This document shows, one piece after another, positions 1-64,000 of a stretch of DNA of 64,000 nucleotides. How positions within the stretch are numbered: position 1 is the first letter of the stretch; every line of letters starts with the position of its first letter. The stretch is from IMG/VR virus record IMGVR_UViG_3300032213_003144, positions 106,426 through 170,425 of that record; one strand, 5' to 3'. Position numbers and translations under genes: made by a program. Under the pieces are notes generated by a model. That model did not search any database. It had not been told where the DNA came from and saw nothing but the letters and a program-made list of their open reading frames with translations. The stretch is from a virus.

Positions 1-74
1 TTCTGTTTCAAGTCTGTCTATTAGTCTTATAAGCTCTTGTTCAATTTCTACCTGGCTTATGGGTGATGTTCTCA

Positions 75-602
75 TTATTCCCCTTTTTTCTCGATTGGCG
101 TCCAATCTACCTTGGCTAGGGCATCCATGTTCTGTGCCGGCCAATTAAATCGTGGTTTACCTATGTGGGCCAAGCCCATCTCCTGCAGAACCCACGCGTC
201 ACATCTGTCATCAGCTCCAGGATTTTGCCAAACAATTCCAGTACGTGCTGATATAGACGAAATCACTTCATTTTTTGATGCGTTTCCTTTTCCGGTTGCA
301 AACTTTGCTCGACACGTTGGGGGTATCGTTACGTAGGGAATTCCAATTTGCCACAGCAGTAGGCGAATCACCCCACCGAGCTCTCCAATAGAGAAAGCCT
401 GACCGCTGCGTGAAGCAAACGAGTAACCCTCAAGCATGACGGCCTTTACCTCGTATCTATTGATTAGGGATTCTATTTCCCTTTTTACTAGCCAGAGTCT
501 TTCTGGTCCAGACTTATTAAAAGAGATAACTCCAGATTCGTCGCCAAACGCATACCCAGTTGATGTTAGGGATAGGTCTAGTCCAAGAAAATCGTTTATC
601 AC
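75..602 (-). CDS. RuvC-like Holliday junction resolvase
   Basis: N-terminal LGLDLSLTSTG, central LEGYSF, FATGKGNASK and late DRCDA acidic motifs typical of phage RuvC-fold resolvases. Confidence 0.8.
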   Translation of the reverse strand: MINDFLGLDLSLTSTGYAFGDESGVISFNKSGPERLWLVKREIESLINRYEVKAVMLEGYSFASRSGQAFSIGELGGVIRLLLWQIGIPYVTIPPTCRAKFATGKGNASKNEVISSISARTGIVWQNPGADDRCDAWVLQEMGLAHIGKPRFNWPAQNMDALAKVDWTPIEKKGE

Positions 603-624
603 AGTGACATACTAACCTAAAAGC

Positions 625-660
625 AAAAACCCACCGAACATCCAGCGAGTTCGGTGGGTT
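625..660 (-). terminator. Intrinsic terminator (minus strand)
   Basis: Inverted repeat AACCCACCGAAC...GTTCGGTGGGTT, followed on the minus strand by a U-tract (plus-strand AAAAA). Confidence 0.65.
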
Positions 661-772
661 AAATTCGAACCGTTTGCGGCGGCTCAGAATCATTGCCGTG
701 TAGGAACACTCGACTCTTGGACCACCGCCTTTCTTCCGTGAAGGGTAGATATCGGCTAGACGAATTAAGGTT
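661..772 (-). ncRNA. Candidate structured non-coding RNA
   Basis: Intergenic and GC-richer than its flanks; minus strand has nested stems (AATTCG/CGAATT, GGCGG/CCGCC, GTGT/ACAC, CTTC/GAAG) directly upstream of a terminator. Confidence 0.35.
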
Positions 773-829
773 AGCACTTATGTTATGCACTAATAAGTGA
801 AGAGCTTTTAAATAATGTTCCACTAAAGT

Positions 830-872
830 AAAAAACGCAAAAGCCGAGTGAGTCTCCCCACCCGACTTTCGC
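830..872 (-). terminator. Intrinsic terminator (minus strand)
   Basis: Minus strand GCGAAAGTCGGGTG-loop-CACTCGGCTTTTGC then GTTTTTT; the G.U pairs only work on the minus strand. Confidence 0.75.
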
Positions 873-949
873 GCCTATAACGGTCCTAAGAATTACAACG
901 ATACACCCGTACTAAATAGTGAAAGTGTTAATTATAAAACTATAAATAA

Positions 950-1291
950 TTATCTTTCCCAGCCATGTTTTGCTAACCCTAAATCAAACGCAAGTTGAGG
1001 GTAATTACCAATTCTTACGTGACACAGCCTGCAAACTGCAAGTACATTTTCCTCATCAAGTATGGAGCCACCCTGAGAGCGTCTGATTATTTCGTGAACA
1101 TCCCTACTGAGATGTTGGTTGTATGTCGTCTTGCCGTCGTGAGTTGCAAAAACTTTACAAGCCTCGCATGCCGGTCTTTCCCTTAGTATTTTTTCAACAA
1201 ACTTACGCCGTTCGACATAAATCTCTTCGGTTTTTGCACTTCTTTTTTTAGGAGGGCCACTTCTCTTGATTGGTTTGTTTCTTCGAATCAT
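950..1291 (-). CDS. HNH endonuclease-family protein
   Basis: CEAC...DVHEIIRRSQGGS...NVLAVCRLCH motif. Confidence 0.75.
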   Translation of the reverse strand: MIRRNKPIKRSGPPKKRSAKTEEIYVERRKFVEKILRERPACEACKVFATHDGKTTYNQHLSRDVHEIIRRSQGGSILDEENVLAVCRLCHVRIGNYPQLAFDLGLAKHGWER

Positions 1292-1319
1292 TGGCGACCT
1301 CTATGCTCATGTTGTTTAC

Positions 1320-1829
1320 CTAGAGTGAATCCTCGCTAATGTCTTCGAATGTCCACTTGTTATCAAGAGTATCCCACAGCGAACGGTCTATCGCCGTATC
1401 TTCTAGGTCAAAATCCCTGAGCATTGCTCTGTGCTTTGCTATTGCTCGCTTGAAGAACTCAACCTGTTCCCAGCCATCGTTTTGCATTTCTTGGCCAGTC
1501 GAAATCATGACAGCAACTTCATCAAGCCTTCTATCAACATGAAATTTGAAGCGTTTAATTCTTGTTGCCTTGGTCTCGTAGTAGGAACCAGCTTCGCGAG
1601 TTAGCTTTGTTCCAGCCCTCCCTAGCGAGCCGTATCGTGCAAGGTCGGACTCTGAGTCAGCCTCTATATCGTCGATTTGAAGTTGGAGATTATTGGATAG
1701 TGCGAGAAGTGCGTCTTTCCATTTTTCCCAGTTCTCCTGCTTCATTAATTCTTTTTTATGCAAAGGTGACAGTTTGTTTTTAACTTCTTCTGCAACCATG
1801 CGCGCAAAAGCATCGTCGTTCGTAATCAT
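1320..1829 (-). CDS. Hypothetical protein
   Basis: 169-aa ORF in a tightly packed minus-strand operon with an RBS-like GGGGA. Confidence 0.7.
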   Translation of the reverse strand: MITNDDAFARMVAEEVKNKLSPLHKKELMKQENWEKWKDALLALSNNLQLQIDDIEADSESDLARYGSLGRAGTKLTREAGSYYETKATRIKRFKFHVDRRLDEVAVMISTGQEMQNDGWEQVEFFKRAIAKHRAMLRDFDLEDTAIDRSLWDTLDNKWTFEDISEDSL

Positions 1830-1839
1830 TTAATTCCCC

Positions 1840-2631
1840 TTATTTCCAGGCTGGACAAAAAGACTTGTATCCGCACCATCCACACAAAACTGACTTCTTG
1901 GCTTCAAACTCCCCGGAGACACATCTTTCGTCTATTCCGGACTTTGTGTTTTGTATCTTCTCAACAACCCGACTAACGTCAGATGGGGTTATCTGCATCT
2001 CAAAGCGAACTCCGTCTTTCAGGTACAAAAGTTCGGCTGATGATTCTTCTGATTCAATCCCGATGCTTGAAAGAAGCTGGGAATAAATAATCAATTGGAA
2101 GAACCTGTCTTGAAGGTCTGATTTGCGTGGAGTTTTACCTGTCTTGTAGTCACTGATTTTTGGTGCTCCAGTAACTGCGTCCTGAGTAAGTCGGTCGATG
2201 AATCCACGTATTTTGACTCCACCAATCCCACCACTAACGAAAGACTCAAGGCTATGAGGCGCTATTAACGCTGGGTCTTCAAGTCTCCAAAGGTTTTCAA
2301 CACACCACCAAGCAGACCATCTGAATAGCTTTAGATTTTTGTCATCGGTCACAATCTCTTGAACCTGTACCGCCCACTTTGTGTCCCACTGTTCTTTGGC
2401 AATTATTTTTGCTTGTTCCTGTGTTCTGAACTCTGGTGGGAGTTTGTACATTTCTTCAAGAATGTCGTGAACAAAGTTGCCGAGAAGAGCTTCTTTGCCA
2501 CTTGGGTCCTTGATGTTGTCAATCTTGCTGTACTTAAATTTAAGCGGGCACTGATTAAATGTAGAGATGGATGATGGTGATAGAAACTCTGGAGCTTTTA
2601 GTCCACCATTACTGTTACTTTGTGTCGACAT
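1840..2631 (-). CDS. RecB/AddB-type PD-(D/E)XK exonuclease, probably with Fe-S cysteines
   Basis: LSPSSISTFNQCP, GNFVHDILE, RGFIDRL, ISDYKTG, QLIIY, C-terminal CGWCGYKSFC; ATG at 2631 chosen. Confidence 0.85.
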   Translation of the reverse strand: MSTQSNSNGGLKAPEFLSPSSISTFNQCPLKFKYSKIDNIKDPSGKEALLGNFVHDILEEMYKLPPEFRTQEQAKIIAKEQWDTKWAVQVQEIVTDDKNLKLFRWSAWWCVENLWRLEDPALIAPHSLESFVSGGIGGVKIRGFIDRLTQDAVTGAPKISDYKTGKTPRKSDLQDRFFQLIIYSQLLSSIGIESEESSAELLYLKDGVRFEMQITPSDVSRVVEKIQNTKSGIDERCVSGEFEAKKSVLCGWCGYKSFCPAWK

Positions 2632-3322
2632 ATTTGCCACCAAACTGAAGACGCAAGGCTTCTACTACGAGGGCCTGTAGGTCATCGAGTGACGCTGTTG
2701 TCTTCGTTGGCTTTGGCTTGCCGCCACTGTGCGTGGACCAGAACTCGTTGAGTTCATTCTTTTGCTCCTTGGTGAGCGCTTTTGTTATTTCAACAAAAGT
2801 ATCCCACTTCTCTTCCAGCTCTGTTTTTGGTGCTACCTCAACTGGTTCTGCTTGGTGGGGTGTCGAGAAGCCGGCTTCCATTGCATCCTCAATATCCATC
2901 GCGTCTGCAGAGCGTGACAGGTAAAGGCCAACACCAATCAGTTGCGCAGCTTTTTTGAGCGCATCAGAAACTGCCATTTTTCTTGAGTTTCCGTAATCCA
3001 ACGGTTTCCCAGTTGCTTTGATTCTTTTTACTGGTGCTCCGCCAACGGCATGCTTTACGACTCTCTTGCCGTTTCCAAAATCAACAGTGAGGCTCACATG
3101 GGCACTCAGCTCATCGACATTTGTTGAAACTTCATCGCAGCTAATTATTTCGAACGACCAACCATCAACGCCGAGAACTTTGTTGAGACGATTTATGACT
3201 TCACTCACGGGGATGAACTTTAAGTTGACCCCAGAAAGATTCATGCTTTTTTCCATCTCCTCAGGGAATGGTGCGTAAAGCGCTTGGGTTATTGCCTGTT
3301 CGTTTACTTGTTGTTGTTCCAT
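2615..3322 (-). CDS. Rad52/Sak-family single-strand annealing protein
   Basis: VINRLNKVLGVDGWSFEI and KMAVSDALKKAAQLIGVGLYL motifs; adjacent to the exonuclease. Confidence 0.85.
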   Translation of the reverse strand: MEQQQVNEQAITQALYAPFPEEMEKSMNLSGVNLKFIPVSEVINRLNKVLGVDGWSFEIISCDEVSTNVDELSAHVSLTVDFGNGKRVVKHAVGGAPVKRIKATGKPLDYGNSRKMAVSDALKKAAQLIGVGLYLSRSADAMDIEDAMEAGFSTPHQAEPVEVAPKTELEEKWDTFVEITKALTKEQKNELNEFWSTHSGGKPKPTKTTASLDDLQALVVEALRLQFGGKYVDTK

Positions 3323-3350
3323 AGTTGGTTCTATCTCCTATTTCTAGTGG

Positions 3351-3842
3351 TTATTTTGCTTTGCGAACAATGATGCTTGTTTTGAGGTCGCCGACTTCAC
3401 AGTAGTTGTCTGGATTAATGCCAATTTTATTGAGTTCTTTAACTCTCCAGTACGATGGCGCGCAATAGGTCAGCATGTCAAGAGCGATTTCTTGTGGAGA
3501 CTTTGTAATCTCACCAGTATCCATGTCTACGGACATCTTCATCAACTTGTCCGCAACCGCAGAACCAAGGTCTTTGTGCTTCCAGCCCTTGCGCTCGTAT
3601 GACGAGTTCTTTTCAATTTTGATTCCGCTTGCAAGATTGACCTCTTGCTCATCGCCAATGATTCTTCCCATTGCATAAACGTAAGAATCGTAAGCAGTTG
3701 CTAAATCGCGCTTCAAGAAATTCAACTCAGCCAGTAACTCGCATGCCTCTGTGACATCTGGATTTGAGTCTGCGTATTCCATGAGTTCTGAATCAAGCTC
3801 AGCGACGAGCTTTTTAATAAGGTCTAATTTTTCATTGTTCAT
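3351..3842 (-). CDS. Hypothetical protein
   Basis: 163-aa ORF in the operon. Confidence 0.7.
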   Translation of the reverse strand: MNNEKLDLIKKLVAELDSELMEYADSNPDVTEACELLAELNFLKRDLATAYDSYVYAMGRIIGDEQEVNLASGIKIEKNSSYERKGWKHKDLGSAVADKLMKMSVDMDTGEITKSPQEIALDMLTYCAPSYWRVKELNKIGINPDNYCEVGDLKTSIIVRKAK

Positions 3843-3874
3843 TTTTAATATTCCTTGTGGTAGTGGGTCTATCT

Positions 3875-5188
3875 CTAGAGCAGTATAGAAACTTTTCTCC
3901 TCTGAGGCAACCCCAGGCCAGTTAAAAATGTGAAAGCTCCAGTAGCGGAGTCAACCTGGTCGTCGTGGTCGCAAGATTCAGGAAAAGACGAGAATTCGTC
4001 TAGCCAGTTGGATAGCCATGGAGCCCTAACGACCCTCACGTTTCCATTTGCAACAGCAGCCGCGAATGGTCTTGCTCTGGTTTCTTTATCTCCAGTTGAC
4101 CGTATTGCGGAGAAGTCATAGCCAGGAAGGACGTATCTTGCGTACTGGTCGGCTAGGGCCTTGCCAGACGAGCCTGGTTCCTGCTCCATTCGTATCGCCA
4201 CGCCATGCCCGTCCTCTAGTGCTGTTTGGGCTAGAAGCTGCTCAACCTTCTCTCCTCGGACACGGGCTCTCCGTACGTCAAGAACGTAGGATATGCCCTC
4301 ATCAAGCAGCATAAGGGTCCCTACGGTCCAGTCAGGGTCAGGGTTTGAAGATGTTGGCTCTGATGCTGCCAAGTCCCAGAATCGAACAACTCGCGCAGAA
4401 CTGGTTATTGGAGGGAGTTCGGCCGAATCAATGATAACGAACCCTGTTCTATCAAATAGGGTGCCGAGCGTTGTGCTCCACCAGTCGCCCTCCTCTAGTC
4501 GTCTGCGTTCAATTGGGTCTAGGGCCTGAAGGGCTTGGCGATATGAAACAGCATCAATTCCTGGGTTATCTGTCAGTTTTGAAGGAACGAAGATTCTCCC
4601 CTCCTGGCGGCCCTCAACGATAAATCGCTGCCTAACCCAATTGGGTGCTGGGTTTGAGGCACATCGCATTCTAAGGGGAATCTGAGAAACTGGTCCGCTA
4701 TTTGGACGGCGCAATCGTGAGAAGAGGTATCTATAGTCTGACTCTCGTATTTCAGTGACTTCATCCATCCCTATAAATTGGAACTCTGAACCCTTATAAC
4801 GAAGGTAGTCATTGACATTGTTCAGGTAACCGAAAGATACCCTGGCTCCAGATGGGAAGGTAGCGATAAACGTATTGCTATTCCAGTGGATGTCATCGTA
4901 GTTTGCCATCCATGTCTTGAATCGGTCCATCAACGCTCCAGGGAGCGACAAGTCAGCAAAAGTTCTACGGAAGAGAATTGCCGAATAACCAGGAATATCT
5001 ACGTATTGAAGTGCCGACATTAGTAGTGCTGAAGATTTGCCACCACCAGCAGCGCCTCCAAAAAGGGCTTCAAGTGCGTGCGTTCTGAGAAAAACCTTTT
5101 GATTGAGTGATGGCTCCTCAGGACAGAACGGAGTCTCCTTTGGCGTGAGGTACTTAAGCACCTCGTCCCAATTTGGTTTATTAGCCAT
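3875..5188 (-). CDS. terL: Terminase large subunit
   Basis: Walker A GGAAGGGKS, Walker B FIGMDE, coupling ASNP, nuclease RFWDLAA and C-terminal HDDQVDS. Confidence 0.95.
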   Translation of the reverse strand: MANKPNWDEVLKYLTPKETPFCPEEPSLNQKVFLRTHALEALFGGAAGGGKSSALLMSALQYVDIPGYSAILFRRTFADLSLPGALMDRFKTWMANYDDIHWNSNTFIATFPSGARVSFGYLNNVNDYLRYKGSEFQFIGMDEVTEIRESDYRYLFSRLRRPNSGPVSQIPLRMRCASNPAPNWVRQRFIVEGRQEGRIFVPSKLTDNPGIDAVSYRQALQALDPIERRRLEEGDWWSTTLGTLFDRTGFVIIDSAELPPITSSARVVRFWDLAASEPTSSNPDPDWTVGTLMLLDEGISYVLDVRRARVRGEKVEQLLAQTALEDGHGVAIRMEQEPGSSGKALADQYARYVLPGYDFSAIRSTGDKETRARPFAAAVANGNVRVVRAPWLSNWLDEFSSFPESCDHDDQVDSATGAFTFLTGLGLPQRRKVSILL

Positions 5189-5242
5189 CGGATTTACATT
5201 CCCTAATGTCGTAACTCGTGTTTATAGGCTACTGTATGTTAT

Positions 5243-5443
5243 ATGCCCAAACTGAGCACTTTGTCCAATAAGTTCAAGTCCGTAATAAAACCCAGACTAA
5301 ATAGACGTACGTTCGCTAATCTGTTCATGGTTTCATTTATACTATGTACAAGTATTGGAGCAGGTTTAATATTCCCGCCAGCGGGATTAGTGGTTGCCGG
5401 ACTGACGTGCGGTCTATTTGGTTTATTGTTAGGACTTGAGTAA
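5243..5443 (+). CDS. Small membrane protein preceding portal
   Basis: Two hydrophobic segments; ends 3 nt before the portal start. Confidence 0.6.
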   Translation: MPKLSTLSNKFKSVIKPRLNRRTFANLFMVSFILCTSIGAGLIFPPAGLVVAGLTCGLFGLLLGLE

Positions 5444-5446
5444 AAT

Positions 5447-7525
5447 ATGGCTTGGAATTCATCCGAAAATAAGTCTGCTGGTCAAAAGCAGACTAAATCC
5501 GCCATTGGTTACGGCGCGCCCGTATCAAGTAACCCAAGTTACACGGATAAGCCATACAGGGACTCGTGGGATATTGAGCGTGCCTATAGAGAGGGCATGC
5601 AGAAAATTACCTGGGTTAACAGGTGTATAGATGCAATTGCTGGGAACCAAGCAAGACTTCCGATAATTCTAAGAAAAGACAATTCAAAAGACGGCGAAAT
5701 CGTAGTCGGCCGTGAGGCCAAGCGTTCTTCATTGCTTGAGCTCCTCAACGTTAAATCAAATATCGGCGAGAACTCTTTTATTTTCAGATACAGACTTTCT
5801 GCCCAGTTACTACTTGGTACGCGCGGAGCATTTATCGAAAAGATTCGCGGACGAGATGGTGGCGTTATTGGGCTGAACCTTCTTCCGCCACAGTCAACTG
5901 CACCAATTCCTGACGCTAGAACATTTGTTTCTGGGTACGAAGTGCAGATGCCTTACGGTAAAAAAGTAATAATGAAGCCAGAGGATGTTGTCTGGATTAG
6001 AAGGCCTCACCCGCTAGACCCATATCTGTCGCTAACTCCATTGGAAGCATCTGGAGTTGCCGTAGAAATAGAAAACCTAGCCAAGTTGTACAACAGAAAC
6101 TACCTGCTTAATGACGGAAGACCTGGTGGATTACTTGTTGTCAGAGGTGAGATTGACGAAGACGATAAAGAGGAATTACGCAATAGATTTAGGGGTAATT
6201 TAGGGAAAACTGGGCACACAACAGTTATCGCTGCAGACGAAGGTGTTGACTTTGTTGATACTTCGGCAAACCCAAGAGACGCTGCCTACATACAAATGCG
6301 TCAAATTACAAAAGAAGAAATTCTTGCTGCGTTTGGAGTTCCAGAATCAGTAATTGGAAATGCCTCAGGACGAACGTTTAGTAACTCATCTGAAGAGATT
6401 AGAGTTTTCTGGGTAGAGACAATGTTGCCTCACTTGGAGCCAATAGCAAGAGCTCTCGATGAACTTGACGAAAAGTATTACCTTGACTTTGACACAAGCG
6501 AAGTTCCAATTTTGCTGCTTTACAAACAGGAACGTGAAAGATACCTAAAAGACGAATTGGGCCAAGGTCTCATCTCTGTGAACGAATACAGAATTGCGAG
6601 CGGAAGAAAAGAAGTTGAAGCAGACCTCGCTGATTCATTACTCATGAATCCGAACCTGATTCCTATTGCTAATACAAAAAAGAAGATGGAAGAGAATGCC
6701 GCCCAGATACCCGGTGGCGCTCCTGGGGCACCAGGAATGCCTCCAATGCCAGGTATGCCACCAGTTCCAGGTATGCCACCAGTTGAGGGCGCAGTTCCAC
6801 CACTTGACCCAAATACGATGCAAGGTGCAATGGCTGAAGTTGCAGCCGGTGGTGCTGGTGACATGGCTCAGACTACGCTCCCACCAGAAGTGGCCGGAAT
6901 GGCACCAGCAACTGGAGCAGCCCCAATACCGCAAGGCATGGCTAGCGACCCACAAGATGGTTTTCAGTACAAAACAGCACTGACCGAGGATTTTGATAAA
7001 TCGGAAATGGCGATTGAGCGCTGGTCAGAAATTCTCTCCAGAGGAATCGAGAGGGTCGTTGAAAGACAGCAAAGGGTTGTTCTGGAAAAGGCTGGCAGCA
7101 GCAAGTCCAAGAAAGCTCTGATGTCTGGGACTCTTGACCTTGATTCAATTTTCGCCACAGATACATGGAACAAGCAAATGGAAGACGACTTGCGTCCTGT
7201 TATTTCCGCAATAATCAATGACTCTTTTGAATTTAGAAAAGAATCGTATTCTCAAAAAGGACTCAAGCCGAGAACAATTGCGCCTGCGACAATTAAGAAA
7301 AATATCGATTCACAGATATCAAGAATCATCTCAATCAACTCAGGTATTCGTTCTTCAATGGAAGAAATGATGATGAAATCATTCTCCCACGCTGGAGAAG
7401 AGCAAAGATTTTCCGTCTTTAGAGAAGAGCTTGTGGGCATGTACGCAAACATTCTTGCCAAGGACCAGTTGGAAATTTCAGAAACTGAAGCAAAAAATGC
7501 ATGGACGTTTGGACAGGTTGGATAG
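5447..7525 (+). CDS. Portal protein (HK97 family) with Pro-rich linker and C-terminal extension
   Basis: VNRCIDAIA, LTPLEA, NDGRPGGLL, EILAAFGVP, ISVNEYR motifs. Confidence 0.92.
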   Translation: MAWNSSENKSAGQKQTKSAIGYGAPVSSNPSYTDKPYRDSWDIERAYREGMQKITWVNRCIDAIAGNQARLPIILRKDNSKDGEIVVGREAKRSSLLELLNVKSNIGENSFIFRYRLSAQLLLGTRGAFIEKIRGRDGGVIGLNLLPPQSTAPIPDARTFVSGYEVQMPYGKKVIMKPEDVVWIRRPHPLDPYLSLTPLEASGVAVEIENLAKLYNRNYLLNDGRPGGLLVVRGEIDEDDKEELRNRFRGNLGKTGHTTVIAADEGVDFVDTSANPRDAAYIQMRQITKEEILAAFGVPESVIGNASGRTFSNSSEEIRVFWVETMLPHLEPIARALDELDEKYYLDFDTSEVPILLLYKQERERYLKDELGQGLISVNEYRIASGRKEVEADLADSLLMNPNLIPIANTKKKMEENAAQIPGGAPGAPGMPPMPGMPPVPGMPPVEGAVPPLDPNTMQGAMAEVAAGGAGDMAQTTLPPEVAGMAPATGAAPIPQGMASDPQDGFQYKTALTEDFDKSEMAIERWSEILSRGIERVVERQQRVVLEKAGSSKSKKALMSGTLDLDSIFATDTWNKQMEDDLRPVISAIINDSFEFRKESYSQKGLKPRTIAPATIKKNIDSQISRIISINSGIRSSMEEMMMKSFSHAGEEQRFSVFREELVGMYANILAKDQLEISETEAKNAWTFGQVG

Positions 7526-7633
7526 TTTCACTAAACTATTTCTGTAAAACATTCACTTTTTTTAAATACTTACATTCTGGAACATGTTTTTCGTTTAATA
7601 TCGACTAGCAGCCGAGAGAAGTTGGTTCCAAAA

Positions 7634-10600
7634 ATGTCAAATGAAGCATTCGAATACAAGTCATCGGCGCACGGCTCTCAGTCCATCAAAGGAACGGTCA
7701 GCCTAGACGAGGCCCAGGGGATAGTCGAATGTTTCGTAGCTGGAATTGGTAATAAAGACTCAGTCGGAGACGTATGTGCTTCAGGAGCCTTCACAAAGAG
7801 CCTTCTTCGCAGAAAGCCAAGAGTTGTATGGGGCCACAACTGGAATGACCCTATTGGTAAAGTATTGGAAATATACGAGGTTGGTCCACAGGACCCACGC
7901 CTCCCACTGAAAATGAAACTTGCCGGGATAGGCGGTTTGTTTGCAAAAGTTCAATTTAATCTAAGTTCAGAAAAAGGAAAAGAAGCATTTGCTAATGTCC
8001 ACTTTTTCGGAGAAGAACAAGAGTGGTCGATTGGATACAAAACACTAAGAGCTCAGTTTGACCAAAAGTCGCAAGCAAATATTCTTTACGAAGTTGAACT
8101 CTACGAAGTTAGCCCTGTTCTCCACGGAGCCAATCAGCTAACAGGAACAATATCCGTTAAGGCAGATGATTCCGCCTACGGAGGTTCAGTAGCAATGATG
8201 CCGCAAAGAGAAGAGAGCAACGGCTACGAAGAAATGGAGAAGGAACTCTCCAATCTATTCGGTGCAAAAGTTTCTGTTCATTCAATCGATGGCGACGAGG
8301 TCGTATTCACACGCCAAGAGATGAACGGTGCGAAGAAGTACAAGTGCGGCTTCATGAGAAATCAAGGCCGATACATGTTCGGAACTCCTGAAGTAATCAA
8401 TATTCCGCAGTCCCCAGTTCGTTCTCCTCAATCAGCACCAATGCCTGTGGTGAGCGGAAGACCTACTCCACCCAACGACCCACAACGCGTCATTAGACCA
8501 CAACAGATGCCTTCAATACCAGTTGCGATTAAGCCAAGCGACAATGGGCTAATGATGATTCCTCTTCCAGCTGTTCAGTATGACTCAAACGAAAAGCCGT
8601 CCCTGGACAAGGAGGAAGCAGACCTCCGTGATGCGCTGTTAAAGATAGTTTCACGCCACGGCAAATTTAACGAAGACTCTAACGGCGTATGGGCTGGATA
8701 CAGCCCTGCAGAAGAAAACGAAGTAGCACGTATCGGTGTTAAATGCTCAAACTGCGTCTTCTATCAAGGCGGCTCAAAGTGCAAAATTATTGACATGCCA
8801 GTTGAGCCAGAAGGGAAATGCAGATTTGCTGTTATTCCAAATGGGATTGTTTTGAGCAGTGGTTCCAAAGAACTCGAAGAGCATGTTTCCGAAGCAGAAA
8901 ATGCAATCATCGATGTACTAGAACTAAAATACCCAGGCGAGTTTGTTCTTGGAATTGTCAGAAATGCAGTTGGTAAGAAAAAGAAGAAAAGAAATAAATA
9001 CAAAAATCTTTCAGAGTTTGGTGATGACGACGACATGGGTGAAAAGTCGTACGTAATACCAGTCGAGCCAAGTTTTGCATTTAGAGTAAAAACAGCCCTT
9101 GACCCAATATTCGATTACCACAGAGCAGAGACTTTTGTTGACTCAGAAGGAATAGTGATTACCTCTGGGGTAACTGAAAATCTCATAGACGCAGTCGATA
9201 CGGCTCTTCACAACTTAAAAAAAAAATTCTCAGAACATGAAATAGAGGGAAAATCCCTCGGTTACAGAATAGGTCGGTCGCTTGGTTCGAGGCTCGTAGA
9301 TAGACCAAACCTCGGTGGTGGTAGGGATAGAAACAACCGTGGCGGCGGTCGTGGATTCGGGATGCCGGATGGCGACCTTGACCCCAGGACAAGAGTTGAC
9401 AAGAATAGGGATGGAACACTTTTTGATAATGTCCCAGGATGGGAACAGCCAGACCCAACCCCAGATGGACCTGGTTCGATAAATAACCGAAAACTCTCTT
9501 CCTCACAAAGAAGAGATGTTGCCAATATTCCGAGCGAGAGCGTAAACCCAGAATCGGTAGACGGTGACGTAATAAAGAGCCGCAAACCAAGGTATACGGC
9601 TGATGACCTTGGTGAAATCCTTGGAGAAAAGAAGAAGCCAACGAAGAAGGCAGTAGCAAAAAAATCTCCTGTTAAAAAAGAAAAAGTAAAGCGTGGAGAA
9701 CTTGATTTCGCTAAGGGTCCCAAAAAAGATAAGACACCATCACTATCCTCTGGTGAGGAAAGACCGCCACGTACTGCAGTTGCAATGCAGATGGACCCAA
9801 AGAATTCGAAGCTTGCAAGACAGATTGATTACGACCCACAGAATGGTGACCTCACTGTTTATTACAGAGATGGCAAAAAAGAAACATTCAATGATGTTCC
9901 TTATGACCGCGTGCGTAAGGCTGGATTTGACGACAAGCCAGATGCATTAATCAGTGCACTACAGAGAGAACAAAAGAAACCACAAGGCAGGATTAGTCTT
10001 GCATCTGGGGAGCAAGAAAAGAGACTTACCCGCCACTCTGGTGACCCAAAATTTGAATCACTTGTATCTCCAGAAGAACTTGAAAAGCGTAAGAAGTTTG
10101 AAGAAGTAATTAAAGACTGGAAAGACTCTGGTTACGGATGGGAAGACGTTCCTAGATACAAGCCAGACGTCTACAAGTCCCCGGATTATTTGCGTGGTAG
10201 GGAAATGGGCGTCAATCAGGCCAAAGTTATGTGGCGTGGAGATAGCACGGTAGAGAGACCAAAGGGATTCAACGAAAAGCAAAAAGCCTCACTTGATTAT
10301 CAAGAGTGGTATTCACGAATGGTGATGAGGGCTGGAGCTTTTCTAGAAGCATCACGTGGCGATGACAACGAATTCTACAACGGCATGGAAGATGCCATGC
10401 ATGAATTCATGTACAACAATAGACCAGATATAACAACCTACAACATCGATGGAGATAGAAAAGAACCGATGGCCGACTGGATGCGTCAGTACGGATTCGA
10501 CCCAGGCTCACCGACTCCATTAAGAAAGAAAAAAGAAGGAAAGAAGAGAAGTTCACTCTCCCTCTCTTCTGGCGCAGACGACGATACAAGACCAAACTTT

Positions 10601-13600
10601 GATGAAGAGAATTACGAAAGTGATACCAACGTAGATTTCTACGACACCCTTCTTGACATGATGGGCCCAGAAGAAGAAAGACCAAAAGTCACTTCTCGCA
10701 AAAAGCCAAAAGACATGAGTGATGAAGAGATTTATCGCAAGAGAACAACAACCGGAGCATCCCTGCAGGATGTTGCGGAAGAACTTGGTCTAACTAGAAT
10801 GGAAGTTAGGAAGCGCGAACAACGACACATGCGCAAAATGCGCAATGAAAAAGACGGCGTATCACTTTCTTCTGGAGCAAGCGATGACTGGGCCACTTCT
10901 AGGGGATACGAGCCAGACAGATTCGACCTTCGCGAAACGATGAATCAAATTGGTAGAGGAAACATAATGGCCATATCTGGTGGCCGCGTTGAGCGTAGAG
11001 GGAATGAAATGATTCTTCCTTCTACAAAAGACCAGCAAGTAGTCATCGGGTACAACTCGGTTCCAGACCTCTACTACGTCAGAGCTGAGCAGAAAATAAA
11101 TACAGGTAAGGACAAGGGAACCAACAGAATTCTTGCGCAATGGGACGAGGTTTATGCTGACGAAATTGGCGAACTCGCATATCAGGCAAGTCTCAAGCCA
11201 GCAAACCTCAATAGTGAGAACAAGGAGTACTGGAAGCTCGGCAAGGGAAATCAATTTGCAGACAGACTCGTTGATAGACGTAGCGGAAAGCTCGTAAGCA
11301 GAGAATCAAGAAATCTTCCATCAAAGCCAGCGCCAGAGGAAAGCCCAACTCTTTCTTCGGGTGGCAGAGGTCGTGACTACTACAACTACGACATAACAAC
11401 AACCGATGAAGGAAATGGATTACTCGACCAGGTGCATGATTACCTTGAAGAGAACCCCCTAATCAAAGATGACATAACAACCGATATTGCAGACATGCTC
11501 GGTGGAGATGGAATAGTTGAGGCTAATGGCTTTGACACAAAAAAGGCATTTGACCTGGTTACTGGTGGAGACGATGAGTTCCAGGATTATATGGACATCG
11601 TTGATGATGCCATGGAGGCCCTAAGTAATGGCTCCCTAGCAAAGCACAAGGCAACCGTTCGCGATACGAATGTAAGACTTGAGTCAGCAAAGCCAGGCAG
11701 TAATGAAGCAGGAAAACTCGAAGCAATCCGTGATAGGTCGTACGAGTGGATTGGCGACATAAACAAGTATTCACGCGTATCCACAATTAAAGATAAGAAG
11801 AATATTGAAGCCAGCGACGTGGCAACAAGAATGATTTCCAAAGAGCAAGATTCGCTCTGGAATGCTCGCGCGTCAATAACAGAAAAATATATTGAAGATA
11901 TTGCTTCAGCTGGAAAAGAATCAAAGCGCCGTGTATCAATCAGCGCAGTAGATACAGACTCTCGCGACATTCCAGAGTATGATTTAGCTCTCTCGTCTGG
12001 CAGTGTTTTTAAGGATAAACCAGCATCAAAAACGCTTTCCGGTAAGGCTGATGGCCTTTCTCTTGCCTCTGGAGAAAATAAAAAGATTTATGACGAAATA
12101 GGTAAGTCCATTCTTGAGGCATTAATTGAGATGGATAAGAACCCAACAGCAACCTATTGGGACGTACCGTGGAGAACACCAACCCTATACGCAAGAAACC
12201 CAACAAAGAATCGCCTTTATCAGGGAATGAACTCCCTACTGCTTGCCAATGCGCATAGGCAGAATAAGTACAGAGGAAATTTCTGGGCCGGGAAGACTCA
12301 GTGGGCAAAGTTCGGTGGAACAATAAAGAATGGCAAGGATGGAGTAAATATCCTTGTTCCAAGAGAGGGTTCAACCGGAAAATACTTTGTCGTACAGACC
12401 GTATATAACCTCGATGATATTGAAGGGCTCCCAGATGCATATGTAAAGAAGCTTCTAGATACAGGAAAGGAACTTCTTGACCCAGCGACAAAGATAAAGG
12501 ACGCCGAGTCGGTAATGGAGGAAATTAATCCTGTCATCAAGTTTGGCGGAGATGCTGCATACTTCTCAATTACGAATGACCATATTCAAATGCCACCATA
12601 CGAGATGTTTAAGTCTCCAGAGCAGTACTACTCAACCCTACTGCATGAGCTAACACACTGGACTGGCGGAAAGTCTCGTCTTGGAAGAAAGCAGGTAGGC
12701 CGCCAACAGGACAAGAAGGCTTATGCATACGAGGAATTAATTGCAGAAATGGGTTCTTCTTTCCTTCTTGCCGCACTTGGCATCGCACCAGAAGTAAGAC
12801 AAGACCACGTTGTTTATATCAAGAGTTGGATTTCCAACCTTCGCGAGGACCCGGGTGCATTCGTTAGAGCAATGACTGAGGCGCAGCAGGCGGCAGACTG
12901 GGTCATGGATAGGTCTCCAACAATGAGAAGACTTTCCGGTGTACCTGATAGCGAAAGAAAAGGAAAGCCAGATGCGGTTGATGCTGGGGAATCCGCAGTC
13001 TCAGAAGTAGTTGAAGAGACTAAGGGCTCTGTTACAGCACTCTCATCCGGCTCTCAAGTTGGATTAAGGAAAGCAAAAGAACTCAGATACTTTGGCGATG
13101 AAAAAGAATATGGCTCAGGCATAACTCAAAGAGACTCCAGTGGAAGGATTCTTGATGAATCTGGAGCACTTTCTCTTTCAAGTGGTGCAAAACCAATCGT
13201 CAGCCTTGACGGTAAAACAACGATTCCAAGACTAGACGACTCTGTCTCGTATAGAGAAAAGTATAAGTTCCTTCCTGATGAATTTGAACCAACAGAACAA
13301 CAAAAGGCTTCAATAGACACGCTTGTTCATATGCTTGAAAGTGAGACACCAGGGATTGTCGCTATTGGTGCTGGTGCTGGTTCAGGAAAGACAACCAACC
13401 TTAAACAGAATGCTCGTGCAGTTGCCGCACTTTACCCTGGAAAACAAATTTATTACACCGTATTCAATAGAGGAAATGCTAAAGACGGAAACAGGGTGAT
13501 GCCTAGAAATACAGGTGTTGCAACTGGGAACCAAATAGCATATTGGTCACTTGTTCTTGGAACTGGAGACGCCTTCTATGGTGCTGGAACAACCAGAAAG

Positions 13601-16600
13601 ATACAACTCGGAGTTGGTCCAAGAGACTCCAAGAAGTTGCGAGGAGCAAAACGTAACACCGTGAACGTTGCAACCACGTTTGAGGGAGAAACAAAGGAAT
13701 TCGCAGGAGAGATACCAGGGTACAGAGAGCTTGGGTACACAAGCTATGACTCTGCACCGAATATCGCAGAACGCCTTGCTAAAGATGGGATTGTTGACGA
13801 AGAAACTGATGATGGTTTTACTATTTCCCAAAATCTCAAAAAAGCTCTTGGCAGGTTTGCTGAAAGCTCGGATGAGAAGCTGTCAAAACAACATTTCCTA
13901 CTTCGTGATATAGAGAAAATTCAGGCATTACAAAATGGTGAACCAGTACCAACTGAAGATTCAATCGATGAAAAAATGGTTCAATATGCACAAATGCTTT
14001 GGGATGAAACAGTTGACCCAAAATCAAACGTGCTTATCCCGCAGGACTATCAAATCAAGATGTGGGCCCTAACAAATCCAGACCTTAGGTATGACAAAGG
14101 ACTGATTGGTCACAGGCCAAACGAAACAGTGTTTGATAAAGTTTTTCTTGGAACCGTTGAGGAAATGAACTCCGGAAAAATAAAAGTCGGAGACCTTGTA
14201 GAATTTAAAATTCCAGAAACTGGAGAAAAAGTTGCAGCAGTAATACGAAAACTAAACCCTCCATCAAAGAAAGAAACAAAAAAGGGTGAGCTATCTGGCA
14301 GTAGACAAGTAACCGGAACTGTATCGATTGTTTCTGTCACGAGTGATAAGCCTCTTGATGTGTTCATGTTCGACGAGGCCCAAGACGTAAACCCTGTGTT
14401 GGCAAAAGTACTCGCCGATAATGCAAAGAACATGCCGATAATAATGGTTGGCGACTCACGCCAAGCAATCTATGGGTTCAGAGGAGCCATGGATGCCCTG
14501 GAGAAAGCTAATGCAACATTCAGACTTCCTCTAACACGTTCATTTAGGTATGGAGCAATCCCTGCATATTTAGCCAATGTCGTGCTGATGCAAGGCAATA
14601 TAGACGATTTTAACTTTTATCAAAACATGGGAACACCCGAAAAAAACATATGGCACCATGTTGTAGGAGAGGCGCAAAATGTTGTTATAAACGCGCTCAA
14701 CATAAACGGACCAGATGGGAAAATACTTCCTAAAAAAGAACTTGAAAAGAAACTTAAATTCATAGAAGTTAAATACAAACTTGGCGGAAGAGCTGTCGAC
14801 TTTAAGGGCAAAAACGAAAAAGAAGTAAAAGACATCATTTCAAAACTTTACGACGAACATGTCCCACGCGCTGAAGGTCAGATAGTTGAGGACATGACTA
14901 GTGCTGATGCTGTTCTAACTTCTACCAACTCCGGAGTAATGGTCGAAGCCTTGAAGGTAATCCAGGACGGTATTAATGCACATCAAATCGCGTATCTCGA
15001 CCTAGATGGAATAGAAGATATAAAAAATCCAGAAGAGCTAGCTGGAAGACTAAGAACATTATCCGAGAAATACACTCTTGATGGTGTTGCTGTAGACCTT
15101 ATAGAAATATTGGAAAAAGATGGTAGAGATTCAATGCTCAATGCCGTCAATGAACTTAGAGAAGAATATGCTCCAGGTGGAGCTGACGGGAAAATACCAG
15201 CCATTGGCATACCTGCCGACACACATGAAAAGTTTCTTGATTTCTTCACTCAACTCGACTGGATTATTGGTGACCTTGATAAGAAGTTTGGAATCGAAGG
15301 AAGACCAAAACCATCTAAACTACTTAAAGACGTATGGAGATTTGATAAGAAAAAGGGCAGATACCCATCAAAAGATGAGATGCTGGCAAAAATTGACAAG
15401 ATGATTAAGGGTGGAGAATCAGAACTTCGCACGCTTTACAACCTTGCTTACCCCAAGTCCAAGGATGGAGGGGTAAGAGGTGATGCAAAAGGGGCAAGAT
15501 TCTTTAAAGACCTTTTACGTCCACAAGGCCAAAAATATACTGACATAAATGGAACTGAGGTTAAGTACCAAGGCCTTAGACCAATGCGTGAAGGAATCAA
15601 TCTTCCGAATATGGAATCTGGTCGAGACCACATAACTACCGAAGAGATGGACAGAGTCGGAAAGCTTAAGCCTGGAACAAAATCTGGAAGCAGCCAAAAA
15701 ATTTCCTGGATAATACCCAAGAAGGAAGAGAGCGTATCTGATGGTGAGGTATTCGTAAAACTTCACATCGGAGAAAACGGAAAGCCATCTGGAGCGTTGA
15801 TAATTGCAGGCGATGGAGCGCACGGAGGAAAGTACAAAGTCAGAAGATGGAATAAGGCCAAGAAAACCTGGAGCCCAATCGAAGAGGGGAAACCAGGGAA
15901 GATTGACTACCACGGTGATATATCAAAAGTTATAAAAAAGATGAAAGCTGAATACCCAGACGCCGTAATTGAATTTAGGCAGGGACTAATACAGCAAGTT
16001 GGTACAGCTCAGACATTCCCATCAGACATATCTGATGATTTTGTCCCACCAATGAAAGGTGATTTGCCAGATAGTTCTGTGCCAAGAGCTTCGCTTCCAG
16101 GGTTCTTCATACAAGGAAAAGACAGCGAAGAAACTGCGCGTCTTGCCAATGAACTCGGAAACAGGGTTAGACAACTTGCCACGGAAGGAAACACGGATAC
16201 CGACATTATGACGGTTCATGTTTCCAAGGGCAGGGAGTGGAAGAGGGTCAGACTCGCTGATGATTTCAAAAATCCTGAAGACATGGTCCCAGTAATACCA
16301 GAAGAAGAATTAGCAAAGTTAAGTCCAAAGGACAGACTTGCTGTCGAGAGACAGCTCCAATTGATGCGCAGAGAAGAGCACAACAAGGTATACATTGCAA
16401 TAACCAGAGCTCAAGAGCAAATAGATATTGGCGCAGTTCTTGCAAAACTTTATTTTGATGATTCACAAAACGCATCTATAAAAAGTGCAAAAGATAAAAT
16501 TGCAGAAAATCCAGATGGAATATATGACGAGCTTCAGGCTCCTGCTGGTTTCTATGTTCCGTATTCTGGTGATACAGAAGCACGCGATGCTGCCAGAAAA

Positions 16601-26500: not shown

Positions 26501-28619
26501 GGATGGGTGGGATGGTGTTGAGGTTACTGAAGTTGATTTGTCATCAGACATTCTGCCAACTGAATCACACCTAAAAGGTTCTTCTATAGACAAAGTCGTA
26601 TCTGGTCAGGAGCCATTTAGAGAGGGCTATTACCCGAACCTCGTAATTGACGTAGATGGGAAGATGTACATATCGGATGGTCATAATAGAGTCGCCATGA
26701 ATAGGGCTCTTGGAAATCAGACAATCCAAGCTCGAGTTATAGACCTTAGAAAGATTGAACAACCATGGGGCGAACAGAAGCCAGGTAAATCAAACTATGG
26801 TGGATACGACCTAGTTGAGCCAGACAATCCACTGCCAGAAAGCGGAAAGTACGCAGAAGATGTTGTTGACGCAGCAGACAAGCAACGAGAAAAACTAAAG
26901 CCTGTAGAGAAAGAAATAACCAAAACCCTAATCGACCTTTCCAACAAACATGGCGCTGTAATGATTGGTCTCGCTGCACGATTTAAATCAGTTAAATCTC
27001 TAGCGAGAAAGATAAATGACGAAAGAGGAAGCAGGACTGCCGAAGAGGCAGCTGCAGACATGTCTGATGTAATCAGGTACACGATGACATACACTCCAGA
27101 AAACTATGTGAGTGGAGCAAAATCTGTAATCGACGAATTGCAGTCAGCTGGATATAGGCTTACTGTTAAAAACTACTGGAAAACAGGCGACCCATATCAG
27201 GGGATAAATATTGCTGCAGTACATCCTGACGGAACCAGATTTGAGTTGCAATTTCATACCCCACAGTCTGCAGTGGAAAAAGAAGTAATTCACAAGGTCT
27301 ATGACGAATACAGGGTTGAAACTGACCCCAAAAAGCGTTGGAAGCTATACGACCGTATGACAAGAATGGCAGAACGAATTGATATTCCGGTTGAACCAGG
27401 TATTCAGGATATAGGTGAAACCAGATTCCAAGATTTCTCCCTTGCTTCCGGTGCTCAAATAGATAAGCCAGAAGCACCAGTACGGCAGTCAGGCGCAACC
27501 AAGAAAATAACCAACAGCGAAACAGTGGTAGACGAAAGCACTGGTCGCTCTGTTGGTAAAAATAGAGATAAAAAAGAAAGCACAAAGAAAGATGTTGCTG
27601 CTGAATGGTTCTCTTCGTTTAAGAGTTTTGAATCACCGGATTTTGGTAAGAATAAAGATGAATATGGAAGAATGCGAAAATACTACGAGAGCGTTGGTCT
27701 TACCAAGGACGTCAGAGACGACCTTATGCCGGTCTCTGGATATCTGGTTCACAAATCTGATATTCAGAAAAAGAAAAATGATGTTATAAAAAATAGAGTT
27801 GGCAACGTGGGCCCAGACGCAGTATTTGAGGTGCAAGATAACGACATAGTTGGTGACGGATTGACTTCCCTTGGTGATGTCGAGATAGTTCTGAAGCCAG
27901 AGGTATCAAAGAGGACCTCATATGGCAGAGGTTCTGGTATAAAGAATGGGCATAGACCGGTAAGGATGGACTCTACGTCTAGGGATGATATAGCGCATGC
28001 TGTTTCGTACTCTCAAAATTCCAACACCAACGCTGATTCCTCTGATGCACTGGTTAACCTCCTTGCCTCATCTATCGACGGGGATTTTTCAAGAGTATCC
28101 AGGAGTAGTAAAACAAAAGGAAACGAGAACTTCGAAGCACACATACTTGGCGGTTTTGATGCCGATGAGGTTGATTCAATTAACTACCCATATTCGAAAC
28201 TCTCAAAATTAAGCGAAAAAGAAGATATTTCAGACGTGGTAAACGATAAATCAATCGCTGCCTCACTTAGGGATATGGGATTCACTCAGGCAGAAATAGA
28301 TTACTTCTACTCGGTTGGTGGACCTGGTCAGATAAATACCGAAAGTATGGCGAAACTGCGCGAATACAGAATGTCGAAGAAAGTCAAAAATGAGTACTCA
28401 AGGCTTGGTTTCTCAAAGGTCAAAATTGCCCACCCACAAGGATTGAACATCGAGAACCCAAGAACTCATTCAAAAGCTTCTCGTGGGATAGAGGATATTG
28501 AGAGTCTTCTCAAGAAAGAAATAGCTACAGAGATAAAGAAGACCGTAGAGGAACTACTAAAGGAAATGCGCAAGGGTCAGAAGCCAAGAGTTGTCTCAAA
28601 GGTTGGTTCCGGAATATGA
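20520..28619 (+). CDS. Giant putative polyprotein: HExxH zincin, coiled coil, degenerate ART-like region, two ParB/Srx-like domains, RelA/SpoT-type synthetase, DUF3626-like C-terminus
   Basis: HEIAH; IVDGHHR and ISDGHNR; RFKSVKSLARK/DVIRYT/YQGIN/ELQFHT; VLKPEVSKRTS...FEAHILGG. Confidence 0.85.
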   Translation: MTGDRNKTRVIVSQRLISPLSCCNNFNSKALEFRSSVVQSLSSSRLDADAAVKAAMGKKPTYEDTDNRKREFTGTTKPGVTEIAPGIRVEGNQAWEEGRGLVLYPSWKSKRSMDLDANFGWIKTEKDIDFQAAQKKRKEKPQLQFTKYQVSKKTGDVIPDSEVNIDMAYPHLGLSRAQRRKKNNYISNPKMEFKAGLPGRSLESRVPGGNLLARTAGRFGIMRDAANKFRCPPGTPAANQFTDHLGSNCFGVSAERAAKFIAEKISDLMKVNDDSISLSSGAKSTWRERLGLARPDVELPGRSPSFDLETGDRIPTTPAEIVDVPGRLRWFKNATVNAQRNLARSESVIQKLESRMVTGDFTPEQRAVNADRHALLQILSNRGIWDINIEGRLSESEVNELIASRLESIPEWSSLTDEEKLALFTADKKRFYETERAMLDSLLEQFVIRPEHMRTIGTVQFRQAALPGNSEADTLWDAGTKGAEIKSVIRINLAQIMENQESLIPNMSASERLVISAVGAKTDAEALASVADFLINTEYTARGMAGLIDGPRSFARHIMLHEIAHTIQGEAFLATIKQQIDAVGYVQVPVVKDGKFTGALKEVSDFKKLTGMDLSALVISSQDDINLTALEETMSKIENVAFLAGSYPGQYKNPEKMEVYALESTAELWGLREEGLIFGDDIDDALGFMDDAIGAKASEARAATDLEMLEKLEESYFSPYERGEDVLPIRKHLRSAIELDKKAIAIKREEREIAAHREEIKDLDQDGLAEKLADTIFEIEIRKDILSNLEKERIDTEKAGLPLESIDEEIERIKSPLRLLEKKKQIEIAKNRDFNSDGKSKSDKEITDMALEINRAKTPATEEMVKRRETEARIDSLRSEAESLDEKSLMKTIADYDLKASSLKPDSDEYITAVADREIFIQQHIANQRAAGDTRPERAIRNELKAEITKEITASRKAVDEAKRGKLKPQKMKSKEQIAQNAKKERAKLRRNITKQQFEAVKEIDDFNTAEITQMLEPEKQVVIGRAINKRNNRLKRLGLESDPSSVDEGSLDEQVENILIPAMEAIDASDITTPFEMEVFLDSSKLSRVKPGKEIDIDSFGQGKVLSRSMKPGKPEKGSKKKRVVVQVKEGDRGLFPLAKKGDDQQFVIPPGKLRVVGRDKDGSLIVEISSQKDTVDVLDDLSKSIGDGPGDAIWRQGAKKKIQLVADRHAVKRKDEVSGTKSDDAIKVTETSESVVSEVSTAGAEFGETSSEKFLTLSSSAELTTESLRTKRHEKYGEVIGKPGERSESLKSSIAALMDEDRNLAASVEEILDNESNEQIIERIETAAQKLHSGFDRRVRVRMNEDDIRELAEQRKIRAIRNTDSSVSSGMSRRTERLSLSSGEKKMSRKDTEEAFAKRVKERITTKLSRIPPPKLEEGLSPSEEEKAIRKHVDKWFDNLTDAELAELGAKRFYLPDGTPLLSKTTGRVIYQTENNEVAASLLSLGQTVEMPEHKRGESLMVKQAASQIKKALKELAKENPGQIVTADLCKFYVEGKNVFCSENLKVDRLEMPQVGGRAVNNESMALRLWGSGLATAETVEAHPAFENGKLTVGLKARLATLENGTMEAEELEKDIEVLQLIGTGYEGAGVEQIAITPEQQRVMDKYGVTITARELKRLGEKWNRTATARIEGKEPDPSDELTDIERKNFFDNIDYSMIEPDGVDAFTNFLKMLGVGIQEDRVTKPDELMASQRELDGPKVDNISENILQAVKKLTEIKDPAEKKKEIERLRREHGLFKKILISKEGYIVDGHHRIIGKIVTNGVLSEDIPGLDQDDLDILGLPVRQIDMGIIELLTVSRIYQDFLGIKPASLSATDDDSFKTAGVVGKKSKKIITDAEDMHGIDKIPKITQQEFDDEHEKLKTQLEEKTDEIYARGQFIQVDSVGLNNTKESKLYKEVQLKRQKEATARVDAGKARSPGLKENRDRSVREYGMKWKPEYSEVKSVEESKAWDGWDGVEVTEVDLSSDILPTESHLKGSSIDKVVSGQEPFREGYYPNLVIDVDGKMYISDGHNRVAMNRALGNQTIQARVIDLRKIEQPWGEQKPGKSNYGGYDLVEPDNPLPESGKYAEDVVDAADKQREKLKPVEKEITKTLIDLSNKHGAVMIGLAARFKSVKSLARKINDERGSRTAEEAAADMSDVIRYTMTYTPENYVSGAKSVIDELQSAGYRLTVKNYWKTGDPYQGINIAAVHPDGTRFELQFHTPQSAVEKEVIHKVYDEYRVETDPKKRWKLYDRMTRMAERIDIPVEPGIQDIGETRFQDFSLASGAQIDKPEAPVRQSGATKKITNSETVVDESTGRSVGKNRDKKESTKKDVAAEWFSSFKSFESPDFGKNKDEYGRMRKYYESVGLTKDVRDDLMPVSGYLVHKSDIQKKKNDVIKNRVGNVGPDAVFEVQDNDIVGDGLTSLGDVEIVLKPEVSKRTSYGRGSGIKNGHRPVRMDSTSRDDIAHAVSYSQNSNTNADSSDALVNLLASSIDGDFSRVSRSSKTKGNENFEAHILGGFDADEVDSINYPYSKLSKLSEKEDISDVVNDKSIAASLRDMGFTQAEIDYFYSVGGPGQINTESMAKLREYRMSKKVKNEYSRLGFSKVKIAHPQGLNIENPRTHSKASRGIEDIESLLKKEIATEIKKTVEELLKEMRKGQKPRVVSKVGSGI

Positions 28620-29116
28620 AAGCAGCACTAGTTGGCTCATCTAGTGGTAGCAAGCTTTACTACATTATCGACGCGTCCGTCGACGATATGGATGGGGCAA
28701 TAGAAAAAGATGATGGAACGGTGATTATGGTTGATTTTCAGTCACATGTTGCTAGGGCGAGAAATATAAAGAGAATTAAAACTACCCCATTCCATAAGGT
28801 CTTCTGGGATGGGGATGATGGTGAGAATGAAAAAACATGGGAAATGATATTTATTCAAAAAAGTAAAGAGATACCAAAAGAAGTTCTAGTTGGCGTAAAC
28901 ATTCAGACATCACTTGGCAGAAATAAGAGGAATATCTCCCAAAAAAATGAAGACGCTTTAAGATTCAGTAAATCAGCAAAAAAATTATCCAGTAAATCAT
29001 GCTGTGATGGACAAGTGGTAAAGTCTATTAAGAACAAATTAATGCGATTTTCCTCATCCGAGGAGAGAAAGTCTATGTGGACAGCCATGTCCATACTTAG
29101 GGAGATTGAAGAATAA
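28616..29116 (+). CDS. Hypothetical protein
   Basis: ATGA overlap with the upstream stop. Confidence 0.7.
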   Translation: MKAALVGSSSGSKLYYIIDASVDDMDGAIEKDDGTVIMVDFQSHVARARNIKRIKTTPFHKVFWDGDDGENEKTWEMIFIQKSKEIPKEVLVGVNIQTSLGRNKRNISQKNEDALRFSKSAKKLSSKSCCDGQVVKSIKNKLMRFSSSEERKSMWTAMSILREIEE

Positions 29117-29760
29117 TGACAAGCGAAAACATTAAAGCCGACCCACTTGGCGGAATACTCCCACAGGAGCTTGTCACTGGAGACATCCTAAGAGGCCATG
29201 GACCACGACGGGGCAACCTAGAGCGTCTGCTGCGCTACTGGCGACCAATCATGAAGAAGCCAGGCGGTTTTAGGCGCTGCAGATTGATACTTGCTAACCA
29301 CCCAGAGCTCTACCCACTCTCCAATATATGTGCTTGGCTTCACCATGAGACAACTGGTCTGTGGCCAAATGAGGGATGTCATCACCCAACAATGAAGAAC
29401 TGCAGAAAAAAACTTCGGAAACTCACAAACTGGACCGACTCTCAATTCAGTTCATCACTGTCTGGGAAAAAACCCAAGAATGTCGTACGCGAGATTGGCG
29501 GAAATAAGTCTTTAGAAGAAGATGTTTTCTTTCATGATTTTGAAAATCAAGAATTTCAATTTAAATCAGTGGTGACCGAAAACGACGTAATGCACGCCAT
29601 TGAAGTTTTGAGAGACTTTCTCGAGATGGAAGATTCTTTTTGCAAGATGCTAAGAGACGACAAGAACTGGGAAATTTCAGGAGAAGACGAAAACGGCCAA
29701 GAGAAGTCCATGCCTTACGAGAACACAAAGTCACTCGAGGAAGAGTGTTGTGGAAATTAA
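29116..29760 (+). CDS. Conserved phage head-region protein with Cys/His motif
   Basis: LLRYW...PGGFRRC...ICAWLHHETTGLWP; translationally coupled. Confidence 0.65.
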   Translation: MTSENIKADPLGGILPQELVTGDILRGHGPRRGNLERLLRYWRPIMKKPGGFRRCRLILANHPELYPLSNICAWLHHETTGLWPNEGCHHPTMKNCRKKLRKLTNWTDSQFSSSLSGKKPKNVVREIGGNKSLEEDVFFHDFENQEFQFKSVVTENDVMHAIEVLRDFLEMEDSFCKMLRDDKNWEISGEDENGQEKSMPYENTKSLEEECCGN

Positions 29761-31744
29761 TCAAGACTGCTGCCCTGAAGTAAAGGTGAAGCGGACGATA
29801 GTTGCTGACTTATTTATCAAATCAAACACTGACGCCATACGTGGCATAGGTGCAGTCAATCAACTATTCGTTGACTACAAAGCAGTATCAAGATTGAATG
29901 GGAATACCAGAAGAAAAGATGATAACTCGATTCAATTTAAGGCTAATGCGGTAAGAAAACTAGGCTCGACTTTGACAAGTCTCGCGATACCTGGTGACTC
30001 CGACCCACTTAACTCACCGATTCGCTCTACCGTCTACAGAACATTAACCCCAGGAAAGCCAGGAATACCCGGAAGCATGCCAATGAAGCCAAACCGCGGA
30101 TATAGATGCCCAGAGGGGTATCAGTTCGGCGGCCGATTCACGGACTCCCGTCTCTCCACGTGTGGAGCAAAGCTGTTTGATATTCCATCCCCTCTTGGTC
30201 TTGCGATTAGTGCGGTAAGAAGAGCAATAAGAGGAAACGTGAGTCGTACGAGCGGTAGAGACATAACAGGAGTTGCCGCTCCGAGTTCTATCATTTCATC
30301 ACGAGCACCACAAATACCAAAAGTAACTCTTGATAATCCTTCAGCAAGAAGAACAGGCTCTTCGTCCCTCGTTAATGAGATAGGAAAATACAACAAATCC
30401 TCTAATGAACTTATTCGCAGAATGGTCAGACGTGACGGATTCGTCCTAGAGCCAGTAGTTCCAGACAAAGTGTTGAGAGCCATCCCAGACAACAGGGACA
30501 TGGAGGGCGCTACATATATTCGTTCATTACTGACAATGGAAGATGTTGGAAATGAAGAACTTGGAATGCTTTCAAACACAGGCGTTACATCTCTAATTTA
30601 CGTAATGCCAGGCGGTTCAACAATCAGTCTAGAGAAGGCACGAAAGTTAACGGTTGGTGAAAGAAGAAAACTGGGCAGAACTATAAGTACTGCGATGTCC
30701 AACCCTGTTGGCAAAGACCCTTCTTCGCGTCTTAAGTTCGTTGCGAATGAGATGGGTGATGGAATCAGGTATTCCGAAGATTTCCGTGGAGTAAAGAACC
30801 CAAACAGTTTGATTTCGGGAAGTCCAAAGTGGGTTAATGACCTGATAAAGAACAGGAAGATATCTTCTCCAAAGATACCTAGCTCTACGAGCCCATTAAA
30901 AGAAGACAAAAATGTGAAGTTGATAACCAACCTAGAGCAAGCAATAAATCACATTGCAAATGGCGGGAAACTGTCAGAGATTTCTCCAGAGATAATTGAA
31001 CAGATACTCCGCGACCCATCAATATTGGCAAGACAGGAACTTTCGGATGCCGTTTCATTGGTCGCTGCCGGGGATGGCAAATGGTTTCTTTACAAGGACC
31101 CAAAGGCGTTCCAGCATTTGGCTGAAAGATTTGCCTCGAGCTTACAGAAAAAACTCGGTCTACAGTCTCCAGATGTTGTATTTGCTGCAGGAAAGAACAA
31201 CAACAGAATGTATATGAGACAGGATATCGAAAGCGTAATACCTGGCTCCAAGTTCAATCCAAATATAAAATTCAACGACCTAGAGCCTCTTGATGTTGCA
31301 AGAATTATGGTTTCAGACTATCTGACTGACCAAAGAGAAAGACCAATGACGTCGATATATCCAGTCGACACAAGCGAGGGTGTTCGCGCAATTGTGGCCA
31401 ATAACAACTCGTCAGGACTTGTTGACCTATCAAAAATAGAAATTACAAAGAGAATGAAGATGGCAATTGACAACTACTACGAGTCACAGTTAATACCTTC
31501 CTATTCAGAGTACTACCAGGCCTTGAAGGTTGAACAGAGAATCATATTTATGAAGTACCTATCCCAACTTATAAACAGGGCACGCTCAATTAACAAGCAA
31601 GAACTACTTGGTGAACTTGATAAATATGGACTCTCTACTGGAGAGAAAATACACATAAACATCATCGACAAATTATTCTCACTGAGAATCGAATCACTAA
31701 ATTCCCAAAAAGAAAAACTCAAATCAGTAGTACGCGGCGGGTAA
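29750..31744 (+). CDS. Head-region protein with N-terminal CPxG module and degenerate HipA/PI3-4-kinase-like C-terminus
   Basis: YRCPEGYQFGGRFT; HLAERFAS...LGLQSPDV, SDYLTDQRER, IVANNN resemble HipA-like kinase motifs with catalytic substitutions. Confidence 0.6.
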   Translation: MEINQDCCPEVKVKRTIVADLFIKSNTDAIRGIGAVNQLFVDYKAVSRLNGNTRRKDDNSIQFKANAVRKLGSTLTSLAIPGDSDPLNSPIRSTVYRTLTPGKPGIPGSMPMKPNRGYRCPEGYQFGGRFTDSRLSTCGAKLFDIPSPLGLAISAVRRAIRGNVSRTSGRDITGVAAPSSIISSRAPQIPKVTLDNPSARRTGSSSLVNEIGKYNKSSNELIRRMVRRDGFVLEPVVPDKVLRAIPDNRDMEGATYIRSLLTMEDVGNEELGMLSNTGVTSLIYVMPGGSTISLEKARKLTVGERRKLGRTISTAMSNPVGKDPSSRLKFVANEMGDGIRYSEDFRGVKNPNSLISGSPKWVNDLIKNRKISSPKIPSSTSPLKEDKNVKLITNLEQAINHIANGGKLSEISPEIIEQILRDPSILARQELSDAVSLVAAGDGKWFLYKDPKAFQHLAERFASSLQKKLGLQSPDVVFAAGKNNNRMYMRQDIESVIPGSKFNPNIKFNDLEPLDVARIMVSDYLTDQRERPMTSIYPVDTSEGVRAIVANNNSSGLVDLSKIEITKRMKMAIDNYYESQLIPSYSEYYQALKVEQRIIFMKYLSQLINRARSINKQELLGELDKYGLSTGEKIHINIIDKLFSLRIESLNSQKEKLKSVVRGG

Positions 31745-31747
31745 CCC

Positions 31748-32500
31748 ATGAAAACATATGCGGTAATAAAAGATTCAGTAAGAAATACACCACTCGTTAT
31801 AGCTGTTCGGGAAGAGGGGATGGTTTCTGTTCACGGTATCAATGAGTACGGTAAGTCGGTCACTCAGCACATTCTCAAGAGTGGCTCAATTGACAGCAAG
31901 TCAATGCCTGATGGGGTTGAAATAACTGAATTTAAGTCAATTACTGGCAATACAGCTGCTCTTTTTGAGAGCTACATCAGCAAGTCGATAATGAACGTAC
32001 CAATTACTGAGTCAATTATCAATACCGAATTTGACAAAAAGACACGTGGGAAATCGTTCAAGGAAAGAAGCATTCTCTCCGAGGGTAAGGAGTCATCCCA
32101 GCATTCAGGCAAGCAGATACGCAAGTTCTCAAATGTAACAGCAAAAATTAATATGGTTGCATTTAAGGCCGGCTCATTTAAGAGTAGATTAAAAAAGAGT
32201 TCTGTCATAACATCGCTGTCTGCTTACGGAGTTGGGTTTGATTCGTCTGCGAACAAAATCGTGCAGAAAGATTCAAAGAGAATCACCAATCACACCATAG
32301 ACAAAATCAATGATTATGTCGGTGAAGGACAAATGAGAAGGTTTGCCAGAAAGACAATGGTGAGCAATTTAGACGGAACCAGACTCACCAGACGTTCAAG
32401 TGCATTGTCTAAAAAAATTGAAGAAATTTCAGAAAAGTCAGTAAGACCTGAACATAGATATTCTGAATCAATCAAGTCAAGACTCAAGAGACTCTCATGA
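31748..32500 (+). CDS. Hypothetical protein
   Basis: 250-aa ORF in the operon. Confidence 0.7.
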   Translation: MKTYAVIKDSVRNTPLVIAVREEGMVSVHGINEYGKSVTQHILKSGSIDSKSMPDGVEITEFKSITGNTAALFESYISKSIMNVPITESIINTEFDKKTRGKSFKERSILSEGKESSQHSGKQIRKFSNVTAKINMVAFKAGSFKSRLKKSSVITSLSAYGVGFDSSANKIVQKDSKRITNHTIDKINDYVGEGQMRRFARKTMVSNLDGTRLTRRSSALSKKIEEISEKSVRPEHRYSESIKSRLKRLS

Positions 32501-33582
32501 GCGAGAGAAAAAGGAAATCTACATACACAAACCCAAAGCTGCGCGAACGTCTTAAGAACAGAATCATGAGCGGCTCCCTTGGTGGCCGAAGCGGTCAGTG
32601 GTCAGCGAGAAAAGCTCAGCTCCTTGCTGCTGCATATAAGAAAAATGGTGGTGGATACCGTGGCGGGAAGTCGAAGACGCAGCGCTCCCTCTCTGATTGG
32701 ACCAAGGAAAAATGGACTACATCTGACGGAAAGCCGGCCATTAGAGATAGTGGGACGACTCGGTATCTACCTAAAAAGGCATGGTCAAAACTTAGTGACG
32801 CTCAGAAAAAAGCAACGAATACAAAAAAGAAAAAAGGAAGCAAACTTGGAAAACAGTTTGTTGCAAATACCCAGGCCGCAGCCGATGCTGGTCGCTCTGC
32901 GCGGAAAAGCTACTTTGTCGACTCGGATGCTGAAACCAAGTCTCTAAATCTCTTTAATGAAATAAGAATAAAATCAGATAAGAAACTTCAAGAAGCGATG
33001 GATGTCGCAAAAATGATTGGTTGTTCTGGTGTCCACAAGGACAAGGACGGCAATTGGATGCCATGCTCGACAATGGAAGAGATGGACAGAATCTCCAACC
33101 TCGCAGAAGGCCCCAAGTGGAGAACCGTTGTTCCCGAGTCATCTGGTCCCAAGACCAGAGCAAAGGGAAGAAGAAGGCAAATAATGAACCCGAACCAACA
33201 ATTTGAGGAATTACAAGAAAAACCAATAAGGGGCATAGTTGGTGTTCCAGGGGTTGGGATAGTCTCCGGGAAGTCAATTGGCCCAGAATACGTTAATGAA
33301 AATGGGCCAGACGTTTTCCTAGACCAAGAATCAGCTAGGGCTCGTTCGCGTCAGCTTGGCTGCATAGGAATAAGCCGAAGAATGTCCAAAAATGGACGGG
33401 TTGTCTGGATGCCATGCACAAATATGACCGATTACGCGAACAGGGCTGGGTCAACATCACTGGGACGCAGAAACATTCAGAACAGAGAAAAAGAACGAAT
33501 GGAATCCGCAGTAAGAACAGTGCTCGCCAAGAAAAATCCAAAGGTTCCATTGAGCCAGAGATTGAACAAAAAAAGTAAATAA
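32497..33582 (+). CDS. Basic head-region protein (DUF5872-like N-terminus plus two GC..WMPC repeats)
   Basis: GQWSARKAQLLAAAYKKNGGGY, SLSDWTKEKW, RYLPKKAW; IGCSG..WMPC and LGCIG..WMPC. Confidence 0.7.
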   Translation: MSERKRKSTYTNPKLRERLKNRIMSGSLGGRSGQWSARKAQLLAAAYKKNGGGYRGGKSKTQRSLSDWTKEKWTTSDGKPAIRDSGTTRYLPKKAWSKLSDAQKKATNTKKKKGSKLGKQFVANTQAAADAGRSARKSYFVDSDAETKSLNLFNEIRIKSDKKLQEAMDVAKMIGCSGVHKDKDGNWMPCSTMEEMDRISNLAEGPKWRTVVPESSGPKTRAKGRRRQIMNPNQQFEELQEKPIRGIVGVPGVGIVSGKSIGPEYVNENGPDVFLDQESARARSRQLGCIGISRRMSKNGRVVWMPCTNMTDYANRAGSTSLGRRNIQNREKERMESAVRTVLAKKNPKVPLSQRLNKKSK

Positions 33583-33730
33583 TGTATTTACACACTTTTG
33601 TTGTGAAACTTAATTAGTTGCACTAAGTAGTGTCAAATATCTGTTAATTTTGATATCACAGGGCTGGGTGCTTACCTAAGCCACGGTAAGTAAACATAAT
33701 CAACCCTCACATCTCAATAGGAGAAAAAAT

Positions 33731-35098
33731 ATGTCGCAAGACAAAGCAAGAACAGAAGAGTTGCAATCAGCTCTTCGCACGAAAATGGCAGAGAATAAGG
33801 CCATTGCGGATTCATTCAAAGTTGAAGAAGGAACTGTCATAGTTTCGACAGACCAGAAATCAGCATTCGACAAGAACATGAGAGACATCAAGGAAATTAA
33901 GTCACTCTTGTCCGACCTTGAAACAATGGGCTCAGTAGAGTCATGGTCAAATCAGCCACAGGGCGAAACAGTTTCATCTGCTTACGCCGCTGCAGCTGCC
34001 GACATGAATCACCTGTCGTCACATGAAATCAAGTCAATTGGTCAGATGTTCCTTGACTCACCAGAGTTCAAGTCTTTGGCCAATGGTCGTAACGGTGCAA
34101 ACATGTCATCACCATGGCAAGTTGCAACTTCGTTGACAACACACAACTTCGGCATTCAGCAGAAGGACATTTACACAGCATTGCCAACAACATCAGTAAC
34201 AAACAGCCGCCTCGGTGAGTTTGGAACAGTTCAACGCGATGCCATGGTTCTTCCTCCAATGCGTACGAAGCGTGTCCGTGACTTGTTCCCAGTTCGTAGA
34301 ACAAACGCAGCAGTTATCGAGTACTTCCGTCAGCTTGGTTTTACAACCCTTCAAGCTGGTCATGGAACAAACTCGGCATCATCTGTTGCTGAAAGAACAA
34401 CAGCTGGAACAGCATTTGGTTTGAAGCCACAATCTTCATTCGCATTCGTTGGCGAGCAAGCTCCAATTCGCACATTGGCACACTGGGAAGCTGCACACCG
34501 CAACGTCCTCGCCGATGAGCCACAATTGCGCTCAATCATCGACAACGAACTGATGTACGGTCTCCGTCTTCTTGAGGATAATCAAATCCTCAACGGCAAC
34601 GGAACTGGCGAGAACCTTCTCGGTATTCTCCAGACACCAAACATCCAGAGCTACAGCTGGTCAAGCGGCGCAACCTTGCCGGTACCAGACACCAAGGCTG
34701 ATGCACTTCGCCGTGCAGCAACTCTATCGTTCTTGGCATACTACGAGCCATCTGGCATCGTTTTGCACCCGAACGACTGGGAAGATATCGAATTGACGAA
34801 GGACGTAAACGGCCAGTACTTGGTCGCTATGTCAGTCGCAATGGGCGGCGAGCCAAAGGTTTGGAGAATGCCAGTAATTGACACTCCAGCCATCACTGAA
34901 GGCCAAGCACTTGTTGGTGCCTTCGGAACCGGTGCTCAGTTGTACGACAGAGAAGAAGCAAGCATTCGCATCAGCGAACAGCACTCAGACTTCTTTGTCC
35001 GCAATGCGATTGTGGTTCTTGCAGAACAGAGACTTGCTCTCGCTGTCAAGCGCCCAGAAGCATTCGTCAAGGTGACATTCAACAACGCACCAGCGTGA
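33731..35098 (+). CDS. Major capsid protein (HK97 fold)
   Basis: N-terminal helical delta-like domain, VAE..LKPQS, EDNQILNGNGTG, VLHPNDW, FVRNAIVVLAEQRLALAVKRPEAFVK; strong AGGAG RBS. Confidence 0.95.
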   Translation: MSQDKARTEELQSALRTKMAENKAIADSFKVEEGTVIVSTDQKSAFDKNMRDIKEIKSLLSDLETMGSVESWSNQPQGETVSSAYAAAAADMNHLSSHEIKSIGQMFLDSPEFKSLANGRNGANMSSPWQVATSLTTHNFGIQQKDIYTALPTTSVTNSRLGEFGTVQRDAMVLPPMRTKRVRDLFPVRRTNAAVIEYFRQLGFTTLQAGHGTNSASSVAERTTAGTAFGLKPQSSFAFVGEQAPIRTLAHWEAAHRNVLADEPQLRSIIDNELMYGLRLLEDNQILNGNGTGENLLGILQTPNIQSYSWSSGATLPVPDTKADALRRAATLSFLAYYEPSGIVLHPNDWEDIELTKDVNGQYLVAMSVAMGGEPKVWRMPVIDTPAITEGQALVGAFGTGAQLYDREEASIRISEQHSDFFVRNAIVVLAEQRLALAVKRPEAFVKVTFNNAPA

Positions 35099-35128
35099 TA
35101 ACTGGCCCACAGGGCCTGAATTGAGTCT

Positions 35129-35174
35129 CACCCCCGAGAGTAGCCGTAATGGCGAAATCGGGGGTGTTTCTTTT
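35129..35174 (+). terminator. Intrinsic terminator after the capsid gene
   Basis: CACCCCCGA...TCGGGGGTG followed by TTTCTTTT. Confidence 0.8.
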
Positions 35175-35206
35175 ATACGGACATTTATGTGCGAGAATTG
35201 GTAATC

Positions 35207-36475
35207 ATGGATAACAACGAAATTGACTCACTGTACGAAGAGTTGCTCAAAATCGAAGAGATTTTTATAAAGAGTGATGTAGCTACAGAACATATAGAAG
35301 ACGAAAAAGTGCACCTTGAAAGCACACCTCTTTACGACGAGTATTACGGAGCAAGAGTTTTCAGTGAACTTTCTGATAAGTTTGATGAAAGAGAAGAGAA
35401 GTCAGCGTTAAAAGACCCAGACGGTGGTCTTACTGCTGAAGGAAGAAAATTTTTCAAGCGCACTGAAGGCGCAAACTTAAAGCCTGGAGTAAAAGGCCCA
35501 GCAGATACTCCAGAAAAAATGAGAAGAAAAGGTTCATTCCTTACACGCTTCTTTACAAACCCTTCAGGTCCATTGGTTGACGAAAAAGGAAGAGCAACAA
35601 GACTTGCTTTATCCGCTACAGCTTGGGGCGAGAGAGTACCTAAGAATGCAGAAGATGCTGCTGCATTAGCATCAAAGGGTAGAGCACTGCTTGATAAATA
35701 CGAAAATTCAAAAAAGAAGTCAGAAGAAATCGAAGATATTGAAGTAAAAGCTGGCGGCTCTGCCCTTGGTGCTTCAATAGGTCAGGCTGCTGGTGGTGCT
35801 GCTCCAACTGGAACGAATCCACAAGATACAAGAGACCATGACGGCGATGGAATGATTTTTGATGGAACACCACAAGAGCAAAGAAAGCCGTACGAACGCT
35901 CCAAGGATGCCAACTACGAGAAGCAAAGAAGAAAGTTTGTACGAGAGCAACTCAGAAGGCAAGGCATAAAAGCAAACAGAAGAGTTGAAGATAGAAGTAA
36001 GGAAGAAAGAGATGCTCGAGCTAGAGCAAGAGCAGCTTTCGATAAAGTTCTACGTGACGGACAAGGAAAACCAACGGCTGACGGCCTACCAAAGGGTCCA
36101 AGTTATCCACCAGGCCAATCCGTACCAAAGAAGTATCCACCTGGACAAAAGCCTGAATATAGAAAACCCGAGCCACCAGCAGATAGAAAACCTGCTGATA
36201 GATATCCAGAGCCAGGCAAGAAGTATCCTCCTGGTCAGAAACCTTCCCCATCGAGCCCACGTGACCAAAAGCCAGCCGATAGATACCCGCAAACCAGCAA
36301 TCCTTCTGCCACACGACCTGGAGCAGATAGGACAGAGCAAGCAAGTGGCCCAGCCAGAGGTCCGCGAGTTGACAGGGACAAGAATCCAGACCCAGGATTC
36401 TTCAAGCCAAAACCACAGCTCGGACCCCCTACACCAAAAAGAACACCAGGTAACAACGGGTTACGCAGGTCCTAA
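35207..36475 (+). CDS. Head-region protein (DUF6321-like domain, DxDGDG module, Pro-rich repeats)
   Basis: KDPDGGLTAEGR..ANLKPGV..RRKGSF; DHDGDGMIFDGTP; YPPGQ and KPADRYP repeats. Confidence 0.7.
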   Translation: MDNNEIDSLYEELLKIEEIFIKSDVATEHIEDEKVHLESTPLYDEYYGARVFSELSDKFDEREEKSALKDPDGGLTAEGRKFFKRTEGANLKPGVKGPADTPEKMRRKGSFLTRFFTNPSGPLVDEKGRATRLALSATAWGERVPKNAEDAAALASKGRALLDKYENSKKKSEEIEDIEVKAGGSALGASIGQAAGGAAPTGTNPQDTRDHDGDGMIFDGTPQEQRKPYERSKDANYEKQRRKFVREQLRRQGIKANRRVEDRSKEERDARARARAAFDKVLRDGQGKPTADGLPKGPSYPPGQSVPKKYPPGQKPEYRKPEPPADRKPADRYPEPGKKYPPGQKPSPSSPRDQKPADRYPQTSNPSATRPGADRTEQASGPARGPRVDRDKNPDPGFFKPKPQLGPPTPKRTPGNNGLRRS

Positions 36476-36876
36476 TGGAGCGCTTTTGGTACGGAGCAAC
36501 GCTTCTCAAGGTAATTGATGGTGACACGGTTGAACTAATGGTCGATTTGGGTTTCAATATAAATTACAAGATGAGAGTTCGCCTTTACGGGGTGAATACT
36601 CCCGAATCACGTACAAAAGACCTTGTCGAAAAAGAGCTTGGCCTAAAAGCAAAGAAATTTACGGAGGAGTGGCTTACAAACCATCAGTGGGTTTTTGTAA
36701 ATACCATTCCAGATAAAAACGATAAATATGGACGGATACTAGCAAGGATATTTTCATCCGACAAGATAGATGACCCGAAAACTGCATGCCTAAATATTGA
36801 CATAATTCAATCTGGTCTTGCAAGGGAATACTTTGGCATTGGCGACAAAACGTGGGCTGAGTTCAAAACCAAATAA
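36475..36876 (+). CDS. Thermonuclease (SNase-like) protein
   Basis: VIDGDTV, RVRLYGVNTPE, DKYGRILA. Confidence 0.9.
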   Translation: MERFWYGATLLKVIDGDTVELMVDLGFNINYKMRVRLYGVNTPESRTKDLVEKELGLKAKKFTEEWLTNHQWVFVNTIPDKNDKYGRILARIFSSDKIDDPKTACLNIDIIQSGLAREYFGIGDKTWAEFKTK

Positions 36877-36900
36877 CAGCAAGTATGAGATAATGGTTGT

Positions 36901-37173
36901 ATGAAAAAGGACCTGCTGGTAAATGTATTACTTAGAATTCTTGCTACTTTCGCCGCATCTGGTCTTGGTGTTATCGGTGCAGGAACTATTGCTGGTGTTC
37001 CAATACTTAAAGCTGTCTTCATGGCTGGAATTGCAGGGGTTGCAGTCGTAATAGAGGGACTCTCTAGAGCATTCTTGGAAGATGGGAAACTTTCGAGTTC
37101 TGAAATAAACGACGTTTTCAACAAGATAGACAAGAAGGCCCCAGCAAAGGCGAAGCAGAATGAAGCGGTTTAG
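36901..37173 (+). CDS. Small two-TM membrane protein (holin-like)
   Basis: Two hydrophobic helices and a charged C-terminus. Confidence 0.55.
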   Translation: MKKDLLVNVLLRILATFAASGLGVIGAGTIAGVPILKAVFMAGIAGVAVVIEGLSRAFLEDGKLSSSEINDVFNKIDKKAPAKAKQNEAV

Positions 37174-37384
37174 TATTGTTTTTCTATCTATATTCTTTCT
37201 TGCTTCTTGTGGCTATGAGGGAAAATATCGATACTCATGTCAGGACCCTGAAAATTGGGGCAAGACAGAATGTGAACCACCTATATGCGAAGTAGATGGG
37301 AATTGCACAAAAACCTTGCTTGGTTTCAATCCGACAGATACAACAATAGAAGCAAATCCAACAGAGGAAACAGTCGCACCATGA
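37160..37384 (+). CDS. Predicted lipoprotein
   Basis: MKR, hydrophobic stretch, LASC lipobox; Cys-rich mature part. Confidence 0.65.
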   Translation: MKRFSIVFLSIFFLASCGYEGKYRYSCQDPENWGKTECEPPICEVDGNCTKTLLGFNPTDTTIEANPTEETVAP

Positions 37385-37662
37385 AAAAGCGCTTAACACC
37401 AGCAGAACTTGATGCACGCCTTAAGTTTGTTATCGGTTGCATGCTTGGATTTGTTCTTATGATTACAACGGTAGGAGTACTCTGGGCGCTTGTATTCGTG
37501 ACACAGCCAATCGGCGCCCAAGCCGAAAACGACAAGATGTTCTTCGGTGTTCTGTCATCCGTGGCCACCTTTATTACTGGTACGCTAGCAGGACTGATGA
37601 TTTCAACCGGGAGAAATACCGAAGACAAAAACGGTAACGGCATCCCAGATAGCGAGGAGTAA
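37381..37662 (+). CDS. Two-TM membrane protein
   Basis: ATG 37381 overlaps the upstream stop; two TM segments; DKNGNG tail. Confidence 0.65.
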   Translation: MKKRLTPAELDARLKFVIGCMLGFVLMITTVGVLWALVFVTQPIGAQAENDKMFFGVLSSVATFITGTLAGLMISTGRNTEDKNGNGIPDSEE

Positions 37663-37663
37663 T

Positions 37664-38110
37664 ATGAGCTCTAGTACATGGGGTACATATCAAGGCGCAA
37701 TAACTGGCTTTAGGTTTGAAACAAAGGCAGACAAGAAATGTCCGCCCGCAACACAGGACATAGCTGTCAATCTCCGAAATCGCGGCAAAGCAATTAAGAC
37801 TGCTATGTACGGTCCATTGAATCCATCTGAACCTAATGAAGATTACTGGAAGAAAATTGGCGATGAATGGGATGTTGATACTGCTACCGCAAAAAAACAA
37901 CGATGCGGAAACTGTGTGATGTTTATTCAAACTCCATCAATGAAGGCATGTATAAATTCAGCAGTTACGGGTGGTGACCGTCAAGACGAATGGGAAGCCA
38001 TAGATGCTGCTGGACAACTCGGGTACTGCGAAGCGTTTGACTTTAAGTGCGCATCAAAGAGAACTTGCCGAGCATGGGTTACTGGTGGACCAATCACAAA
38101 GGAAAAATAA
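37664..38110 (+). CDS. Cys-rich protein (HiPIP-like CxxC...C...C pattern)
   Basis: RCGNCVMF...GYCEAFDFKCASKRTCRAW. Confidence 0.6.
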   Translation: MSSSTWGTYQGAITGFRFETKADKKCPPATQDIAVNLRNRGKAIKTAMYGPLNPSEPNEDYWKKIGDEWDVDTATAKKQRCGNCVMFIQTPSMKACINSAVTGGDRQDEWEAIDAAGQLGYCEAFDFKCASKRTCRAWVTGGPITKEK

Positions 38111-38355
38111 TGAGAGTCTGGATTGACCAAGACTTATGTACTGGAGACGGACTATGCGCAGAAATAGCCCCAGATGTTTTTCACATGATGCCGGACGGTC
38201 TTGCGTATGTAAAAGAAGGGGACAAGATTTATGCGGCCGCTGTAGGGAACCCAGAAGGCGCAGCTGGCTTAGCATCCTTTTCGGACAACAGGCTTGAAGA
38301 CGTTATTGAGTCAGCAGAAGAATGCCCTGGGGAATGTATCTTTATCGAGCCTTAG
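38110..38355 (+). CDS. fdx: Ferredoxin (single cluster, actinobacterial type)
   Basis: MRVWIDQDLCTGDGLCAEIAPDVF...AEECPGECI; ATG at 38110. Confidence 0.92.
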   Translation: MRVWIDQDLCTGDGLCAEIAPDVFHMMPDGLAYVKEGDKIYAAAVGNPEGAAGLASFSDNRLEDVIESAEECPGECIFIEP

Positions 38356-38498
38356 CGCCCGAGTCGTTCCCTCTCAAAGTTAATCCATTCTTGCTTTGCG
38401 GTAGTACTACCGTATGAGTCGTAATTACTTACTGCACTCATGATGTATTTATGGAATGAAACGACCAACACTGTTGTGACAATTAAGAAAATAAGCAT
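38352..38498 (-). CDS. Small membrane-anchored hypothetical protein (48 aa, below ORF-track cutoff)
   Basis: MLIFLIVTTVLVVSFHKY...RERLGR*. Confidence 0.4.
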   Translation of the reverse strand: MLIFLIVTTVLVVSFHKYIMSAVSNYDSYGSTTAKQEWINFERERLGR

Positions 38499-38566
38499 TT
38501 GTACATTATGTCATCTAATCTCTTTTAAAGATTAAATAAACATAACTATCTTAGAAATAGATAGGC

Positions 38567-38830
38567 CTAATCTTCTGCCGTGATGCTATTTGTTTTTAAT
38601 CGCATGTCAGCTAGGGCTAATTCCGGGGTATCACCGACACCGATAGTGGAAGCGATGCTTGAATCAAAGAAGTCCAATGCGGAACAGTCATCTCCATACA
38701 TGTAATCCTGGTATTGCTCGGAATTTACAACATCGTCGAATTCTGGTATTGCGTGCCATTTTCCGCCCTCGTACACACCGGAATATCTTGATTGAATAAT
38801 CGCAACAGGGTATGTCCGATTTTCACTCAT
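38567..38830 (-). CDS. Hypothetical protein
   Basis: MSENRTYPVAIIQSRYSGVYEGGKW; overlaps the upstream stop. Confidence 0.65.
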   Translation of the reverse strand: MSENRTYPVAIIQSRYSGVYEGGKWHAIPEFDDVVNSEQYQDYMYGDDCSALDFFDSSIASTIGVGDTPELALADMRLKTNSITAED

Positions 38831-39611
38831 TTGATTTTTCCTTTCCAAAATTCGTAATGATAGTGCTTCCACTTAGATGCTGTCTGGGTATTGAGTAATC
38901 AGCAACCAGCAACCTCATCACCCATCTGTCGGTTCCATCGTATCTTGCGGCAAATGGCTTTCTTCCGTGGACGGTTGTTCTGTTATCTATCACAAGTAAG
39001 TCGCCTTTTTCTAGAACAATGTCCTGAATACTTTGACTTATTGCTTGATTAAATTCGTCTAGCGCTTCTTGTGCTTCTTCTGTTGTGCCTCGCATGAAGT
39101 ATCTGTCATAAGTTATGTCAAATCCATCATCTGAATTCTTTTTAAGTATTCTTACAACCATTTCAAAATCTGGTTCGCCATTTGAACGAAAACTATCGTC
39201 TACTCGTGTTACGTAAATAGGCTGTTGGAGTAATTCGAGTGATTTTTTACTTATTTTCTTAATTATGTCTTCACTATTTGCATACGTAGTTACGGCATTT
39301 TCGTCTCCCCTCAGGCACATGAGGAGAACATATGATGGCTTAAAGGGATGAAATGCTGTCTCGGTGTGTAGCTCTAGATTTGACTTTGATGATGTAGAAA
39401 TTTGTCCATGCTCTGTCTTGAACACGGGAAGGACATGCTGTATCAGCTGTCCACCCTGTTCTTGCCTGTAGGCAATTGGTTTACCCAAAGAAGAACCAAA
39501 CGCCATGAGGGTTTTTTTCTCCGTCAGCAACTTACTATCGCTGATGAATGGGACTGCTGGGGTTGGGCCAATATCGCCCACCTCCAGGTTTCTGTACAGT
39601 TTTACACCCAT
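38823..39611 (-). CDS. Fe(II)/2-oxoglutarate dioxygenase, TauD/clavaminate synthase-like
   Basis: LELHTETAFH, LLMCLR, GDLLVIDNRTTVHGR, DRWVMR. Confidence 0.88.
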   Translation of the reverse strand: MGVKLYRNLEVGDIGPTPAVPFISDSKLLTEKKTLMAFGSSLGKPIAYRQEQGGQLIQHVLPVFKTEHGQISTSSKSNLELHTETAFHPFKPSYVLLMCLRGDENAVTTYANSEDIIKKISKKSLELLQQPIYVTRVDDSFRSNGEPDFEMVVRILKKNSDDGFDITYDRYFMRGTTEEAQEALDEFNQAISQSIQDIVLEKGDLLVIDNRTTVHGRKPFAARYDGTDRWVMRLLVADYSIPRQHLSGSTIITNFGKEKSNE

Positions 39612-39655
39612 GTTCAGATACTACTACGCCTTAAATGTCTCCATCAAGAGACAAT

Positions 39656-39730
39656 TGGAGCCCTCTCTCGGGATTGAACCGAGGACCACCTCATTACAAG
39701 TGAGGTGCTCTACCACTGAGCTAAAAGGGC
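39656..39730 (-). tRNA. tRNA-Thr(UGU)
   Basis: Canonical cloverleaf, anticodon loop CTTGTAA, encoded CCA. Confidence 0.92.
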
Positions 39731-39810
39731 TGGACACGCAGTCTGGGAGTCGAACCCAGAGACCGTCCGTTAGATTCCACGGGTGCTCTACCGCTGATGC
39801 TTCTGCGTGC
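39731..39810 (-). tRNA. Atypical tRNA-like gene, anticodon undetermined
   Basis: Acceptor stem CACGCAG/CTGCGTG, D-loop AGCGGTA, T-arm CTGGG-TTCGACT-CCCAG and CCA, but a non-canonical anticodon arm CCGT-GGAATCTA-ACGG. Confidence 0.6.
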
Positions 39811-39845
39811 GTAAGAGAGTAACACAAATGGGGACAGGAGGGGTT

Positions 39846-40091
39846 CTAACCCTGCCCAACTTTTGAGTTTATTAACTCCAGGGCTTTGCCAACGGTGTCT
39901 ACGCCTTCAATCTCGGAGCCGGCAACGGTAACGCCAAACTCCTCCTCTAAAGCCATCACTAATTCTATGATGTCAAGAGAATCTGCGTTTAGGTCCTCCA
40001 CAAGTCTTGCTTCTGGGACTATTTTTGATTCGTCAACAATGAGAATTTCTGCGGCGCATTTTATAAATCGCTTTTCTGTGTTATCGCTCAT
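39846..40091 (-). CDS. acpP: Acyl carrier protein
   Basis: DLNADSLDIIELVMALEEEFG phosphopantetheine attachment motif. Confidence 0.92.
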   Translation of the reverse strand: MSDNTEKRFIKCAAEILIVDESKIVPEARLVEDLNADSLDIIELVMALEEEFGVTVAGSEIEGVDTVGKALELINSKVGQG

Positions 40092-40110
40092 GTTTAACAG
40101 TATATACATA

Positions 40111-40186
40111 TGGCTGGCGAGGTAGGGCTCGAACCTACGACAAGCGGATTAACAGTCCGCTGCTCTGCCAACTGAGCTACTCGCCA
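40111..40186 (-). tRNA. tRNA-Asn(GUU)
   Basis: Cloverleaf; GCGGA-CTGTTAA-TCCGC; CCA. Confidence 0.92.
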
Positions 40187-40300
40187 CCGTGAGGGTAGAC
40201 AGAGTCAGTTTCAGCACCACCTAGATGGATGCCCCCTCGTATTGCATCATAGCAATAGTAAGTCTTATTACCAGGACTTACAATTGATATAATTACAAAT

Positions 40301-40882
40301 ATGGAAACACAAAATTCAATAAAAGACGTTGTTTTGATGGATTCAGATGGGAAAGTTAATTTAATCGACGAGATTTCTGGGAAGGTAACTCTTTTTGCGA
40401 ACGTTACTGGGCACTGTGGCAATGCTGAGCAGTATGGGATTCTGGAAAAGGTTTATCAAAAGTATAAGGACAGAGGTTTTGAGGTTATTGCCGTTCCCAC
40501 GAACGACTACTGCGGAGCAGGTGTAACTTATGGCAAATACGAAAACGGCATAACCGGAGCGAAGGATGCCGAAGAATACGGACGAGCAGAGTGGAACGTC
40601 ACATATCCGTTCTCTGAGATGGTTGTTTCCCGGGAAGCTCGTGATGGGGAAGAAGAAAAGCCAGATGTTCACCCCCTATACAGGAACTTAAATCCAGAGG
40701 GAGAAAAGGCTCCAATGAACGGTAACTTTGAGAAATTCTTAGTCGACAGAAATGGCCTACAGAGAGTTAGGAAAGCAAATGGGGTTTTGCTTTGGTGGGC
40801 TCACCGTGATGGGTATTGCGAGTCACCAGAAAAAGAATACGAGAACCTATGCAACGACATAGAGCGTCTGCTTGACGAATGA
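40301..40882 (+). CDS. Glutathione peroxidase-family protein
   Basis: GKVTLFANVTGHCG, RGFEVIAVPTND, NFEKFLVDRNG. Confidence 0.85.
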   Translation: METQNSIKDVVLMDSDGKVNLIDEISGKVTLFANVTGHCGNAEQYGILEKVYQKYKDRGFEVIAVPTNDYCGAGVTYGKYENGITGAKDAEEYGRAEWNVTYPFSEMVVSREARDGEEEKPDVHPLYRNLNPEGEKAPMNGNFEKFLVDRNGLQRVRKANGVLLWWAHRDGYCESPEKEYENLCNDIERLLDE

Positions 40883-40888
40883 CTATAC

Positions 40889-41560
40889 CTAAGGGCAGTT
40901 CATTCCATTCTCAACCCAAGCCTTATATGTAACTGGCATCTTGTCTGCAAAAATAGCCTCAACAGACTTTGCGTACCTTCTAATATCAAGCTGAGCAGTT
41001 TTTGATAAACGCAAAGAAAGAAAATTCATTAAAGAACGAGCATTAACAGTCCAGTAAAACTGTGTGTACATTCCGACTGGAAGAACCGTCCTTGATAGTT
41101 CTTTCGCAATACCAATATCTATAAGTTTTTTATATGCTTCATAAGCGCTGATGTTGGCTTGATTTATTATTTCTATTGCTTGATTGGCAATGTCTTCTTC
41201 AACCATGTGAAACTCGTAGGCTCCTGGCTTTCCGACTTGCGACCTAACATCGTTTTGGTAAGGGACGAAAAAGTCTTCCCCTACTTCGCTGTATCTTGCT
41301 GAAAATTCGTTGAATGAGCCAATCCTGTGCCGAAACCACTCCCTAGCAACAAATACTGGACATTTAACATGAAAGCGAAATGAATTGTGCTCGAATGGGG
41401 TTCCATGTTTTTCGCGCATGAGGAAGTTGATTAAACCTCTACCCGAATCATCCATCTCTTGCTGGGACTTAGCAAATGAAACTCTTGCCGAATTAACGAC
41501 AGAGATATCATCTGCCATACACGAATCAAGACGAACGAAACCAAAACTCTGTGATTCCAT
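40889..41560 (-). CDS. thyX: Flavin-dependent thymidylate synthase
   Basis: HGTPFEH, AREWFRHR..SFNEFSARY, NARSLMNFLSLR. Confidence 0.95.
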   Translation of the reverse strand: MESQSFGFVRLDSCMADDISVVNSARVSFAKSQQEMDDSGRGLINFLMREKHGTPFEHNSFRFHVKCPVFVAREWFRHRIGSFNEFSARYSEVGEDFFVPYQNDVRSQVGKPGAYEFHMVEEDIANQAIEIINQANISAYEAYKKLIDIGIAKELSRTVLPVGMYTQFYWTVNARSLMNFLSLRLSKTAQLDIRRYAKSVEAIFADKMPVTYKAWVENGMNCP

Positions 41561-41579
41561 CTTTTTCCTTTTCTAGTTA

Positions 41580-41656
41580 TGGCGCGCCGGGTAGGACTTG
41601 AACCTACAACCTACAGATTAGAAGTCTGTTGCTCTATCCGATTGAGCTACCGACGC
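41580..41656 (-). tRNA. tRNA-Arg(UCU)
   Basis: Cloverleaf; ACAGA-CTTCTAA-TCTGT; CCA. Confidence 0.93.
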
Positions 41657-41663
41657 ATACCGA

Positions 41664-43589
41664 TTACTTTATCGGGCATGCTCCTGTAGCGCAATTGTCT
41701 AAATCCAAATCGCCCATGAAGGCCACGTCCTGTAATGGTGTAGAGAAATCAATCTTGGCGAGCATCTTGTCGTACTCCTCCTTGGTTATTTCTTCGTATG
41801 GAGGAAGGGAGAAGTTGTGGTCAACGTGAAGCAGGAATGAAACTGATTTAACGCTCTTGTCGTAATTCTTTGAGAGCCACTCCTGGATTTCTCCAAGTTC
41901 TTCTTTGCGGTAATAGACGGTCACGGATACGGCATTATCCGCCCACTCGGTCTGCATCTTCTTGACCCACTCAAGTTGCTCTACTGCCGTCATTGCCGAA
42001 GCGAGAATTGAACCCTCTGGCGACATGCATGGGAAGTCCACTACATAGCGCGTATGGTCCTCCCTGCCGTCGATACCAATATCCCACTGAATCTTGTAGC
42101 CACGCTTGCGACAAGCGTCTACAAGGGGGTCTGAGGAGCCAAAGCGGACACGTCTGGTGTAGAACGGAGCGAATGCTGGGTGAATTCCTGGAGTCACGCC
42201 TGGGAGCAAGGATAATGTCCCAGAAGGCTGAACCGTGGTCAAACGAACAGACTCCGGCCATCCACGCTCAGCGGAATACTGCTTATCGAATTCCTGTAGG
42301 TATTCGTATGCTGGTGAAAGCCAAGAAACCTGCTCTTCTGAGCACTGAAGGATTCCAGTAACAGACTGTCCAAGTCGCGCATTCTTGCTAACGATGTTGG
42401 TTGTCTTTTCGTATGGGTACGCCATGCGGGTGATTTGCTTTTGTGTCTTATAAAGCAAACGTGAAATTTCCTCAAATTGCTCCAATGATTCCACGTTTGG
42501 CAAAAATATTGTCGCGAGATTGCATGATTCGCCATCAGCCAATGCAATTTCTGCGCACGGGTTAAAACCTTCAATCGAGTTATCTGGCTTTGCCTCACCA
42601 AGTCGACCATACTTTCGTGCAAGACGACGATTCAATAGGCCGTAAGGCTCGCCAGTTCCGTCGTAGCCCTTCCAAAGTTCGGTCATGATTTCGTCGTAAT
42701 GGTCGGCATAAATGGAGTTATTTGAGTTCGCTCTCCATGCAGGAATATTTCCAGATGCCCAATTTTTTGCACGAAGGAAAAGAACATCATCTGGGTCACC
42801 CATTGCAATCTGCGCCGAACGACGTGATGAACCAGAAACAACGATGCGACCAATTATGTTGCAAATGTCCAGTACATCAATTGAACGAAGTTTCTTGCCT
42901 TCACGATTCTGCATGACTTTTGCAATATCCGCAATTCCCTCAATTAGTGCGCCAGGACCCGATGCGGTGCCACCAAATGTCTTCAATGGTGCGCCATACT
43001 CACGAATGAGAACCGTGGAATACGAGAAAGATTTACCAGTATCGAAATATGACTTCAGTACTGCATGAAGTAATCGCTTCCATCCTTGACGTGAGTCAGG
43101 AACAATGATGTCTGCATCGTTACTGCGTTCGTGCGTAATTGTCACGCCCAACTTAATCTTTGGCAGGTCATGAATCTTCGAGCGCTCAACGGAGAATCCA
43201 ACGCCACCACCGAGCATTAGGTATTCAAAAAGAAGCTCAAAATCTTCAATCTTTTCGATGTTTGTGAAATAGCAGTTGTTAAGTGATGTTGCATTGAGCT
43301 TCTGTACTAATGGGGTGCCAAGCTGCCAGAGTGAGCGCCCAGAAAACGAGCATCGCAGGTTGAAGCAATGGTCGAATAGGGCTTCTGCCTCTTCTTGGGT
43401 GTAGTCGACACCAACCTCAATCGCACCGTTGATAACACGCTGAAGCGTCTCAACCCAGGTCTCGTTGTTCCCGTTTTCCTTCTTGCGGCTGTAGGTGCGG
43501 AGAAATACTATTTCTCCCATTCCATTAAAGCCCCATGGCGCTTGCTTCGTTTTGTAGGAGTCGACAAAAGATTGACTAAGAGTTGACAT
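41664..43589 (-). CDS. nrdJ: Class II (AdoCbl-dependent, monomeric-type) ribonucleotide reductase
   Basis: RTYSR, SLNNC, GGGVG, RRSAQI, GFNPCAEI, CNL, TTVQPSGT, C-terminal CATGACPIK. Confidence 0.93.
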   Translation of the reverse strand: MSTLSQSFVDSYKTKQAPWGFNGMGEIVFLRTYSRKKENGNNETWVETLQRVINGAIEVGVDYTQEEAEALFDHCFNLRCSFSGRSLWQLGTPLVQKLNATSLNNCYFTNIEKIEDFELLFEYLMLGGGVGFSVERSKIHDLPKIKLGVTITHERSNDADIIVPDSRQGWKRLLHAVLKSYFDTGKSFSYSTVLIREYGAPLKTFGGTASGPGALIEGIADIAKVMQNREGKKLRSIDVLDICNIIGRIVVSGSSRRSAQIAMGDPDDVLFLRAKNWASGNIPAWRANSNNSIYADHYDEIMTELWKGYDGTGEPYGLLNRRLARKYGRLGEAKPDNSIEGFNPCAEIALADGESCNLATIFLPNVESLEQFEEISRLLYKTQKQITRMAYPYEKTTNIVSKNARLGQSVTGILQCSEEQVSWLSPAYEYLQEFDKQYSAERGWPESVRLTTVQPSGTLSLLPGVTPGIHPAFAPFYTRRVRFGSSDPLVDACRKRGYKIQWDIGIDGREDHTRYVVDFPCMSPEGSILASAMTAVEQLEWVKKMQTEWADNAVSVTVYYRKEELGEIQEWLSKNYDKSVKSVSFLLHVDHNFSLPPYEEITKEEYDKMLAKIDFSTPLQDVAFMGDLDLDNCATGACPIK

Positions 43590-43676
43590 GTTTCCATTCC
43601 TGTAATTGGCTAGTGATGAGAGAGACGAGTGTACCGTAAGGATGAATACTGAAATGGTCTAGCATCCAACTAATTT

Positions 43677-44012
43677 TTATTTTATAAGGCCAAGTTCCCT
43701 GGCTGTAATTAAAGGTATTTGTTTACCTTTTTTATATTTAAGAATTCTTGTATTTATTCCTGGCGCTATTTCAAAGGGAATCCAATAATCCTCAGTTACT
43801 ATGAAAACCTGATTTGCATCAAGGGACGAGTGTGTGTTATATCCCCATAGTTGAATTATCTCATTACTTTCTTTTTCGTTTACACAATCACCAGTTGGGT
43901 GTCCGCAAACTAGACACGGAGTACGAGTTGCTCTTAAGTACGTAACTCCATCAATTTCTTCATTTTCATCTTGCCCGCCAAAACCAGGGCTTGAGTAAAA
44001 TGGCTGATTCAT
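43677..44012 (-). CDS. Hypothetical protein (CxxC..H..C)
   Basis: PCLVCGHPTGDC. Confidence 0.65.
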   Translation of the reverse strand: MNQPFYSSPGFGGQDENEEIDGVTYLRATRTPCLVCGHPTGDCVNEKESNEIIQLWGYNTHSSLDANQVFIVTEDYWIPFEIAPGINTRILKYKKGKQIPLITARELGLIK

Positions 44013-44031
44013 CTACTTATTATACAGCTTG

Positions 44032-44664
44032 CTAAAATTCCTGAAGAAGAAACCCAAACCTGGATATTTCATCCCTTATTTCATTGTATTGAGACATTGG
44101 TATCGATGAATCAAACTTTTCATCCATGGTCTTTCTGAGCATCACCGGATAAAGCGCATGTCTGGTGTGATTCTCGCCATTCTCTGGATAAATGAGAATT
44201 TCGTCCCAGTTGACCGTTTTTCCAAGATTCACTGTATACGGAGCCGCCAACATGGCAACAGGCATTATCTCCCCATCATCCGTCGTGCTTACGTGGGTGA
44301 TTGTTAGGCATTCCTTAACGGGCATGTCTGGGTCAAGAAACGCATCAGCAAGCTCAATACCTTTTGTCTTTTCCGAACTAGAAGAACAGTACCCTTCGGC
44401 AACCATGGTTATTCCGGTTACTCCCCAGTATTTTCTCAACATTAAACAAAGTTTTTTGCATTTAGTAAATCTTTTAGCGTGTGGCTCTTTTGATATCTCT
44501 GATTTCATTTGGGCTATTATCATTAGGCTTGGGCCAACCCAGCCTATGAAGTGAGTGGCTATATCTTCGCCAATACCGTGCTCTTTTACGGCGGTATCTT
44601 TTGCCAGTTGGGCCGACGTCAGGGCAAGAGCACACTTGCCAAAATCGTCAATATAATCGTCCAC
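44032..44664 (-). CDS. Hypothetical protein
   Basis: 210-aa ORF. Confidence 0.65.
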   Translation of the reverse strand: MDDYIDDFGKCALALTSAQLAKDTAVKEHGIGEDIATHFIGWVGPSLMIIAQMKSEISKEPHAKRFTKCKKLCLMLRKYWGVTGITMVAEGYCSSSSEKTKGIELADAFLDPDMPVKECLTITHVSTTDDGEIMPVAMLAAPYTVNLGKTVNWDEILIYPENGENHTRHALYPVMLRKTMDEKFDSSIPMSQYNEIRDEISRFGFLLQEF

Positions 44665-44746
44665 CGTGAGATATTAAGGGAAAATCTCCACCCCCAGGGG
44701 AAGCCCCATCCCCTACGACCCAAATCCATCGACTAGAGTCTTCTTT

Positions 44747-45040
44747 ATGGCAAACAACAGCAACCCCAAGAAAACAGCTAATAAAAAGAGTCCTGCGAAA
44801 AAAGCAGCCGCTAAAAAAGCACCTGCAAAAAAGGCAGCACCGAAAAAGTCAACTGCGGCAAAGAAGACCGAAATCAAGGTTGGCGATTCGACGGTGTCTT
44901 TCGTGAATGCAGAAAAGTTCGTTAATCACGTACTTGACGATGTTGCATCAAAGTCAACTTTTGTAAATTTAAAGATTGATGAGAACGTTCAAAAGCAGAA
45001 GCGCTCACTTAGAAGATTCTTCAAGAAGCTCTTCAAGTAA
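44747..45040 (+). CDS. Lys/Ala-rich histone-like protein
   Basis: PAKKAAAKKAPAKKAAPKK repeats resembling actinobacterial HU/H1-like tails. Confidence 0.65.
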   Translation: MANNSNPKKTANKKSPAKKAAAKKAPAKKAAPKKSTAAKKTEIKVGDSTVSFVNAEKFVNHVLDDVASKSTFVNLKIDENVQKQKRSLRRFFKKLFK

Positions 45041-45058
45041 AAACACATCTGGACGGTC

Positions 45059-45466
45059 ATGACAACTGACCACAGAAAAGCTCCAAGAAGACAAATTCTA
45101 AATGTCACCAAGAGTGGCAGCTGGGGAAACGTCGCGTATCATCACGAACTATCCTGTGGACATACAGAGATTCGTAAACGTGCGGCGACCGGGGACATTG
45201 CATGCGCTTGGTGTTTTCGTGCCAAACAGCGTGATGTCGAAATGAAATCACTTGTTCGCGGCCCTATCTTACTCATAGATGAACCCGACTTGGGCTTAGA
45301 AGAGATGAAGATAGATAAGACAAGAGCAACCCTGTCATCCCGATTTGGGATTCCGCTTGATGCTGTTGATGTCATGGCTGAAGATATAAATGGGAAACTA
45401 GTAATTAGAAATGCTGTTATTTATCTTTCTGCTTTGGATGTTGAAAAGCTGACACGCAATAAGTAG
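45059..45466 (+). CDS. Hypothetical protein (Zn-ribbon-like)
   Basis: LSCGH...CAWC. Confidence 0.65.
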   Translation: MTTDHRKAPRRQILNVTKSGSWGNVAYHHELSCGHTEIRKRAATGDIACAWCFRAKQRDVEMKSLVRGPILLIDEPDLGLEEMKIDKTRATLSSRFGIPLDAVDVMAEDINGKLVIRNAVIYLSALDVEKLTRNK

Positions 45467-45502
45467 GATGTCGTCCTTACCACTTGACTAAACGGGGGAT
45501 AC

Positions 45503-45835
45503 ATGAATAGCTCTGAAGTATCGGCTAAACCACCAAAGAACGGCAAGTGTCTCGGCTATGACCCAAATATTTTTTTCCCGTTTGCGGAAAAATCCGGAGA
45601 CTCCTATTCGCGGAGTTATGTAAGAGGAAGAGAAAATACGATTCTCGCAAAATCAATATGCAAAGAATGCCTCGTTTCGGAAGAGTGTCTTCAGTACTCA
45701 TTGCTTCACGAACCGCACGGAATCTGGGGTGGCAAAACGGAACGAGAAAGAAAGACTCTGAGAAGAAGACTTGGTGTGTCGCTAGTACCGAAAGAGCCAA
45801 TAAATATTTTGCTCGGATTTAAGTTCGGGGGCTAG
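45503..45835 (+). CDS. whiB: WhiB-family transcription factor
   Basis: C...FFP...AKSICKECLV..EC...HGIWGGKTERER. Confidence 0.93.
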   Translation: MNSSEVSAKPPKNGKCLGYDPNIFFPFAEKSGDSYSRSYVRGRENTILAKSICKECLVSEECLQYSLLHEPHGIWGGKTERERKTLRRRLGVSLVPKEPINILLGFKFGG

Positions 45836-45844
45836 GTTACAGAA

Positions 45845-47641
45845 ATGGCACAAAACCCATCAGAACAAACCTCCAACTTCCTAAACAGGCTTAGTGGAGT
45901 GCGTCAAACAGGTAACGGCTGGCAAGCAAGATGTCCGTGCAGAGAGGACGACAATAATCCGTCACTCGCTATCGGTCAGGGCGTAGACGGAAGAACGCTT
46001 GTTACTTGCCATCGCGCAATGTCTTGCGATGTAGAAAAGATTTGTAGCTCGGTTGGTTTGAAAGTTTCTGACCTGATGCCCCCAGATGGAAATTTTGTTC
46101 CGTCAAAGGATGTTTTCAAGCCAGTCAAGCAGAGCCCTGTAAAAAGCACGCAGGTTAATTCACCAAGTGCCAGCAAGCCAAAGTTCGTAAAAGCTTACGA
46201 TTACACCGATGAGCATGGTGTTTTGTTGTTTCAAAAAATGCGTCTAGTTGATGATGAAGGAAAGAAAACCTTTAGACAAAGAAAACCAGATGGCTCTGGA
46301 GGTTGGGTTTATTCGCTAGGCGAAACTCCCAAGGTTCTTTACAATCTCCCAGCTGTTCTTGAAGCGAAATCAAAGAATATTCCGATATGGCTTGTCGAGG
46401 GAGAAAAGGATGCCGACACGCTCATTGATATGGGTATTGTCGCTACAACTATGCCTGGTGGTGCGGGAAAGTGGTTGGATATTCACACCGAAGCCCTTGC
46501 TGGCGGGATAATCGAGATTGTTGCCGACAACGACGAAATAGGCAAGAAACACGCAGTTGATGTTTTCAATGAATTACAGTCAGCCGGATGTGACTCGCAA
46601 TTATGGATTTGCCCATCAACCAAGGACATAACGGACCACCTTGGTTCTGGAGAAAAGATTGAGGACTTAATTCCACTCGATGCGTCGCAGCAGATTGAGC
46701 AGATTCAAATACCAGAAAAAGAAATTGAAGAGTTATCAGCAGAAGAATTAACTCTCATAAAGCTCAACGAACTCCTCAACAGAGACGACCTTACCGCAAA
46801 ACAAAAGATTGCAAAAAGCAATCTAATAGTCGCATCATCCACAGTTGGGCATGTACTAGATACAGGAAGACTTGTTCAATGGAATGATTTTCTTGCAGAA
46901 TCAACAAACGAAACACATGACTGGGTAATACCAGGACTGGTTGAGCGCATGGAGCGAGTGATTGTTGTTGCTGCCGAGGGCGTTGGAAAAACAATGCTTG
47001 CACGACAGATAGCAATTTGTTGCTCTGCGGGAATTCATCCTTTCTCCTTTCAGAGAATGCCACAAGTCAGAACCTTGACAGTCGACCTTGAAAACCCAGA
47101 AAGAATTATCAGAAGAACGTCGAGACAGATTGCCGCAGAAGCAATGAGTCTTTCAAAAATTGAAAAATTAGAAGCATATATTTTGACAAAGCCATCGGGA
47201 ATGGACTTACTAAAAGCTCAAGACAGGTCGATACTTGAAGAGGCGATTGAAGAAGTACAACCGCAGATGCTCGTGATTGGACCGCTCTACAAAGCCTTCC
47301 TTGACCCAGGTGGAAGAACTTCTGAATCGGTAGCTCTAGAGGTAGCGAAATATTTGGACACAATCAGGACTGTGTATAATTGTTCATTATGGATTGAGCA
47401 TCACGCTCCACTTGGCTCGACAATGTCTACAAGAGACCTACGCCCATTTGGTTCTGCTGTTTGGTCGAGGTGGCCAGAGTTCGGTATCTCTTTACAACCG
47501 GACCCAACGGCTCTGGGCGATTATGTTTATGACGTTAAACACTTTAGAGGAGCGCGAGAAGAACGCCCGTGGCCACTAAAGATGAAGCGTGGGAAGAGAT
47601 TCCCGTTTGAAGTTATAGATTGGATGAAAGTTGGGCCATGA
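45845..47641 (+). CDS. Primase-helicase (Zn finger, TOPRIM, RepA/AAA_25-like)
   Basis: WQARCP..DNNPSL, LVEGEKDAD, VADND, Walker A AAEGVGKT, VDLEN, IEHH, RPFGS. Confidence 0.9.
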   Translation: MAQNPSEQTSNFLNRLSGVRQTGNGWQARCPCREDDNNPSLAIGQGVDGRTLVTCHRAMSCDVEKICSSVGLKVSDLMPPDGNFVPSKDVFKPVKQSPVKSTQVNSPSASKPKFVKAYDYTDEHGVLLFQKMRLVDDEGKKTFRQRKPDGSGGWVYSLGETPKVLYNLPAVLEAKSKNIPIWLVEGEKDADTLIDMGIVATTMPGGAGKWLDIHTEALAGGIIEIVADNDEIGKKHAVDVFNELQSAGCDSQLWICPSTKDITDHLGSGEKIEDLIPLDASQQIEQIQIPEKEIEELSAEELTLIKLNELLNRDDLTAKQKIAKSNLIVASSTVGHVLDTGRLVQWNDFLAESTNETHDWVIPGLVERMERVIVVAAEGVGKTMLARQIAICCSAGIHPFSFQRMPQVRTLTVDLENPERIIRRTSRQIAAEAMSLSKIEKLEAYILTKPSGMDLLKAQDRSILEEAIEEVQPQMLVIGPLYKAFLDPGGRTSESVALEVAKYLDTIRTVYNCSLWIEHHAPLGSTMSTRDLRPFGSAVWSRWPEFGISLQPDPTALGDYVYDVKHFRGAREERPWPLKMKRGKRFPFEVIDWMKVGP

Positions 47642-48294
47642 GCGAAGACAAGTCTAAGCCAATAACAACTAGGGAGTTTTTGAGCGAACGTGATATGCGC
47701 ATATTCAAAATGCGTCAAGCCGGAACCTCAATAAATGAGATAGCCAGAAGATTCGGAATATCAAATAGCGTCGTTGCGAAAGCAATTCAGCGACAGCTAG
47801 AAAAGATGAACAAGGAAGCGGTTCTTGCTTACCCTGAGGTATTGCGAATGGAGCTTGAGCGACTGGATAATCTTCAGCAAGCAATCTGGCCTATGACTCA
47901 ACACAGAAGACAGGTGATGGATGATGGCTCAGAGCAGTCAATAGAGCCAGACATGAAGGCTATTCAACAGGTTTTGTCAATCATGGATAGAAGAACGAAG
48001 TTGCTAGGTATGGAAAGCACCAATATCAATGTTCAGATGGATGTTAATGGCTCACAGAACGTGCGGGCCACGATTGCTGGACAGGAAGGCGTAACAAGGC
48101 CGGCAATAGGTTTCGACCCTGAATCCGAGGCAAAGAAGCTGCTTGAGTTGATGGCCATATCGGGAGTTCTTCCAGCCGACACAATAAAAGCCCTGATGGG
48201 TCCTAGCGAATCTGACATAATAGACGCAGAAATAGTCCCAATAGAAATAGATGATAGTGTTGACGAATCGGAAGAGGAAGATGATGTCATCTGA
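47638..48294 (+). CDS. HTH protein, possible terminase small subunit
   Basis: MRQAGTSINEIARRFG HTH; ELERLD...IMDRRTKLLG. Confidence 0.55.
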   Translation: MSEDKSKPITTREFLSERDMRIFKMRQAGTSINEIARRFGISNSVVAKAIQRQLEKMNKEAVLAYPEVLRMELERLDNLQQAIWPMTQHRRQVMDDGSEQSIEPDMKAIQQVLSIMDRRTKLLGMESTNINVQMDVNGSQNVRATIAGQEGVTRPAIGFDPESEAKKLLELMAISGVLPADTIKALMGPSESDIIDAEIVPIEIDDSVDESEEEDDVI

Positions 48295-48625
48295 AAATAA
48301 TAGTCAAATGAATAATGGTGTTGTCCATTCAAACATCGGTCCCGCAATGGATAAATTGGCAGAAACAATGGATATGACCATTCAACCAATAGAAAAAGAC
48401 GATGACGGTCCAGCTCAGGTTCAGCAATTAATCAGATGCACCGATACCGACAGGGACAGATGGAGACAGGCGTCTGCGCTATCCAATATGACTGTTTCTG
48501 CATGGATTAGACAAACACTTAACACCGAGGCAAAAACTCTCCTTGAGTGTGAACACCCATTGAACGAAATGTTGTTGTACCCGTGGGCAAAAATATGCAA
48601 AAAATGCAATACTAGAATATTGTAG
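48284..48625 (+). CDS. Hypothetical protein (RHH-like plus Zn ribbon)
   Basis: RWRQAS..TVSAWIR; CEH..CKKC. Confidence 0.55.
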   Translation: MSSENNSQMNNGVVHSNIGPAMDKLAETMDMTIQPIEKDDDGPAQVQQLIRCTDTDRDRWRQASALSNMTVSAWIRQTLNTEAKTLLECEHPLNEMLLYPWAKICKKCNTRIL

Positions 48626-48682
48626 TTTTAGCTAATTATAAACTCCTGGCCTTTTGGGCATAGTGGTATCATTGCAAGCGAA

Positions 48683-51600
48683 ATGTCTTCGCAAAATAAT
48701 GAGTTTGAGATTCCCTTTAGCCAGTCACGCCGTGGCAAAAAAGAGGAAATTAACGTTAAGGCAATAGGCCGGCGAATTGGCTCATCGGCAGCAAGCAGAC
48801 TCGTTGACCGACCGAATATAGGTGGTAGAAGAAGGCGCGGAACTCGTGGACTTGGCATCCCAGATGGAGACCTGAATCCCCGCACTAGAGTTGATGTCGA
48901 CGGAGATGGAACAATCTTCGATGGGTGGCCTGGCTGGGAGCAACCAGACCCAACCCCATCATCGATGCCTAATGCTCCAAAATTATCTCTATCTAGTGGA
49001 GAAAAAGATAAAAAACCATCTTTCCCACGCAAACCTACATATGGCCCATTCATTGGAAGTGCTGAAGACAGATTTGGCAAAGCAAAAACATGGGAAGAGT
49101 TTAAAGAAATTTACGACGACACCGAAATAAACTTCTTTGACTACGAAACAACTGGTCTTGTATTTGACGAATTCAGAGAGCCGTCGGCCAATGGTCAGCC
49201 AGTTCAGTTTGGCGTTGTGAGAATGAAGGGCGATAAGGAAATAGCTCGCTTGAATCTGTTTATGAACCCAAAAGAGCCGCTTGGCGAATGGTCGGCAAGA
49301 GAATTAAAAGATAGAGACGGAAACCAGCTAACAGACGAATGGCTATCCAGACAGATGTCCATGGCCGAAGCTCACAGGGCACTCGTTGAATTCGCTGGAG
49401 AAGATGCAATATTTGGTGTGCAGAATGCTGCGTTTGACAAAGACGTTCTAGAACAGACGCTTAGCGATGCCGGAATTGAATGGCGTCCCGGTGGATACCT
49501 AGATACAAAAGACATAGCAGACATGACTCTTCCTAAATGGTCTGAAGAAAATCAGGATGGGCCGTTCGTCATTGACTCTGAAGGAAACAAAAAACCATCA
49601 AATGGCCTTGCAGCAATAACCAAATACCTAGAGGTTGAGCTAGGGGAAAAACACCACACTGCAGATGCTGATGCACAGGCTACCGGCCTAGTGATGTCGG
49701 CGATAATAAATGGTGCCATTGAGAGAGACTGGCCGACAAATCTTCTTGATTCAGAAAAAAGAAAAACAAAACTGCAGAAAGATAATGAAAAATTTGATGC
49801 AGAAATAAAAAAATTTAGAGCAGCAAAAGAAGAATTTATTAAAGCTGCAAAGCAAAACGAACAGCCAAGCTTGTCGTCTGGTTCAAAAGAGCGCCCAATA
49901 ATAAAACTAGAAAACGACAAAAAGCGCCCAGTGATATCGTTCCAGAAAGATGAACGAGAATTGCTAAAAAAACATCGTTCAACAAAATACAAATATGGCG
50001 ACAAGAGTGCACTTGGTGGAGAAATTAAGTCTACTAAAACCAACTGGCTAAAGGGTTTGTCAAGTGAGCAAATTTCAGAACTCATAGTTCCCAGTTCGCA
50101 AGAAGAGCACTACAGAATGTGGGTTGACGATATAGCCCCAGGCGCATATGAGACACCGTCAATCAATGAGGCATTCAGGAAATATTATGACGAGATGATG
50201 GCAGGAAATCCATGGGATGAGGTTGACTATTCTCCGGACAACGTCCAGGCTTCACGGGATGCAGTAAAAGCACTGCTTGACTCATCACCAGCCGTTAAAT
50301 GGGCCTTTGAAAACCATGGGGCTCCATCCATTGGTGTGATGTCAGCAAAAGGAATTGAAACCTACGAAGCAATACCATCTGTAAGTCAAAAATTGACCGC
50401 GCTGCAGAATGAAAGATTTTTAGCTAAAAAACCATTTGTCAGGGCAAGACTTTCTCCTGGAACCAATTTGCTGATATTTAACAAGCGTGCCCTCATTGAT
50501 AGAGAGGGCTCGATTCCCGGGGAAGAGACTCCGCTCCTATGGTCAGACGCGCATATGCCACTAATAACCGATGCGCATATAGATAAATCAATCACTGGAA
50601 CGATTGTTCATGAATGGGGACACTGGCTTGTTTTTAGAGCAGTAAAAGACACAGAGCAGATAAAAAGGAATAGAACCAACTTCTTCGGCTCGGGGGACCT
50701 TAACGACGATAATTACATCAAAGCCCTCGCCCTATCTGAGTACTATTCAAAAACAGAAAAAAACAATGGACTTATGGATTTATGGAATAAAAAAGTTCCC
50801 ATAGAAGACTCCAGAGAGGTTCCGCGTGTTCTGACTTCATATGGTCACGTAAACGAGGCAGAAACATTCGCCGAAGGTGTAGTTGCATACTTTCATCCAA
50901 ATCCAGAAGTAAGAAAAAATGCAATAAATGAAAAGTTGCGCAACGATATTGAGACATTCCTGGGAGATGGGGACGGAAAGAAACCGTGGGACGATAATGA
51001 ATCCATAGAGCTTGCTATATCCTCTGGGCGGACATCTAAGCAGCGTTTGGAGAAGAGAGAAGCCAATTCAACCTCATCGGAACAGGCATTTTCGTCAATG
51101 CCAGAGGATGACAGGGAATTGGCCCGACTTGACTACTTCTTGTCACTCTCTTCTGGCGCAATAATTCCCGAATCCGGCTCGCGCAAACTAGAAATAATAA
51201 ACGATTTTGATGATAGAAAGAACGACAATTTTGCGACTCCGATACGCGTTGTGAGCTTTAAGGACAGTAACGGGAAAGATGTTGAGTACACGATATTTGC
51301 CACTGGGAAATTTGGCGACAGCGTTTACGTTTTTGAAAAGACAAAACTAGATAAATACGTATCAGAAAAAGAAGAAATGATTTCTCTCGCCAATGGGGTT
51401 CCATTTGAGGAGGTTGGCATATCCGTCATAAGTACAATGACAGACGAAAGAGAAATACGAGATAAAAAAAATGGCCTAGTTGGCGTAATGTCTGTCATGC
51501 CTCCGTCGGGTGACGGAGAAACATCCGTAGTACACGAAATTGCAATCGACGACAAACATAAAAGAAGAGGACTCGCCTCTGCTCTGTTTAAATACCACAG

Positions 51601-54600
51601 AGACTCATGGCCGGACCAAGACCTGCATCACAGCTCGGCACTTTCTGATGATGGGAGAGCGTTTGCTGCGGCTACCCCGTTTGACGGAACGTCCAATCCT
51701 CCAGTCGGAAATCTTCAAAACGATTTAACCAATTTCGTAAGAGGTTTGATGGAAGTGCTTCCTGACGATGAAAACGATAACGACATATCACTCTCCTCTG
51801 GGGCGAAGTATTCAGAAATTGTGAAGAGGCAGCCAAATCCTTCACGTGAGCAAATTGATTCTTCTAGAAACTTTAAGGATTTCGTTCAACTTGACGAACT
51901 AAGAAAAGAAGACGTATGGGCGACCACCGGCGTTGATGATTTCGGTGATGACATAACGGAAATGGTGGACTCAGAAGATAGGGCCAACATAAAGAAAGAT
52001 ATCAAGCAGTCAATTGAAACGTTGTTCTCTTACGAGATTGAGCTTGACGACAGTATTGTTGTAACGTCCAATTCTGGAGAAAAAATCAATCTCGGAAACA
52101 GGATAAAAATTACAGCTGTTGTTGAAGACGTTCAGGTCTCTGCTCTAGAAGAAAAAGATATCTCCGAACAGATTAACGAGATAGGGCACATGCTTATCGG
52201 AGAAGATAAGAAGCCGCTCACAAGGGTGGATGTAAAATTCAAGATATCCCCAGCCGATTCCGCGGCTACGGAAAAACTGCTCGCCTTAGGTGTGCCGGAG
52301 AGTCTTATCGATATCGACAATCCAAAAACAGACATTGAGCTTGGGCGCGCTCATAGAGCGATATTTACGGACGGCAGCAAGACGATAGTGTCCCATGAGT
52401 CAATATTCATTAGTAATAGCGCTCGCGGTAACGGTTTGGCTAGTGTATTTAATGCCAGAAATGAGTCGCTATATAGAGAGATTGATGCCGATTCAATAAT
52501 AACCCAAGGCATGTCCTCATCGTCTTCAGACCAAATCGGCGCTACCCATTGGGCCAGAAATGGTTTTACTATCCTCGGCGAGCCATCGAAGCAGAGATTC
52601 ATTGGCGTAATCGATGATGCCATAACCAACAAACCAGGGTCATTCTCTGAAGAGGAGAGGAAGAGAATATCCTCGCTATACAAAAAAGATAAAAAGACTG
52701 GGAAATTCACCTCTTCTGCAACCCCAGAAGAACTAATTGACTTCAGCGAAGCAGACGAAGTGTTTGGCCTCTCCAACAACGGTGATGGAGAAGCAATATT
52801 TTTCACTCGCGAAGTCTCAAAGCCAAGCGGAATCAATAAGGCAATGAACAGAATGAGGAGAAGGGTTGGTTCGGAAAGAACTGAATCGATTTCTCCGTCG
52901 CTTTCTTCTGGGGCTTTTGATTACCGCGGGCTCCATGGGGCTCCAGGTCGTGGCTCTGGAGCACCACTGCACGACCTGATATCCCCAGACTATTCGGTAT
53001 ACCCGGAAGACGTATATTCATCAAACGCTATTAAATACTACGGGGTTGGAGACGATAACCTTGATGCATCAGCATTCAACTTGATTAGAAGCTTTAAGGG
53101 TAAGCCAAACGCAGAGGTCACTATATATAGGGCTGTGCCTACTTCTCCTGAGACGAGAATTTCTCGTTTGGAAAAAGAAAAAGCTCACATAATGAAGTAT
53201 GGAAAAGTACCAAAGAGCGCCGTAACCAATCTAGGACCAAGCGAGTACTACGAAAAAATTAGCAATGAAATAGATGAGTTGAAAAACAACCCAGAAGTCA
53301 GGTCTTCCGTTTCTTCTGGGGACTGGGTTACCCCATTTAGACAATATGCAGTAATGCATGGAGATGGTGCTCTTCGTGGAGATTATGAAATAGTAAAGAA
53401 GCGTGTAAAAGCAAAGAATGTCTATACGGACGGAAATTCATGGCTTGAGTGGGGCTATGACGATAGTAAGGGTTCGTTGTCTTTGTCGTCTGGGGAGCAA
53501 CCTAAAATAAACCTATCAGATGATGAAAAAAGAGAGATAATACGTCTCGCATCTCAAAGGACGGATAGTTTCTCGCGTAGTGTTGTCGCTCAATACCACA
53601 GAAACAACGGAAGACTATCGAACAAGCAGTGGGCTTCGTTAAATCGAATGACATCCAGGGGCGCTCTTGGTCTTGGTTCTGGAATGGTGAGCGATGGGGA
53701 AATACTAACTAGGGTTGCCAAGTCTTTTGAGAGGGCATCACTTCCAGATGAGCCATCAACGCCAATAGACCAGAGACTTATTTCAAAAATGGTTTCTGGA
53801 CTAAAGAAAAAAGATGGAACACCGGTGTCAATTAACGACTTCCTTGGTTTCTTGTCAAAAATAGCTGACATAAATGACGACAGACTGGGTAACCACCCAG
53901 GTTTCAATGATTTGGAAGAAACAATCTTACCGATTGAATCACTTGCAGATATTTTTAAAGAACTTGGTCACTCAAGAATCGATGTACCCGGCTCAAGGAC
54001 AAAGAAGATACTCGGACCAGTGGTCAGAGAAATGGTCGACCTTGTTGGTGACGATGAATTTTTGGAGGATGCAAGACAATACGCGCTCCCACCACTGGAG
54101 GTGTGGGCCCGAGCAGCAGCAAAGTCGATTTTACAAATGCAAGAATTTACAAAAGACGTTGGTGAGCCGCGGCGTGAGTTTATGAAGCGCGAATTTAGTA
54201 TTGAGTCACTTGATGGGGTTAATTCCTTTGTGCTTAGAGATATTGGTGGAGAAATCATCATGTCTGGACCAGTTTCTGATATGCAGCAACGGGATAGGCA
54301 CGAATTCCAATATTCAAACTTGAATTCAATAATGTTCAGCTACCACCAGCAAACTCCAGGCATTCCTTTTATGACGATGGTTAAGCGCCATTTGTATCCA
54401 GACGACCCATTGGCTGAGGTTCTTGCTGACAGAAGGGTTATGTCGGCAAATAATGATGCCGCAATGGGTGGAAGAAATATGGCGGAGAGTCTAGAAAACG
54501 CCATCTTGACCCCTCTGGATGTTTACAAGTTCTCTGACTCTCCATCAGGAAGAAGAGTAAGGGAAATGTTTGAAAGGGCATATACCGACGTTGCTCACTA

Positions 54601-62681: not shown

Positions 62682-62912
62682 CTACCACTTGGACTCTACA
62701 AATGCGTGAGTCTCTGGAATCTCCTCATGTACTACATAGAACGGGTCATATAGTGATTCCCGTAGTTGGTTAGCAAGTGCCGGCTTGAATTCTTCCAGCA
62801 GGTTGAAGTACATTTGCCCATAACGAAGTGGGTATTTATCGTTCTTCTGAAGCTCGTACTTGATGCTGACATCAGCAATGAAGTCGTTGTAGGAGATGTA
62901 ATCGTGTGTCAT
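62682..62912 (-). CDS. Hypothetical protein
   Basis: LRYGQMYFNLL...DPFY motif. Confidence 0.6.
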   Translation of the reverse strand: MTHDYISYNDFIADVSIKYELQKNDKYPLRYGQMYFNLLEEFKPALANQLRESLYDPFYVVHEEIPETHAFVESKW

Positions 62913-63224
62913 GTTTTCATTATATGATGTATTTATTATGGGGACAACACGTGACAGCTTGTATCAAGATACTCAAGAAGTAATAGATGAATACGAAGAT
63001 AAGGCCTTCGTCGAGCTAGCAATGAATGAGGAAATCCCATGCTGCGCGGGAGTGCATCCGAAAGAAACTCGATATTACAAAAAGGTAAAAATAAGGGCAG
63101 AAAAGCTTTATGGTTTGGATAAATCTAAGTAAAATAGCTGGAGTCAATTTTCTGCTATTTGGCTCCCCCCCGGTATAGGGGTTTTGTGGAAAGCGTTAAA
63201 AAAGCGGGGCTCATAGGGGGTCTC

Positions 63225-64000
63225 TAAACCCACCCCCACCCCCCATACCACCACCCCAGCAGACGGGGGGCTTCCGATAATCCACACCAAACGAGACCAC
63301 CTCACAGCGTGACCACCCCAGAGGTAGGTGAGACTTATCCCTAATAGATAACTCCACCCCACCCAGAGGACACCCCAGAGAGCAACCCAAGAGGTATGCC
63401 CTAAGTCCAACCCAGAGAGGTACGCCCAGAGGCACGCCAGACACACCCAGAGGCACACCATTGACATACCCCATAGAGACACACCCAGAACACACACCCC
63501 AGAGGGACACCAGAGGAACACCCCAGAGAGGTATGCCCCAAGAGGAACACACCCAGACACCCCAGAGACACGCCCAGAAGCCCCAGAGGGGGGGTATATA
63601 GTGATGATATATGAGTAAGTCAAAAGGTAAAGAGTATTGCCCTTGTAGTAGCGACCCAGATGGCAGGCGCATACTCACTTGTGATGATGGTGATGATGAT
63701 GATGAGTAGGTGACCTCACCCCCACCCCCCTGCCCTACCCCCTACCCCCTACCCCACCCCTACCCCCACCCCTACCCCCTCACCCCTTGACCCTCACCCC
63801 TTGACCCCACCCCCTTGCCCCAAGCCACACGGGTAGCACACGGGTATTACTAGGTATCACCTACCCCATACCCCTACCTACCCCCATACCTATACCCACC
63901 CCACCCCATACCCACCCCATAGCACGACCCTTGACACCCACCCCTACCCCATACCCCCCTTGACCTCACCCCCACTACCCCCCCCCAAACCCCACACCCC
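63225..64000. repeat. C-rich low-complexity repeat region (CCCAGAG units, then ACCCC/TACCCC units)
   Basis: Many degenerate copies of (CA)CCCAGAG(AGG) at ~63310-63590 and (T)ACCCC at ~63715-64000; extreme C over G strand skew. Confidence 0.85.

Follow-up and report, generated by a model that had tools for sequence, protein, structure and literature searches.

A predicted phage-encoded small RNA with a conserved seed antisense to helix 69 of actinobacterial 23S rRNA

Trans-acting small RNAs (sRNAs) of the DicF or RybB type are transcribed from a promoter of their own and consist of a short, conserved, single-stranded 5' seed and a terminator hairpin; trans-acting sRNAs are 50-150 nt in size, and their seeds are more conserved than their scaffolds. 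The predicted phage RNA described here, RNA1, shares this layout (with a predicted promoter), this size and this pattern of conservation. Unlike such sRNAs, whose targets are mRNAs or other sRNAs, RNA1 has rRNA as its only conserved complementary partner, and its perfectly paired seed of 16-35 nt is longer than usual sRNA seeds. The host phylum is not known to have Hfq. Phages remodel translation with proteins, including modification enzymes, phage-encoded ribosomal protein S21, and toxins. Neither Rfam nor the literature searched reports any RNA, occurring naturally in bacteria or phages, that is directed at rRNA through antisense complementarity, and no paper describing RNA1 was found in that literature.

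Small RNAs complementary to rRNA are known from eukaryotes and archaea as snoRNAs (box C/D RNAs and U3), with complementarities of 10-21 nt. The snoRNAs guide the modification or folding of their own rRNA, whereas RNA1 would be directed at the rRNA of a host and belongs to another domain of life; the RNA1 sequence (891-830, minus strand) contains neither of the box C/D motifs RUGAUGA and CUGA, and no H/ACA boxes or partner proteins were seen. Like RNA1, 6S RNA is a small RNA that addresses a core gene-expression machine globally rather than single mRNAs, but 6S RNA mimics open promoter DNA and binds RNA polymerase, whereas RNA1 would act by plain antisense pairing. [quoted passage not shown] PNAs against either site inhibit growth or translation, the 16S-directed type in a Corynebacterium as well (PMC7038079), which shows that antisense oligomers can reach both. 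The MazF-mt3 and MazF-mt6 toxins of Mycobacterium tuberculosis attack the same two neighbourhoods, in free 50S subunits and not in 70S ribosomes (PMC5408214), and the MazF-mt3 sites thus mark both neighbourhoods as already known control points in this phylum. The toxins are protein endonucleases that cut rRNA, whereas the phage elements, being RNAs, would pair with it; in the first of the three lineages described below, RNA1 covers 23S positions 1914-1929 but not the MazF UUCCU site.

RNA1 lies in a 64,000-nt stretch of viral DNA, referred to here as the window, that spans positions 106,426 to 170,425 of IMG/VR record IMGVR_UViG_3300032213_003144. The whole record is 170,425 bp long, is rated complete, and contains no rRNA gene. 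The neighbours of RNA1 are all encoded on the minus strand and include a RuvC-like resolvase, an HNH endonuclease, a Cas4-like exonuclease, a Rad52-like annealase, and the large terminase (Table 1). The terminase is closest to those of Gordonia phages (~43% identity), and no tyrosine or serine recombinase is found in the genome; together with the two WhiB-like genes, these features make a lytic actinophage the most likely identity of the virus, as judged from gene content. Most of the related contigs presumably come from lake metagenomes, judging by the sample series. The RuvC gene has a GTG start 6 nt after a TAGTAT hexamer (614-609) and no Shine-Dalgarno sequence (SD), and its mRNA is apparently leaderless. 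This arrangement of a -10 element followed by the start codon is kept in relatives and recurs at a few other genes, whose mRNAs likewise look leaderless; most internal genes have SDs.

Table 1. Coordinates of RNA1, RNA2 and associated features (window numbering unless a contig is named)
Feature	Position	Strand	Remarks
RuvC-like resolvase, 175 aa	75..602	-	Pfam RuvC, phrog_159, E = 6e-34
RNA2, ~140-nt sRNA (predicted)	620..760	-	-10 TAACCT 773-768; terminator 652-627
RNA2 invariant block AGAAAGGCGGTGGTCCA	718..734	-	invariant alignment columns
RNA1, ~60-nt transcript (predicted)	891..830	-
RNA1 U-tract	830..835	-	ends the RNA, ~61 nt total
RNA1 16-bp hairpin (terminator stem)	835..874	-	arms 874-859 and 850-835, loop 858-851
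16-mer CTATAACGGTCCTAAG	875..890	+	E. coli 23S positions 1914-1929
RNA1 seed CTTAGGACCGTTATAG	875..890	-	invariant columns, 59-sequence alignment; unpaired in consensus fold
-10 element TATCGT (TAnnnT)	898..903	-	T, A and final T invariant in position, 29 diverged sequences
-35-like hexamer TTAACA	926..931	-	alignment of 29 upstream regions; sequence reading
HNH endonuclease gene	950..1291	-	stop 60 nt before RNA1
WhiB-like gene, first	45539..45760	+
WhiB-like gene, second	genome C1:33260..33451	-
Unit with GGGTCAAT-like motif	L227:10880..11010
Unit with GGGTCAAT-like motif	L326:6940..7060
Unit with GGGTCAAT-like motif	L340 ~5240..5380	reverse

The starting point was an intergenic 16-mer, CTATAACGGTCCTAAG, which the initial annotation had assigned to 23S rRNA positions 1914-1929 (E. 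coli numbering). Sequence comparison confirmed this assignment, and the numbering agrees with the known pseudouridines at 1911, 1915, and 1917; the core of the I-CeuI site is the same sequence. The 16-mer occurs once in the window, even when up to two mismatches are allowed, and once in the full record. It is the longest exact match between phage and rRNA in the genome, in which chance matches of 14-15 nt are also present. By our own arithmetic, matches of at least 16 nt are expected by chance at ~0.14 per window, close to the earlier estimate of about 0.1, which was right, and at ~0.4 per genome. An exact 16-nt match is by itself at chance level and not significant; what makes it significant is its conservation in comparative data. 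On the host side, 60 of the 151 sampled Actinomycetota genomes contain the 16-mer; all 23S genes found in them carry it unchanged, and it occurs there only as 23S copies and with no variants (the tally takes in one unpublished genome, G089, and gives the same result without it). The 170-kb genome offers no complementary stretch of at least 10 nt that could serve as a phage-internal target.

On the locally transcribed strand the 16-mer reads CTTAGGACCGTTATAG and forms the 5' seed of RNA1, antisense to the H69 loop and 3' strand and to the 5' strand of H70. The hairpin and T-run that had been noted directly after it are present, and the proposed seed-plus-terminator layout gains support from comparison, since the seed is flanked by a conserved -10 element on one side and by a strand-specific hairpin with covariation on the other. 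The TAnnnT element stands 7 nt upstream of the 16-mer, which places the predicted RNA1 start at ~891/890. Upstream of the seed, the 29-sequence alignment shows neither conserved RNA structure nor a longer conserved transcript, and this, combined with the invariant TAnnnT, indicates that transcription should start at the seed and yield an RNA of ~61 nt. The hairpin has a minimum free energy (MFE) of -32.2 kcal/mol (z = -6.2), and in the MFE fold of the window sequence the stem takes in the last two bases of the seed. Paired bases occupy 99.9% of the alignment cells of the stem, compared with 34-55% when the partner columns are slid, and 9 of the 16 pairs show double changes. G.U pairs account for 199 of 880 cells (~23%), which would be A.C on the other strand; the fold therefore works on the minus strand only, and the selected object is the minus-strand RNA, with the 16-mer as its unpaired part. 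In relatives the 3' arm of the hairpin stays U-rich even where no separate U-run follows it. RNA1 thus combines a predicted promoter directly upstream, a covarying terminator hairpin, and a seed more conserved than its scaffold, the features of a trans-acting sRNA; as predicted from sequence, it is an independent phage gene, and we hold it to be a genuine sRNA with high confidence. Rfam 15 contains no match to RNA1: only four tRNAs in the window reach gathering thresholds, and relaxing the search to E values up to 10 over window positions 500-1400 returned only terminator-like noise below 21 bits.

Upstream of the RNA1 -10 element, a TTAACA or TTGACA hexamer is conserved in position, but at ~22 nt its spacing is unusual and too great for a standard -35 element. 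The segment between this hexamer and the -10 element (904-931, minus strand) has a conserved sequence and may be an operator or an unusual promoter. Neither the segment nor the upstream motif is repeated elsewhere in the genome, as would be expected of a general phage promoter.

Conservation was assessed in loci fetched through the neighbouring HNH or RuvC proteins, i.e., independently of the 16-mer. The 16-mer is intact and on the same strand in 144 of the 160 loci retrieved in this way, most of them with no mismatch, whereas the proteins themselves are just 57-100% identical. In the loci without it, the whole RNA1 unit is missing or the locus is truncated. Only three types of seed variant occur (T14C, A7G, and C8T); A7G and C8T keep the 23S pairing through wobble, and in the T14C clade the pair with A1916 is broken. 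The sampled Actinomycetota are invariant in 23S at all three positions, so compensatory change between phage and host cannot be observed. Altogether, the 16-mer with its hairpin is present in at least 119 IMG/VR contigs and in many metagenome contigs, and across the more than 100 related contigs, which fall into three lineages, it is invariant or differs by single transitions. A search of the cultured-phage collection at the DNA level gave no match, and two Gordonia phages among the nearest cultured relatives are without the 16-mer.

The initial annotation had also considered a decoy or a target for an rRNA- or rDNA-specific factor. These alternatives found no support: the element is antisense to the rRNA and not a mimic of it, and selection acts at the RNA level. 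The same strand-specific G.U covariation speaks against a DNA-level element such as an attP core in rDNA, a cos or pac site, an origin, or a homing site. The 16-bp identity with the host chromosome does resemble an att core, and it coincides with the core of the I-CeuI site, but the genome encodes no tyrosine or serine recombinase, and no RNA1 turned up in a search of 185,579 bacterial and archaeal genomes, in which the 20 matches to the 16-mer have no hairpin and are fewer than expected by chance. A guide RNA for an IscB- or Cas9-like nuclease made of the HNH and RuvC proteins, suggested by the position of RNA1 between the two genes in lineage 1, is hard to reconcile with an HNH distance that varies from 16 to 2821 nt among relatives, with a RuvC that is an ordinary 175-aa resolvase, and with a scaffold that is one plain hairpin; moreover, neither gene lies near RNA1 in lineages 2 and 3. 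The DNA-level and guide readings are therefore largely refuted here and retain a very small probability.

The second and third lineages place RNA1 in other contexts. In lineage 2, the same seed and a long hairpin adjoin an SNase-like gene and a ferredoxin gene, and one contig carries two WhiB genes. In lineage 3, which was recovered by a metagenome scan, the seed is preceded by 12 more nucleotides antisense to 23S rRNA, so that the total runs from 1914 to 1941. Eleven of the 12 additional nucleotides are identical, and the remaining one is a wobble-compatible C-to-T change; 11 identities have a chance probability of ~2e-7. Two sublineages each have a single C-to-T change, at different positions and both U.G-compatible, so the complementarity remains contiguous over 28 nt with wobble-compatible changes only, and a weaker complementarity extends to ~1948 (28-35 nt in all, 1914-1941/48). 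The homology to 23S rRNA ends at a TATACT promoter, whereas in true 23S genes from the same scan the 23S sequence runs on at both sides. The three lineages accordingly show complementarities of 16, ~21, and 28-35 nt, with the 1914-1929 core retained by every one of them, and lineage 2 has the appearance of a lineage 3 form that lost an internal segment. The extension suggests that RNA1 originated as an antisense fragment of a 23S gene captured behind a phage promoter.

Such an extension would not be expected under coincidence, and this bears on another reading of the locus, which takes the 16-mer for a signal bound by a protein or acting in cis as RNA (a nut-like site, a processing site, or a RuvC leader) and its identity with 23S rRNA for an accident. 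A linear conserved box followed by a stem-loop just after a promoter does resemble boxA/boxB, the unit lies upstream of RuvC in lineage 1, and the exact 16-nt match is, as stated above, at chance level. However, the seed, by inspection, does not resemble the boxA consensus, and the unit ends in its own terminator, with the next gene under its own promoter, rather than behaving as a nut site. RuvC has its own -10 element beside the start codon in all classes and is missing next to RNA1 in lineages 2 and 3. The unit is present once per genome and does not head a long operon. Given also the 11 further identities to 23S rRNA in lineage 3, we regard a cis-acting signal as improbable. The lineage 2 and 3 data and the RNA-level covariation together thus disfavour, by comparison of sequences, the cis or protein site, the DNA site, and the nuclease guide alike.

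The check that the initial annotation had proposed, a search for the same 16-mer in related phages, came out decisively in its favour, with conservation in more than 100 contigs of three lineages. Its proposal of an sRNA that could pair with H69 is likewise strengthened by the comparisons and by the antisense match of 28-35 nt in lineage 3. We consider it likely that the seed is conserved because of pairing with 23S rRNA.

A second predicted sRNA, RNA2, lies next to RNA1. It is kept in at least 36 distinct sequences, its internal hairpin and terminator covary, and it has no Rfam match. Its invariant block, AGAAAGGCGGTGGTCCA, is complementary to the 17 nt at the 3' end of actinobacterial 16S rRNA. 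These comprise the anti-Shine-Dalgarno sequence (anti-SD) and the 3' tail; the complementarity includes one mismatch or a bulge of 1-2 nt and one G.U pair. This comparison used the 16S 3' regions of 8 small actinobacterial genomes, without the unpublished genomes G002, G019, and G049; a wider tally of 16S 3' ends takes in these three. The block begins opposite the last nucleotide of 16S rRNA, whose mature end we take to be ...CCUUUCU-3', and the duplex would consequently have a blunt end. Its predicted energy is -23 to -27 kcal/mol (-26.9), compared with -8.7 to -11.6 kcal/mol for ordinary SDs. Shuffled 670-nt regions give a high background, which makes energy statistics against them uninformative. 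The block is itself partly predicted to pair with an upstream pyrimidine stretch. Variants of the block are mostly A-to-G changes opposite U. Of the 79 distinct RNA1 loci whose flanking sequence was long enough, 45 have RNA2 downstream, 6 have it upstream, and 28 have no canonical RNA2 block; RNA2 without RNA1 occurs at five loci.

Other aspects of RNA2 and its vicinity were also noted. A small ORF behind the SD-like block was considered as an explanation for it and rejected: the start codon is not conserved, the region forms a covarying hairpin, and no conserved ORF follows the block. The terminator loop of RNA2 is complementary to the 5' CUAGC of the same RNA (627-760, minus strand), a possible pseudoknot for which there is one compensatory example (L153/L154); CUAG also occurs in the middle of the RNA. 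What follows RNA1 in lineages 2 and 3 is a different structured unit, preceded by a promoter, that carries a conserved GGGTCAAT-like motif together with a long hairpin; these units share no complementarity of 10 nt or more to rRNA.

H69 forms intersubunit bridge B2a and contacts tRNA, release factor, and recycling factor. In 70S ribosomes the 1914-1929 region is buried, and in E. coli H69 is modified, with pseudouridines at 1915 and 1917 and an N3-methyl group on 1915. In the proposed mechanism, the RNA1 seed would pair with host 23S rRNA at 1914-1929, i.e., the H69 loop and 3' strand and the H70 5' strand. Pairing would most likely begin on the exposed H69 loop, which would serve as a toehold in free 50S subunits or nascent 23S rRNA, and RNA1 would then invade the short stems of H69 and H70. 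The predicted duplex of RNA1 with the 23S fragment (16-17 bp) has an energy of -26.9 kcal/mol, compared with -10.2 kcal/mol for the local H69/H70 fold of the rRNA; the modifications of H69 would weaken the 3' end of this duplex. H69 would thereby be withdrawn from bridge B2a and from its factor contacts, so that 50S subunits bound by RNA1 should neither join nor function and would be parked or prevented from joining. In most relatives, RNA2 would act analogously on the 16S 3' end at the anti-SD.

As a whole, the proposal that RNA1 is an antisense RNA acting on H69/H70 of free 50S subunits or nascent 23S rRNA, with subunits occluded or parked, is one that we favour by a modest degree. This degree mainly reflects the reality of the sRNA and its pairing with 23S rRNA, which are jointly rather probable, and is lowered for the unsettled outcome; occlusion or parking, given pairing, is an even call, and the literal product of sRNA, pairing, and occlusion would fall well short of an even chance. 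Sequence comparison shows the anatomy of the gene, selection at the RNA level, the pattern of conservation, and the complementarity; from these we infer the transcription of RNA1, its binding to rRNA, and the consequence for the ribosome. Many phage genes carry ordinary SDs, and only some of the genes that come first in their units, including RuvC, look leaderless. Because the phage needs ribosomes and has many SDs, a global block would hurt the phage too, and this cost would have to be solved by dose or timing. Further points against the proposal are the burial and modification of the target, the pair broken in the T14C clade, the 28 of 79 RNA1 loci that have no canonical RNA2 block, the invariant host rRNA, and the last two seed bases that fold into the stem. 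A broader proposal is that RNA1 and RNA2 form a protein-free two-RNA system for seizing host ribosomal subunits, with RNA1 derived from a captured 23S fragment: RNA1 would mask H69/H70 of the 50S subunit, RNA2 would cap the 16S 3' end and anti-SD of the 30S subunit, and the two might reprogram initiation (e.g., toward leaderless first cistrons), park subunits, or shield them from rRNA-cutting toxins. The two-RNA proposal is put forward tentatively, at somewhat below even probability.

The same rRNA pairing could also have a protective aim, with RNA1 and RNA2 shielding free subunits from suicide or defence ribonucleases of the host, or from decay. Decay starting at the 16S 3' end and at the subunit interface would be blocked, and ribosomes would be preserved for the phage. 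The cuts of MazF-mt3 fall exactly in 23S helix/loop 70 and the 16S anti-SD, and H70 is cleaved by MazF-mt6 when in 50S subunits but not when in 70S ribosomes (PMC5408214); in addition, RNA2 pairing begins at the very last 16S nucleotide and leaves a blunt end, and lineage 3 RNA1 spans the UUCCU site at 1939-1943. The seeds of lineages 1 and 2, however, end at 1929-1934, short of the MazF site, the opening of H70 would expose that site and not hide it, and a shield on H69 or the anti-SD would block the function of these regions as well. We consider a protective role unlikely.

Unlikely to a similar degree is a role confined to precursors, in which RNA1 pairs with nascent 23S rRNA and stops the folding of H69/H70 and assembly, or makes a substrate for host RNase III, whose cutting of the duplex would lead to host shut-off and nucleotide recycling. 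The target is at its most accessible in nascent rRNA, which is unmodified and unfolded. The lineage 3 duplex of 28-35 nt would be long enough for RNase III, but a 16-bp duplex would be marginal, and a search of the phage for an encoded RNase III found none. A stop in assembly would also gain little within a short lytic cycle.

With pairing to H69/H70 as the preferred reading, the comparisons suggest that freshwater actinobacterial phages may act on host rRNA directly with RNA. Binding of RNA1 to H69 would constitute a new route of host takeover or counter-defence and would make RNA1 a natural counterpart of antisense antibacterials aimed at H69 and at the anti-SD. Since Mycobacterium, Corynebacterium, and Streptomyces all have the identical target sequence, RNA1 might then also provide a simple, portable tool for switching ribosomal subunits off in Actinobacteria. 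The three lineages, with their 16, ~21, and 28-35 nt, would document the possible birth of an sRNA from a captured rDNA fragment.

Some contigs contain the 16-mer in settings other than RNA1. In ten metagenome contigs (L319, L334, L338, L341, L377, L378, L408, L410, L417, and L422) it lies within an apparently conserved coding stretch, with the flanks GCACC.CA ... AA and no hairpin. These occurrences are an unrelated coding coincidence, and the 16-mer can evidently arise elsewhere. In true metagenome 23S genes (L331, L333, L342, L398, L391, and others), the antisense strand has a purine and not U at the position directly 5' of C1914; this is variation at 23S position 1913, in genes that were caught only through the scan pattern.

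Follow-up and report, generated by a model that had tools for sequence, protein, structure and literature searches.

Three giant proteins of an uncultured phage of Actinobacteria are chains of unrelated modules whose joints are marked by one short peptide, [SAT]L[SA]SG. That this junction code is real at the peptide level is strongly supported. Read from the sequence, the motif is probably the cleavage site of some protease, and we propose that the enzyme cutting it is the zincin carried in giant 2, a reading to which sequence comparison and a structural model give a probability of about 0.5. The wider scheme is more tentative, at rather less than even odds: a widespread clade of aquatic actinophages would use a two-protease code, in which a Peptidase_S78 trims leaders at Lys sites and the cargo zincin cuts a lineage-private peptide fencing the modules and the tape measure, the two changing together as lock and key. 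The window, that is the whole 64,000-nt stretch analysed, covers positions 106,426-170,425 of a virus record of 170,425 bp, and its features are listed in Table 1.

In ORFs 7634, 20520 and 48683 (giants 1, 2 and 3) the pattern occurs 12, 3 and 8 times (23 copies in total), against shuffle means of 0.04, 0.03 and 0.05 and a maximum of 2 in 2000 shuffles; the motif thus stands out in the count against shuffled controls that the first-pass annotation had suggested as a check. LSSG and SLSSG rank first among unbiased 4- and 5-mers (log10 P -29 and -39). Elsewhere in the proteome (~44,000 aa) there is one copy (0.9 expected), in the tape measure. The motif had been described as essentially confined to the three giants, which is right for the 23 copies; restricting it to head giants is not, as it also marks the tape measure, outside the stretch then seen. 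All 12 sites first listed in ORF7634 fit the strict pattern, as do 21345 and 24657 in ORF20520; the site at 27435 is present as FSLASG, with a first residue outside the set originally allowed. In ORF48683, 8 of the 10 listed sites are strict, and the other two (51011 and 53666) are degenerate, yet align to canonical copies in a close relative (L130). As for the two variants proposed in ORF20520, LTLSSS at 24288 is a plausible degenerate copy, whereas a profile scan gave no support to SVSSG at 24618.

The DNA encodings of the motif are distinct in 23 of 23 copies, and the ratio of AGY to TCN serine codons in them equals the background (P=0.52), which means that selection acts on the peptide, as had been claimed; nucleotide-level conservation of the kind expected for a DNA repeat or recombination site was not found. 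All copies are in frame on the coding strand. They sit in interdomain linkers, and their flanks are lower in hydrophobic residues (20% vs 29%, P 1e-7).

Table 1. Features of the three giant proteins and the capsid gene in the window (↓, predicted cut position in Lys sites)
Feature	Position	Strand	Remarks
Giant 1 (ORF7634)	7634..18706	+	3690 aa; prohead protease, KTSC, sigma70-r4 HTH, ArdC-N+MPTase, UvrD helicase, unknown modules; 13 motif copies
Peptidase_S78	7721..8152	+	HK97-type prohead protease; Pfam E 7.5e-11; flanked by Lys sites FEYK↓SS (7652) and ISVK↓AD (8150)
Motif IVLSSG	8846..8863	+	degenerate; extra copy absent from the first-pass list; retained in close relatives only
Lys site IEGK↓SL and segment common to giant 3 N-terminus	9242..9480	+	57-60% identity over 81 aa; candidate capsid-targeting leader
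Motif PSLSSG	9737..9754	+	KTSC module start
Motif ISLASG	9992..10009	+	KTSC module end
Motif LSLSSG	10556..10573	+	sigma70-r4 module start
Motif VSLSSG	10859..10876	+	
Motif PTLSSG	11345..11362	+	
Motif LALSSG	11984..12001	+	
Motif LSLASG	12056..12073	+	ArdC-N/MPTase module start
Motif TALSSG	13034..13051	+	ArdC-N/MPTase module end
Motif LSLSSG	13169..13186	+	UvrD helicase module start
Motif LSLSSG	16811..16828	+	helicase module end
Motif LALASG	16976..16993	+	
Motif ISLSSG	17036..17053	+	start of conserved C-terminal module
Giant 2 (ORF20520)	20520..28619	+	2699 aa; Lys-site leader, Cys-containing RCP segment, zincin, split ART-fold domain with inserted cassette
Lys site MEFK↓AG	21090..21107	+	ahead of RCP segment; Lys at matching place in 15/15 lineages
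Motif ISLSSG	21345..21362	+	
Zincin	21795..22577	+	HExxH at 22200-22214, downstream ExxAE; candidate reader protease
Motif LTLSSS	24288..24305	+	degenerate; precedes ART N-half; canonical at corresponding place in relatives
ART-fold domain, N-half	24378..24596	+	helices and first strand; hhalign prob 92.6, E 4.4e-7
Motif LSLSSG	24657..24674	+	start of 926-aa cassette within ART fold
Cassette domain	26835..27392	+	matches phrog_2859/7625 and XopAD C-terminal region; RelA/SpoT-like as read from sequence
Motif FSLASG	27435..27452	+	cassette end
ART-fold domain, C-half	27660..28616	+	separate gene in at least 9 related loci
HK97-type major capsid protein	33731..35098	+	Lys sites (EIK↓S), no junction motif
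Giant 3 (ORF48683)	48683..56434	+	2583 aa; Lys-site leader (INVK↓AI, 48749), DEDDh, zincin, GNAT, unknown modules; 8 canonical and 2 degenerate motifs
Motif LSLSSG	48983..49000	+	DEDDh module start
Motif PSLSSG	49865..49882	+	DEDDh module end
Motif LAISSG	51011..51028	+	degenerate; canonical in L130
Motif LSLSSG	51140..51157	+	GNAT module start
Motif ISLSSG	51785..51802	+	
Motif PSLSSG	52895..52912	+	
Motif LSLSSG	53477..53494	+	
Motif LGLGSG	53666..53683	+	degenerate; canonical in L130
Motif LSLSSG	55274..55291	+	
Motif PSLSSG	55673..55690	+	

The motif stands once per joint, on both sides of each mobile cassette, and is not scattered along linkers. Its copies had been placed at domain boundaries: KTSC, sigma70-r4, ArdC-N+MPTase, UvrD helicase, DEDDh, zincin and the first GNAT each lie within one motif-bounded segment (KTSC, zincin and GNAT by matches below the Pfam cut-off), and the exception is one pair inside an ART fold. 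Pfam matches include MPTase-PolyVal (E 9e-39) and ArdcN (E 4e-12), with UvrD, RNase_T and sigma70-r4, and the UvrD match falls inside one segment, in agreement with the claim that the helicase has no internal copy. The supposed second GNAT (51802-52895) is bounded by motifs but has no family match, and the label 'ART-like' for 52912-53477 has to be dropped, since only phrog_2579 matched there. Cutting at all canonical and degenerate sites would yield 30 segments, about one third of them spacers of 20-63 aa and some containing several domains, so that the 25-30 separate effectors first envisaged are matched in segment number and reduce to ~20 domain-sized products.

In five relatives (G010, G013, G014, G016 and G028) the C-terminal part of giant 2 forms a single uninterrupted domain, and its model has an ADP-ribosyltransferase-like fold (Z 10.5 and 8.5 to ART structures). 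In the LSSG lineages a cassette of varying length (926 aa here) splits this domain in a loop that follows the first strand and is modelled with low confidence; the cassette carries the motif at its start and mostly also at its end. This means that the motif can sit within an ancestral domain and is not always a domain border. A position inside a folded domain, which the first-pass annotation had named as evidence against its own proposal, thus occurs at this one motif pair, as a loop insertion; the other domains checked are fenced. Stand-alone genes for the C-half start at about the motif position of the fused forms, thus the predicted cut product occurs naturally as a free polypeptide.

Among relatives, modules are gained, lost and shuffled at the motif, which argues for the modular system proposed earlier. 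The 85-aa KTSC module is missing exactly from motif to motif in three of them (L003, L008 and L010); the DEDDh module, in giant 3 here, belongs to giant 2 in G013 and G014 and aligns there nearly end to end between two own-dialect copies; and the modules of giant 3 follow another order in G002 and G004. The same joints are marked in homologous giants with other cargo, by lineage-specific peptides. Comparison of 80 close relatives shows a constant core L[SA]SG preceded by two residues that are specific to the lineage (xS, xR, xK, xG), while farther genomes carry G[FL]AS, G[LM]RS, [ST]LRSSG, GSKS[TS]T or [IVL][TS]G[ARK]M; an RLSSG dialect was also found, and one genome (G034) mixes GLAS and GLRS. 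The matrix of dialect by genome is near-diagonal, as the giants hold almost only the dialect of their own genome, and proteins under 700 aa contain 0-2 dialect copies per genome. Every dialect retains a Ser or Thr, and across dialects it is the small residue in third place (Ser/Gly) that varies least, rather than the hydrophobic one in first place. When genomes that differ in dialect are compared, motifs lie inside aligned domains 14 times vs 74 expected and alignment ends lie near a motif 83 times vs 40 expected; in this shift test the observed values were beyond all 2000 shifts, with P indicative because the alignments are non-independent.

The tape-measure copy of this genome lies in a Gly/Pro-rich linker at aa 584 (genome 92,597-97,543, outside the window), not at a cassette border. 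Tape measures of other genomes likewise carry their own genome's dialect, either close to the N-terminus (around aa 20-55), in the central linker (around aa 560-710) or at both places. The presence of the own dialect in both giants and tape measure suggests that one reader acts on both and changes with the lineage.

Since related phages use different peptides at the same joints, the motif is most likely the site of a phage zinc protease, and the giant 2 zincin is the candidate. Its H, E, H, E, A and E residues are invariant across the genomes compared, while its overall identity between genomes is 15-48% vs 65-77% for S78. The identity tiers follow the dialect groups, with long stems between groups in the tree; S78 and other genes yield the same groups in their trees, so shared phylogeny is no argument for the zincin in particular. 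The AF2 model (pLDDT 84.5) best matches lethal-factor-type/PPEP zincins (VIA Z 10.7, rmsd 4.5, 195 aligned, 1yqy), with zincins in most of the next 40 rows; Foldseek and a PDB sequence search returned nothing significant for it, and the atlas low leads only. The modelled zincin fold, with an invariant HExxH and a downstream Glu ligand, points to a lethal-factor/PPEP-like gluzincin. A complex prediction of the zincin with Zn and a 30-aa motif peptide scored 0.07 and gave no answer. All motif-bearing genomes examined carry the zincin at a matching position (in G034 and G039 with a weak profile score and HExxH in place), and it is the sole HExxH in the head giants of G010. It is absent together with the motif and the tape-measure sites from G017, G018, G031 and G033, four distant and non-independent genomes that may be one or two lineages; S78 is retained in all four, and head proteins of 1400-2450 aa are still present. 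In G045 and G046 a zincin-like domain occupies a comparable position, with no clear motif. A typical zincin would read a hydrophobic residue through its S1' pocket, and the GSKST dialect offers none.

The first-pass annotation does not mention the Peptidase_S78 at the start of giant 1. This domain scores above the profile cut-off, with its His and Ser motifs intact (WGH and WSIGY invariant), and there is no second S78 in the genome. The Lys sites flanking it are kept in 20/20 genomes, and Lys sites are conserved at matching places between genomes. Lys↓Ser/Ala sites occur early in 11/12 head-module proteins vs 11/194 others, by a pattern tuned by eye on head proteins and thus partly circular. 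The capsid, the portal and the S78 flanks all carry Lys sites and lack the junction motif, whereas in a single-protease system of the T4/phiKZ type the repeated site would be the prohead protease's own and would recur in capsid and protease.

We propose two steps in the following. First, the giants would enter the prohead via N-terminal leaders (giant 3 shares its leader with giants 1 and 2), and the fused S78 would trim these leaders after Lys, as for the capsid, the portal and other head proteins. This step is drawn from HK97 biology and the conserved Lys sites and, for leader targeting, also from analogy with T4, phiKZ and SPN3US (PMC5694885). Second, the zincin would cleave at the junction motif, be it inside the head, in the course of ejection or directly after entry, and so break the chains into ~20 domain-sized modules small enough for ejection and able to act early in the host; one or two linker sites of the tape measure would be cut by it as well. 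Domains fenced by the motif would then be carried for free and cargo swapped as motif-to-motif cassettes, with motif and protease drifting together within each lineage. The location of the giants in the head module and their leaders of prohead-protease type fit the first-pass proposal of head cargo; packaging and delivery are themselves inferred. The tape measure resides in the tail, away from a head-packaged protease, which speaks against the zincin scheme. The earlier analogy with the T4 and phiKZ head proteases probably pointed to the wrong enzyme: S78 keeps its separate Lys rule, and the zincin fits better.

Among the alternatives, the one that survives best, though unlikely, is that the motif stays uncut and serves as a binding or modification tag common to ejected proteins, recognised by an ejection or unfolding factor, a Ser/Thr kinase, or a glycosyl- or ADP-ribosyl-transferase. 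The Ser/Thr in every dialect would suit such a tag, the tape measure and the head cargo are both ejected, and a cassette in the ART fold would be tolerable as a loop insertion without cutting. Delivery without cutting is on record for N4 virion RNAP, ArdC and TraC1, all of which carry MPTases (PMC5512222). However, a tag does not account well for one copy per joint on both sides of mobile cassettes, for gene fission at the motif position of the ART C-half, or for a 1200-aa helicase with no internal copy. A conserved PI3K/HipA-like protein is encoded next door (ORF29750; a weak atlas lead, score 0.86-0.88), but it is retained in the motif-less genomes too.

It is improbable that S78 itself cuts the motif as a second, slower class of sites (hydrophobic-x-hydrophobic-small↓Ser), shaped much like its Lys sites and like assemblin sites. 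This enzyme is fused to giant 1 and certainly in the prohead, the GSK↓ST and GLR↓SS dialects resemble Lys/Arg↓Ser sites, and directly behind the catalytic Ser the LSSG clade carries residues of its own. Yet identity of the S78 core stays at 77-85% when genomes with different dialects or with no motif are compared, the region after the catalytic Ser is nearly the same in GLAS, ITGAM and motif-less genomes, the flanking Lys sites are invariant, and the HK97 enzyme cleaves its capsid at K103/S104 (PMC10275583). With this identity across dialects and its own Lys sites, S78 is probably not the reader.

A different protease, whether a host enzyme after injection, a cargo zincin or an unrecognised phage protein, has an equally small chance. 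Host processing of phage head proteins has a precedent in Staphylococcus Prp, and cutting after injection would explain the tape-measure sites; on the other hand, at least five specificity changes among related phages would be unexpected of a host enzyme unless the hosts differ that much. The giants contain three other HExxH domains, but cargo zincins come and go between genomes. Least probable by far is a DNA-level recombination or insertion site incidentally read as peptide, which would agree with module exchange at motif positions and a same-codon rate between copies of 28% vs 23% expected, but is largely refuted by the codon test; the frame and strand of all copies and the tape-measure copy also speak against it. 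Micro-homology may help shuffling as a side effect. A 2A-type ribosomal skipping site was rejected, as there is no sequence resemblance; skipping would also part the modules from the leader before packaging.

By the definition of Iyer et al. 2017 (PMC5512222) the giants count as polyvalent proteins: they combine at least two unrelated conflict domains with MPTase/ArdC-N hubs, vary in architecture between relatives, and lie among virion genes. Like the published examples, they are large mosaics with ArdC-N, MPTase, helicase, GNAT, ART-fold and nuclease domains. That study predicted release of the domains by MPTase autoproteolysis; it names no cleavage or junction motif (the word 'linker' occurs 0 times), no tape-measure link and no lineage dialects, and its assemblin-like peptidases are C-terminal, whereas the one here is N-terminal (PMC5512222). 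The Lys-site tier corresponds to T4 internal proteins and Alt, which carry capsid-targeting sequences, with gp21, and to the ejection proteins processed by phiKZ gp175 and SPN3US gp245: there the prohead protease removes N-terminal propeptides of head cargo at a short consensus. In contrast to the scheme proposed here, a single protease follows a single rule in those systems and processes mostly propeptides, with no string of unrelated enzymes cleaved at a second motif and no dedicated zincin (PMC5694885). HK97 gp4 shares the Peptidase_S78 family and the Lys↓Ser/Ala sites in capsid, portal and around the protease (PMC10275583), but here S78 is fused to a 3500-aa cargo chain, and the junction motif of this genome is without Lys. 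A search of the accessible literature for the motif with phage and cleavage, with most subscription journals outside its reach, found no paper on it, nor was a second, lineage-private motif common to cargo chains and tape measure found there. Outside phages, ASFV pp220/pp62 (cut by pS273R), adenain and poxvirus I7L represent viral polyproteins cut at a short Gly-containing consensus. They resemble the giants in one precursor, many products, one short repeated site and virion context, cleavage being predicted here; they differ in belonging to eukaryotic viruses and in using cysteine proteases on fixed structural products, whereas the cargo here is variable and no such protease stands among the domains assigned.

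With the motif, a polyvalent-protein zincin has for the first time a concrete candidate substrate sequence, which makes the 2017 autoproteolysis hypothesis testable by a two-component assay without phage culture. If the proposal is true, it would explain how proteins of 2500-7000 aa pass the tail and how domains shuffle freely, and the system would represent a natural plug-in protein delivery system with a family of orthogonal sequence-specific proteases. At least five dialects come with matched zincins, and new orthogonal proteases would be in hand if specificity is diagonal. The motif is also usable as a parser that splits unannotated giants into single modules for structure prediction.

The genome encodes a tail sheath, an HK97-type portal and an HK97-type capsid, and it has two WhiB genes, a marker used for actinophages (PMC6802176). 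By capsid, the nearest cultured phages are Gordonia phages Chidiebere and GMA6 and Brevibacterium phage Cantare (46-49% identity). Each of these three encodes a head protein of ~1000 aa that combines a Lys-site leader with an HExxH domain, but an enriched junction motif is lacking; L[AS]SG in their tape measures was dismissed as chance, being in the helical body and not aligned with the linker sites. The zincin region of ORF20520 has no match among 50,697 phage records, and the group thus has no cultured member there; IMG/VR contains hundreds of related contigs. Giants 1 and 2 sit between the portal and capsid genes, and giant 3 lies 13 kb beyond.

Two kinds of segment following the Lys site, the Lys-Ser/Ala cleavage site ascribed to the S78 prohead protease, may direct these proteins into the head. 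First, a Gly/Arg-rich stretch succeeded by a DxD(G/R)DG-like motif forms a common downstream segment, a candidate capsid-targeting sequence. Second, a short two-Cys segment (RCPxG...FTD...C) is found behind the Lys-site leaders of giant 2 and ORF29750; it is highly conserved in all lineages and is a candidate second targeting element.

ORF29750 itself lies in a neighbourhood of very long proteins in all relatives, and its catalytic motifs, judged by eye, are degenerate; from its sequence, it is possibly a pseudokinase. The acidic protein between giants 1 and 2 is scaffold-like.

Features and their coordinates
Feature	Position	Remarks
Gly/Arg-rich plus DxD(G/R)DG-like segment	window 9242-9480, 48749-48970, 35740-35870	
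Two-Cys segment	window 21207-21270, ~30100-30170	
ORF29750	window 29750-31744	664 aa; conserved head-module protein; weak PI3K/HipA-like features
Acidic protein	window 18823-20499	550 aa; strongly acidic; kept in all relatives
ART-fold domain, giant 2	window 24378-28616	interrupted by 926-aa cassette bounded by the motif
Cargo domain	window 26835-27392	resembles XopAD C-terminus/phrog_2859
Tape measure	genome 92597-97543 (-) = L081:6598-11544	one canonical motif copy, aa 584, in Gly/Pro linker
Head-module proteins (Chidiebere, GMA6, Cantare)	L345:14129-17044, L346:9974-13003, L347:7662-10784	~1000 aa

In giant 2, the C-terminal half of the ADP-ribosyltransferase (ART)-fold domain is a gene of its own in at least nine related loci (L157, L165, L167, L170, L175, L177, L180, L186 and L191). 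The cargo domain looks like a RelA/SpoT-type nucleotidyltransferase by sequence resemblance; it was missing from the list in the first-pass annotation.

In relatives, the tape measure often carries a second motif copy at about aa 20-55. A giant 3 homologue of 7362 aa (G030:C1:27637-49725; L333-L334) has ~19 motif copies and six HExxH domains. Genome G034 (L455-L461) contains both GLAS and GLRS copies, its giant 3 having GLRS only, possibly reflecting a dialect transition or an imported gene.

Among cultured phages, the head-module proteins of Chidiebere, GMA6 and Cantare combine Lys-site leaders with an unannotated C-terminal zincin-like HExxH domain, and provide a tractable model for the proposed leader trimming at Lys sites. 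C-rich low-complexity repeats occupy both contig ends (genome bases 1-100 and the last 100, window ~63900-64000) and may be assembly edges.

Follow-up and report, generated by a model that had tools for sequence, protein, structure and literature searches.

A 3,690-aa open reading frame in the head module of a large phage genome joins the prohead protease to a long cargo of enzymes. Our best explanation, to which we assign a probability of ∼55% as a whole, is that this late gene encodes a polyprotein that would be made in two forms by slippage at a homopolymer, co-assembled and leader-loaded into the procapsid, cleaved at L-[SA]-S-G motifs and ejected with the DNA. The sequences show directly the reading frame with its domains, the homopolymer, the leader and the motifs, along with how well these are conserved; packaging, slippage and cleavage are what we infer from them.

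The Protease-Led Gene and Its Locus

All coordinates are positions in the window, the 64-kb stretch of DNA analysed here, which closes a virus record of 170,425 bp rated 100% complete (CheckV). Two WhiB genes in the genome point to an actinobacterial host, and the hosts of the clade are probably the dominant lake Actinobacteria. The closest capsid proteins from cultured phages were those of Gordonia and Brevibacterium myophages (48% identity), and blastn gave no match to cultured phages. The genes considered below are as follows.

5447..7525, + strand: portal protein (Phage_portal, E 6e-50), directly preceding the polyprotein gene
7634..18706, + strand: protease-led polyprotein ORF, 3,690 aa, one open frame from the ATG at 7634 (TTG at 7622)
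18823..20499, + strand: acidic scaffold-like protein, 558 aa, with a protease-type C-terminal tail
20520..28619, + strand: second giant protein, 2,699 aa, with three L[SA]SG sites and a conserved HExxH region
33731..35098, + strand: major capsid protein, HK97-fold, 15 kb downstream of the polyprotein, with L-S-S at aa 95-97
48683..56434, + strand: third giant protein, 2,583 aa, with the leader at aa 16-94, eight LSSG sites, a DnaQ-like exonuclease and a ParB-C-like stretch

The polyprotein gene is placed in the head module, between the portal and capsid genes, and the large terminase gene lies upstream of the portal gene on the opposite strand. The preliminary description had read positions 7634-18706 as a single long fusion frame directly after the portal gene, and this held: no stop interrupts the 3,690 codons, and the full polyprotein chain amounts to 413 kDa. 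Its figure of ∼3,100 aa for the cargo had to be corrected, as ∼3,500 aa follow the protease domain and 3,159 aa follow the slippery junction described below.

We found 420 related stretches in IMG/VR, and the architecture was conserved in more than 400 contigs, with complete ORFs that span 2,890-4,905 aa. The Pfam profiles Peptidase_S78, ArdcN, MPTase-PolyVal and UvrD-helicase all matched the polyprotein, and the four domains were present in 14/14 aligned relatives, among which the HExxH, GSGKT and DEAQD motifs were invariant. PHROGs assigned head maturation protease, anti-restriction protein and DNA helicase to the same chain. Pfam and PHROGs searches of the remaining segments without an assigned family found nothing.

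The N-Terminal Module Carries the Prohead Protease

The first 531 residues form a module of their own with many invariant columns in 27 relatives.

7634..9226, + strand: conserved N-terminal head module, aa 1-531, protease plus a further domain (65% mean column identity, 27 relatives)
7721..8152, + strand: Peptidase_S78, aa 30-173 (Pfam, 42.9 bits vs. a cut-off of 21)
8744..8821, + strand: invariant four-Cys cluster, C371, C374, C383 and C396

The HK97-type protease is confined to the N-terminus of the chain, behind the portal gene, as had been proposed, and its profile matched 14/14 relatives. The candidate catalytic residues H68 (in VVWGHNW) and S132 (in EWSIGY) were invariant in the 27 relatives. 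Neither the protease region nor its profile aligned to a solved homologue when searched against PDB sequences, and an AlphaFold2 model of aa 1-567 built with the 27 relatives was poor (pLDDT 47). Gordonia phage ChisanaKitsune encodes its maturation protease (501 aa) as a free-standing protein, with which the S78 domain shares 41% identity. A genome-wide search detected no second S78 domain and none of S77, ClpP or S49 in this genome, from which it follows that the fused S78 domain must be the working prohead protease of the phage, as judged from gene content. The C-terminal tail of the ChisanaKitsune protease is found on another protein here: aa 437-528 of the 558-aa acidic protein are 47% identical to it (E 3e-21). 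An ancestral protease-scaffold gene thus appears to have been split, with the acidic scaffold tail now encoded by a separate downstream gene.

The Cargo Modules

Behind the head module, the cargo contains the following segments.

9806..9907, + strand: KTSC-like stretch, weak (19.7 bits vs. a cut-off of 25)
10748..10846, + strand: sigma70 region-4 type HTH (Sigma70_r4, 27.4 bits vs. 24.1)
12071..13048, + strand: complete ArdC module, aa 1480-1805, ArdC-N plus HELTH zincin
13184..16825, + strand: SF1/UvrD-type helicase, aa 1851-3064, 1,214 aa, with GSGKT and DEAQD invariant
17051..18703, + strand: conserved C-terminal domain, 550 aa, aa 3140-3690, recognized by its conservation in relatives

Of the KTSC and HTH domains named in the preliminary description, the HTH stood, Sigma70_r4 passing its cut-off when the segment was scanned alone, and the KTSC assignment stayed below threshold. 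The ArdC-N domain and HELTH zincin were both recovered by Pfam (ArdcN, aa 1483-1575, 46.9 bits; MPTase-PolyVal, aa 1623-1747, 132.8 bits, motif HELTH). The module matched ArdC at full length (PDB 6SNA/6I89, E 5e-41, residues 26-294 of 305), with HELTH aligned to HEATH. Similarity to PHROGs and PDB entries makes this module a putative anti-restriction protein; known ArdC exerts its effect in the recipient cell and can dispense with its protease activity for anti-restriction (PMC7213743). The SF1 helicase was likewise upheld by UvrD-helicase (39.9 bits vs. 23), AAA_19 and invariant Walker A and DExx motifs, with UvrD_C just below its cut-off (25.2 vs. 25.6); the UvrD-type motifs span aa ∼1900 to 2930 (Pfam). 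For the C-terminal domain, Pfam and PHROGs gave no family match and an ESM Atlas look-up gave no lead.

A Conserved A10 Run at the Protease/Cargo Junction

The protease module ends in an A10 run, the only one in the 170-kb genome.

9217..9226, + strand: A10 homopolymer, candidate slippage site (TTA AAA AAA AAA, L528 and K529-K531)
9238..9245, + strand: stops in both shifted frames (TGA 9238-9240, TAG 9243-9245)

The run was kept in 38 distinct sequence contexts, from lineages ∼60% identical in protein and with freely varying flanks. Codons at its lysine positions were AAA 111, AAG 2 and AAT 1 across these contexts (the whole ORF uses AAA 158 and AAG 166 times), and the codon before the run ended in A in every context, though TTA is a rare leucine codon here. 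The A10 run is conserved at the nucleotide level beyond what the protein needs. Both shifted frames stop after 1-6 codons in 37/37 contexts while the downstream protein sequence differs; the chance of both frames closing this early at random positions of the ORF is 0.10. The most distant clade (K-type) has no A-run because of a 17-aa deletion.

In bacterial transcription, slippage on stretches of nine A or T is efficient, and dnaX shifts frame at A_AAA_AAG (PMC5009743). A literature search found no paper linking such a slippery site to a prohead protease. The conservation of a slippery A10 at this junction implies that cargo-free protease is probably also made: RNA polymerase or the ribosome would slip on the run, so that, as with Gag and Gag-Pol, a short ∼536-aa protease module would arise along with the complete fusion of 3,690 aa.

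Stable split genotypes occur in several samples. In three of them (L063, L208 and L209) the run reads A9G and the protease ORF ends at 548 aa; the cargo goes on in the -1 frame, its conserved leader lacks an upstream start codon, and the site read in the zero frame matches the dnaX heptamer A_AAA_AAG. Another split genotype has A13 (L207, on a 180-kb contig), and further split forms occur on long contigs. A one-base error in A10 would toggle between fused and split forms, so the existence of split contigs could be taken to mean that two genes were falsely joined into the long frame by a miscount of the homopolymer. We judged junction continuity on 80 fetched loci from the 420 related stretches: 72 were in frame, two were split and six did not contain the region. 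An assembly error joining two genes was rejected, as 72/74 loci with the junction, assembled independently, run in one frame; in the split genotypes, moreover, the leader is conserved in the shifted frame although no start codon precedes it. We give the artefact next to no credence.

A Leader Shared With the 2,583-aa Giant Protein

Directly after the A10 run, the cargo opens with a segment that recurs elsewhere in the genome.

9233..9469, + strand: cargo leader, ∼80 aa, aa 534-612

The leader shares 55% identity (E 9e-35) with a segment near the start of the 2,583-aa giant, aa 16-94, which is followed there by LSSG at aa 103. The same pairing was observed in three other genomes (G003-G005), with one copy after K-K-K in the protease gene and the other opening a second large gene. 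The leader was not found in the 2,699-aa giant, and within the wider S78-led family it was present in close relatives only. We propose that it serves as a putative packaging or docking signal common to the polyprotein cargo and the 2,583-aa giant. Since that giant bears the leader without a protease fusion, fusion cannot be the sole loading route.

L-[SA]-S-G Motifs in the Linkers

The tetrapeptide L-[SA]-S-G occurs 13 times in the polyprotein, vs. 0.22 expected. Genome-wide there are 28 copies, 24 of them in the three giants (13, 3 and 8) and four elsewhere. The copies in the polyprotein are listed below.

8852..8863, + strand: LSSG, aa 407 (1/14 relatives; not conserved, probably chance)
9743..9754, + strand: LSSG, aa 704 (6/14 relatives)
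9998..10009, + strand: LASG, aa 789 (specific to this lineage)
10562..10573, + strand: LSSG, aa 977 (11/14 relatives)
10865..10876, + strand: LSSG, aa 1078 (4/14 relatives)
11351..11362, + strand: LSSG, aa 1240 (11/14 relatives)
11990..12001, + strand: LSSG, aa 1453 (13/14 relatives; S1455 and G1456 invariant)
12062..12073, + strand: LASG, aa 1477 (immediately upstream of ArdC)
13040..13051, + strand: LSSG, aa 1803 (9/14 relatives; immediately past ArdC)
13175..13186, + strand: LSSG, aa 1848 (12/14 relatives; before the helicase)
16817..16828, + strand: LSSG, aa 3062 (after the helicase)
16982..16993, + strand: LASG, aa 3117 (11/14 relatives)
17042..17053, + strand: LSSG, aa 3137 (6/14 relatives)

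Six sites (aa 977, 1240, 1453, 1803, 1848 and 3117) were kept in position in 9-13/14 relatives, and the conserved sites sit in gap-rich linkers of 10-30% identity. The sites at aa 1477 and 1803 flank, and would excise, a complete ArdC. The residue before Leu is lineage-specific and common to all giants of one genome: S, A or T here, R in 21/21 sites of a relative (G002) and K at most sites of a further clade. The motif is also present, in 2-3 copies, on a Gly-zipper protein of relatives that is putatively tape-measure-like and not part of the head.

The placement of L-[SA]-S-G makes it a probable set of cleavage sites bounding the modules; cutting there would free ArdC, the helicase, the HTH module and others as separate proteins. 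The chain might instead be packaged or used uncut, with L-S-S-G as a linker or modification site. The survey by Iyer et al. describes the N4 virion RNA polymerase, pSa ArdC and TraC1 as travelling uncut (PMC5512222), which would favour such a role, but the tetrapeptide is held invariant inside fast-evolving linkers, it bounds whole stand-alone proteins, and its lineage-specific flank is common to unrelated giants. We consider an uncut chain improbable.

Which Protease Would Read the Motif

Two proteases of the phage itself come into question, the S78 protease and a zincin, and we place S78 ahead, though not by much. Assemblin cleaves (V/L/I)-x-A|S and T4 gp21 cleaves (L/I)-x-E|; by analogy, S78 would probably cut after L-S-S. 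Among S78-led proteins, 61 (1,000-2,000 aa, no HExxH) carry G-[LFM]-x-S linkers in 217 copies vs. 62 expected, in the forms GLRS, GFAS and GMxS and with the first copy placed where the protease module ends. In the capsid protein, L-[ST]-S is conserved at aa 95-97, close to the point at which a delta domain would be expected to end, with the G missing. LSSG was sought in the capsid and 558-aa scaffold-like proteins and none was found. At the same capsid position, a relative with the GFAS code (G007) has SVPTRQ and does not follow its polyprotein code, and F-T-S, L-A-G or L-G-S are found in other clades.

The motif could alternatively be read by a zinc metalloprotease, either the ArdC-type HELTH or the HExxH of the 2,699-aa giant, with the architecture and packaging unchanged. 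Cutting would then fall before Leu (hydrophobic P1') and take place either in the cytoplasm or, once the chain has been ejected, in the new host; S78 would process capsid and scaffold only. MPTase domains are predicted to autoprocess polyvalent proteins in the Iyer et al. survey (PMC5512222), and the ArdC protease is not needed for anti-restriction (PMC7213743), both in line with a zincin. HExxH is present in all three giants, and that of the 2,699-aa giant is kept in every clade, including one with an ArdC-less polyprotein. The motif on the putative tape-measure-like protein, the missing LSSG in the capsid and scaffold-like proteins, the apparent departure of the capsid L-S-S position from the code in other clades and the 89% identity of the S78 domain across lineages with different flanking residues also speak for a zincin. 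However, the repeated phi-x-S linkers track S78-led proteins that have no HExxH, and one relative (G006) retains the zincin of the 2,699-aa-type giant, yet its protease ORF is short and a repeated code is absent. Cytoplasmic cutting would, in addition, part the cargo from its carrier before loading. On balance we regard cleavage by a zincin as unlikely, while giving it real weight, and prefer cleavage by S78.

Proposed Packaging of the Cargo

Under the polyprotein reading with cleavage by S78, the sole prohead protease would head a conserved 531-aa assembly module in a late gene, joined through A10 to ∼3,160 aa of cargo. The N-terminal module would co-assemble into the procapsid and bring the cargo inside. 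Were every protease copy to bear a 413-kDa passenger, the head would become crowded, so the short form would have to predominate. After cleavage, the pieces would be ejected with the DNA, ArdC shielding it from restriction and the helicase processing it.

The proposal in the preliminary description that the fusion loads enzymes into the head is partly supported. Loading through the protease is the best reading of the sequence data, which add the head-module position and synteny of the gene, its status as the only prohead protease and the conserved architecture; fusion cannot, however, be the only route. The giants might instead be a device for expressing intracellular proteins at set ratios, with cutting in the cytoplasm and no packaging at any stage, a reading suggested by the 2,583-aa giant, which carries a DnaQ-like exonuclease and is located in the replication module beside the primase-helicase. 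That is very improbable in our estimate: the polyprotein gene lies between portal and capsid, the only prohead protease leads the chain, ArdC acts on entry into the recipient (PMC7213743), and the family is predicted to be virion-borne in the polyvalent-protein survey (PMC5512222).

If confirmed, loading through the protease would be a third way of bringing cargo into capsids, beside T4-type targeting peptides and MuF fusions, and would account for the dosing of very large passengers by phages. A further use could be as a natural, modular kit (leader, cleavage tag and protease carrier) for foreign proteins in HK97-fold capsids. The family is abundant, with more than 400 IMG/VR contigs and more than 1,000 related proteins in the protein collection, and an injected anti-restriction kit, if true, would bear on phage-host dynamics in lakes.

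Comparison With Known Systems

To our knowledge, polyprotein processing and Gag-Pol-type recoding are textbook matter for RNA viruses and retroviruses and not for tailed phages. We tentatively extend the polyprotein reading to a retrovirus-like scheme in a large clade of tailed phages of freshwater Actinobacteria, at somewhat less than even odds: the A-run would set the ratio of free protease to fusion, the leader would recruit giants in trans, and a lineage-specific phi-x-S code (L-S-S-G here) would let the head protease cut packaged polyproteins into injected enzymes.

Herpesvirus UL26/UL26.5, P2 gpO and ChisanaKitsune gp30 are protease-scaffold fusions. Like these, the polyprotein has an N-terminal capsid protease and a C-terminal passenger that would be taken into the procapsid, and, as in such fusions, short and long forms sharing one end are proposed. 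The passenger here is ∼3,100 aa of enzymes, however, and not a scaffold. T4 internal proteins and Alt carry an N-terminal capsid-targeting sequence that gp21 removes at L/I-x-E, and phiKZ and SPN3US head proteins are cut at S/A/G-x-E. The likeness lies in head-internal, ejected proteins processed at a short consensus with the leader removed after loading, which we propose here from sequence. Those proteins come from separate small genes, whereas up to 13 sites lie here in one chain covalently joined to the protease.

By the description of Iyer et al. (2017), the polyprotein belongs to the polyvalent proteins, which in phages are predicted by their survey to be packaged and to travel with the DNA (PMC5512222). 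The polyprotein shares with those described there a giant multidomain chain encoded beside portal and terminase genes, ArdC-N and MPTase hubs and a helicase. It is protease-first, whereas the survey places assemblin-like peptidases "always at the C termini"; no boundary code, slippery site or common leader was found in the passages of the survey consulted (PMC5512222). The N4 virion RNA polymerase is similar in size (∼3,500 aa), has an MPTase inside and is head-packaged and ejected, according to the same survey (PMC5512222); unlike the polyprotein, it is packaged uncut and has no protease fusion and no boundary motif. ArdC of plasmid R388 (PDB 6I89/6SNA; PMC7213743) aligns almost end to end with aa 1480-1805, HExxH intact, but here the module is embedded in a phage polyprotein with LSSG-type sites on both sides.

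The closest parallels for the junction are Gag/Gag-Pol and dnaX tau/gamma, the latter made by frameshifting at A_AAA_AAG or by slippage on a 9-T run (PMC5009743). In both, as here, a slippery homopolymer sits at a domain junction with a shifted-frame stop nearby, and the A10 run would set the ratio of short to long product. Unlike in Gag/Gag-Pol and dnaX, the long form is mostly the in-frame product here and slippage would truncate it, with the A9 and A13 genotypes reversed.

Linker motifs

In the S78-led polyproteins of sister clades, the linker codes differ from the L-[SA]-S-G motif found here. At locus L219 (43900-59000 of the relative G007), D-G-F-A-S-R occurs 13 times in a 4,905-aa S78-led ORF, and at locus L211 G-L-[RK]-S occurs 10 times in an S78-led ORF of 1,806 aa that carries neither ArdC nor helicase. 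L-[SA]-S-G is also present on a Gly-zipper protein, possibly the tape measure, encoded outside the window on G000, the whole record:
G000 92597-97543, 1,648-aa Gly-zipper protein (locus L210)
This protein has a single SLASG, and its counterparts in relatives have two to three lineage-flavoured motif copies.

Leader

The leader that opens the polyprotein cargo contains a D-x-N-x-D-G-T-L-F-D stretch (window 9410-9470, aa ~592-612), which resembles a calcium-binding loop; D-x-D-x-D-G-W-x-D-E-G takes its place in other lineages. The leader portion EVKAGG...D.DGDG..FDG recurs as a weak copy behind the capsid gene:
window 35189-36475, 428-aa DUF6321 protein

HExxH regions

window 20520-28619, second giant, HExxH region at aa ~555-700
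This region, recognized by no profile library, is a candidate gluzincin and is followed by an LE..AEL[WY]ALRE block conserved in all clades examined. Two additional HExxH motifs, at aa 643 and aa 2055, occur in the third giant (window 48683-56434), which also carries a ParB-C-like stretch and an exonuclease of DnaQ-like type; its gene is directly preceded by primase-helicase and HTH genes.

Other genes

window 45503-45835, WhiB family
G000 33260-33451, WhiB family
window 41664-43589 (-), class II (B12-dependent) ribonucleotide reductase
window 32497-33582, DUF3721-containing protein, in the head module
window 18823-20499, highly acidic 558-aa protein
The two WhiB-family genes point to an actinophage. 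The acidic protein is probably the scaffold, separated from an ancestral protease-scaffold gene; its C-terminal 90 aa are similar to the tail of a Gordonia phage maturation protease.

What the first reader, a model, noticed from the sequence alone, without database searches (positions are those of the whole stretch)
9245..9465. Shared ~70-aa leader module (RLVDRPNxGG...DGDLxPRTRVDxxxDGTxFD..PGWEQPDPTP) in two giant proteins 39 kb apart
Seen: a highly similar module is at 9245-9465 and at the N-terminus of ORF48683 (48752-48958), with a shorter relative in ORF35207 (35741-35890: EVKAGG...DHDGDGMIFDGTPQEQ). Each copy is preceded by a K-S/A site (EGKS, NVKA, EVKA), and in both giants it is followed by the start of the LSS[GS]-punctuated cargo. 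The DxDxDG loop is a known Ca-binding signature. Inference: a capsid-targeting or packaging tag that lets ORF48683, encoded in the replication region, join the head payload.
Basis: partly seen in the sequence, partly recalled or inferred. Interest (0 to 1): 0.8.

Follow-up and report, generated by a model that had tools for sequence, protein, structure and literature searches.

The report
Conserved leader on phage cargo polyproteins
Two giant multi-enzyme proteins of an uncultured 170-kb phage share an unannotated, disordered leader of about 85-105 residues that always sits first, ahead of freely shuffled enzyme cassettes; this is the pattern expected of a tag that loads cargo into the phage head, but no experiment yet shows it.

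Summary
The two modules are 52% identical over about 100 aa (E 1e-25) and are the only significant similarity between giants A (7622-18706) and C (48683-56434). ORF35189, a DUF6321 protein next to the capsid gene, carries a real partial copy (E 3.5e-5 with a profile built only from other phages).

The module matches nothing in Pfam, PHROGs or PDB. Among 1.84 billion representative proteins it occurs only in giant proteins of one clade of uncultured phages, probably actinobacterial. It takes two positions only:
- at about aa 540-630 of protease-fused giants
- at residues 1-~110 of a second giant encoded in the replication region

New evidence for a leader role:
- Cargo cassettes are shuffled between phages, with breakpoints at the [LF][SA]SG linkers, while the module stays first.
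- Leaders have moved between the two contexts at least twice.
- The module starts at an invariant Lys that resembles the HK97 K|SLG maturation site, also present in this phage's capsid protein.
- AlphaFold predicts it to be disordered.

Capsid targeting is therefore the best reading (about 0.45) but is unproven. Giant B has no leader. A conserved A10-11 slippery run just upstream probably yields a protease form without it. The scan had noted this same stretch once before, from an overlapping window of the same genome, not on other DNA.

The parts
9050..9226 (+). Small beta-alpha-beta-beta-alpha domain of giant A (aa 477-535) that immediately precedes the module. It is part of the constant N-terminal block.
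   Evidence: AlphaFold pLDDT is 80-89. Several positions are invariant across the 19 sequences of alignment A3. Foldseek against PDB found no informative match.
9217..9226 (+). A10 run encoding Leu-Lys-Lys-Lys, about 10 codons before the module. It is a putative slippage site that would give a short protease form lacking the module and the cargo.
   Evidence: It is the only run of nine or more A in the 64-kb window. AAA makes up only 49% of Lys codons in gene A. A10/A11 is kept at the DNA level in 14 distinct relatives. Both shifted frames stop within 0-13 codons in every case.
9239..9262 (+). Junction ...E-I-E-G-K544 | S545-L-G: the putative S78 protease site that starts the module in A.
   Evidence: The Lys is invariant in alignment A3. 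A pattern scan finds such sites only in A, C, ORF35189, the MCP delta/mature junction and one place in B. HK97 gp5 residues 103-106 read K-S-L-G.
9254..9358 (+). Module in A, basic Arg/Gly-rich N-half (aa 545-579), containing the D-R-P-N-x-G-G motif.
   Evidence: pI is 12.0. It is conserved in both A-type and C-type leaders.
9359..9493 (+). Module in A, acidic Asp/Pro-rich C-half. It holds the D-x-N-x-D-G loop (9398-9433) and E-Q-P-D-P-T-P (9443-9463).
   Evidence: pI is 4.4. Loop position 1 (Asp) and the E-[QR]-P-D-P-T stretch are invariant or nearly so.
9494..9505 (+). LSSS, the first linker-like motif after the module. The block that is collinear in all A-type relatives ends at about aa 634.
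48683..48760 (+). Giant C pre-sequence, M1-K26, ending in the K26|A27 junction.
   Evidence: The pre-sequence motif (E-F-x-I-P-F ... basic ... K|A) is conserved in C-type giants of other clades: G004, P0028, P0045 and P0033.
48761..48988 (+). Module in C (aa 27-102): basic half 48761-48853 and acidic half 48854-48982, with the D-x-D-x-D-G loop at 48893-48928.
48989..49000 (+). First LSSG linker of C. The exonuclease cassette starts here.
   Evidence: The cassette breakpoint C103 corresponds to P0028 587 and G004C 1484.
35747..35884 (+). Partial copy in ORF35189 (DUF6321 protein): the K187|A188 junction, a Gly/Ala-rich stretch, and a D-x-D-G-D-G-M-I-F-D-G loop (35834-35884).
   Evidence: Pfam DUF6321 at 1.7e-27. 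Loop profile at E 3.5e-5. The motif is kept in the orthologues of G001, G002, G003 and G005 and lost in G004.
34013..34042 (+). MCP delta/mature junction L-S-S-H-E-I-K101|S102-I-G. It resembles the start of the module and the HK97 K103|S104 site.
   Evidence: It is conserved in five relatives. The MCP is 38% identical to HK97 gp5, E 3e-60.

Best explanation
The module is a position-constrained, intrinsically disordered, bipartite leader. It has an Arg/Gly-rich basic half and an Asp/Pro-rich half with a DxDxDG-type loop, and it marks a cargo array for incorporation into the assembling procapsid.

Proposed origin: it arose as the segment following the protease unit of the S78 prohead-protease protein. 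That is the same place as the C-terminal encapsidation tail of HK97 gp4. It became internal when cargo cassettes were appended, and it was copied to the N-terminus of a second giant (C) encoded among replication genes.

Proposed course of events (inferred): the leader binds an interior procapsid component, such as the capsid-protein delta domain or shell interior, the portal, or the conserved very acidic ORF18823 protein. The array is enclosed. The protease then cuts at the K|[SA] junction and the arrays are cut at the [LF][SA]SG linkers. This frees enzyme-sized cargo (exonuclease, ArdC, helicase, GNAT and others) to be ejected with the DNA.

Shown here: the homology, the distribution, the fixed position, the cassette shuffling, the exchange between contexts, the flanking motifs and the predicted disorder. 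Inferred: binding, encapsidation, cleavage, Ca2+ binding and ejection.
For: 1. The module is the only significant similarity between A and C.
2. Profile search of 1.84e9 representative proteins: 21 hits at E<=1e-3. One (P0023) is repeat junk. Those inspected are protease-fused proteins (mostly giants of 2,300-3,750 aa; also one complete 1,089-aa protein and fragments) with the module at about aa 450-650, or N-terminal copies on second giants. There are 59 loci in IMG/VR.
3. C-type giants of four clades keep the leader at residues 1-~110 while the cassettes behind it are permuted. The exonuclease cassette starts at aa 103, 587 or 1484. Breakpoints coincide with linker motifs. P0045 and P0046 have near-identical leaders but different first cassettes.
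4. In A-type giants the collinear block (51-74% identity) ends right after the module, and the downstream cargo is rearranged.
5. The leader tree mixes A and C contexts: three changes are needed and two are forced by well-supported branches. A_P0027 is sister to C_P0028 at 92/97.
6. The invariant Lys junction resembles the MCP junction and the HK97 K|SLG site.
7. AlphaFold gives pLDDT 32-61 for the module next to a confident flanking domain, as expected for a docking peptide.
8. Complete relatives without a C homologue have only one module.
9. Precedents exist. The N-terminal 30 residues of P1 DarB suffice to package a reporter, and T4 has a capsid-targeting signal (PMC9024508). Polyvalent proteins are predicted to be packaged cargo (PMC5512222).
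Against:
- Giant B (20520-28619), in the head operon, has no leader of either type. The leader is therefore not a universal ticket, or B enters another way.
- In A the cargo is already covalently tied to the protease unit, so a targeting tag looks redundant there.
- The conserved A10-11 run predicts a protease form that lacks the module. That fits poorly with the module being the protease's own encapsidation tail.
- Two different second-half variants can coexist in one genome (G003, G004). This argues against a tightly co-evolving single partner for that half.
- Gene C lies among replication genes, and its expression timing is unknown.
Confidence: 0.45

Rival explanations
1. Protease-recruitment element. 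The leader is an exosite or first-cut substrate that docks the S78 protease (or the giants' own zincins) onto an array and starts its processing. It does not bring the array into the head.
For: - It begins exactly at the HK97-like K|[SA] junction shared with the MCP.
- It is shared by the two most heavily linker-punctuated proteins, with 13 and 8 L[SA]SG sites against 3 in leaderless B.
- ORF35189 carries the junction plus the loop half.
Against: - In A the protease is in cis, so recruitment seems unnecessary.
- B also has linker motifs without a leader.
- Each giant has its own HExxH zincin, which could do the processing.
- AlphaFold did not dock the module onto the protease domain, although the model is low-confidence.
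Confidence: 0.15
2. Ejection or pilot leader. The disordered basic and Ca-loop segment anchors the array at the portal or on the DNA, so that the cargo is threaded out first or in order at infection. Loss of Ca2+ could be the trigger.
For: - It sits at the extreme N-terminal position in C-type giants and is predicted to be disordered.
- The Arg/Gly-rich half has pI 12 and could bind DNA.
- The acidic ligand positions of the loop are conserved.
Against: - If the linkers are cut inside the head, a leader at one end cannot guide the separate pieces.
- In A it is internal, behind about 540 aa.
- There is no evidence of portal contact.
Confidence: 0.15
3. The module is itself a small cargo: an internal peptide that condenses or neutralises DNA, or acts in the host, and merely tends to be encoded first.
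For: - It is delimited like other cassettes, by K|[SA] upstream and a linker downstream.
- It has a bipartite basic/acidic composition.
- The fragment of ORF35189 after its K|A junction is also basic, with pI 10.3.
Against: - Every other cassette changes position between phages, whereas this one never does in the roughly 20 distinct protein versions examined.
- It occurs at most once per protein and never outside these two positions.
Confidence: 0.1
4. Functionless remnant of a duplication or recombination between the two giant genes.
For: The A and C copies within this lineage are more alike in the module (72% by tblastn) than the C leaders of this genome and G004 are to each other (about 43%). 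This could reflect recent exchange.
Against: - It is conserved in at least four clades, at only 33-93% identity over the aligned region, with invariant residues.
- Both contexts are kept in several clades, and a conserved pre-sequence accompanies it.
Confidence: 0.03

Closest known systems
N-terminal capsid-targeting sequences of packaged phage proteins (T4 internal proteins and Alt; P1 DarB N-terminal 30 residues, PMC9024508)
   Same: A leader sits at the N-terminus of a large, non-structural, anti-defence cargo protein (DarB is a 250-kDa polyvalent-type protein). It is independent of the cargo behind it and is associated with prohead-protease processing.
   Different: - There is no sequence relationship.
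- This unit is 85-105 aa long rather than 10-30 aa, and it is bipartite with an Asp loop.
- It also occurs internally, after a fused protease.
- Sufficiency for packaging is untested.
C-terminal encapsidation tail of the HK97 gp4 maturation protease (Duda, Oh & Hendrix 2013, listed as ref. 35 in PMC9024508; content recalled from my own knowledge, paper not held)
   Same: The protease family is the same (Peptidase_S78). The element lies directly after the protease unit. The capsid protein is 38% identical to HK97 gp5 and carries a K|S-[IL]-G junction.
   Different: - The gp4 tail shows no evident similarity (gp4 sequence seen).
- Here about 350 extra residues separate the protease domain from the module.
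- Thousands of residues of cargo follow it.
- A slippery run predicts a form without it.
Polyvalent proteins of phages and conjugative elements (Iyer et al. 2017, PMC5512222)
   Same: The carriers are strings of conflict domains (ArdC-N plus MPTase-PolyVal, UvrD helicase, exonuclease, zincins). Such proteins are predicted to be packaged and then processed into units.
   Different: - That paper reports assemblin-like peptidases always at the C-terminus of polyvalent proteins, whereas here the protease is N-terminal.
- I did not find a shared leader, linker-delimited cassette shuffling or a slippery run described there.
MuF-type N-terminal head-association domains fused to variable effector domains (as summarised in PMC5512222)
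   Same: The logic is the same: a constant head-associated N-terminal part with variable C-terminal effectors.
   Different: MuF is a folded domain with its own Pfam family. This module is disordered and matches no family.
DxDxDG-type calcium-binding loops (EF-hand-like, Excalibur, dockerin; recalled from Rigden & Galperin 2004, not checked here)
   Same: A D-x-[DN]-x-[DN]-G core is present, followed by a hydrophobic residue at position 8. Position 1 is invariant.
   Different: - Position 12 carries no acidic residue. An acid at position 10 is conserved instead.
- There is no match to any Pfam Ca-binding family.
- Some clades have degenerate loops.
Encapsulin cargo-loading peptides (resemblance recalled from memory; a lead only)
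   Same: These are short Gly/Ser/Leu/Ile-rich peptides next to a flexible linker that dock cargo onto the interior of an HK97-fold shell. The start of the module (S-L-G-x-R-I-G-x-S-L-G) looks similar.
   Different: - The resemblance was not tested.
- Encapsulin peptides are usually C-terminal and about 10 aa long.
- No homology is claimed.

Membership tests
Phage capsid-targeting sequences (functional class: T4 CTS, P1 DarB signal) | Located at the N-terminus of a packaged non-structural protein and independent of the cargo behind it | tested here: met
   C-type giants of four clades keep it at residues 1-~110 with permuted cargo. In A it heads the cargo part, not the protein itself.
Phage capsid-targeting sequences (functional class: T4 CTS, P1 DarB signal) | Sufficient to direct a heterologous protein into the capsid | not testable with these tools
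   This needs a reporter fusion with procapsid co-expression, or virion proteomics.
Phage capsid-targeting sequences (functional class: T4 CTS, P1 DarB signal) | Processed by the prohead protease at its consensus site | tested here: inconclusive
   The module is flanked by an HK97-like K|[SA] junction and by an LSS[GS] linker. No cleavage data exist, and zincins in each giant are alternative enzymes.
EF-hand / DxDxDG calcium-binding loops | D-x-[DN]-x-[DN]-G core with conserved ligand positions | tested here: met
   Alignment A3 shows position 1 invariant, positions 3 and 5 as D or N, and Gly at position 6 in most sequences. Type-2 leaders also have D-x-D-x-D-G.
EF-hand / DxDxDG calcium-binding loops | Canonical 12-residue EF-hand loop with an acidic residue at position 12, and a match to a Ca-binding family model | tested here: not met
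   Position 12 is W, V, I or T, and the acid is at position 10. No Pfam family matches at E<=10.
EF-hand / DxDxDG calcium-binding loops | Binds Ca2+ | not testable with these tools
   This needs ITC or a 45Ca overlay on the peptide and on Asp-to-Ala variants.
Polyvalent proteins (Iyer et al. 2017), for the carrier proteins | Many conflict-related domains in one polypeptide, including an MPTase-type zincin, encoded by a phage | tested here: met
   MPTase-PolyVal at 9e-39, ArdcN, UvrD and RNase_T. An HExxH motif is present in each giant.
HK97-type maturation system (S78 protease with a delta-domain capsid protein) | Peptidase_S78 domain, gp5-like capsid protein and a K|S-[LI]-G junction at about residue 100 | tested here: met
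   PF04586 at 7.5e-11 and phrog_80. The MCP is 38% identical to gp5, with K101|S102-I-G against K103|S104-L-G in HK97. Cleavage itself is not shown.

The most novel reading that the evidence does not exclude
These phages run a modular protein-delivery system. One conserved bipartite leader is the loading ticket for arrays of freely exchangeable, linker-delimited enzyme cassettes. Such arrays occur both on the prohead protease itself and on a second giant encoded in the replication module. A conserved slippery A-run sets the ratio of bare protease to cargo-laden protease. If so, the leader would be a natural, portable tag for loading arbitrary proteins into HK97-type capsids.
Probability: 0.35. 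Interest if true: 0.78.

Novelty: new variant of a known kind. Interest (0 to 1): 0.62.

Why it matters
How phages choose which non-structural proteins go into the head and get injected is known for only a few model phages, such as T4 and P1. This element offers:
- a sequence-defined candidate signal that can be tested experimentally, in an uncultured and probably actinobacterial phage clade
- a natural experiment, shuffled cargo behind a fixed leader, that already separates signal from cargo

If confirmed, it would explain how a giant encoded among replication genes joins the injected anti-defence payload. It would also extend the polyvalent-protein concept with a loading grammar of leader, linker and cassette. 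Finally, it could provide a tag for packaging foreign proteins into HK97-fold capsids.

Tried and rejected
- Family searches: the module matches nothing in Pfam (E<=10), PHROGs (E<=1), PDB sequence profiles or the ESM Atlas by features.
- AlphaFold: two models were made, A aa 412-645 with 19 sequences and A aa 5-645 (residues 1-641 from the ATG at 7634) with 15 sequences. Both leave the module at low confidence and show no docking onto the protease or the flanking domain. Foldseek on the flanking domain was uninformative.
- Cultured relatives: tblastn of A aa 1-640 against 50,697 phage records hits only the protease domain, plus the Zn-ribbon segment in Actinomycetia phage DSL-LC01. None has the module.
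- Leader in giant B: none was found with either the type-1 or the type-2 profile.
- Shared promoter-like motif upstream of C and the head genes: no shared k-mer was found.
- DUF6321: no literature exists. In a cyanopodovirus it is a small stand-alone gene with no informative context.
- Strict within-genome matching of the A and C leaders (concerted evolution): rejected, because G003 and G004 combine a type-1 A leader with a type-2 C leader.
- Canonical EF-hand: rejected on the basis of loop position 12.
Full report
**Setting**

The window is the last 64 kb of a 170,425-bp IMG/VR virus record that CheckV rates as complete. It encodes the following:
- terminase (3875-5188, minus strand)
- portal (5447-7525)
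- giant A (7622-18706)
- a very acidic protein, ORF18823 (27% Asp+Glu, pI 4.2)
- giant B (20520-28619)
- an HK97-type capsid protein (33731-35098)
- a DUF6321 protein, ORF35189 (35189-36475)
- nucleotide-metabolism and replication genes
- giant C (48683-56434)

Giant A begins with a Peptidase_S78 prohead protease and also holds ArdC-N with MPTase-PolyVal and a UvrD-type helicase. Giant C holds an RNase_T exonuclease.

A WhiB-like ORF lies at 45503-45835. The capsid and protease find their closest cultured matches in Gordonia and Brevibacterium phages. Both point to an actinobacterial host.

L[SA]SG motifs number 13 in A, 3 in B and 8 in C. There are only six elsewhere in all six reading frames.

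**Observation**

A aa 534-637 and C aa 16-115 are 52% identical (E 1e-25), and this is the only significant similarity among the giants.

I built a profile from relatives only and ran it against all 941 ORFs of the genome. It ranks C first (2.4e-25), A second (3.9e-24), ORF35189 third (3.5e-5) and noise from 0.54 onwards. All three copies are therefore real. The ORF35189 copy is partial, with only the junction and the loop half.

**Anatomy**

The unit starts at an invariant Lys followed by a small residue (K544|S545 in A, K26|A27 in C). It then has four parts:
1. A basic half of about 30-35 aa, Arg/Gly-rich with pI 12, containing D-R-P-N-x-G-G.
2. An acidic Asp/Pro-rich half with pI about 4.2, containing a D-x-[DN]-x-[DN]-G loop.
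3. A nearly invariant E-Q-P-D-P-T-P stretch.
4. A short tail that ends at the first LSS[GS] linker.

A second variant of the acidic half, which I call type 2, has D-x-D-x-D-G-W..E-G-T-T-K-P. It occurs in other clades.

The loop is not a canonical EF-hand. Position 12 is not acidic, and a conserved acid sits at position 10 instead. No Ca-binding family model matches.

Two AlphaFold runs leave the module at pLDDT 32-61, with at most one short helix at its start. The 60-aa domain just before it reaches 80-89.

**Distribution**

A profile search of 1.84 billion representative proteins returned 21 hits at E<=1e-3. One is repeat junk. The hits I inspected fall into two groups:
- protease-fused proteins with the module at about aa 450-650. 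Most are giants of 2,300-3,750 aa. One is a complete 1,089-aa protein, and a few are fragments.
- a second type of giant with the module at the N-terminus.

IMG/VR holds 59 loci. A word-indexed search adds the same two architectures, S78+ArdC+helicase or RNase_T.

No Pfam, PHROG, PDB or Atlas match exists. No cultured phage in a 50,697-record collection has the module. The 1,089-aa protease protein (P0026) has the module but no linker motifs. This suggests the module is ancestral to the protease protein of this clade.

**The key comparative result**

C-type giants from four clades were compared: this genome, G003 (5,254 aa), G004 (4,564 aa) and P0028 (2,057 aa). All start with the leader, but the cassettes behind it are permuted:
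- The exonuclease cassette begins at residue 103, 120, 1484 or 587.
- The ART-like cassette lies at C 1407-1605, at P0028 870-1065 and at G004C 1265-1488.
- The breakpoints coincide with [LF][SA]SG motifs.

P0045 and P0046 have near-identical leaders followed by different first cassettes.

In A-type giants the collinear block (51-74% identity) ends at about residue 634, just after the module. The downstream cargo is rearranged, and in three relatives the ArdC and helicase order is swapped. The module is thus the one cassette whose position never changes.

A tree of 20 leaders needs three switches between the A and C contexts, two of them forced by well-supported branches. One A-type leader is sister to a C-type leader with 92/97 support. 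The unit is therefore interchangeable between the two contexts.

Complete relatives that lack a C homologue carry only one strong copy of the module, the A-type one. The position of gene C after the primase-helicase and an HTH gene is syntenic in another clade.

**Processing sites**

A pattern for the junction, [DE][IVL]x0-2 K[SA][LIAGM]G, occurs at only five places in all six frames:
- the start of the module in A
- the start of the module in C
- ORF35189
- one site in B
- the capsid protein at K101|S102

The capsid junction is conserved in five relatives. The capsid protein is 38% identical to HK97 gp5, whose residues 103-106 read K-S-L-G. From established knowledge, HK97 is cleaved between K103 and S104.

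Each giant also contains at least one HExxH zincin. Iyer et al. proposed that such zincins process polyvalent proteins (PMC5512222). The enzyme responsible for the LSSG linkers is therefore open.

**ORF35189**

Orthologues in G001, G002, G003 and G005 keep the K junction and the D-x-D-G-D-G-[MT]-[IV]-F-D-G loop after the DUF6321 domain. The G004 orthologue lacks it, and the A-type leader of that genome has a degenerate loop. This is a single event, so it is only suggestive of a functional link.

**A conserved slippery run**

About ten codons before the module, Leu-Lys-Lys-Lys is encoded by an A10 run (9217-9226). The evidence that it is maintained by selection is as follows:
- It is the only run of nine or more A in the window.
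- AAA makes up only 49% of Lys codons in gene A.
- A10 or A11 is preserved at the DNA level in 14 distinct relatives whose flanking codons differ.
- Both shifted frames always stop within 0-13 codons.

Slippage would yield a protease unit of about 540 aa without the leader or the cargo. This means the module belongs to the cargo-bearing form, and it complicates the idea that it is the protease's own encapsidation tail.

**Interpretation**

The data fit a cargo-array leader best. The most likely mechanism is docking to an interior procapsid component, followed by proteolytic release. This is analogous to the T4 and P1 DarB capsid-targeting signals (PMC9024508) and to the HK97 gp4 tail. I give it about 0.45.

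The rivals are:
- a protease-recruitment element (0.15)
- an ejection or pilot leader (0.15)
- a small cargo peptide that happens to be encoded first (0.10)
- a functionless remnant (0.03)

Weak points:
- No partner was identified.
- B has no leader.
- The tag looks redundant in A.
- The short protease form is predicted to lack it.
- Mixed second-half types occur within single genomes.
- The expression timing of C is unknown.

**Comparison with known systems and novelty**

The carriers are polyvalent proteins in the sense of Iyer et al. However, their protease is N-terminal, whereas that paper reports assemblin-like peptidases always at the C-terminus. The leader itself is an unannotated sequence family. 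Functionally it would be a new, much longer and bipartite variant of a known kind of element, the capsid-targeting leader, embedded in a cassette grammar that I did not find described in the literature I could search.

Noticed in passing
window 9217-9226; relatives L010-L058: An A10/A11 run encoding L-K-K-K just before the module is conserved at the DNA level in 14 distinct relatives. Both shifted frames stop within 0-13 codons. It is a likely programmed slippage site that would give a short protease form of about 540 aa without cargo.
   Followed up: yes
window 48683-56434 versus L081, L082, P0028, P0045, P0046: Enzyme cassettes of the C-type giants are permuted between phages, with breakpoints exactly at the [LF][SA]SG linkers. 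In three A-type relatives the ArdC and helicase order is swapped.
   Followed up: yes
window 12644, 22200, 50609, 54845: Each giant contains at least one HExxH zincin motif (A aa 1675, B aa 561, C aa 643 and 2055). The linkers could therefore be cut by the proteins' own metallopeptidases rather than by the S78 protease.
   Followed up: partly
window 20520-28619: Giant B, in the head operon, has only three L[SA]SG sites and no leader of either type. How it would be packaged, if it is, is unexplained.
   Followed up: partly
window 21108-21821 versus 29987-30682: B aa 197-434 and ORF29750 aa 80-311 are weakly similar (24% over 253 aa, E 0.009) and share a Cys-containing R-C-P-x-G ... F-T-D motif. 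They may be paralogous domains.
   Followed up: no
window 45503-45835: A WhiB-like ORF lies upstream of the primase-helicase. A Pfam-annotated WhiB gene sits at the same place in a related 158-kb contig (L085). This suggests an actinobacterial host.
   Followed up: partly
window 35129-35175: A GC-rich hairpin followed by a T-run lies right after the capsid gene. It looks like an intrinsic terminator between the capsid gene and ORF35189.
   Followed up: no
window 8567-8944 and 18823-20499; L073: The Cys-rich segment of A (aa 316-441) is 49% identical to the C-terminus of a 'capsid maturation protease' of the freshwater Actinomycetia phage DSL-LC01. The D-G-S-Y-P-I...A-x-G-R motif at the C-terminus of ORF18823 also occurs in that phage's protease protein. 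ORF18823 is conserved (60-92% identity) in all five relatives checked.
   Followed up: partly
window 8222-8380 (A aa 201-253): A second small domain of A is confidently predicted (one helix plus a beta-sheet, pLDDT about 80) between the protease domain and the Zn-ribbon segment. Its nature is unknown.
   Followed up: no
window 32497-33582: The ORF just upstream of the capsid gene has two DUF3721 repeats.
   Followed up: no

Follow-up and report, generated by a model that had tools for sequence, protein, structure and literature searches.

The window (the whole 64,000-nucleotide stretch of DNA analyzed, to which all coordinates refer) belongs to an uncultured phage of ~170 kb, which encodes a synthetase domain within a giant multi-effector head-region protein. 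This protein, P0001, is a polyvalent head-region protein of 2,699 amino acids read in one open frame (20520 to 28619, + strand). The gene order runs from the portal gene (5447-7525) through a giant open reading frame (ORF) with S78 protease, ArdC, and MPTase-PolyVal domains, a 558-aa ORF, and P0001 to the major capsid gene (33731-35098). P0001 is therefore flanked by portal and protease genes on one side and by the capsid gene on the other, in agreement with the earlier note, which had placed the synthetase in a head-region polyprotein. The giant protease ORF (3,694 aa; 7622-18706) begins with a Peptidase_S78 prohead protease domain (7721 to 8152, + strand; Pfam PF04586, E = 7.5e-11; PHROG, head maturation protease) and also holds ArdC-N, an MPTase-PolyVal zincin, and a helicase.

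Orthologues of P0001 are present among IMG/VR contigs. The N-terminal module (aa 1-717; 20520 to 22670, + strand) is the family-defining "carrier" part: it is conserved at 33 to 68% identity across eight giant proteins, is encoded at 274 IMG/VR loci, and contains an invariant RCPPGTPAANQFTD motif together with HEIAH (aa 561-565, nt 22200-22214). No Pfam family matches this module, and the MuF domain (PF04233) is absent both from it and from the whole genome; the carrier is a polyvalent protein, not a MuF protein. Directly before the synthetase lies a ParB/sulfiredoxin-like domain with a DGHNR motif (~aa 2000-2085; 26517 to 26774, + strand), which is co-conserved with the synthetase and is 65 to 89% identical in relatives whose N-terminal modules share only ~30 to 40%. 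The fold call for this domain is weak (Pfam ParBc_2, E = 0.028; Atlas feature score of 0.91 to ParB_N/sulfiredoxin clusters), and no PDB profile matched it. The C-terminal module (aa 2377-2685; 27648 to 28574, + strand), which had no Pfam match, occurs in relatives as a separate gene of 302 to 346 aa; its BLASTP matches to the genes downstream of a small ORF in contigs L011-L013 range from E = 4e-40 to 4e-66.

We confirm residues 2113-2305 of P0001 (26856 to 27434, + strand) as an intact toxin-type RelA/SpoT-homologue (RSH) synthetase domain of the Apk/Tas1 flavor. The motifs named in the earlier note are all in frame within P0001: RFKSVKSLARK (aa 2154-2164, nt 26979-27011), DVIRYT (aa 2183-2188, nt 27066-27083), KNYW (aa 2217-2220, nt 27168-27179), YQGIN (aa 2226-2230, nt 27195-27209), FELQFHT (aa 2241-2247, nt 27240-27260), and HKVY (aa 2258-2261, nt 27291-27302). 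All five syn motifs are intact, and D2183 and E2242 are the predicted catalytic residues. The start position of 26860 given in that note is off the codon phase by one base, which is trivial.

Searches with phmmer against the PDB matched the domain to the Streptomyces albidoflavus exported alarmone synthetase SaEAS (8vx3; E = 1.2e-15), in which the active-site D121, mutated in the crystal (PMC12691689), aligns with the Asp of DVIRYT. BLASTP gave 32% identity to the MuF-Apk2 domain of Aaphi23 (E = 8e-29), within a range of 29 to 33% for MuF-Apk2 domains, and tblastn matches fell at the C termini of head morphogenesis proteins encoded by Streptococcus pneumoniae, Mannheimia, and Pasteurella phages. 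The SaEAS and Aaphi23 matches, together with 3,507 representative proteins that match the domain at E ≤ 1e-3, lie far beyond chance. A PHROG "head morphogenesis" profile matches as well, and domains closely related to this one occur in fusions with Phage_Mu_F, Peptidase_S78_2, Phage_min_cap2, and LPD1. A quick unrooted tree sets the clade of this domain apart from six MuF-Apk2 domains by a long branch with full support.

A match to the Pfam RelA_SpoT profile, the lack of which the earlier note had named as refuting its reading, was borderline: the domain scored 17 bits, below the gathering score of 27, and neither the whole of P0001 nor a genome-wide search returned a match, but the sequence and fold matches to solved RSH enzymes are unambiguous. 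The Pfam model detects only 3/77 close relatives and generally misses this clade. The subthreshold score, together with an immunity gene that is not adjacent in this phage, offers only general grounds for regarding the domain as a catalytically dead remnant, spacer, or scaffold part of a head protein. This reading is highly improbable. An alignment of 70 homologues shows no variation in the residues K, K, D, R, T, KNxW, YxGxN, ExQxH, and K and at least 90% conservation of the HxxY residues; in an alignment with two MuF-Apk2 domains, the catalytic-motif residues, HxxY included, are all invariant. The domain is under purifying selection, with a dN/dS of 0.022 to 0.035 (at dS of 0.23 to 0.28), and its AlphaFold (AF2) model (pLDDT of 96.2) displays the fold of a complete active-site cleft. 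An inhibitor-like gene that co-occurs with the domain, described below, likewise argues against a remnant.

Foldseek ranked 8vx3 first (TM score of 0.77 to 0.81) and Tas1 (6ox6_A) second, followed by RelP, RelQ, CapRel, and Rel. The presence of CapRel (7ztb and 9erv) among these matches, and the fact that several toxSAS enzymes of this fold target tRNA (PMC12691689), raise the idea that the domain pyrophosphorylates the tRNA 3'-CCA end, as CapRel, FaRel2, and PhRel2 do, thereby blocking translation and leaving nucleotide pools unaltered. We regard this as very unlikely, as the CapRel TM scores (0.42 to 0.44) are far below those of SaEAS or Tas1 (0.58), and the sequence relatives of known activity are nucleotide pyrophosphokinases.

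The domain would accordingly group with Apk1, Apk2, and SaEAS as a catalytically competent pyrophosphokinase, moving pyrophosphate from ATP onto a purine nucleotide's 3'-OH, with ATP or ADP the likeliest acceptor, to form (p)ppApp and drain the ATP pool. The Tas1/Apk flavor noted earlier is borne out by the RYT (syn2), GxN (syn3), and [Y/F]H signatures, which have been described as adenosine type (PMC12226406), as well as by the SaEAS and MuF-Apk2 matches. The product is nevertheless uncertain, because SaEAS favors guanylate acceptors, its Km for these being 20- to 30-fold below that for adenylates; VpEAS and AaEAS, which share its Apk1-like superfamily, form (p)ppGpp alone, yet are toxic (PMC12691689); and the syn4 residue of the phage domain is F, as in SaEAS, where Apk2 has Y. 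An identically delivered enzyme could thus make mainly (p)ppGpp or mixed G/A alarmones and, instead of draining ATP, act as a signaling effector that forces host transcription and translation into a stringent-like program, the role that Iyer et al. proposed for RelA/SpoT domains of polyvalent proteins (PMC5512222). The best PDB match in both sequence and structure is the guanylate-preferring SaEAS, and swaps of syn motifs left Apk2 specificity unchanged, meaning that acceptor choice is not set by these motifs (PMC12226406). We consider this alternative unlikely: syn2 RYT and syn3 GxN are associated with adenosine 3'-pyrophosphokinases, the characterized phage-borne relatives (Apk2 from S. pneumoniae and from M. 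haemolytica) yield (p)ppApp alone (PMC12226406), and a dedicated protein inhibitor is typical of toxic members.

The synthetase is followed directly by FSLASG (aa 2306-2311, nt 27435-27452, + strand). The earlier note had ended the domain at 27435, and this is the first base of the motif. FSLASG contains one of many x-L-S/A-S-G sites, a motif strongly overrepresented in three giant ORFs (24 copies, versus 1 in the remaining ~42,000 residues); shuffled sequences yield <0.1 copies per protein. The S78-protease ORF alone bears 13 copies. Motif positions are conserved in orthologues, where additional cassettes are bordered by additional sites, and relatives have lineage-specific R-LSSG or G-LSSG forms. 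At the C-terminal boundary of the synthetase, the SLASG site (aa 2307-2311; 27438 to 27452, + strand) has a counterpart, ALSSG, at the matching position of orthologues L005-L008, and P0005, P0007, P0008, P0009, P0011, P0012, and P0013 terminate where the phage has SLASG. The nearest motif upstream is SLSSG (aa 1381-1385; 24660 to 24674, + strand), whose position is kept in orthologues as GLSSG. Because the nearest sites are at aa 1381 and 2307, cleavage would free not the isolated domain but a fragment of ~926 aa comprising a variable region, the ParB/Srx-like domain, and the synthetase; in some relatives, a site immediately precedes the synthetase. For processing at the LSSG sites, the S78 protease is one candidate. 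The third motif-rich polyprotein (48683-56434) is located among replication genes, a position not easily reconciled with cleavage confined to proheads.

The earlier note recognized no HD-type hydrolase in the window, and protein searches for HD, HD_4, and Aph1 found none across the entire ~170-kb genome. That note had also put forward ORF28616 (ORF166; 28616 to 29116, + strand) as an immunity protein. We find no support for this assignment: the ORF is a conserved core head-module gene unlinked to the synthetase. Its homologues occur in 18/18 large contigs of related phages, including 16 without the domain, and it is syntenic in L011-L013. Family searches with ORF28616 returned no match. The earlier interpretation is therefore upheld for domain identity, head context, and lack of an HD hydrolase but not for immunity; packaging and injection, host shutoff, and a precursor kept inactive before cleavage are still inferences.

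A better immunity candidate is P0152, an 83-aa IapK/Tis1-like protein encoded 34 kb from the synthetase (61618 to 61869, + strand) and likely its inhibitor. In relatives, an ORF of 82 to 99 aa begins within ~15 nt after the domain (L011-L013, G007-G010, G025, G026, G066, and G071). An HMM built from relatives' ORFs that follow the domain, plus two IapK proteins, retrieved P0152 as its only match in the genome (E = 4e-23). The synthetase domain occurs in 13/68 related contigs, and the P0152-type gene in 6/13 domain-positive and 0/55 domain-negative contigs, counts that are not phylogenetically independent; the seven domain-positive fragments missing the small gene are each only 11 to 34% complete. 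The likeness of P0152 to IapK and Tis1 is weak: hhalign to IapK gave a probability of 88% (E = 3e-6) over 23 aligned columns, and the P0152 model aligned with Tis1 (6ox6_B) over 59 residues (Z = 4.0), ranking 3 of 48,161 chains in a tie with unrelated chains. Foldseek found nothing with this model.

The presence/absence pattern of the domain and small gene, which behave as a mobile cassette, and the mosaic exchange seen in the region would also suit a toxin-immunity pair that is not directed at the newly infected host but serves interphage competition or works as an addiction-like module, with virion association incidental or absent. In interphage competition, such a pair would exclude coinfecting relatives that lack the 83-aa inhibitor, and a part in antagonism has been suggested for MuF toxin-immunity pairs (PMC10083569). 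This explanation appears quite improbable: the polyprotein that houses the domain belongs to the head module and has its remaining modules kept in all relatives, and the closest homologues of the domain occur as fusions with head proteins and prohead proteases. A lysogen-mediated role in particular is unlikely, since no integrase or lysogeny module was found in the ~170-kb genome.

We favor, at a probability of roughly 55%, a reading in which the Apk-type toxin domain is polyvalent cargo ejected to perturb nucleotide pools, with the phage shielded by P0152. The synthetase would be one of the cargo modules in a phage polyvalent protein, in keeping with Iyer et al. (2017, PMC5512222), who predicted RelA/SpoT domains among polyvalent proteins packaged in capsids. 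By gene position and analogy, P0001 would be made late alongside the head genes and probably incorporated into the prohead, where a phage protease would probably cut it at x-L-S/A-S-G sites; the ~926-aa fragment would subsequently leave the capsid together with the DNA and disturb the nucleotide pools of the host as infection begins. Self-protection would rely on P0152, which would bind and block the synthetase active site, rather than on an HD hydrolase or ORF28616.

Several known systems resemble this arrangement in part. The ejection (E) proteins of the giant phages SPN3US and phiKZ and the internal proteins of T4 are head-internal proteins that the prohead protease processes at a short consensus motif and that are ejected into the host (PMC5694885 and PMC10052503). 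This is an analogy only: their protease families and cleavage motifs are different, and none of them is reported to have an RSH domain. SaEAS, the closest solved structure, shares the syn4 FH and the catalytic Asp; it is, however, a stand-alone Sec-secreted extracellular enzyme of ~200 aa with no immunity gene (PMC12691689), whereas the phage domain is a polyprotein module with an inhibitor-like partner. Tas1 (Apk1) of Pseudomonas aeruginosa shares the fold (TM score of 0.58 to 0.62), although phmmer against the PDB gave no sequence match at E ≤ 10. It is a delivered (p)ppApp-synthetase toxin neutralized by Tis1 (~76 aa), which occludes the active site, but its delivery is by a type VI secretion system (T6SS) via a PAAR domain and not by a phage capsid.

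Apk2 enzymes are MuF-fused adenosine 3'-pyrophosphokinase toxins of temperate phages of Bacteroides caccae, S. pneumoniae, and M. haemolytica, as well as P. multocida. As in Apk2, a phage head-associated carrier bears an Apk-type RSH domain (29 to 33% identity, with shared syn motifs including RYT and GxN), and a small Tis1/IapK-like gene accompanies it, adjacent in relatives of the phage. In contrast to Apk2, P0001 lacks MuF, has a different conserved N-terminal module, and carries its synthetase internally rather than C-terminally, and in the quick tree this domain falls outside the MuF-Apk2 cluster; the candidate immunity gene is distant, an Aph1/HD hydrolase is absent, and no integrase was found in the ~170-kb genome. 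A further precedent is the group of phage-type polyvalent proteins surveyed by Iyer, Burroughs, Anand, de Souza, and Aravind (2017, PMC5512222), which are likewise multi-effector proteins encoded among the head genes of portal-terminase phages and for which RelA/SpoT and ParB-like domains are listed as cargo predicted to be packaged and injected. That survey located RelA/SpoT cargo chiefly in prophages of spirochaetes and epsilon-proteobacteria, as well as in MuF fusions, and discussed it in terms of (p)ppGpp signaling. The present phage differs from this precedent in that its synthetase is of the Apk type, its boundary motif, LSSG, is repeated, a sister polyprotein contains a fused S78 protease, and a candidate inhibitor gene can be tracked among relatives.

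A single 8.1-kb open frame (20520-28619, plus strand) encodes the 2699-residue head-region protein P0001, in which the synthetase domain spans aa 2113-2305 (26856..27434). The earlier note had read this domain as a Tas1/Apk-like synthetase within a head-region polyprotein, and that core reading is correct; motifs, matches to the PDB and to MuF-Apk2 (the MuF-fused phage version of the (p)ppApp-synthetase toxins), and fold agree. The motifs it quoted all lie in the P0001 frame: RFKSVKSLARK (aa 2154-2164), DVIRYT (2183-2188), KNYW (2217-2220), YQGIN (2226-2230), FELQFHT (2241-2247), and HKVY (2258-2261). The domain end it placed at nucleotide 27435 is where FSLASG (aa 2306-2311) starts, and its domain start was one base out of codon phase, which is immaterial. 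Motifs syn1 to syn5 (RxKxxxSxxxK; DxxR; YxGxN/YxSxH; ExQxxT; HxxY) all fall within aa 2154-2261. In a 70-sequence alignment, both lysines of syn1, D..R.T of syn2, KN.W, Y.G.N of syn3, E.Q.H of syn4, and the lysine that follows are invariant, syn5 H..Y is kept in at least 90% of the homologs, and the window's domain has every conserved residue. The same motif residues are invariant in an alignment with two MuF-Apk2 domains.

Searched with phmmer against all PDB chains, the domain gave one match (8vx3; E = 1.2e-15), which is SaEAS, an exported alarmone synthetase of Streptomyces albidoflavus whose D121 was mutated for crystallization (PMC12691689). The aspartate of DVIRYT aligned with this active-site residue. 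An AlphaFold2 model built on the 70-sequence alignment (pLDDT 96.2, pTM 0.90) retrieved, in order, SaEAS (TM 0.77 to 0.81), Tas1 (0.58 to 0.62), and then RelP, RelQ, CapRel, Rel, and RelA with Foldseek; all 39 listed matches at E <= 1e-3 were RSH synthetases. Among phages, tblastn against 50,697 records returned 128 matches, with 29 to 33% identity among the best listed. Annotated matches were C-termini of "head morphogenesis" or minor head proteins from phages of Streptococcus, Aggregatibacter/Haemophilus, Mannheimia, and Pasteurella; Ralstonia phage records made up the majority of the 128, and the one listed carries no annotation. By BLASTP, the MuF-Apk2 domain of Aaphi23 is 32% identical over 190 aa (E = 8e-29), and HMMER, run in full over 1.84 billion representatives, recovered 3507 relatives at E <= 1e-3. 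Compared with two orthologs (dS 0.23 to 0.28), dN/dS is 0.022 to 0.035. The synthetase domain is thus real, complete, and under strong purifying selection. In the metagenomic proteins P0014, P0015, P0046, and P0049, two to six Apk-type domains stand in tandem in a single polypeptide.

The RelA_SpoT profile match that the earlier note had looked to as a check was obtained in part: PF04607 stayed below threshold, and the RSH relationship was significant through 8vx3 and MuF-Apk2. Pfam matched no family on whole P0001, a genome-level PF04607 search returned nothing, and on the excised domain the model reached 17 bits (E = 0.007), below its gathering score of 27. Because PF04607 recognizes only 3/77 close relatives of the domain, we do not take this score as a refutation. 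Since the model misses nearly the whole clade, such domains are probably underannotated in viral metagenomes.

Paulet et al. distinguish adenosine 3'-pyrophosphokinases, with RYT, GxN, and YH signatures, from guanosine-type enzymes with AVR, SxH, and IR; the window's domain carries RYT (syn2), GIN (syn3), and FH (syn4). SaEAS also has FH at syn4 and is promiscuous but favors guanylate acceptors, and two more Apk1-like superfamily members yield only (p)ppGpp (PMC12691689). Motif swaps in Apk2 left specificity unaltered (PMC12226406). In a quick, unrooted tree of the top matches and six MuF-Apk2 domains, a long branch with full support set those six apart, and the window's domain fell in a well-supported cluster made up almost entirely of giant head proteins. 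Because of these signatures, the SaEAS/EAS specificities, the motif swaps, and the tree placement, we label the domain, on sequence grounds, an Apk-type synthetase whose predicted product is most likely (p)ppApp, with (p)ppGpp or a mixture of the two also possible.

The IMG/VR contig measures 170,425 bp and is complete by CheckV; the window covers its right-hand 64 kb, where P0001 lies among the head genes. Upstream are a terminase gene (3875-5188, minus strand), a portal gene (5447-7525), a 3694-aa ORF (7622-18706) whose N-terminal Peptidase_S78 prohead protease is followed by ArdC-N, MPTase-PolyVal, and UvrD-like helicase domains, and a 558-aa ORF between this giant and P0001. Matches to PF18818 (MPTase-PolyVal, E = 9e-39) and PF04586 (Peptidase_S78) identify the two peptidases of the 3694-aa ORF. 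Downstream, five ORFs without clear families separate P0001 from the gene for an HK97-fold major capsid protein (33731-35098). Two head-module ORFs, 32497-33582 and 35189-36475, bear DUF3721 and DUF6321, and DUF6321 is also found fused to relatives of the synthetase.

P0001 itself comprises an HExxH module, a ParB/Srx-like domain, the RSH domain, and a C-terminal module. Its first 717 residues are 33 to 68% identical to other giant proteins, with an invariant RCPPGTPAANQFTD motif and HEIAH, and this N-terminal module is encoded at 274 IMG/VR loci. Searches of Pfam, PHROG, and the PDB left the N-terminal, middle, and C-terminal parts of P0001 unassigned, and the HExxH segment matched no Pfam family. 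MuF (PF04233) had no match in the whole genome at E <= 1, nor did P0001 have a Pfam match to it. The synthetase domain ends at aa 2305 with 394 residues after it and is therefore internal; in relatives P0005, P0007, P0008, P0009, P0011, P0012, and P0013, it lies at the C-terminus. An RCPxG...FTD...C motif, invariant in the family at aa ~229-249 of P0001, recurs in a 664-aa head-module ORF (29750-31744); the two copies (21205-21272 and 30100-30168; BLASTP E = 0.001 over 21 aa) may represent a common assembly or targeting element.

Just ahead of the synthetase, aa ~2000-2085 (DGHNR motif) are co-conserved with it, at 65 to 89% identity against ~30 to 40% for the N-terminal modules. The sole pointer of this segment to ParB/sulfiredoxin was an Atlas feature search. 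Pfam was marginal, a PDB profile search gave only spurious NHL-repeat matches, and phmmer found nothing; we regard the segment as probably ParB/sulfiredoxin-like, with low confidence. Among 77 relatives of the synthetase domain, fusion partners included Phage_Mu_F (7/77), an XkdF-type prohead protease (7/77), VG15, ADP-ribosyltransferase, 2H phosphoesterase, LPD1, and a minor capsid protein. Given these fusions to head and protease domains, the synthetase clade appears to be predominantly virion associated. P0001 is at least 93% identical to its closest orthologs (from the related contigs L003 and L004) except at aa ~1300-2000 (24400-26520), where identity falls to 11 to 58%, which indicates an apparently recent cassette swap between conserved flanks.

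The sequence at which the synthetase ends belongs to a recurrent motif, [SATVILF]-L-[SA]-S-G. It occurs 13 times in the protease polyprotein (7622-18706), 3 times in P0001 (aa 277, 1381, and 2307), and 8 times in a third giant ORF (48683-56434), or 24 times in these three ORFs, against once in the remaining ~42,000 residues and <0.1 copies per protein in shuffles. Sites hold their position across orthologs while the neighboring sequence drifts, and several relatives' proteins terminate at the position of the window's SLASG. Orthologs with additional cassettes after the synthetase have added sites flanking those cassettes. The L006/L007 ortholog (synthetase-domain identity, 72%), for example, has two extra cassettes of ~120 to 220 aa at aa ~2200-2545, bounded by SLASG/SLSSG. 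Distant relatives carry R-LSSG (7, 5, and 3 copies) or G-LSSG (4 copies), where 0.06 to 0.2 are expected, and these lineage-specific variants suggest coevolution with a cognate protease.

A protease recognition site placed at module boundaries would be expected to give such a pattern, and the S78 domain, the MPTase zincin, and the HExxH module are candidate proteases. Searching the literature for LSSG as an established prohead-protease motif gave nothing specific. An extra site, absent in the window, separates the ParB-like domain from the synthetase in P0007, P0008, and P0010. Cleavage at the two sites closest to the synthetase here, aa 1381 and 2307, would give a predicted fragment of ~926 aa and not the free domain. 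The third motif-rich polyprotein (48683-56434, plus strand; 2583 aa, 8 sites) lies among replication rather than head genes, a location that argues that processing may not be limited to proheads; its PHROG matches are a DNA polymerase exonuclease subunit and a ParB C-terminal domain.

Canonical Apk2 loci encode MuF-Apk2 followed by IapK (a Tis1-like inhibitor of ~70 aa) and, frequently, by the HD hydrolase Aph1. According to the literature, a tis1-like gene is never missing from such loci, and the presence of aph varies (PMC10083569). The earlier note recognized no HD hydrolase in the window, and this observation extends to the whole 170-kb genome, which has no match to Aph1 protein, PF01966 (HD), or PF13328 (HD_4). 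Its immunity candidate, ORF28616 (28616..29116, plus strand), fared otherwise. Homologs occur in 18/18 large related contigs, 16 of which have no synthetase, and the ORF is therefore not a specific partner. The 166-aa product is unrelated to IapK, matched no family, and is encoded by one of a conserved series of head genes in relatives.

A different small gene tracks the synthetase. In contigs L011 to L013, where the giant protein ends with the synthetase, an ORF of 82 to 84 aa begins within a few bases downstream, and its product aligns with IapK through a common C-terminal motif, "..dGF.d.eEIsekeA..". A gene of this family directly follows the synthetase in these three contigs and in G007 to G010, G025, G026, G066, and G071. 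An HMM of the small ORFs has exactly one match in the window's genome, P0152 (61618-61869, plus strand; 83 aa, E = 4e-23), which lies ~34 kb from the synthetase domain and not immediately downstream. Profile-profile comparison of the P0152 family with six IapK proteins (hhalign) gave 88% probability and E = 3e-6 over 23 columns. The AlphaFold2 model of P0152 (pLDDT 93) had no Foldseek match in the PDB, an HMM of the family retrieved only noise from PDB sequences, and Pfam has no family for P0152 or IapK. In an exhaustive VIA-align search with the model, Tis1 (6ox6_B) ranked 3/48,161 with a full-length alignment, at a weak Z of 4.0.

Distribution is a stronger argument for P0152 as the partner than profile or structure. 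Among 18 large family contigs (9 at least 90% complete), the synthetase is present in 2 and the small gene in exactly the same two, ~14 nt downstream; among 50 smaller fragments, the synthetase is present in 11, with the small gene in 4 of these 11 and in 0/39 without a synthetase. Combined, the small gene occurs in 6/13 domain-positive and 0/55 domain-negative contigs, counts that are phylogenetically nonindependent and involve at least three sublineages. The seven synthetase-positive exceptions are 11 to 34% complete fragments, and those with a traceable lineage come from lineages in which 32 to 35 kb separate the two genes, as in the window, G001, and G005. In place of ORF28616, we propose P0152 as a relocated IapK/Tis1-like candidate partner. 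The window has no copies of the early-promoter motif AGTCTG-N12-TANNNT, and sigma-70 and terminator predictions around P0152 were no better than those for shuffles.

Two further observations concern these neighborhoods. P0153 (61876-62301, plus strand), directly after P0152, encodes 141 aa, an Aph1-like size, with a KEKFGGLRYY motif and with no HD or other Pfam match; it is widespread in the family irrespective of the synthetase (present in 13/16 synthetase-less relatives and absent from G025 and G026) and was rejected as a partner. The C-terminal module of P0001 (aa 2377-2685; 27648-28574) is a separate gene of 302 to 346 aa in relatives, located after the small IapK-like ORF (L011, 6683-7591; L012, 17692-18732; L013, 13900-14919). 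In the window's lineage, an in-frame fusion appears to have placed this module after the synthetase, and the small ORF has moved elsewhere.

Relatives of 145 to 172 kb have direct terminal repeats, and the window's record is a free 170-kb viral contig encoding ribonucleotide reductase, a primase-helicase, and four tRNAs. Brevibacterium and Gordonia phages, at 48% identity, provide its nearest cultured capsid relatives. Searches of the genome gave no tyrosine integrase and, for serine recombinases, only a subthreshold resolvase match. Unlike the temperate carriers of MuF toxins, this looks like a large virulent phage, absence of an integrase being no proof.

Potent bacterial toxins of the Apk type, which synthesize (p)ppApp, are known among type VI secretion system effectors and the MuF proteins of temperate phages, and the infection role of phage-borne Apk toxins, virion carriage included, is explicitly open (PMC10083569). 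We tentatively suggest, at a probability of about one in five, that a large and seemingly virulent lineage of phages delivers a ParB/Srx-Apk fusion from the capsid for a timed shutoff of the host that is ended by an inhibitor, with inhibitor relocation uncoupling the timing. At DNA entry, the ejected enzyme would produce a short, ATP-consuming burst of (p)ppApp or (p)ppGpp; the IapK/Tis1-like protein expressed from the incoming genome would then switch the enzyme off, and phage replication would proceed. The inhibitor gene would have moved from just after the toxin to a nonstructural cluster 34 kb off, and in the window's lineage this move could uncouple inhibitor timing from late head-gene expression. 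Whatever the role, the same enzyme type is found here in a different and far larger putative delivery vehicle, a polyvalent head polyprotein with a recognizable boundary motif. The carrier family is widespread and uncultured (274 IMG/VR loci), and the toxin module and inhibitor-like gene come and go together, a covariation that offers a natural comparative system and a concrete candidate pair. The case also shows that the obvious guess, with the adjacent ORF taken for the immunity gene, was wrong.

Compared with the Apk2 family as defined, the window's protein lacks MuF, its synthetase domain is internal, and the locus has no adjacent immunity gene; P0001 is thus not an Apk2-family member as defined. 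Aph1, variable in that family, is also absent here. RYT and GxN are common to both; syn4 is FH in the window and YH in Apk2. The closer parallel is with phage-type polyvalent proteins: P0001 likewise combines several unrelated effector domains among portal, protease, and capsid genes, and here too a processing peptidase is associated (MPTase-PolyVal plus Peptidase_S78 in the adjacent ORF). Iyer et al. (2017) listed RelA/SpoT and ParB-like domains as phage-type cargo, noted MuF-RelA/SpoT fusions, and predicted that polyvalent proteins enter the capsid and reach the host together with the DNA (PMC5512222). The synthetase is best classed as Apk-type cargo within a phage polyvalent protein, and RSH cargo in such a protein was already anticipated in general terms in 2017. 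What is new is the carrier family, the putative LSSG boundary motif, and the predicted ParB/Srx-synthetase unit, together with the cassette-like presence and absence of the domain in a large phage family and its candidate relocated IapK/Tis1-like partner.
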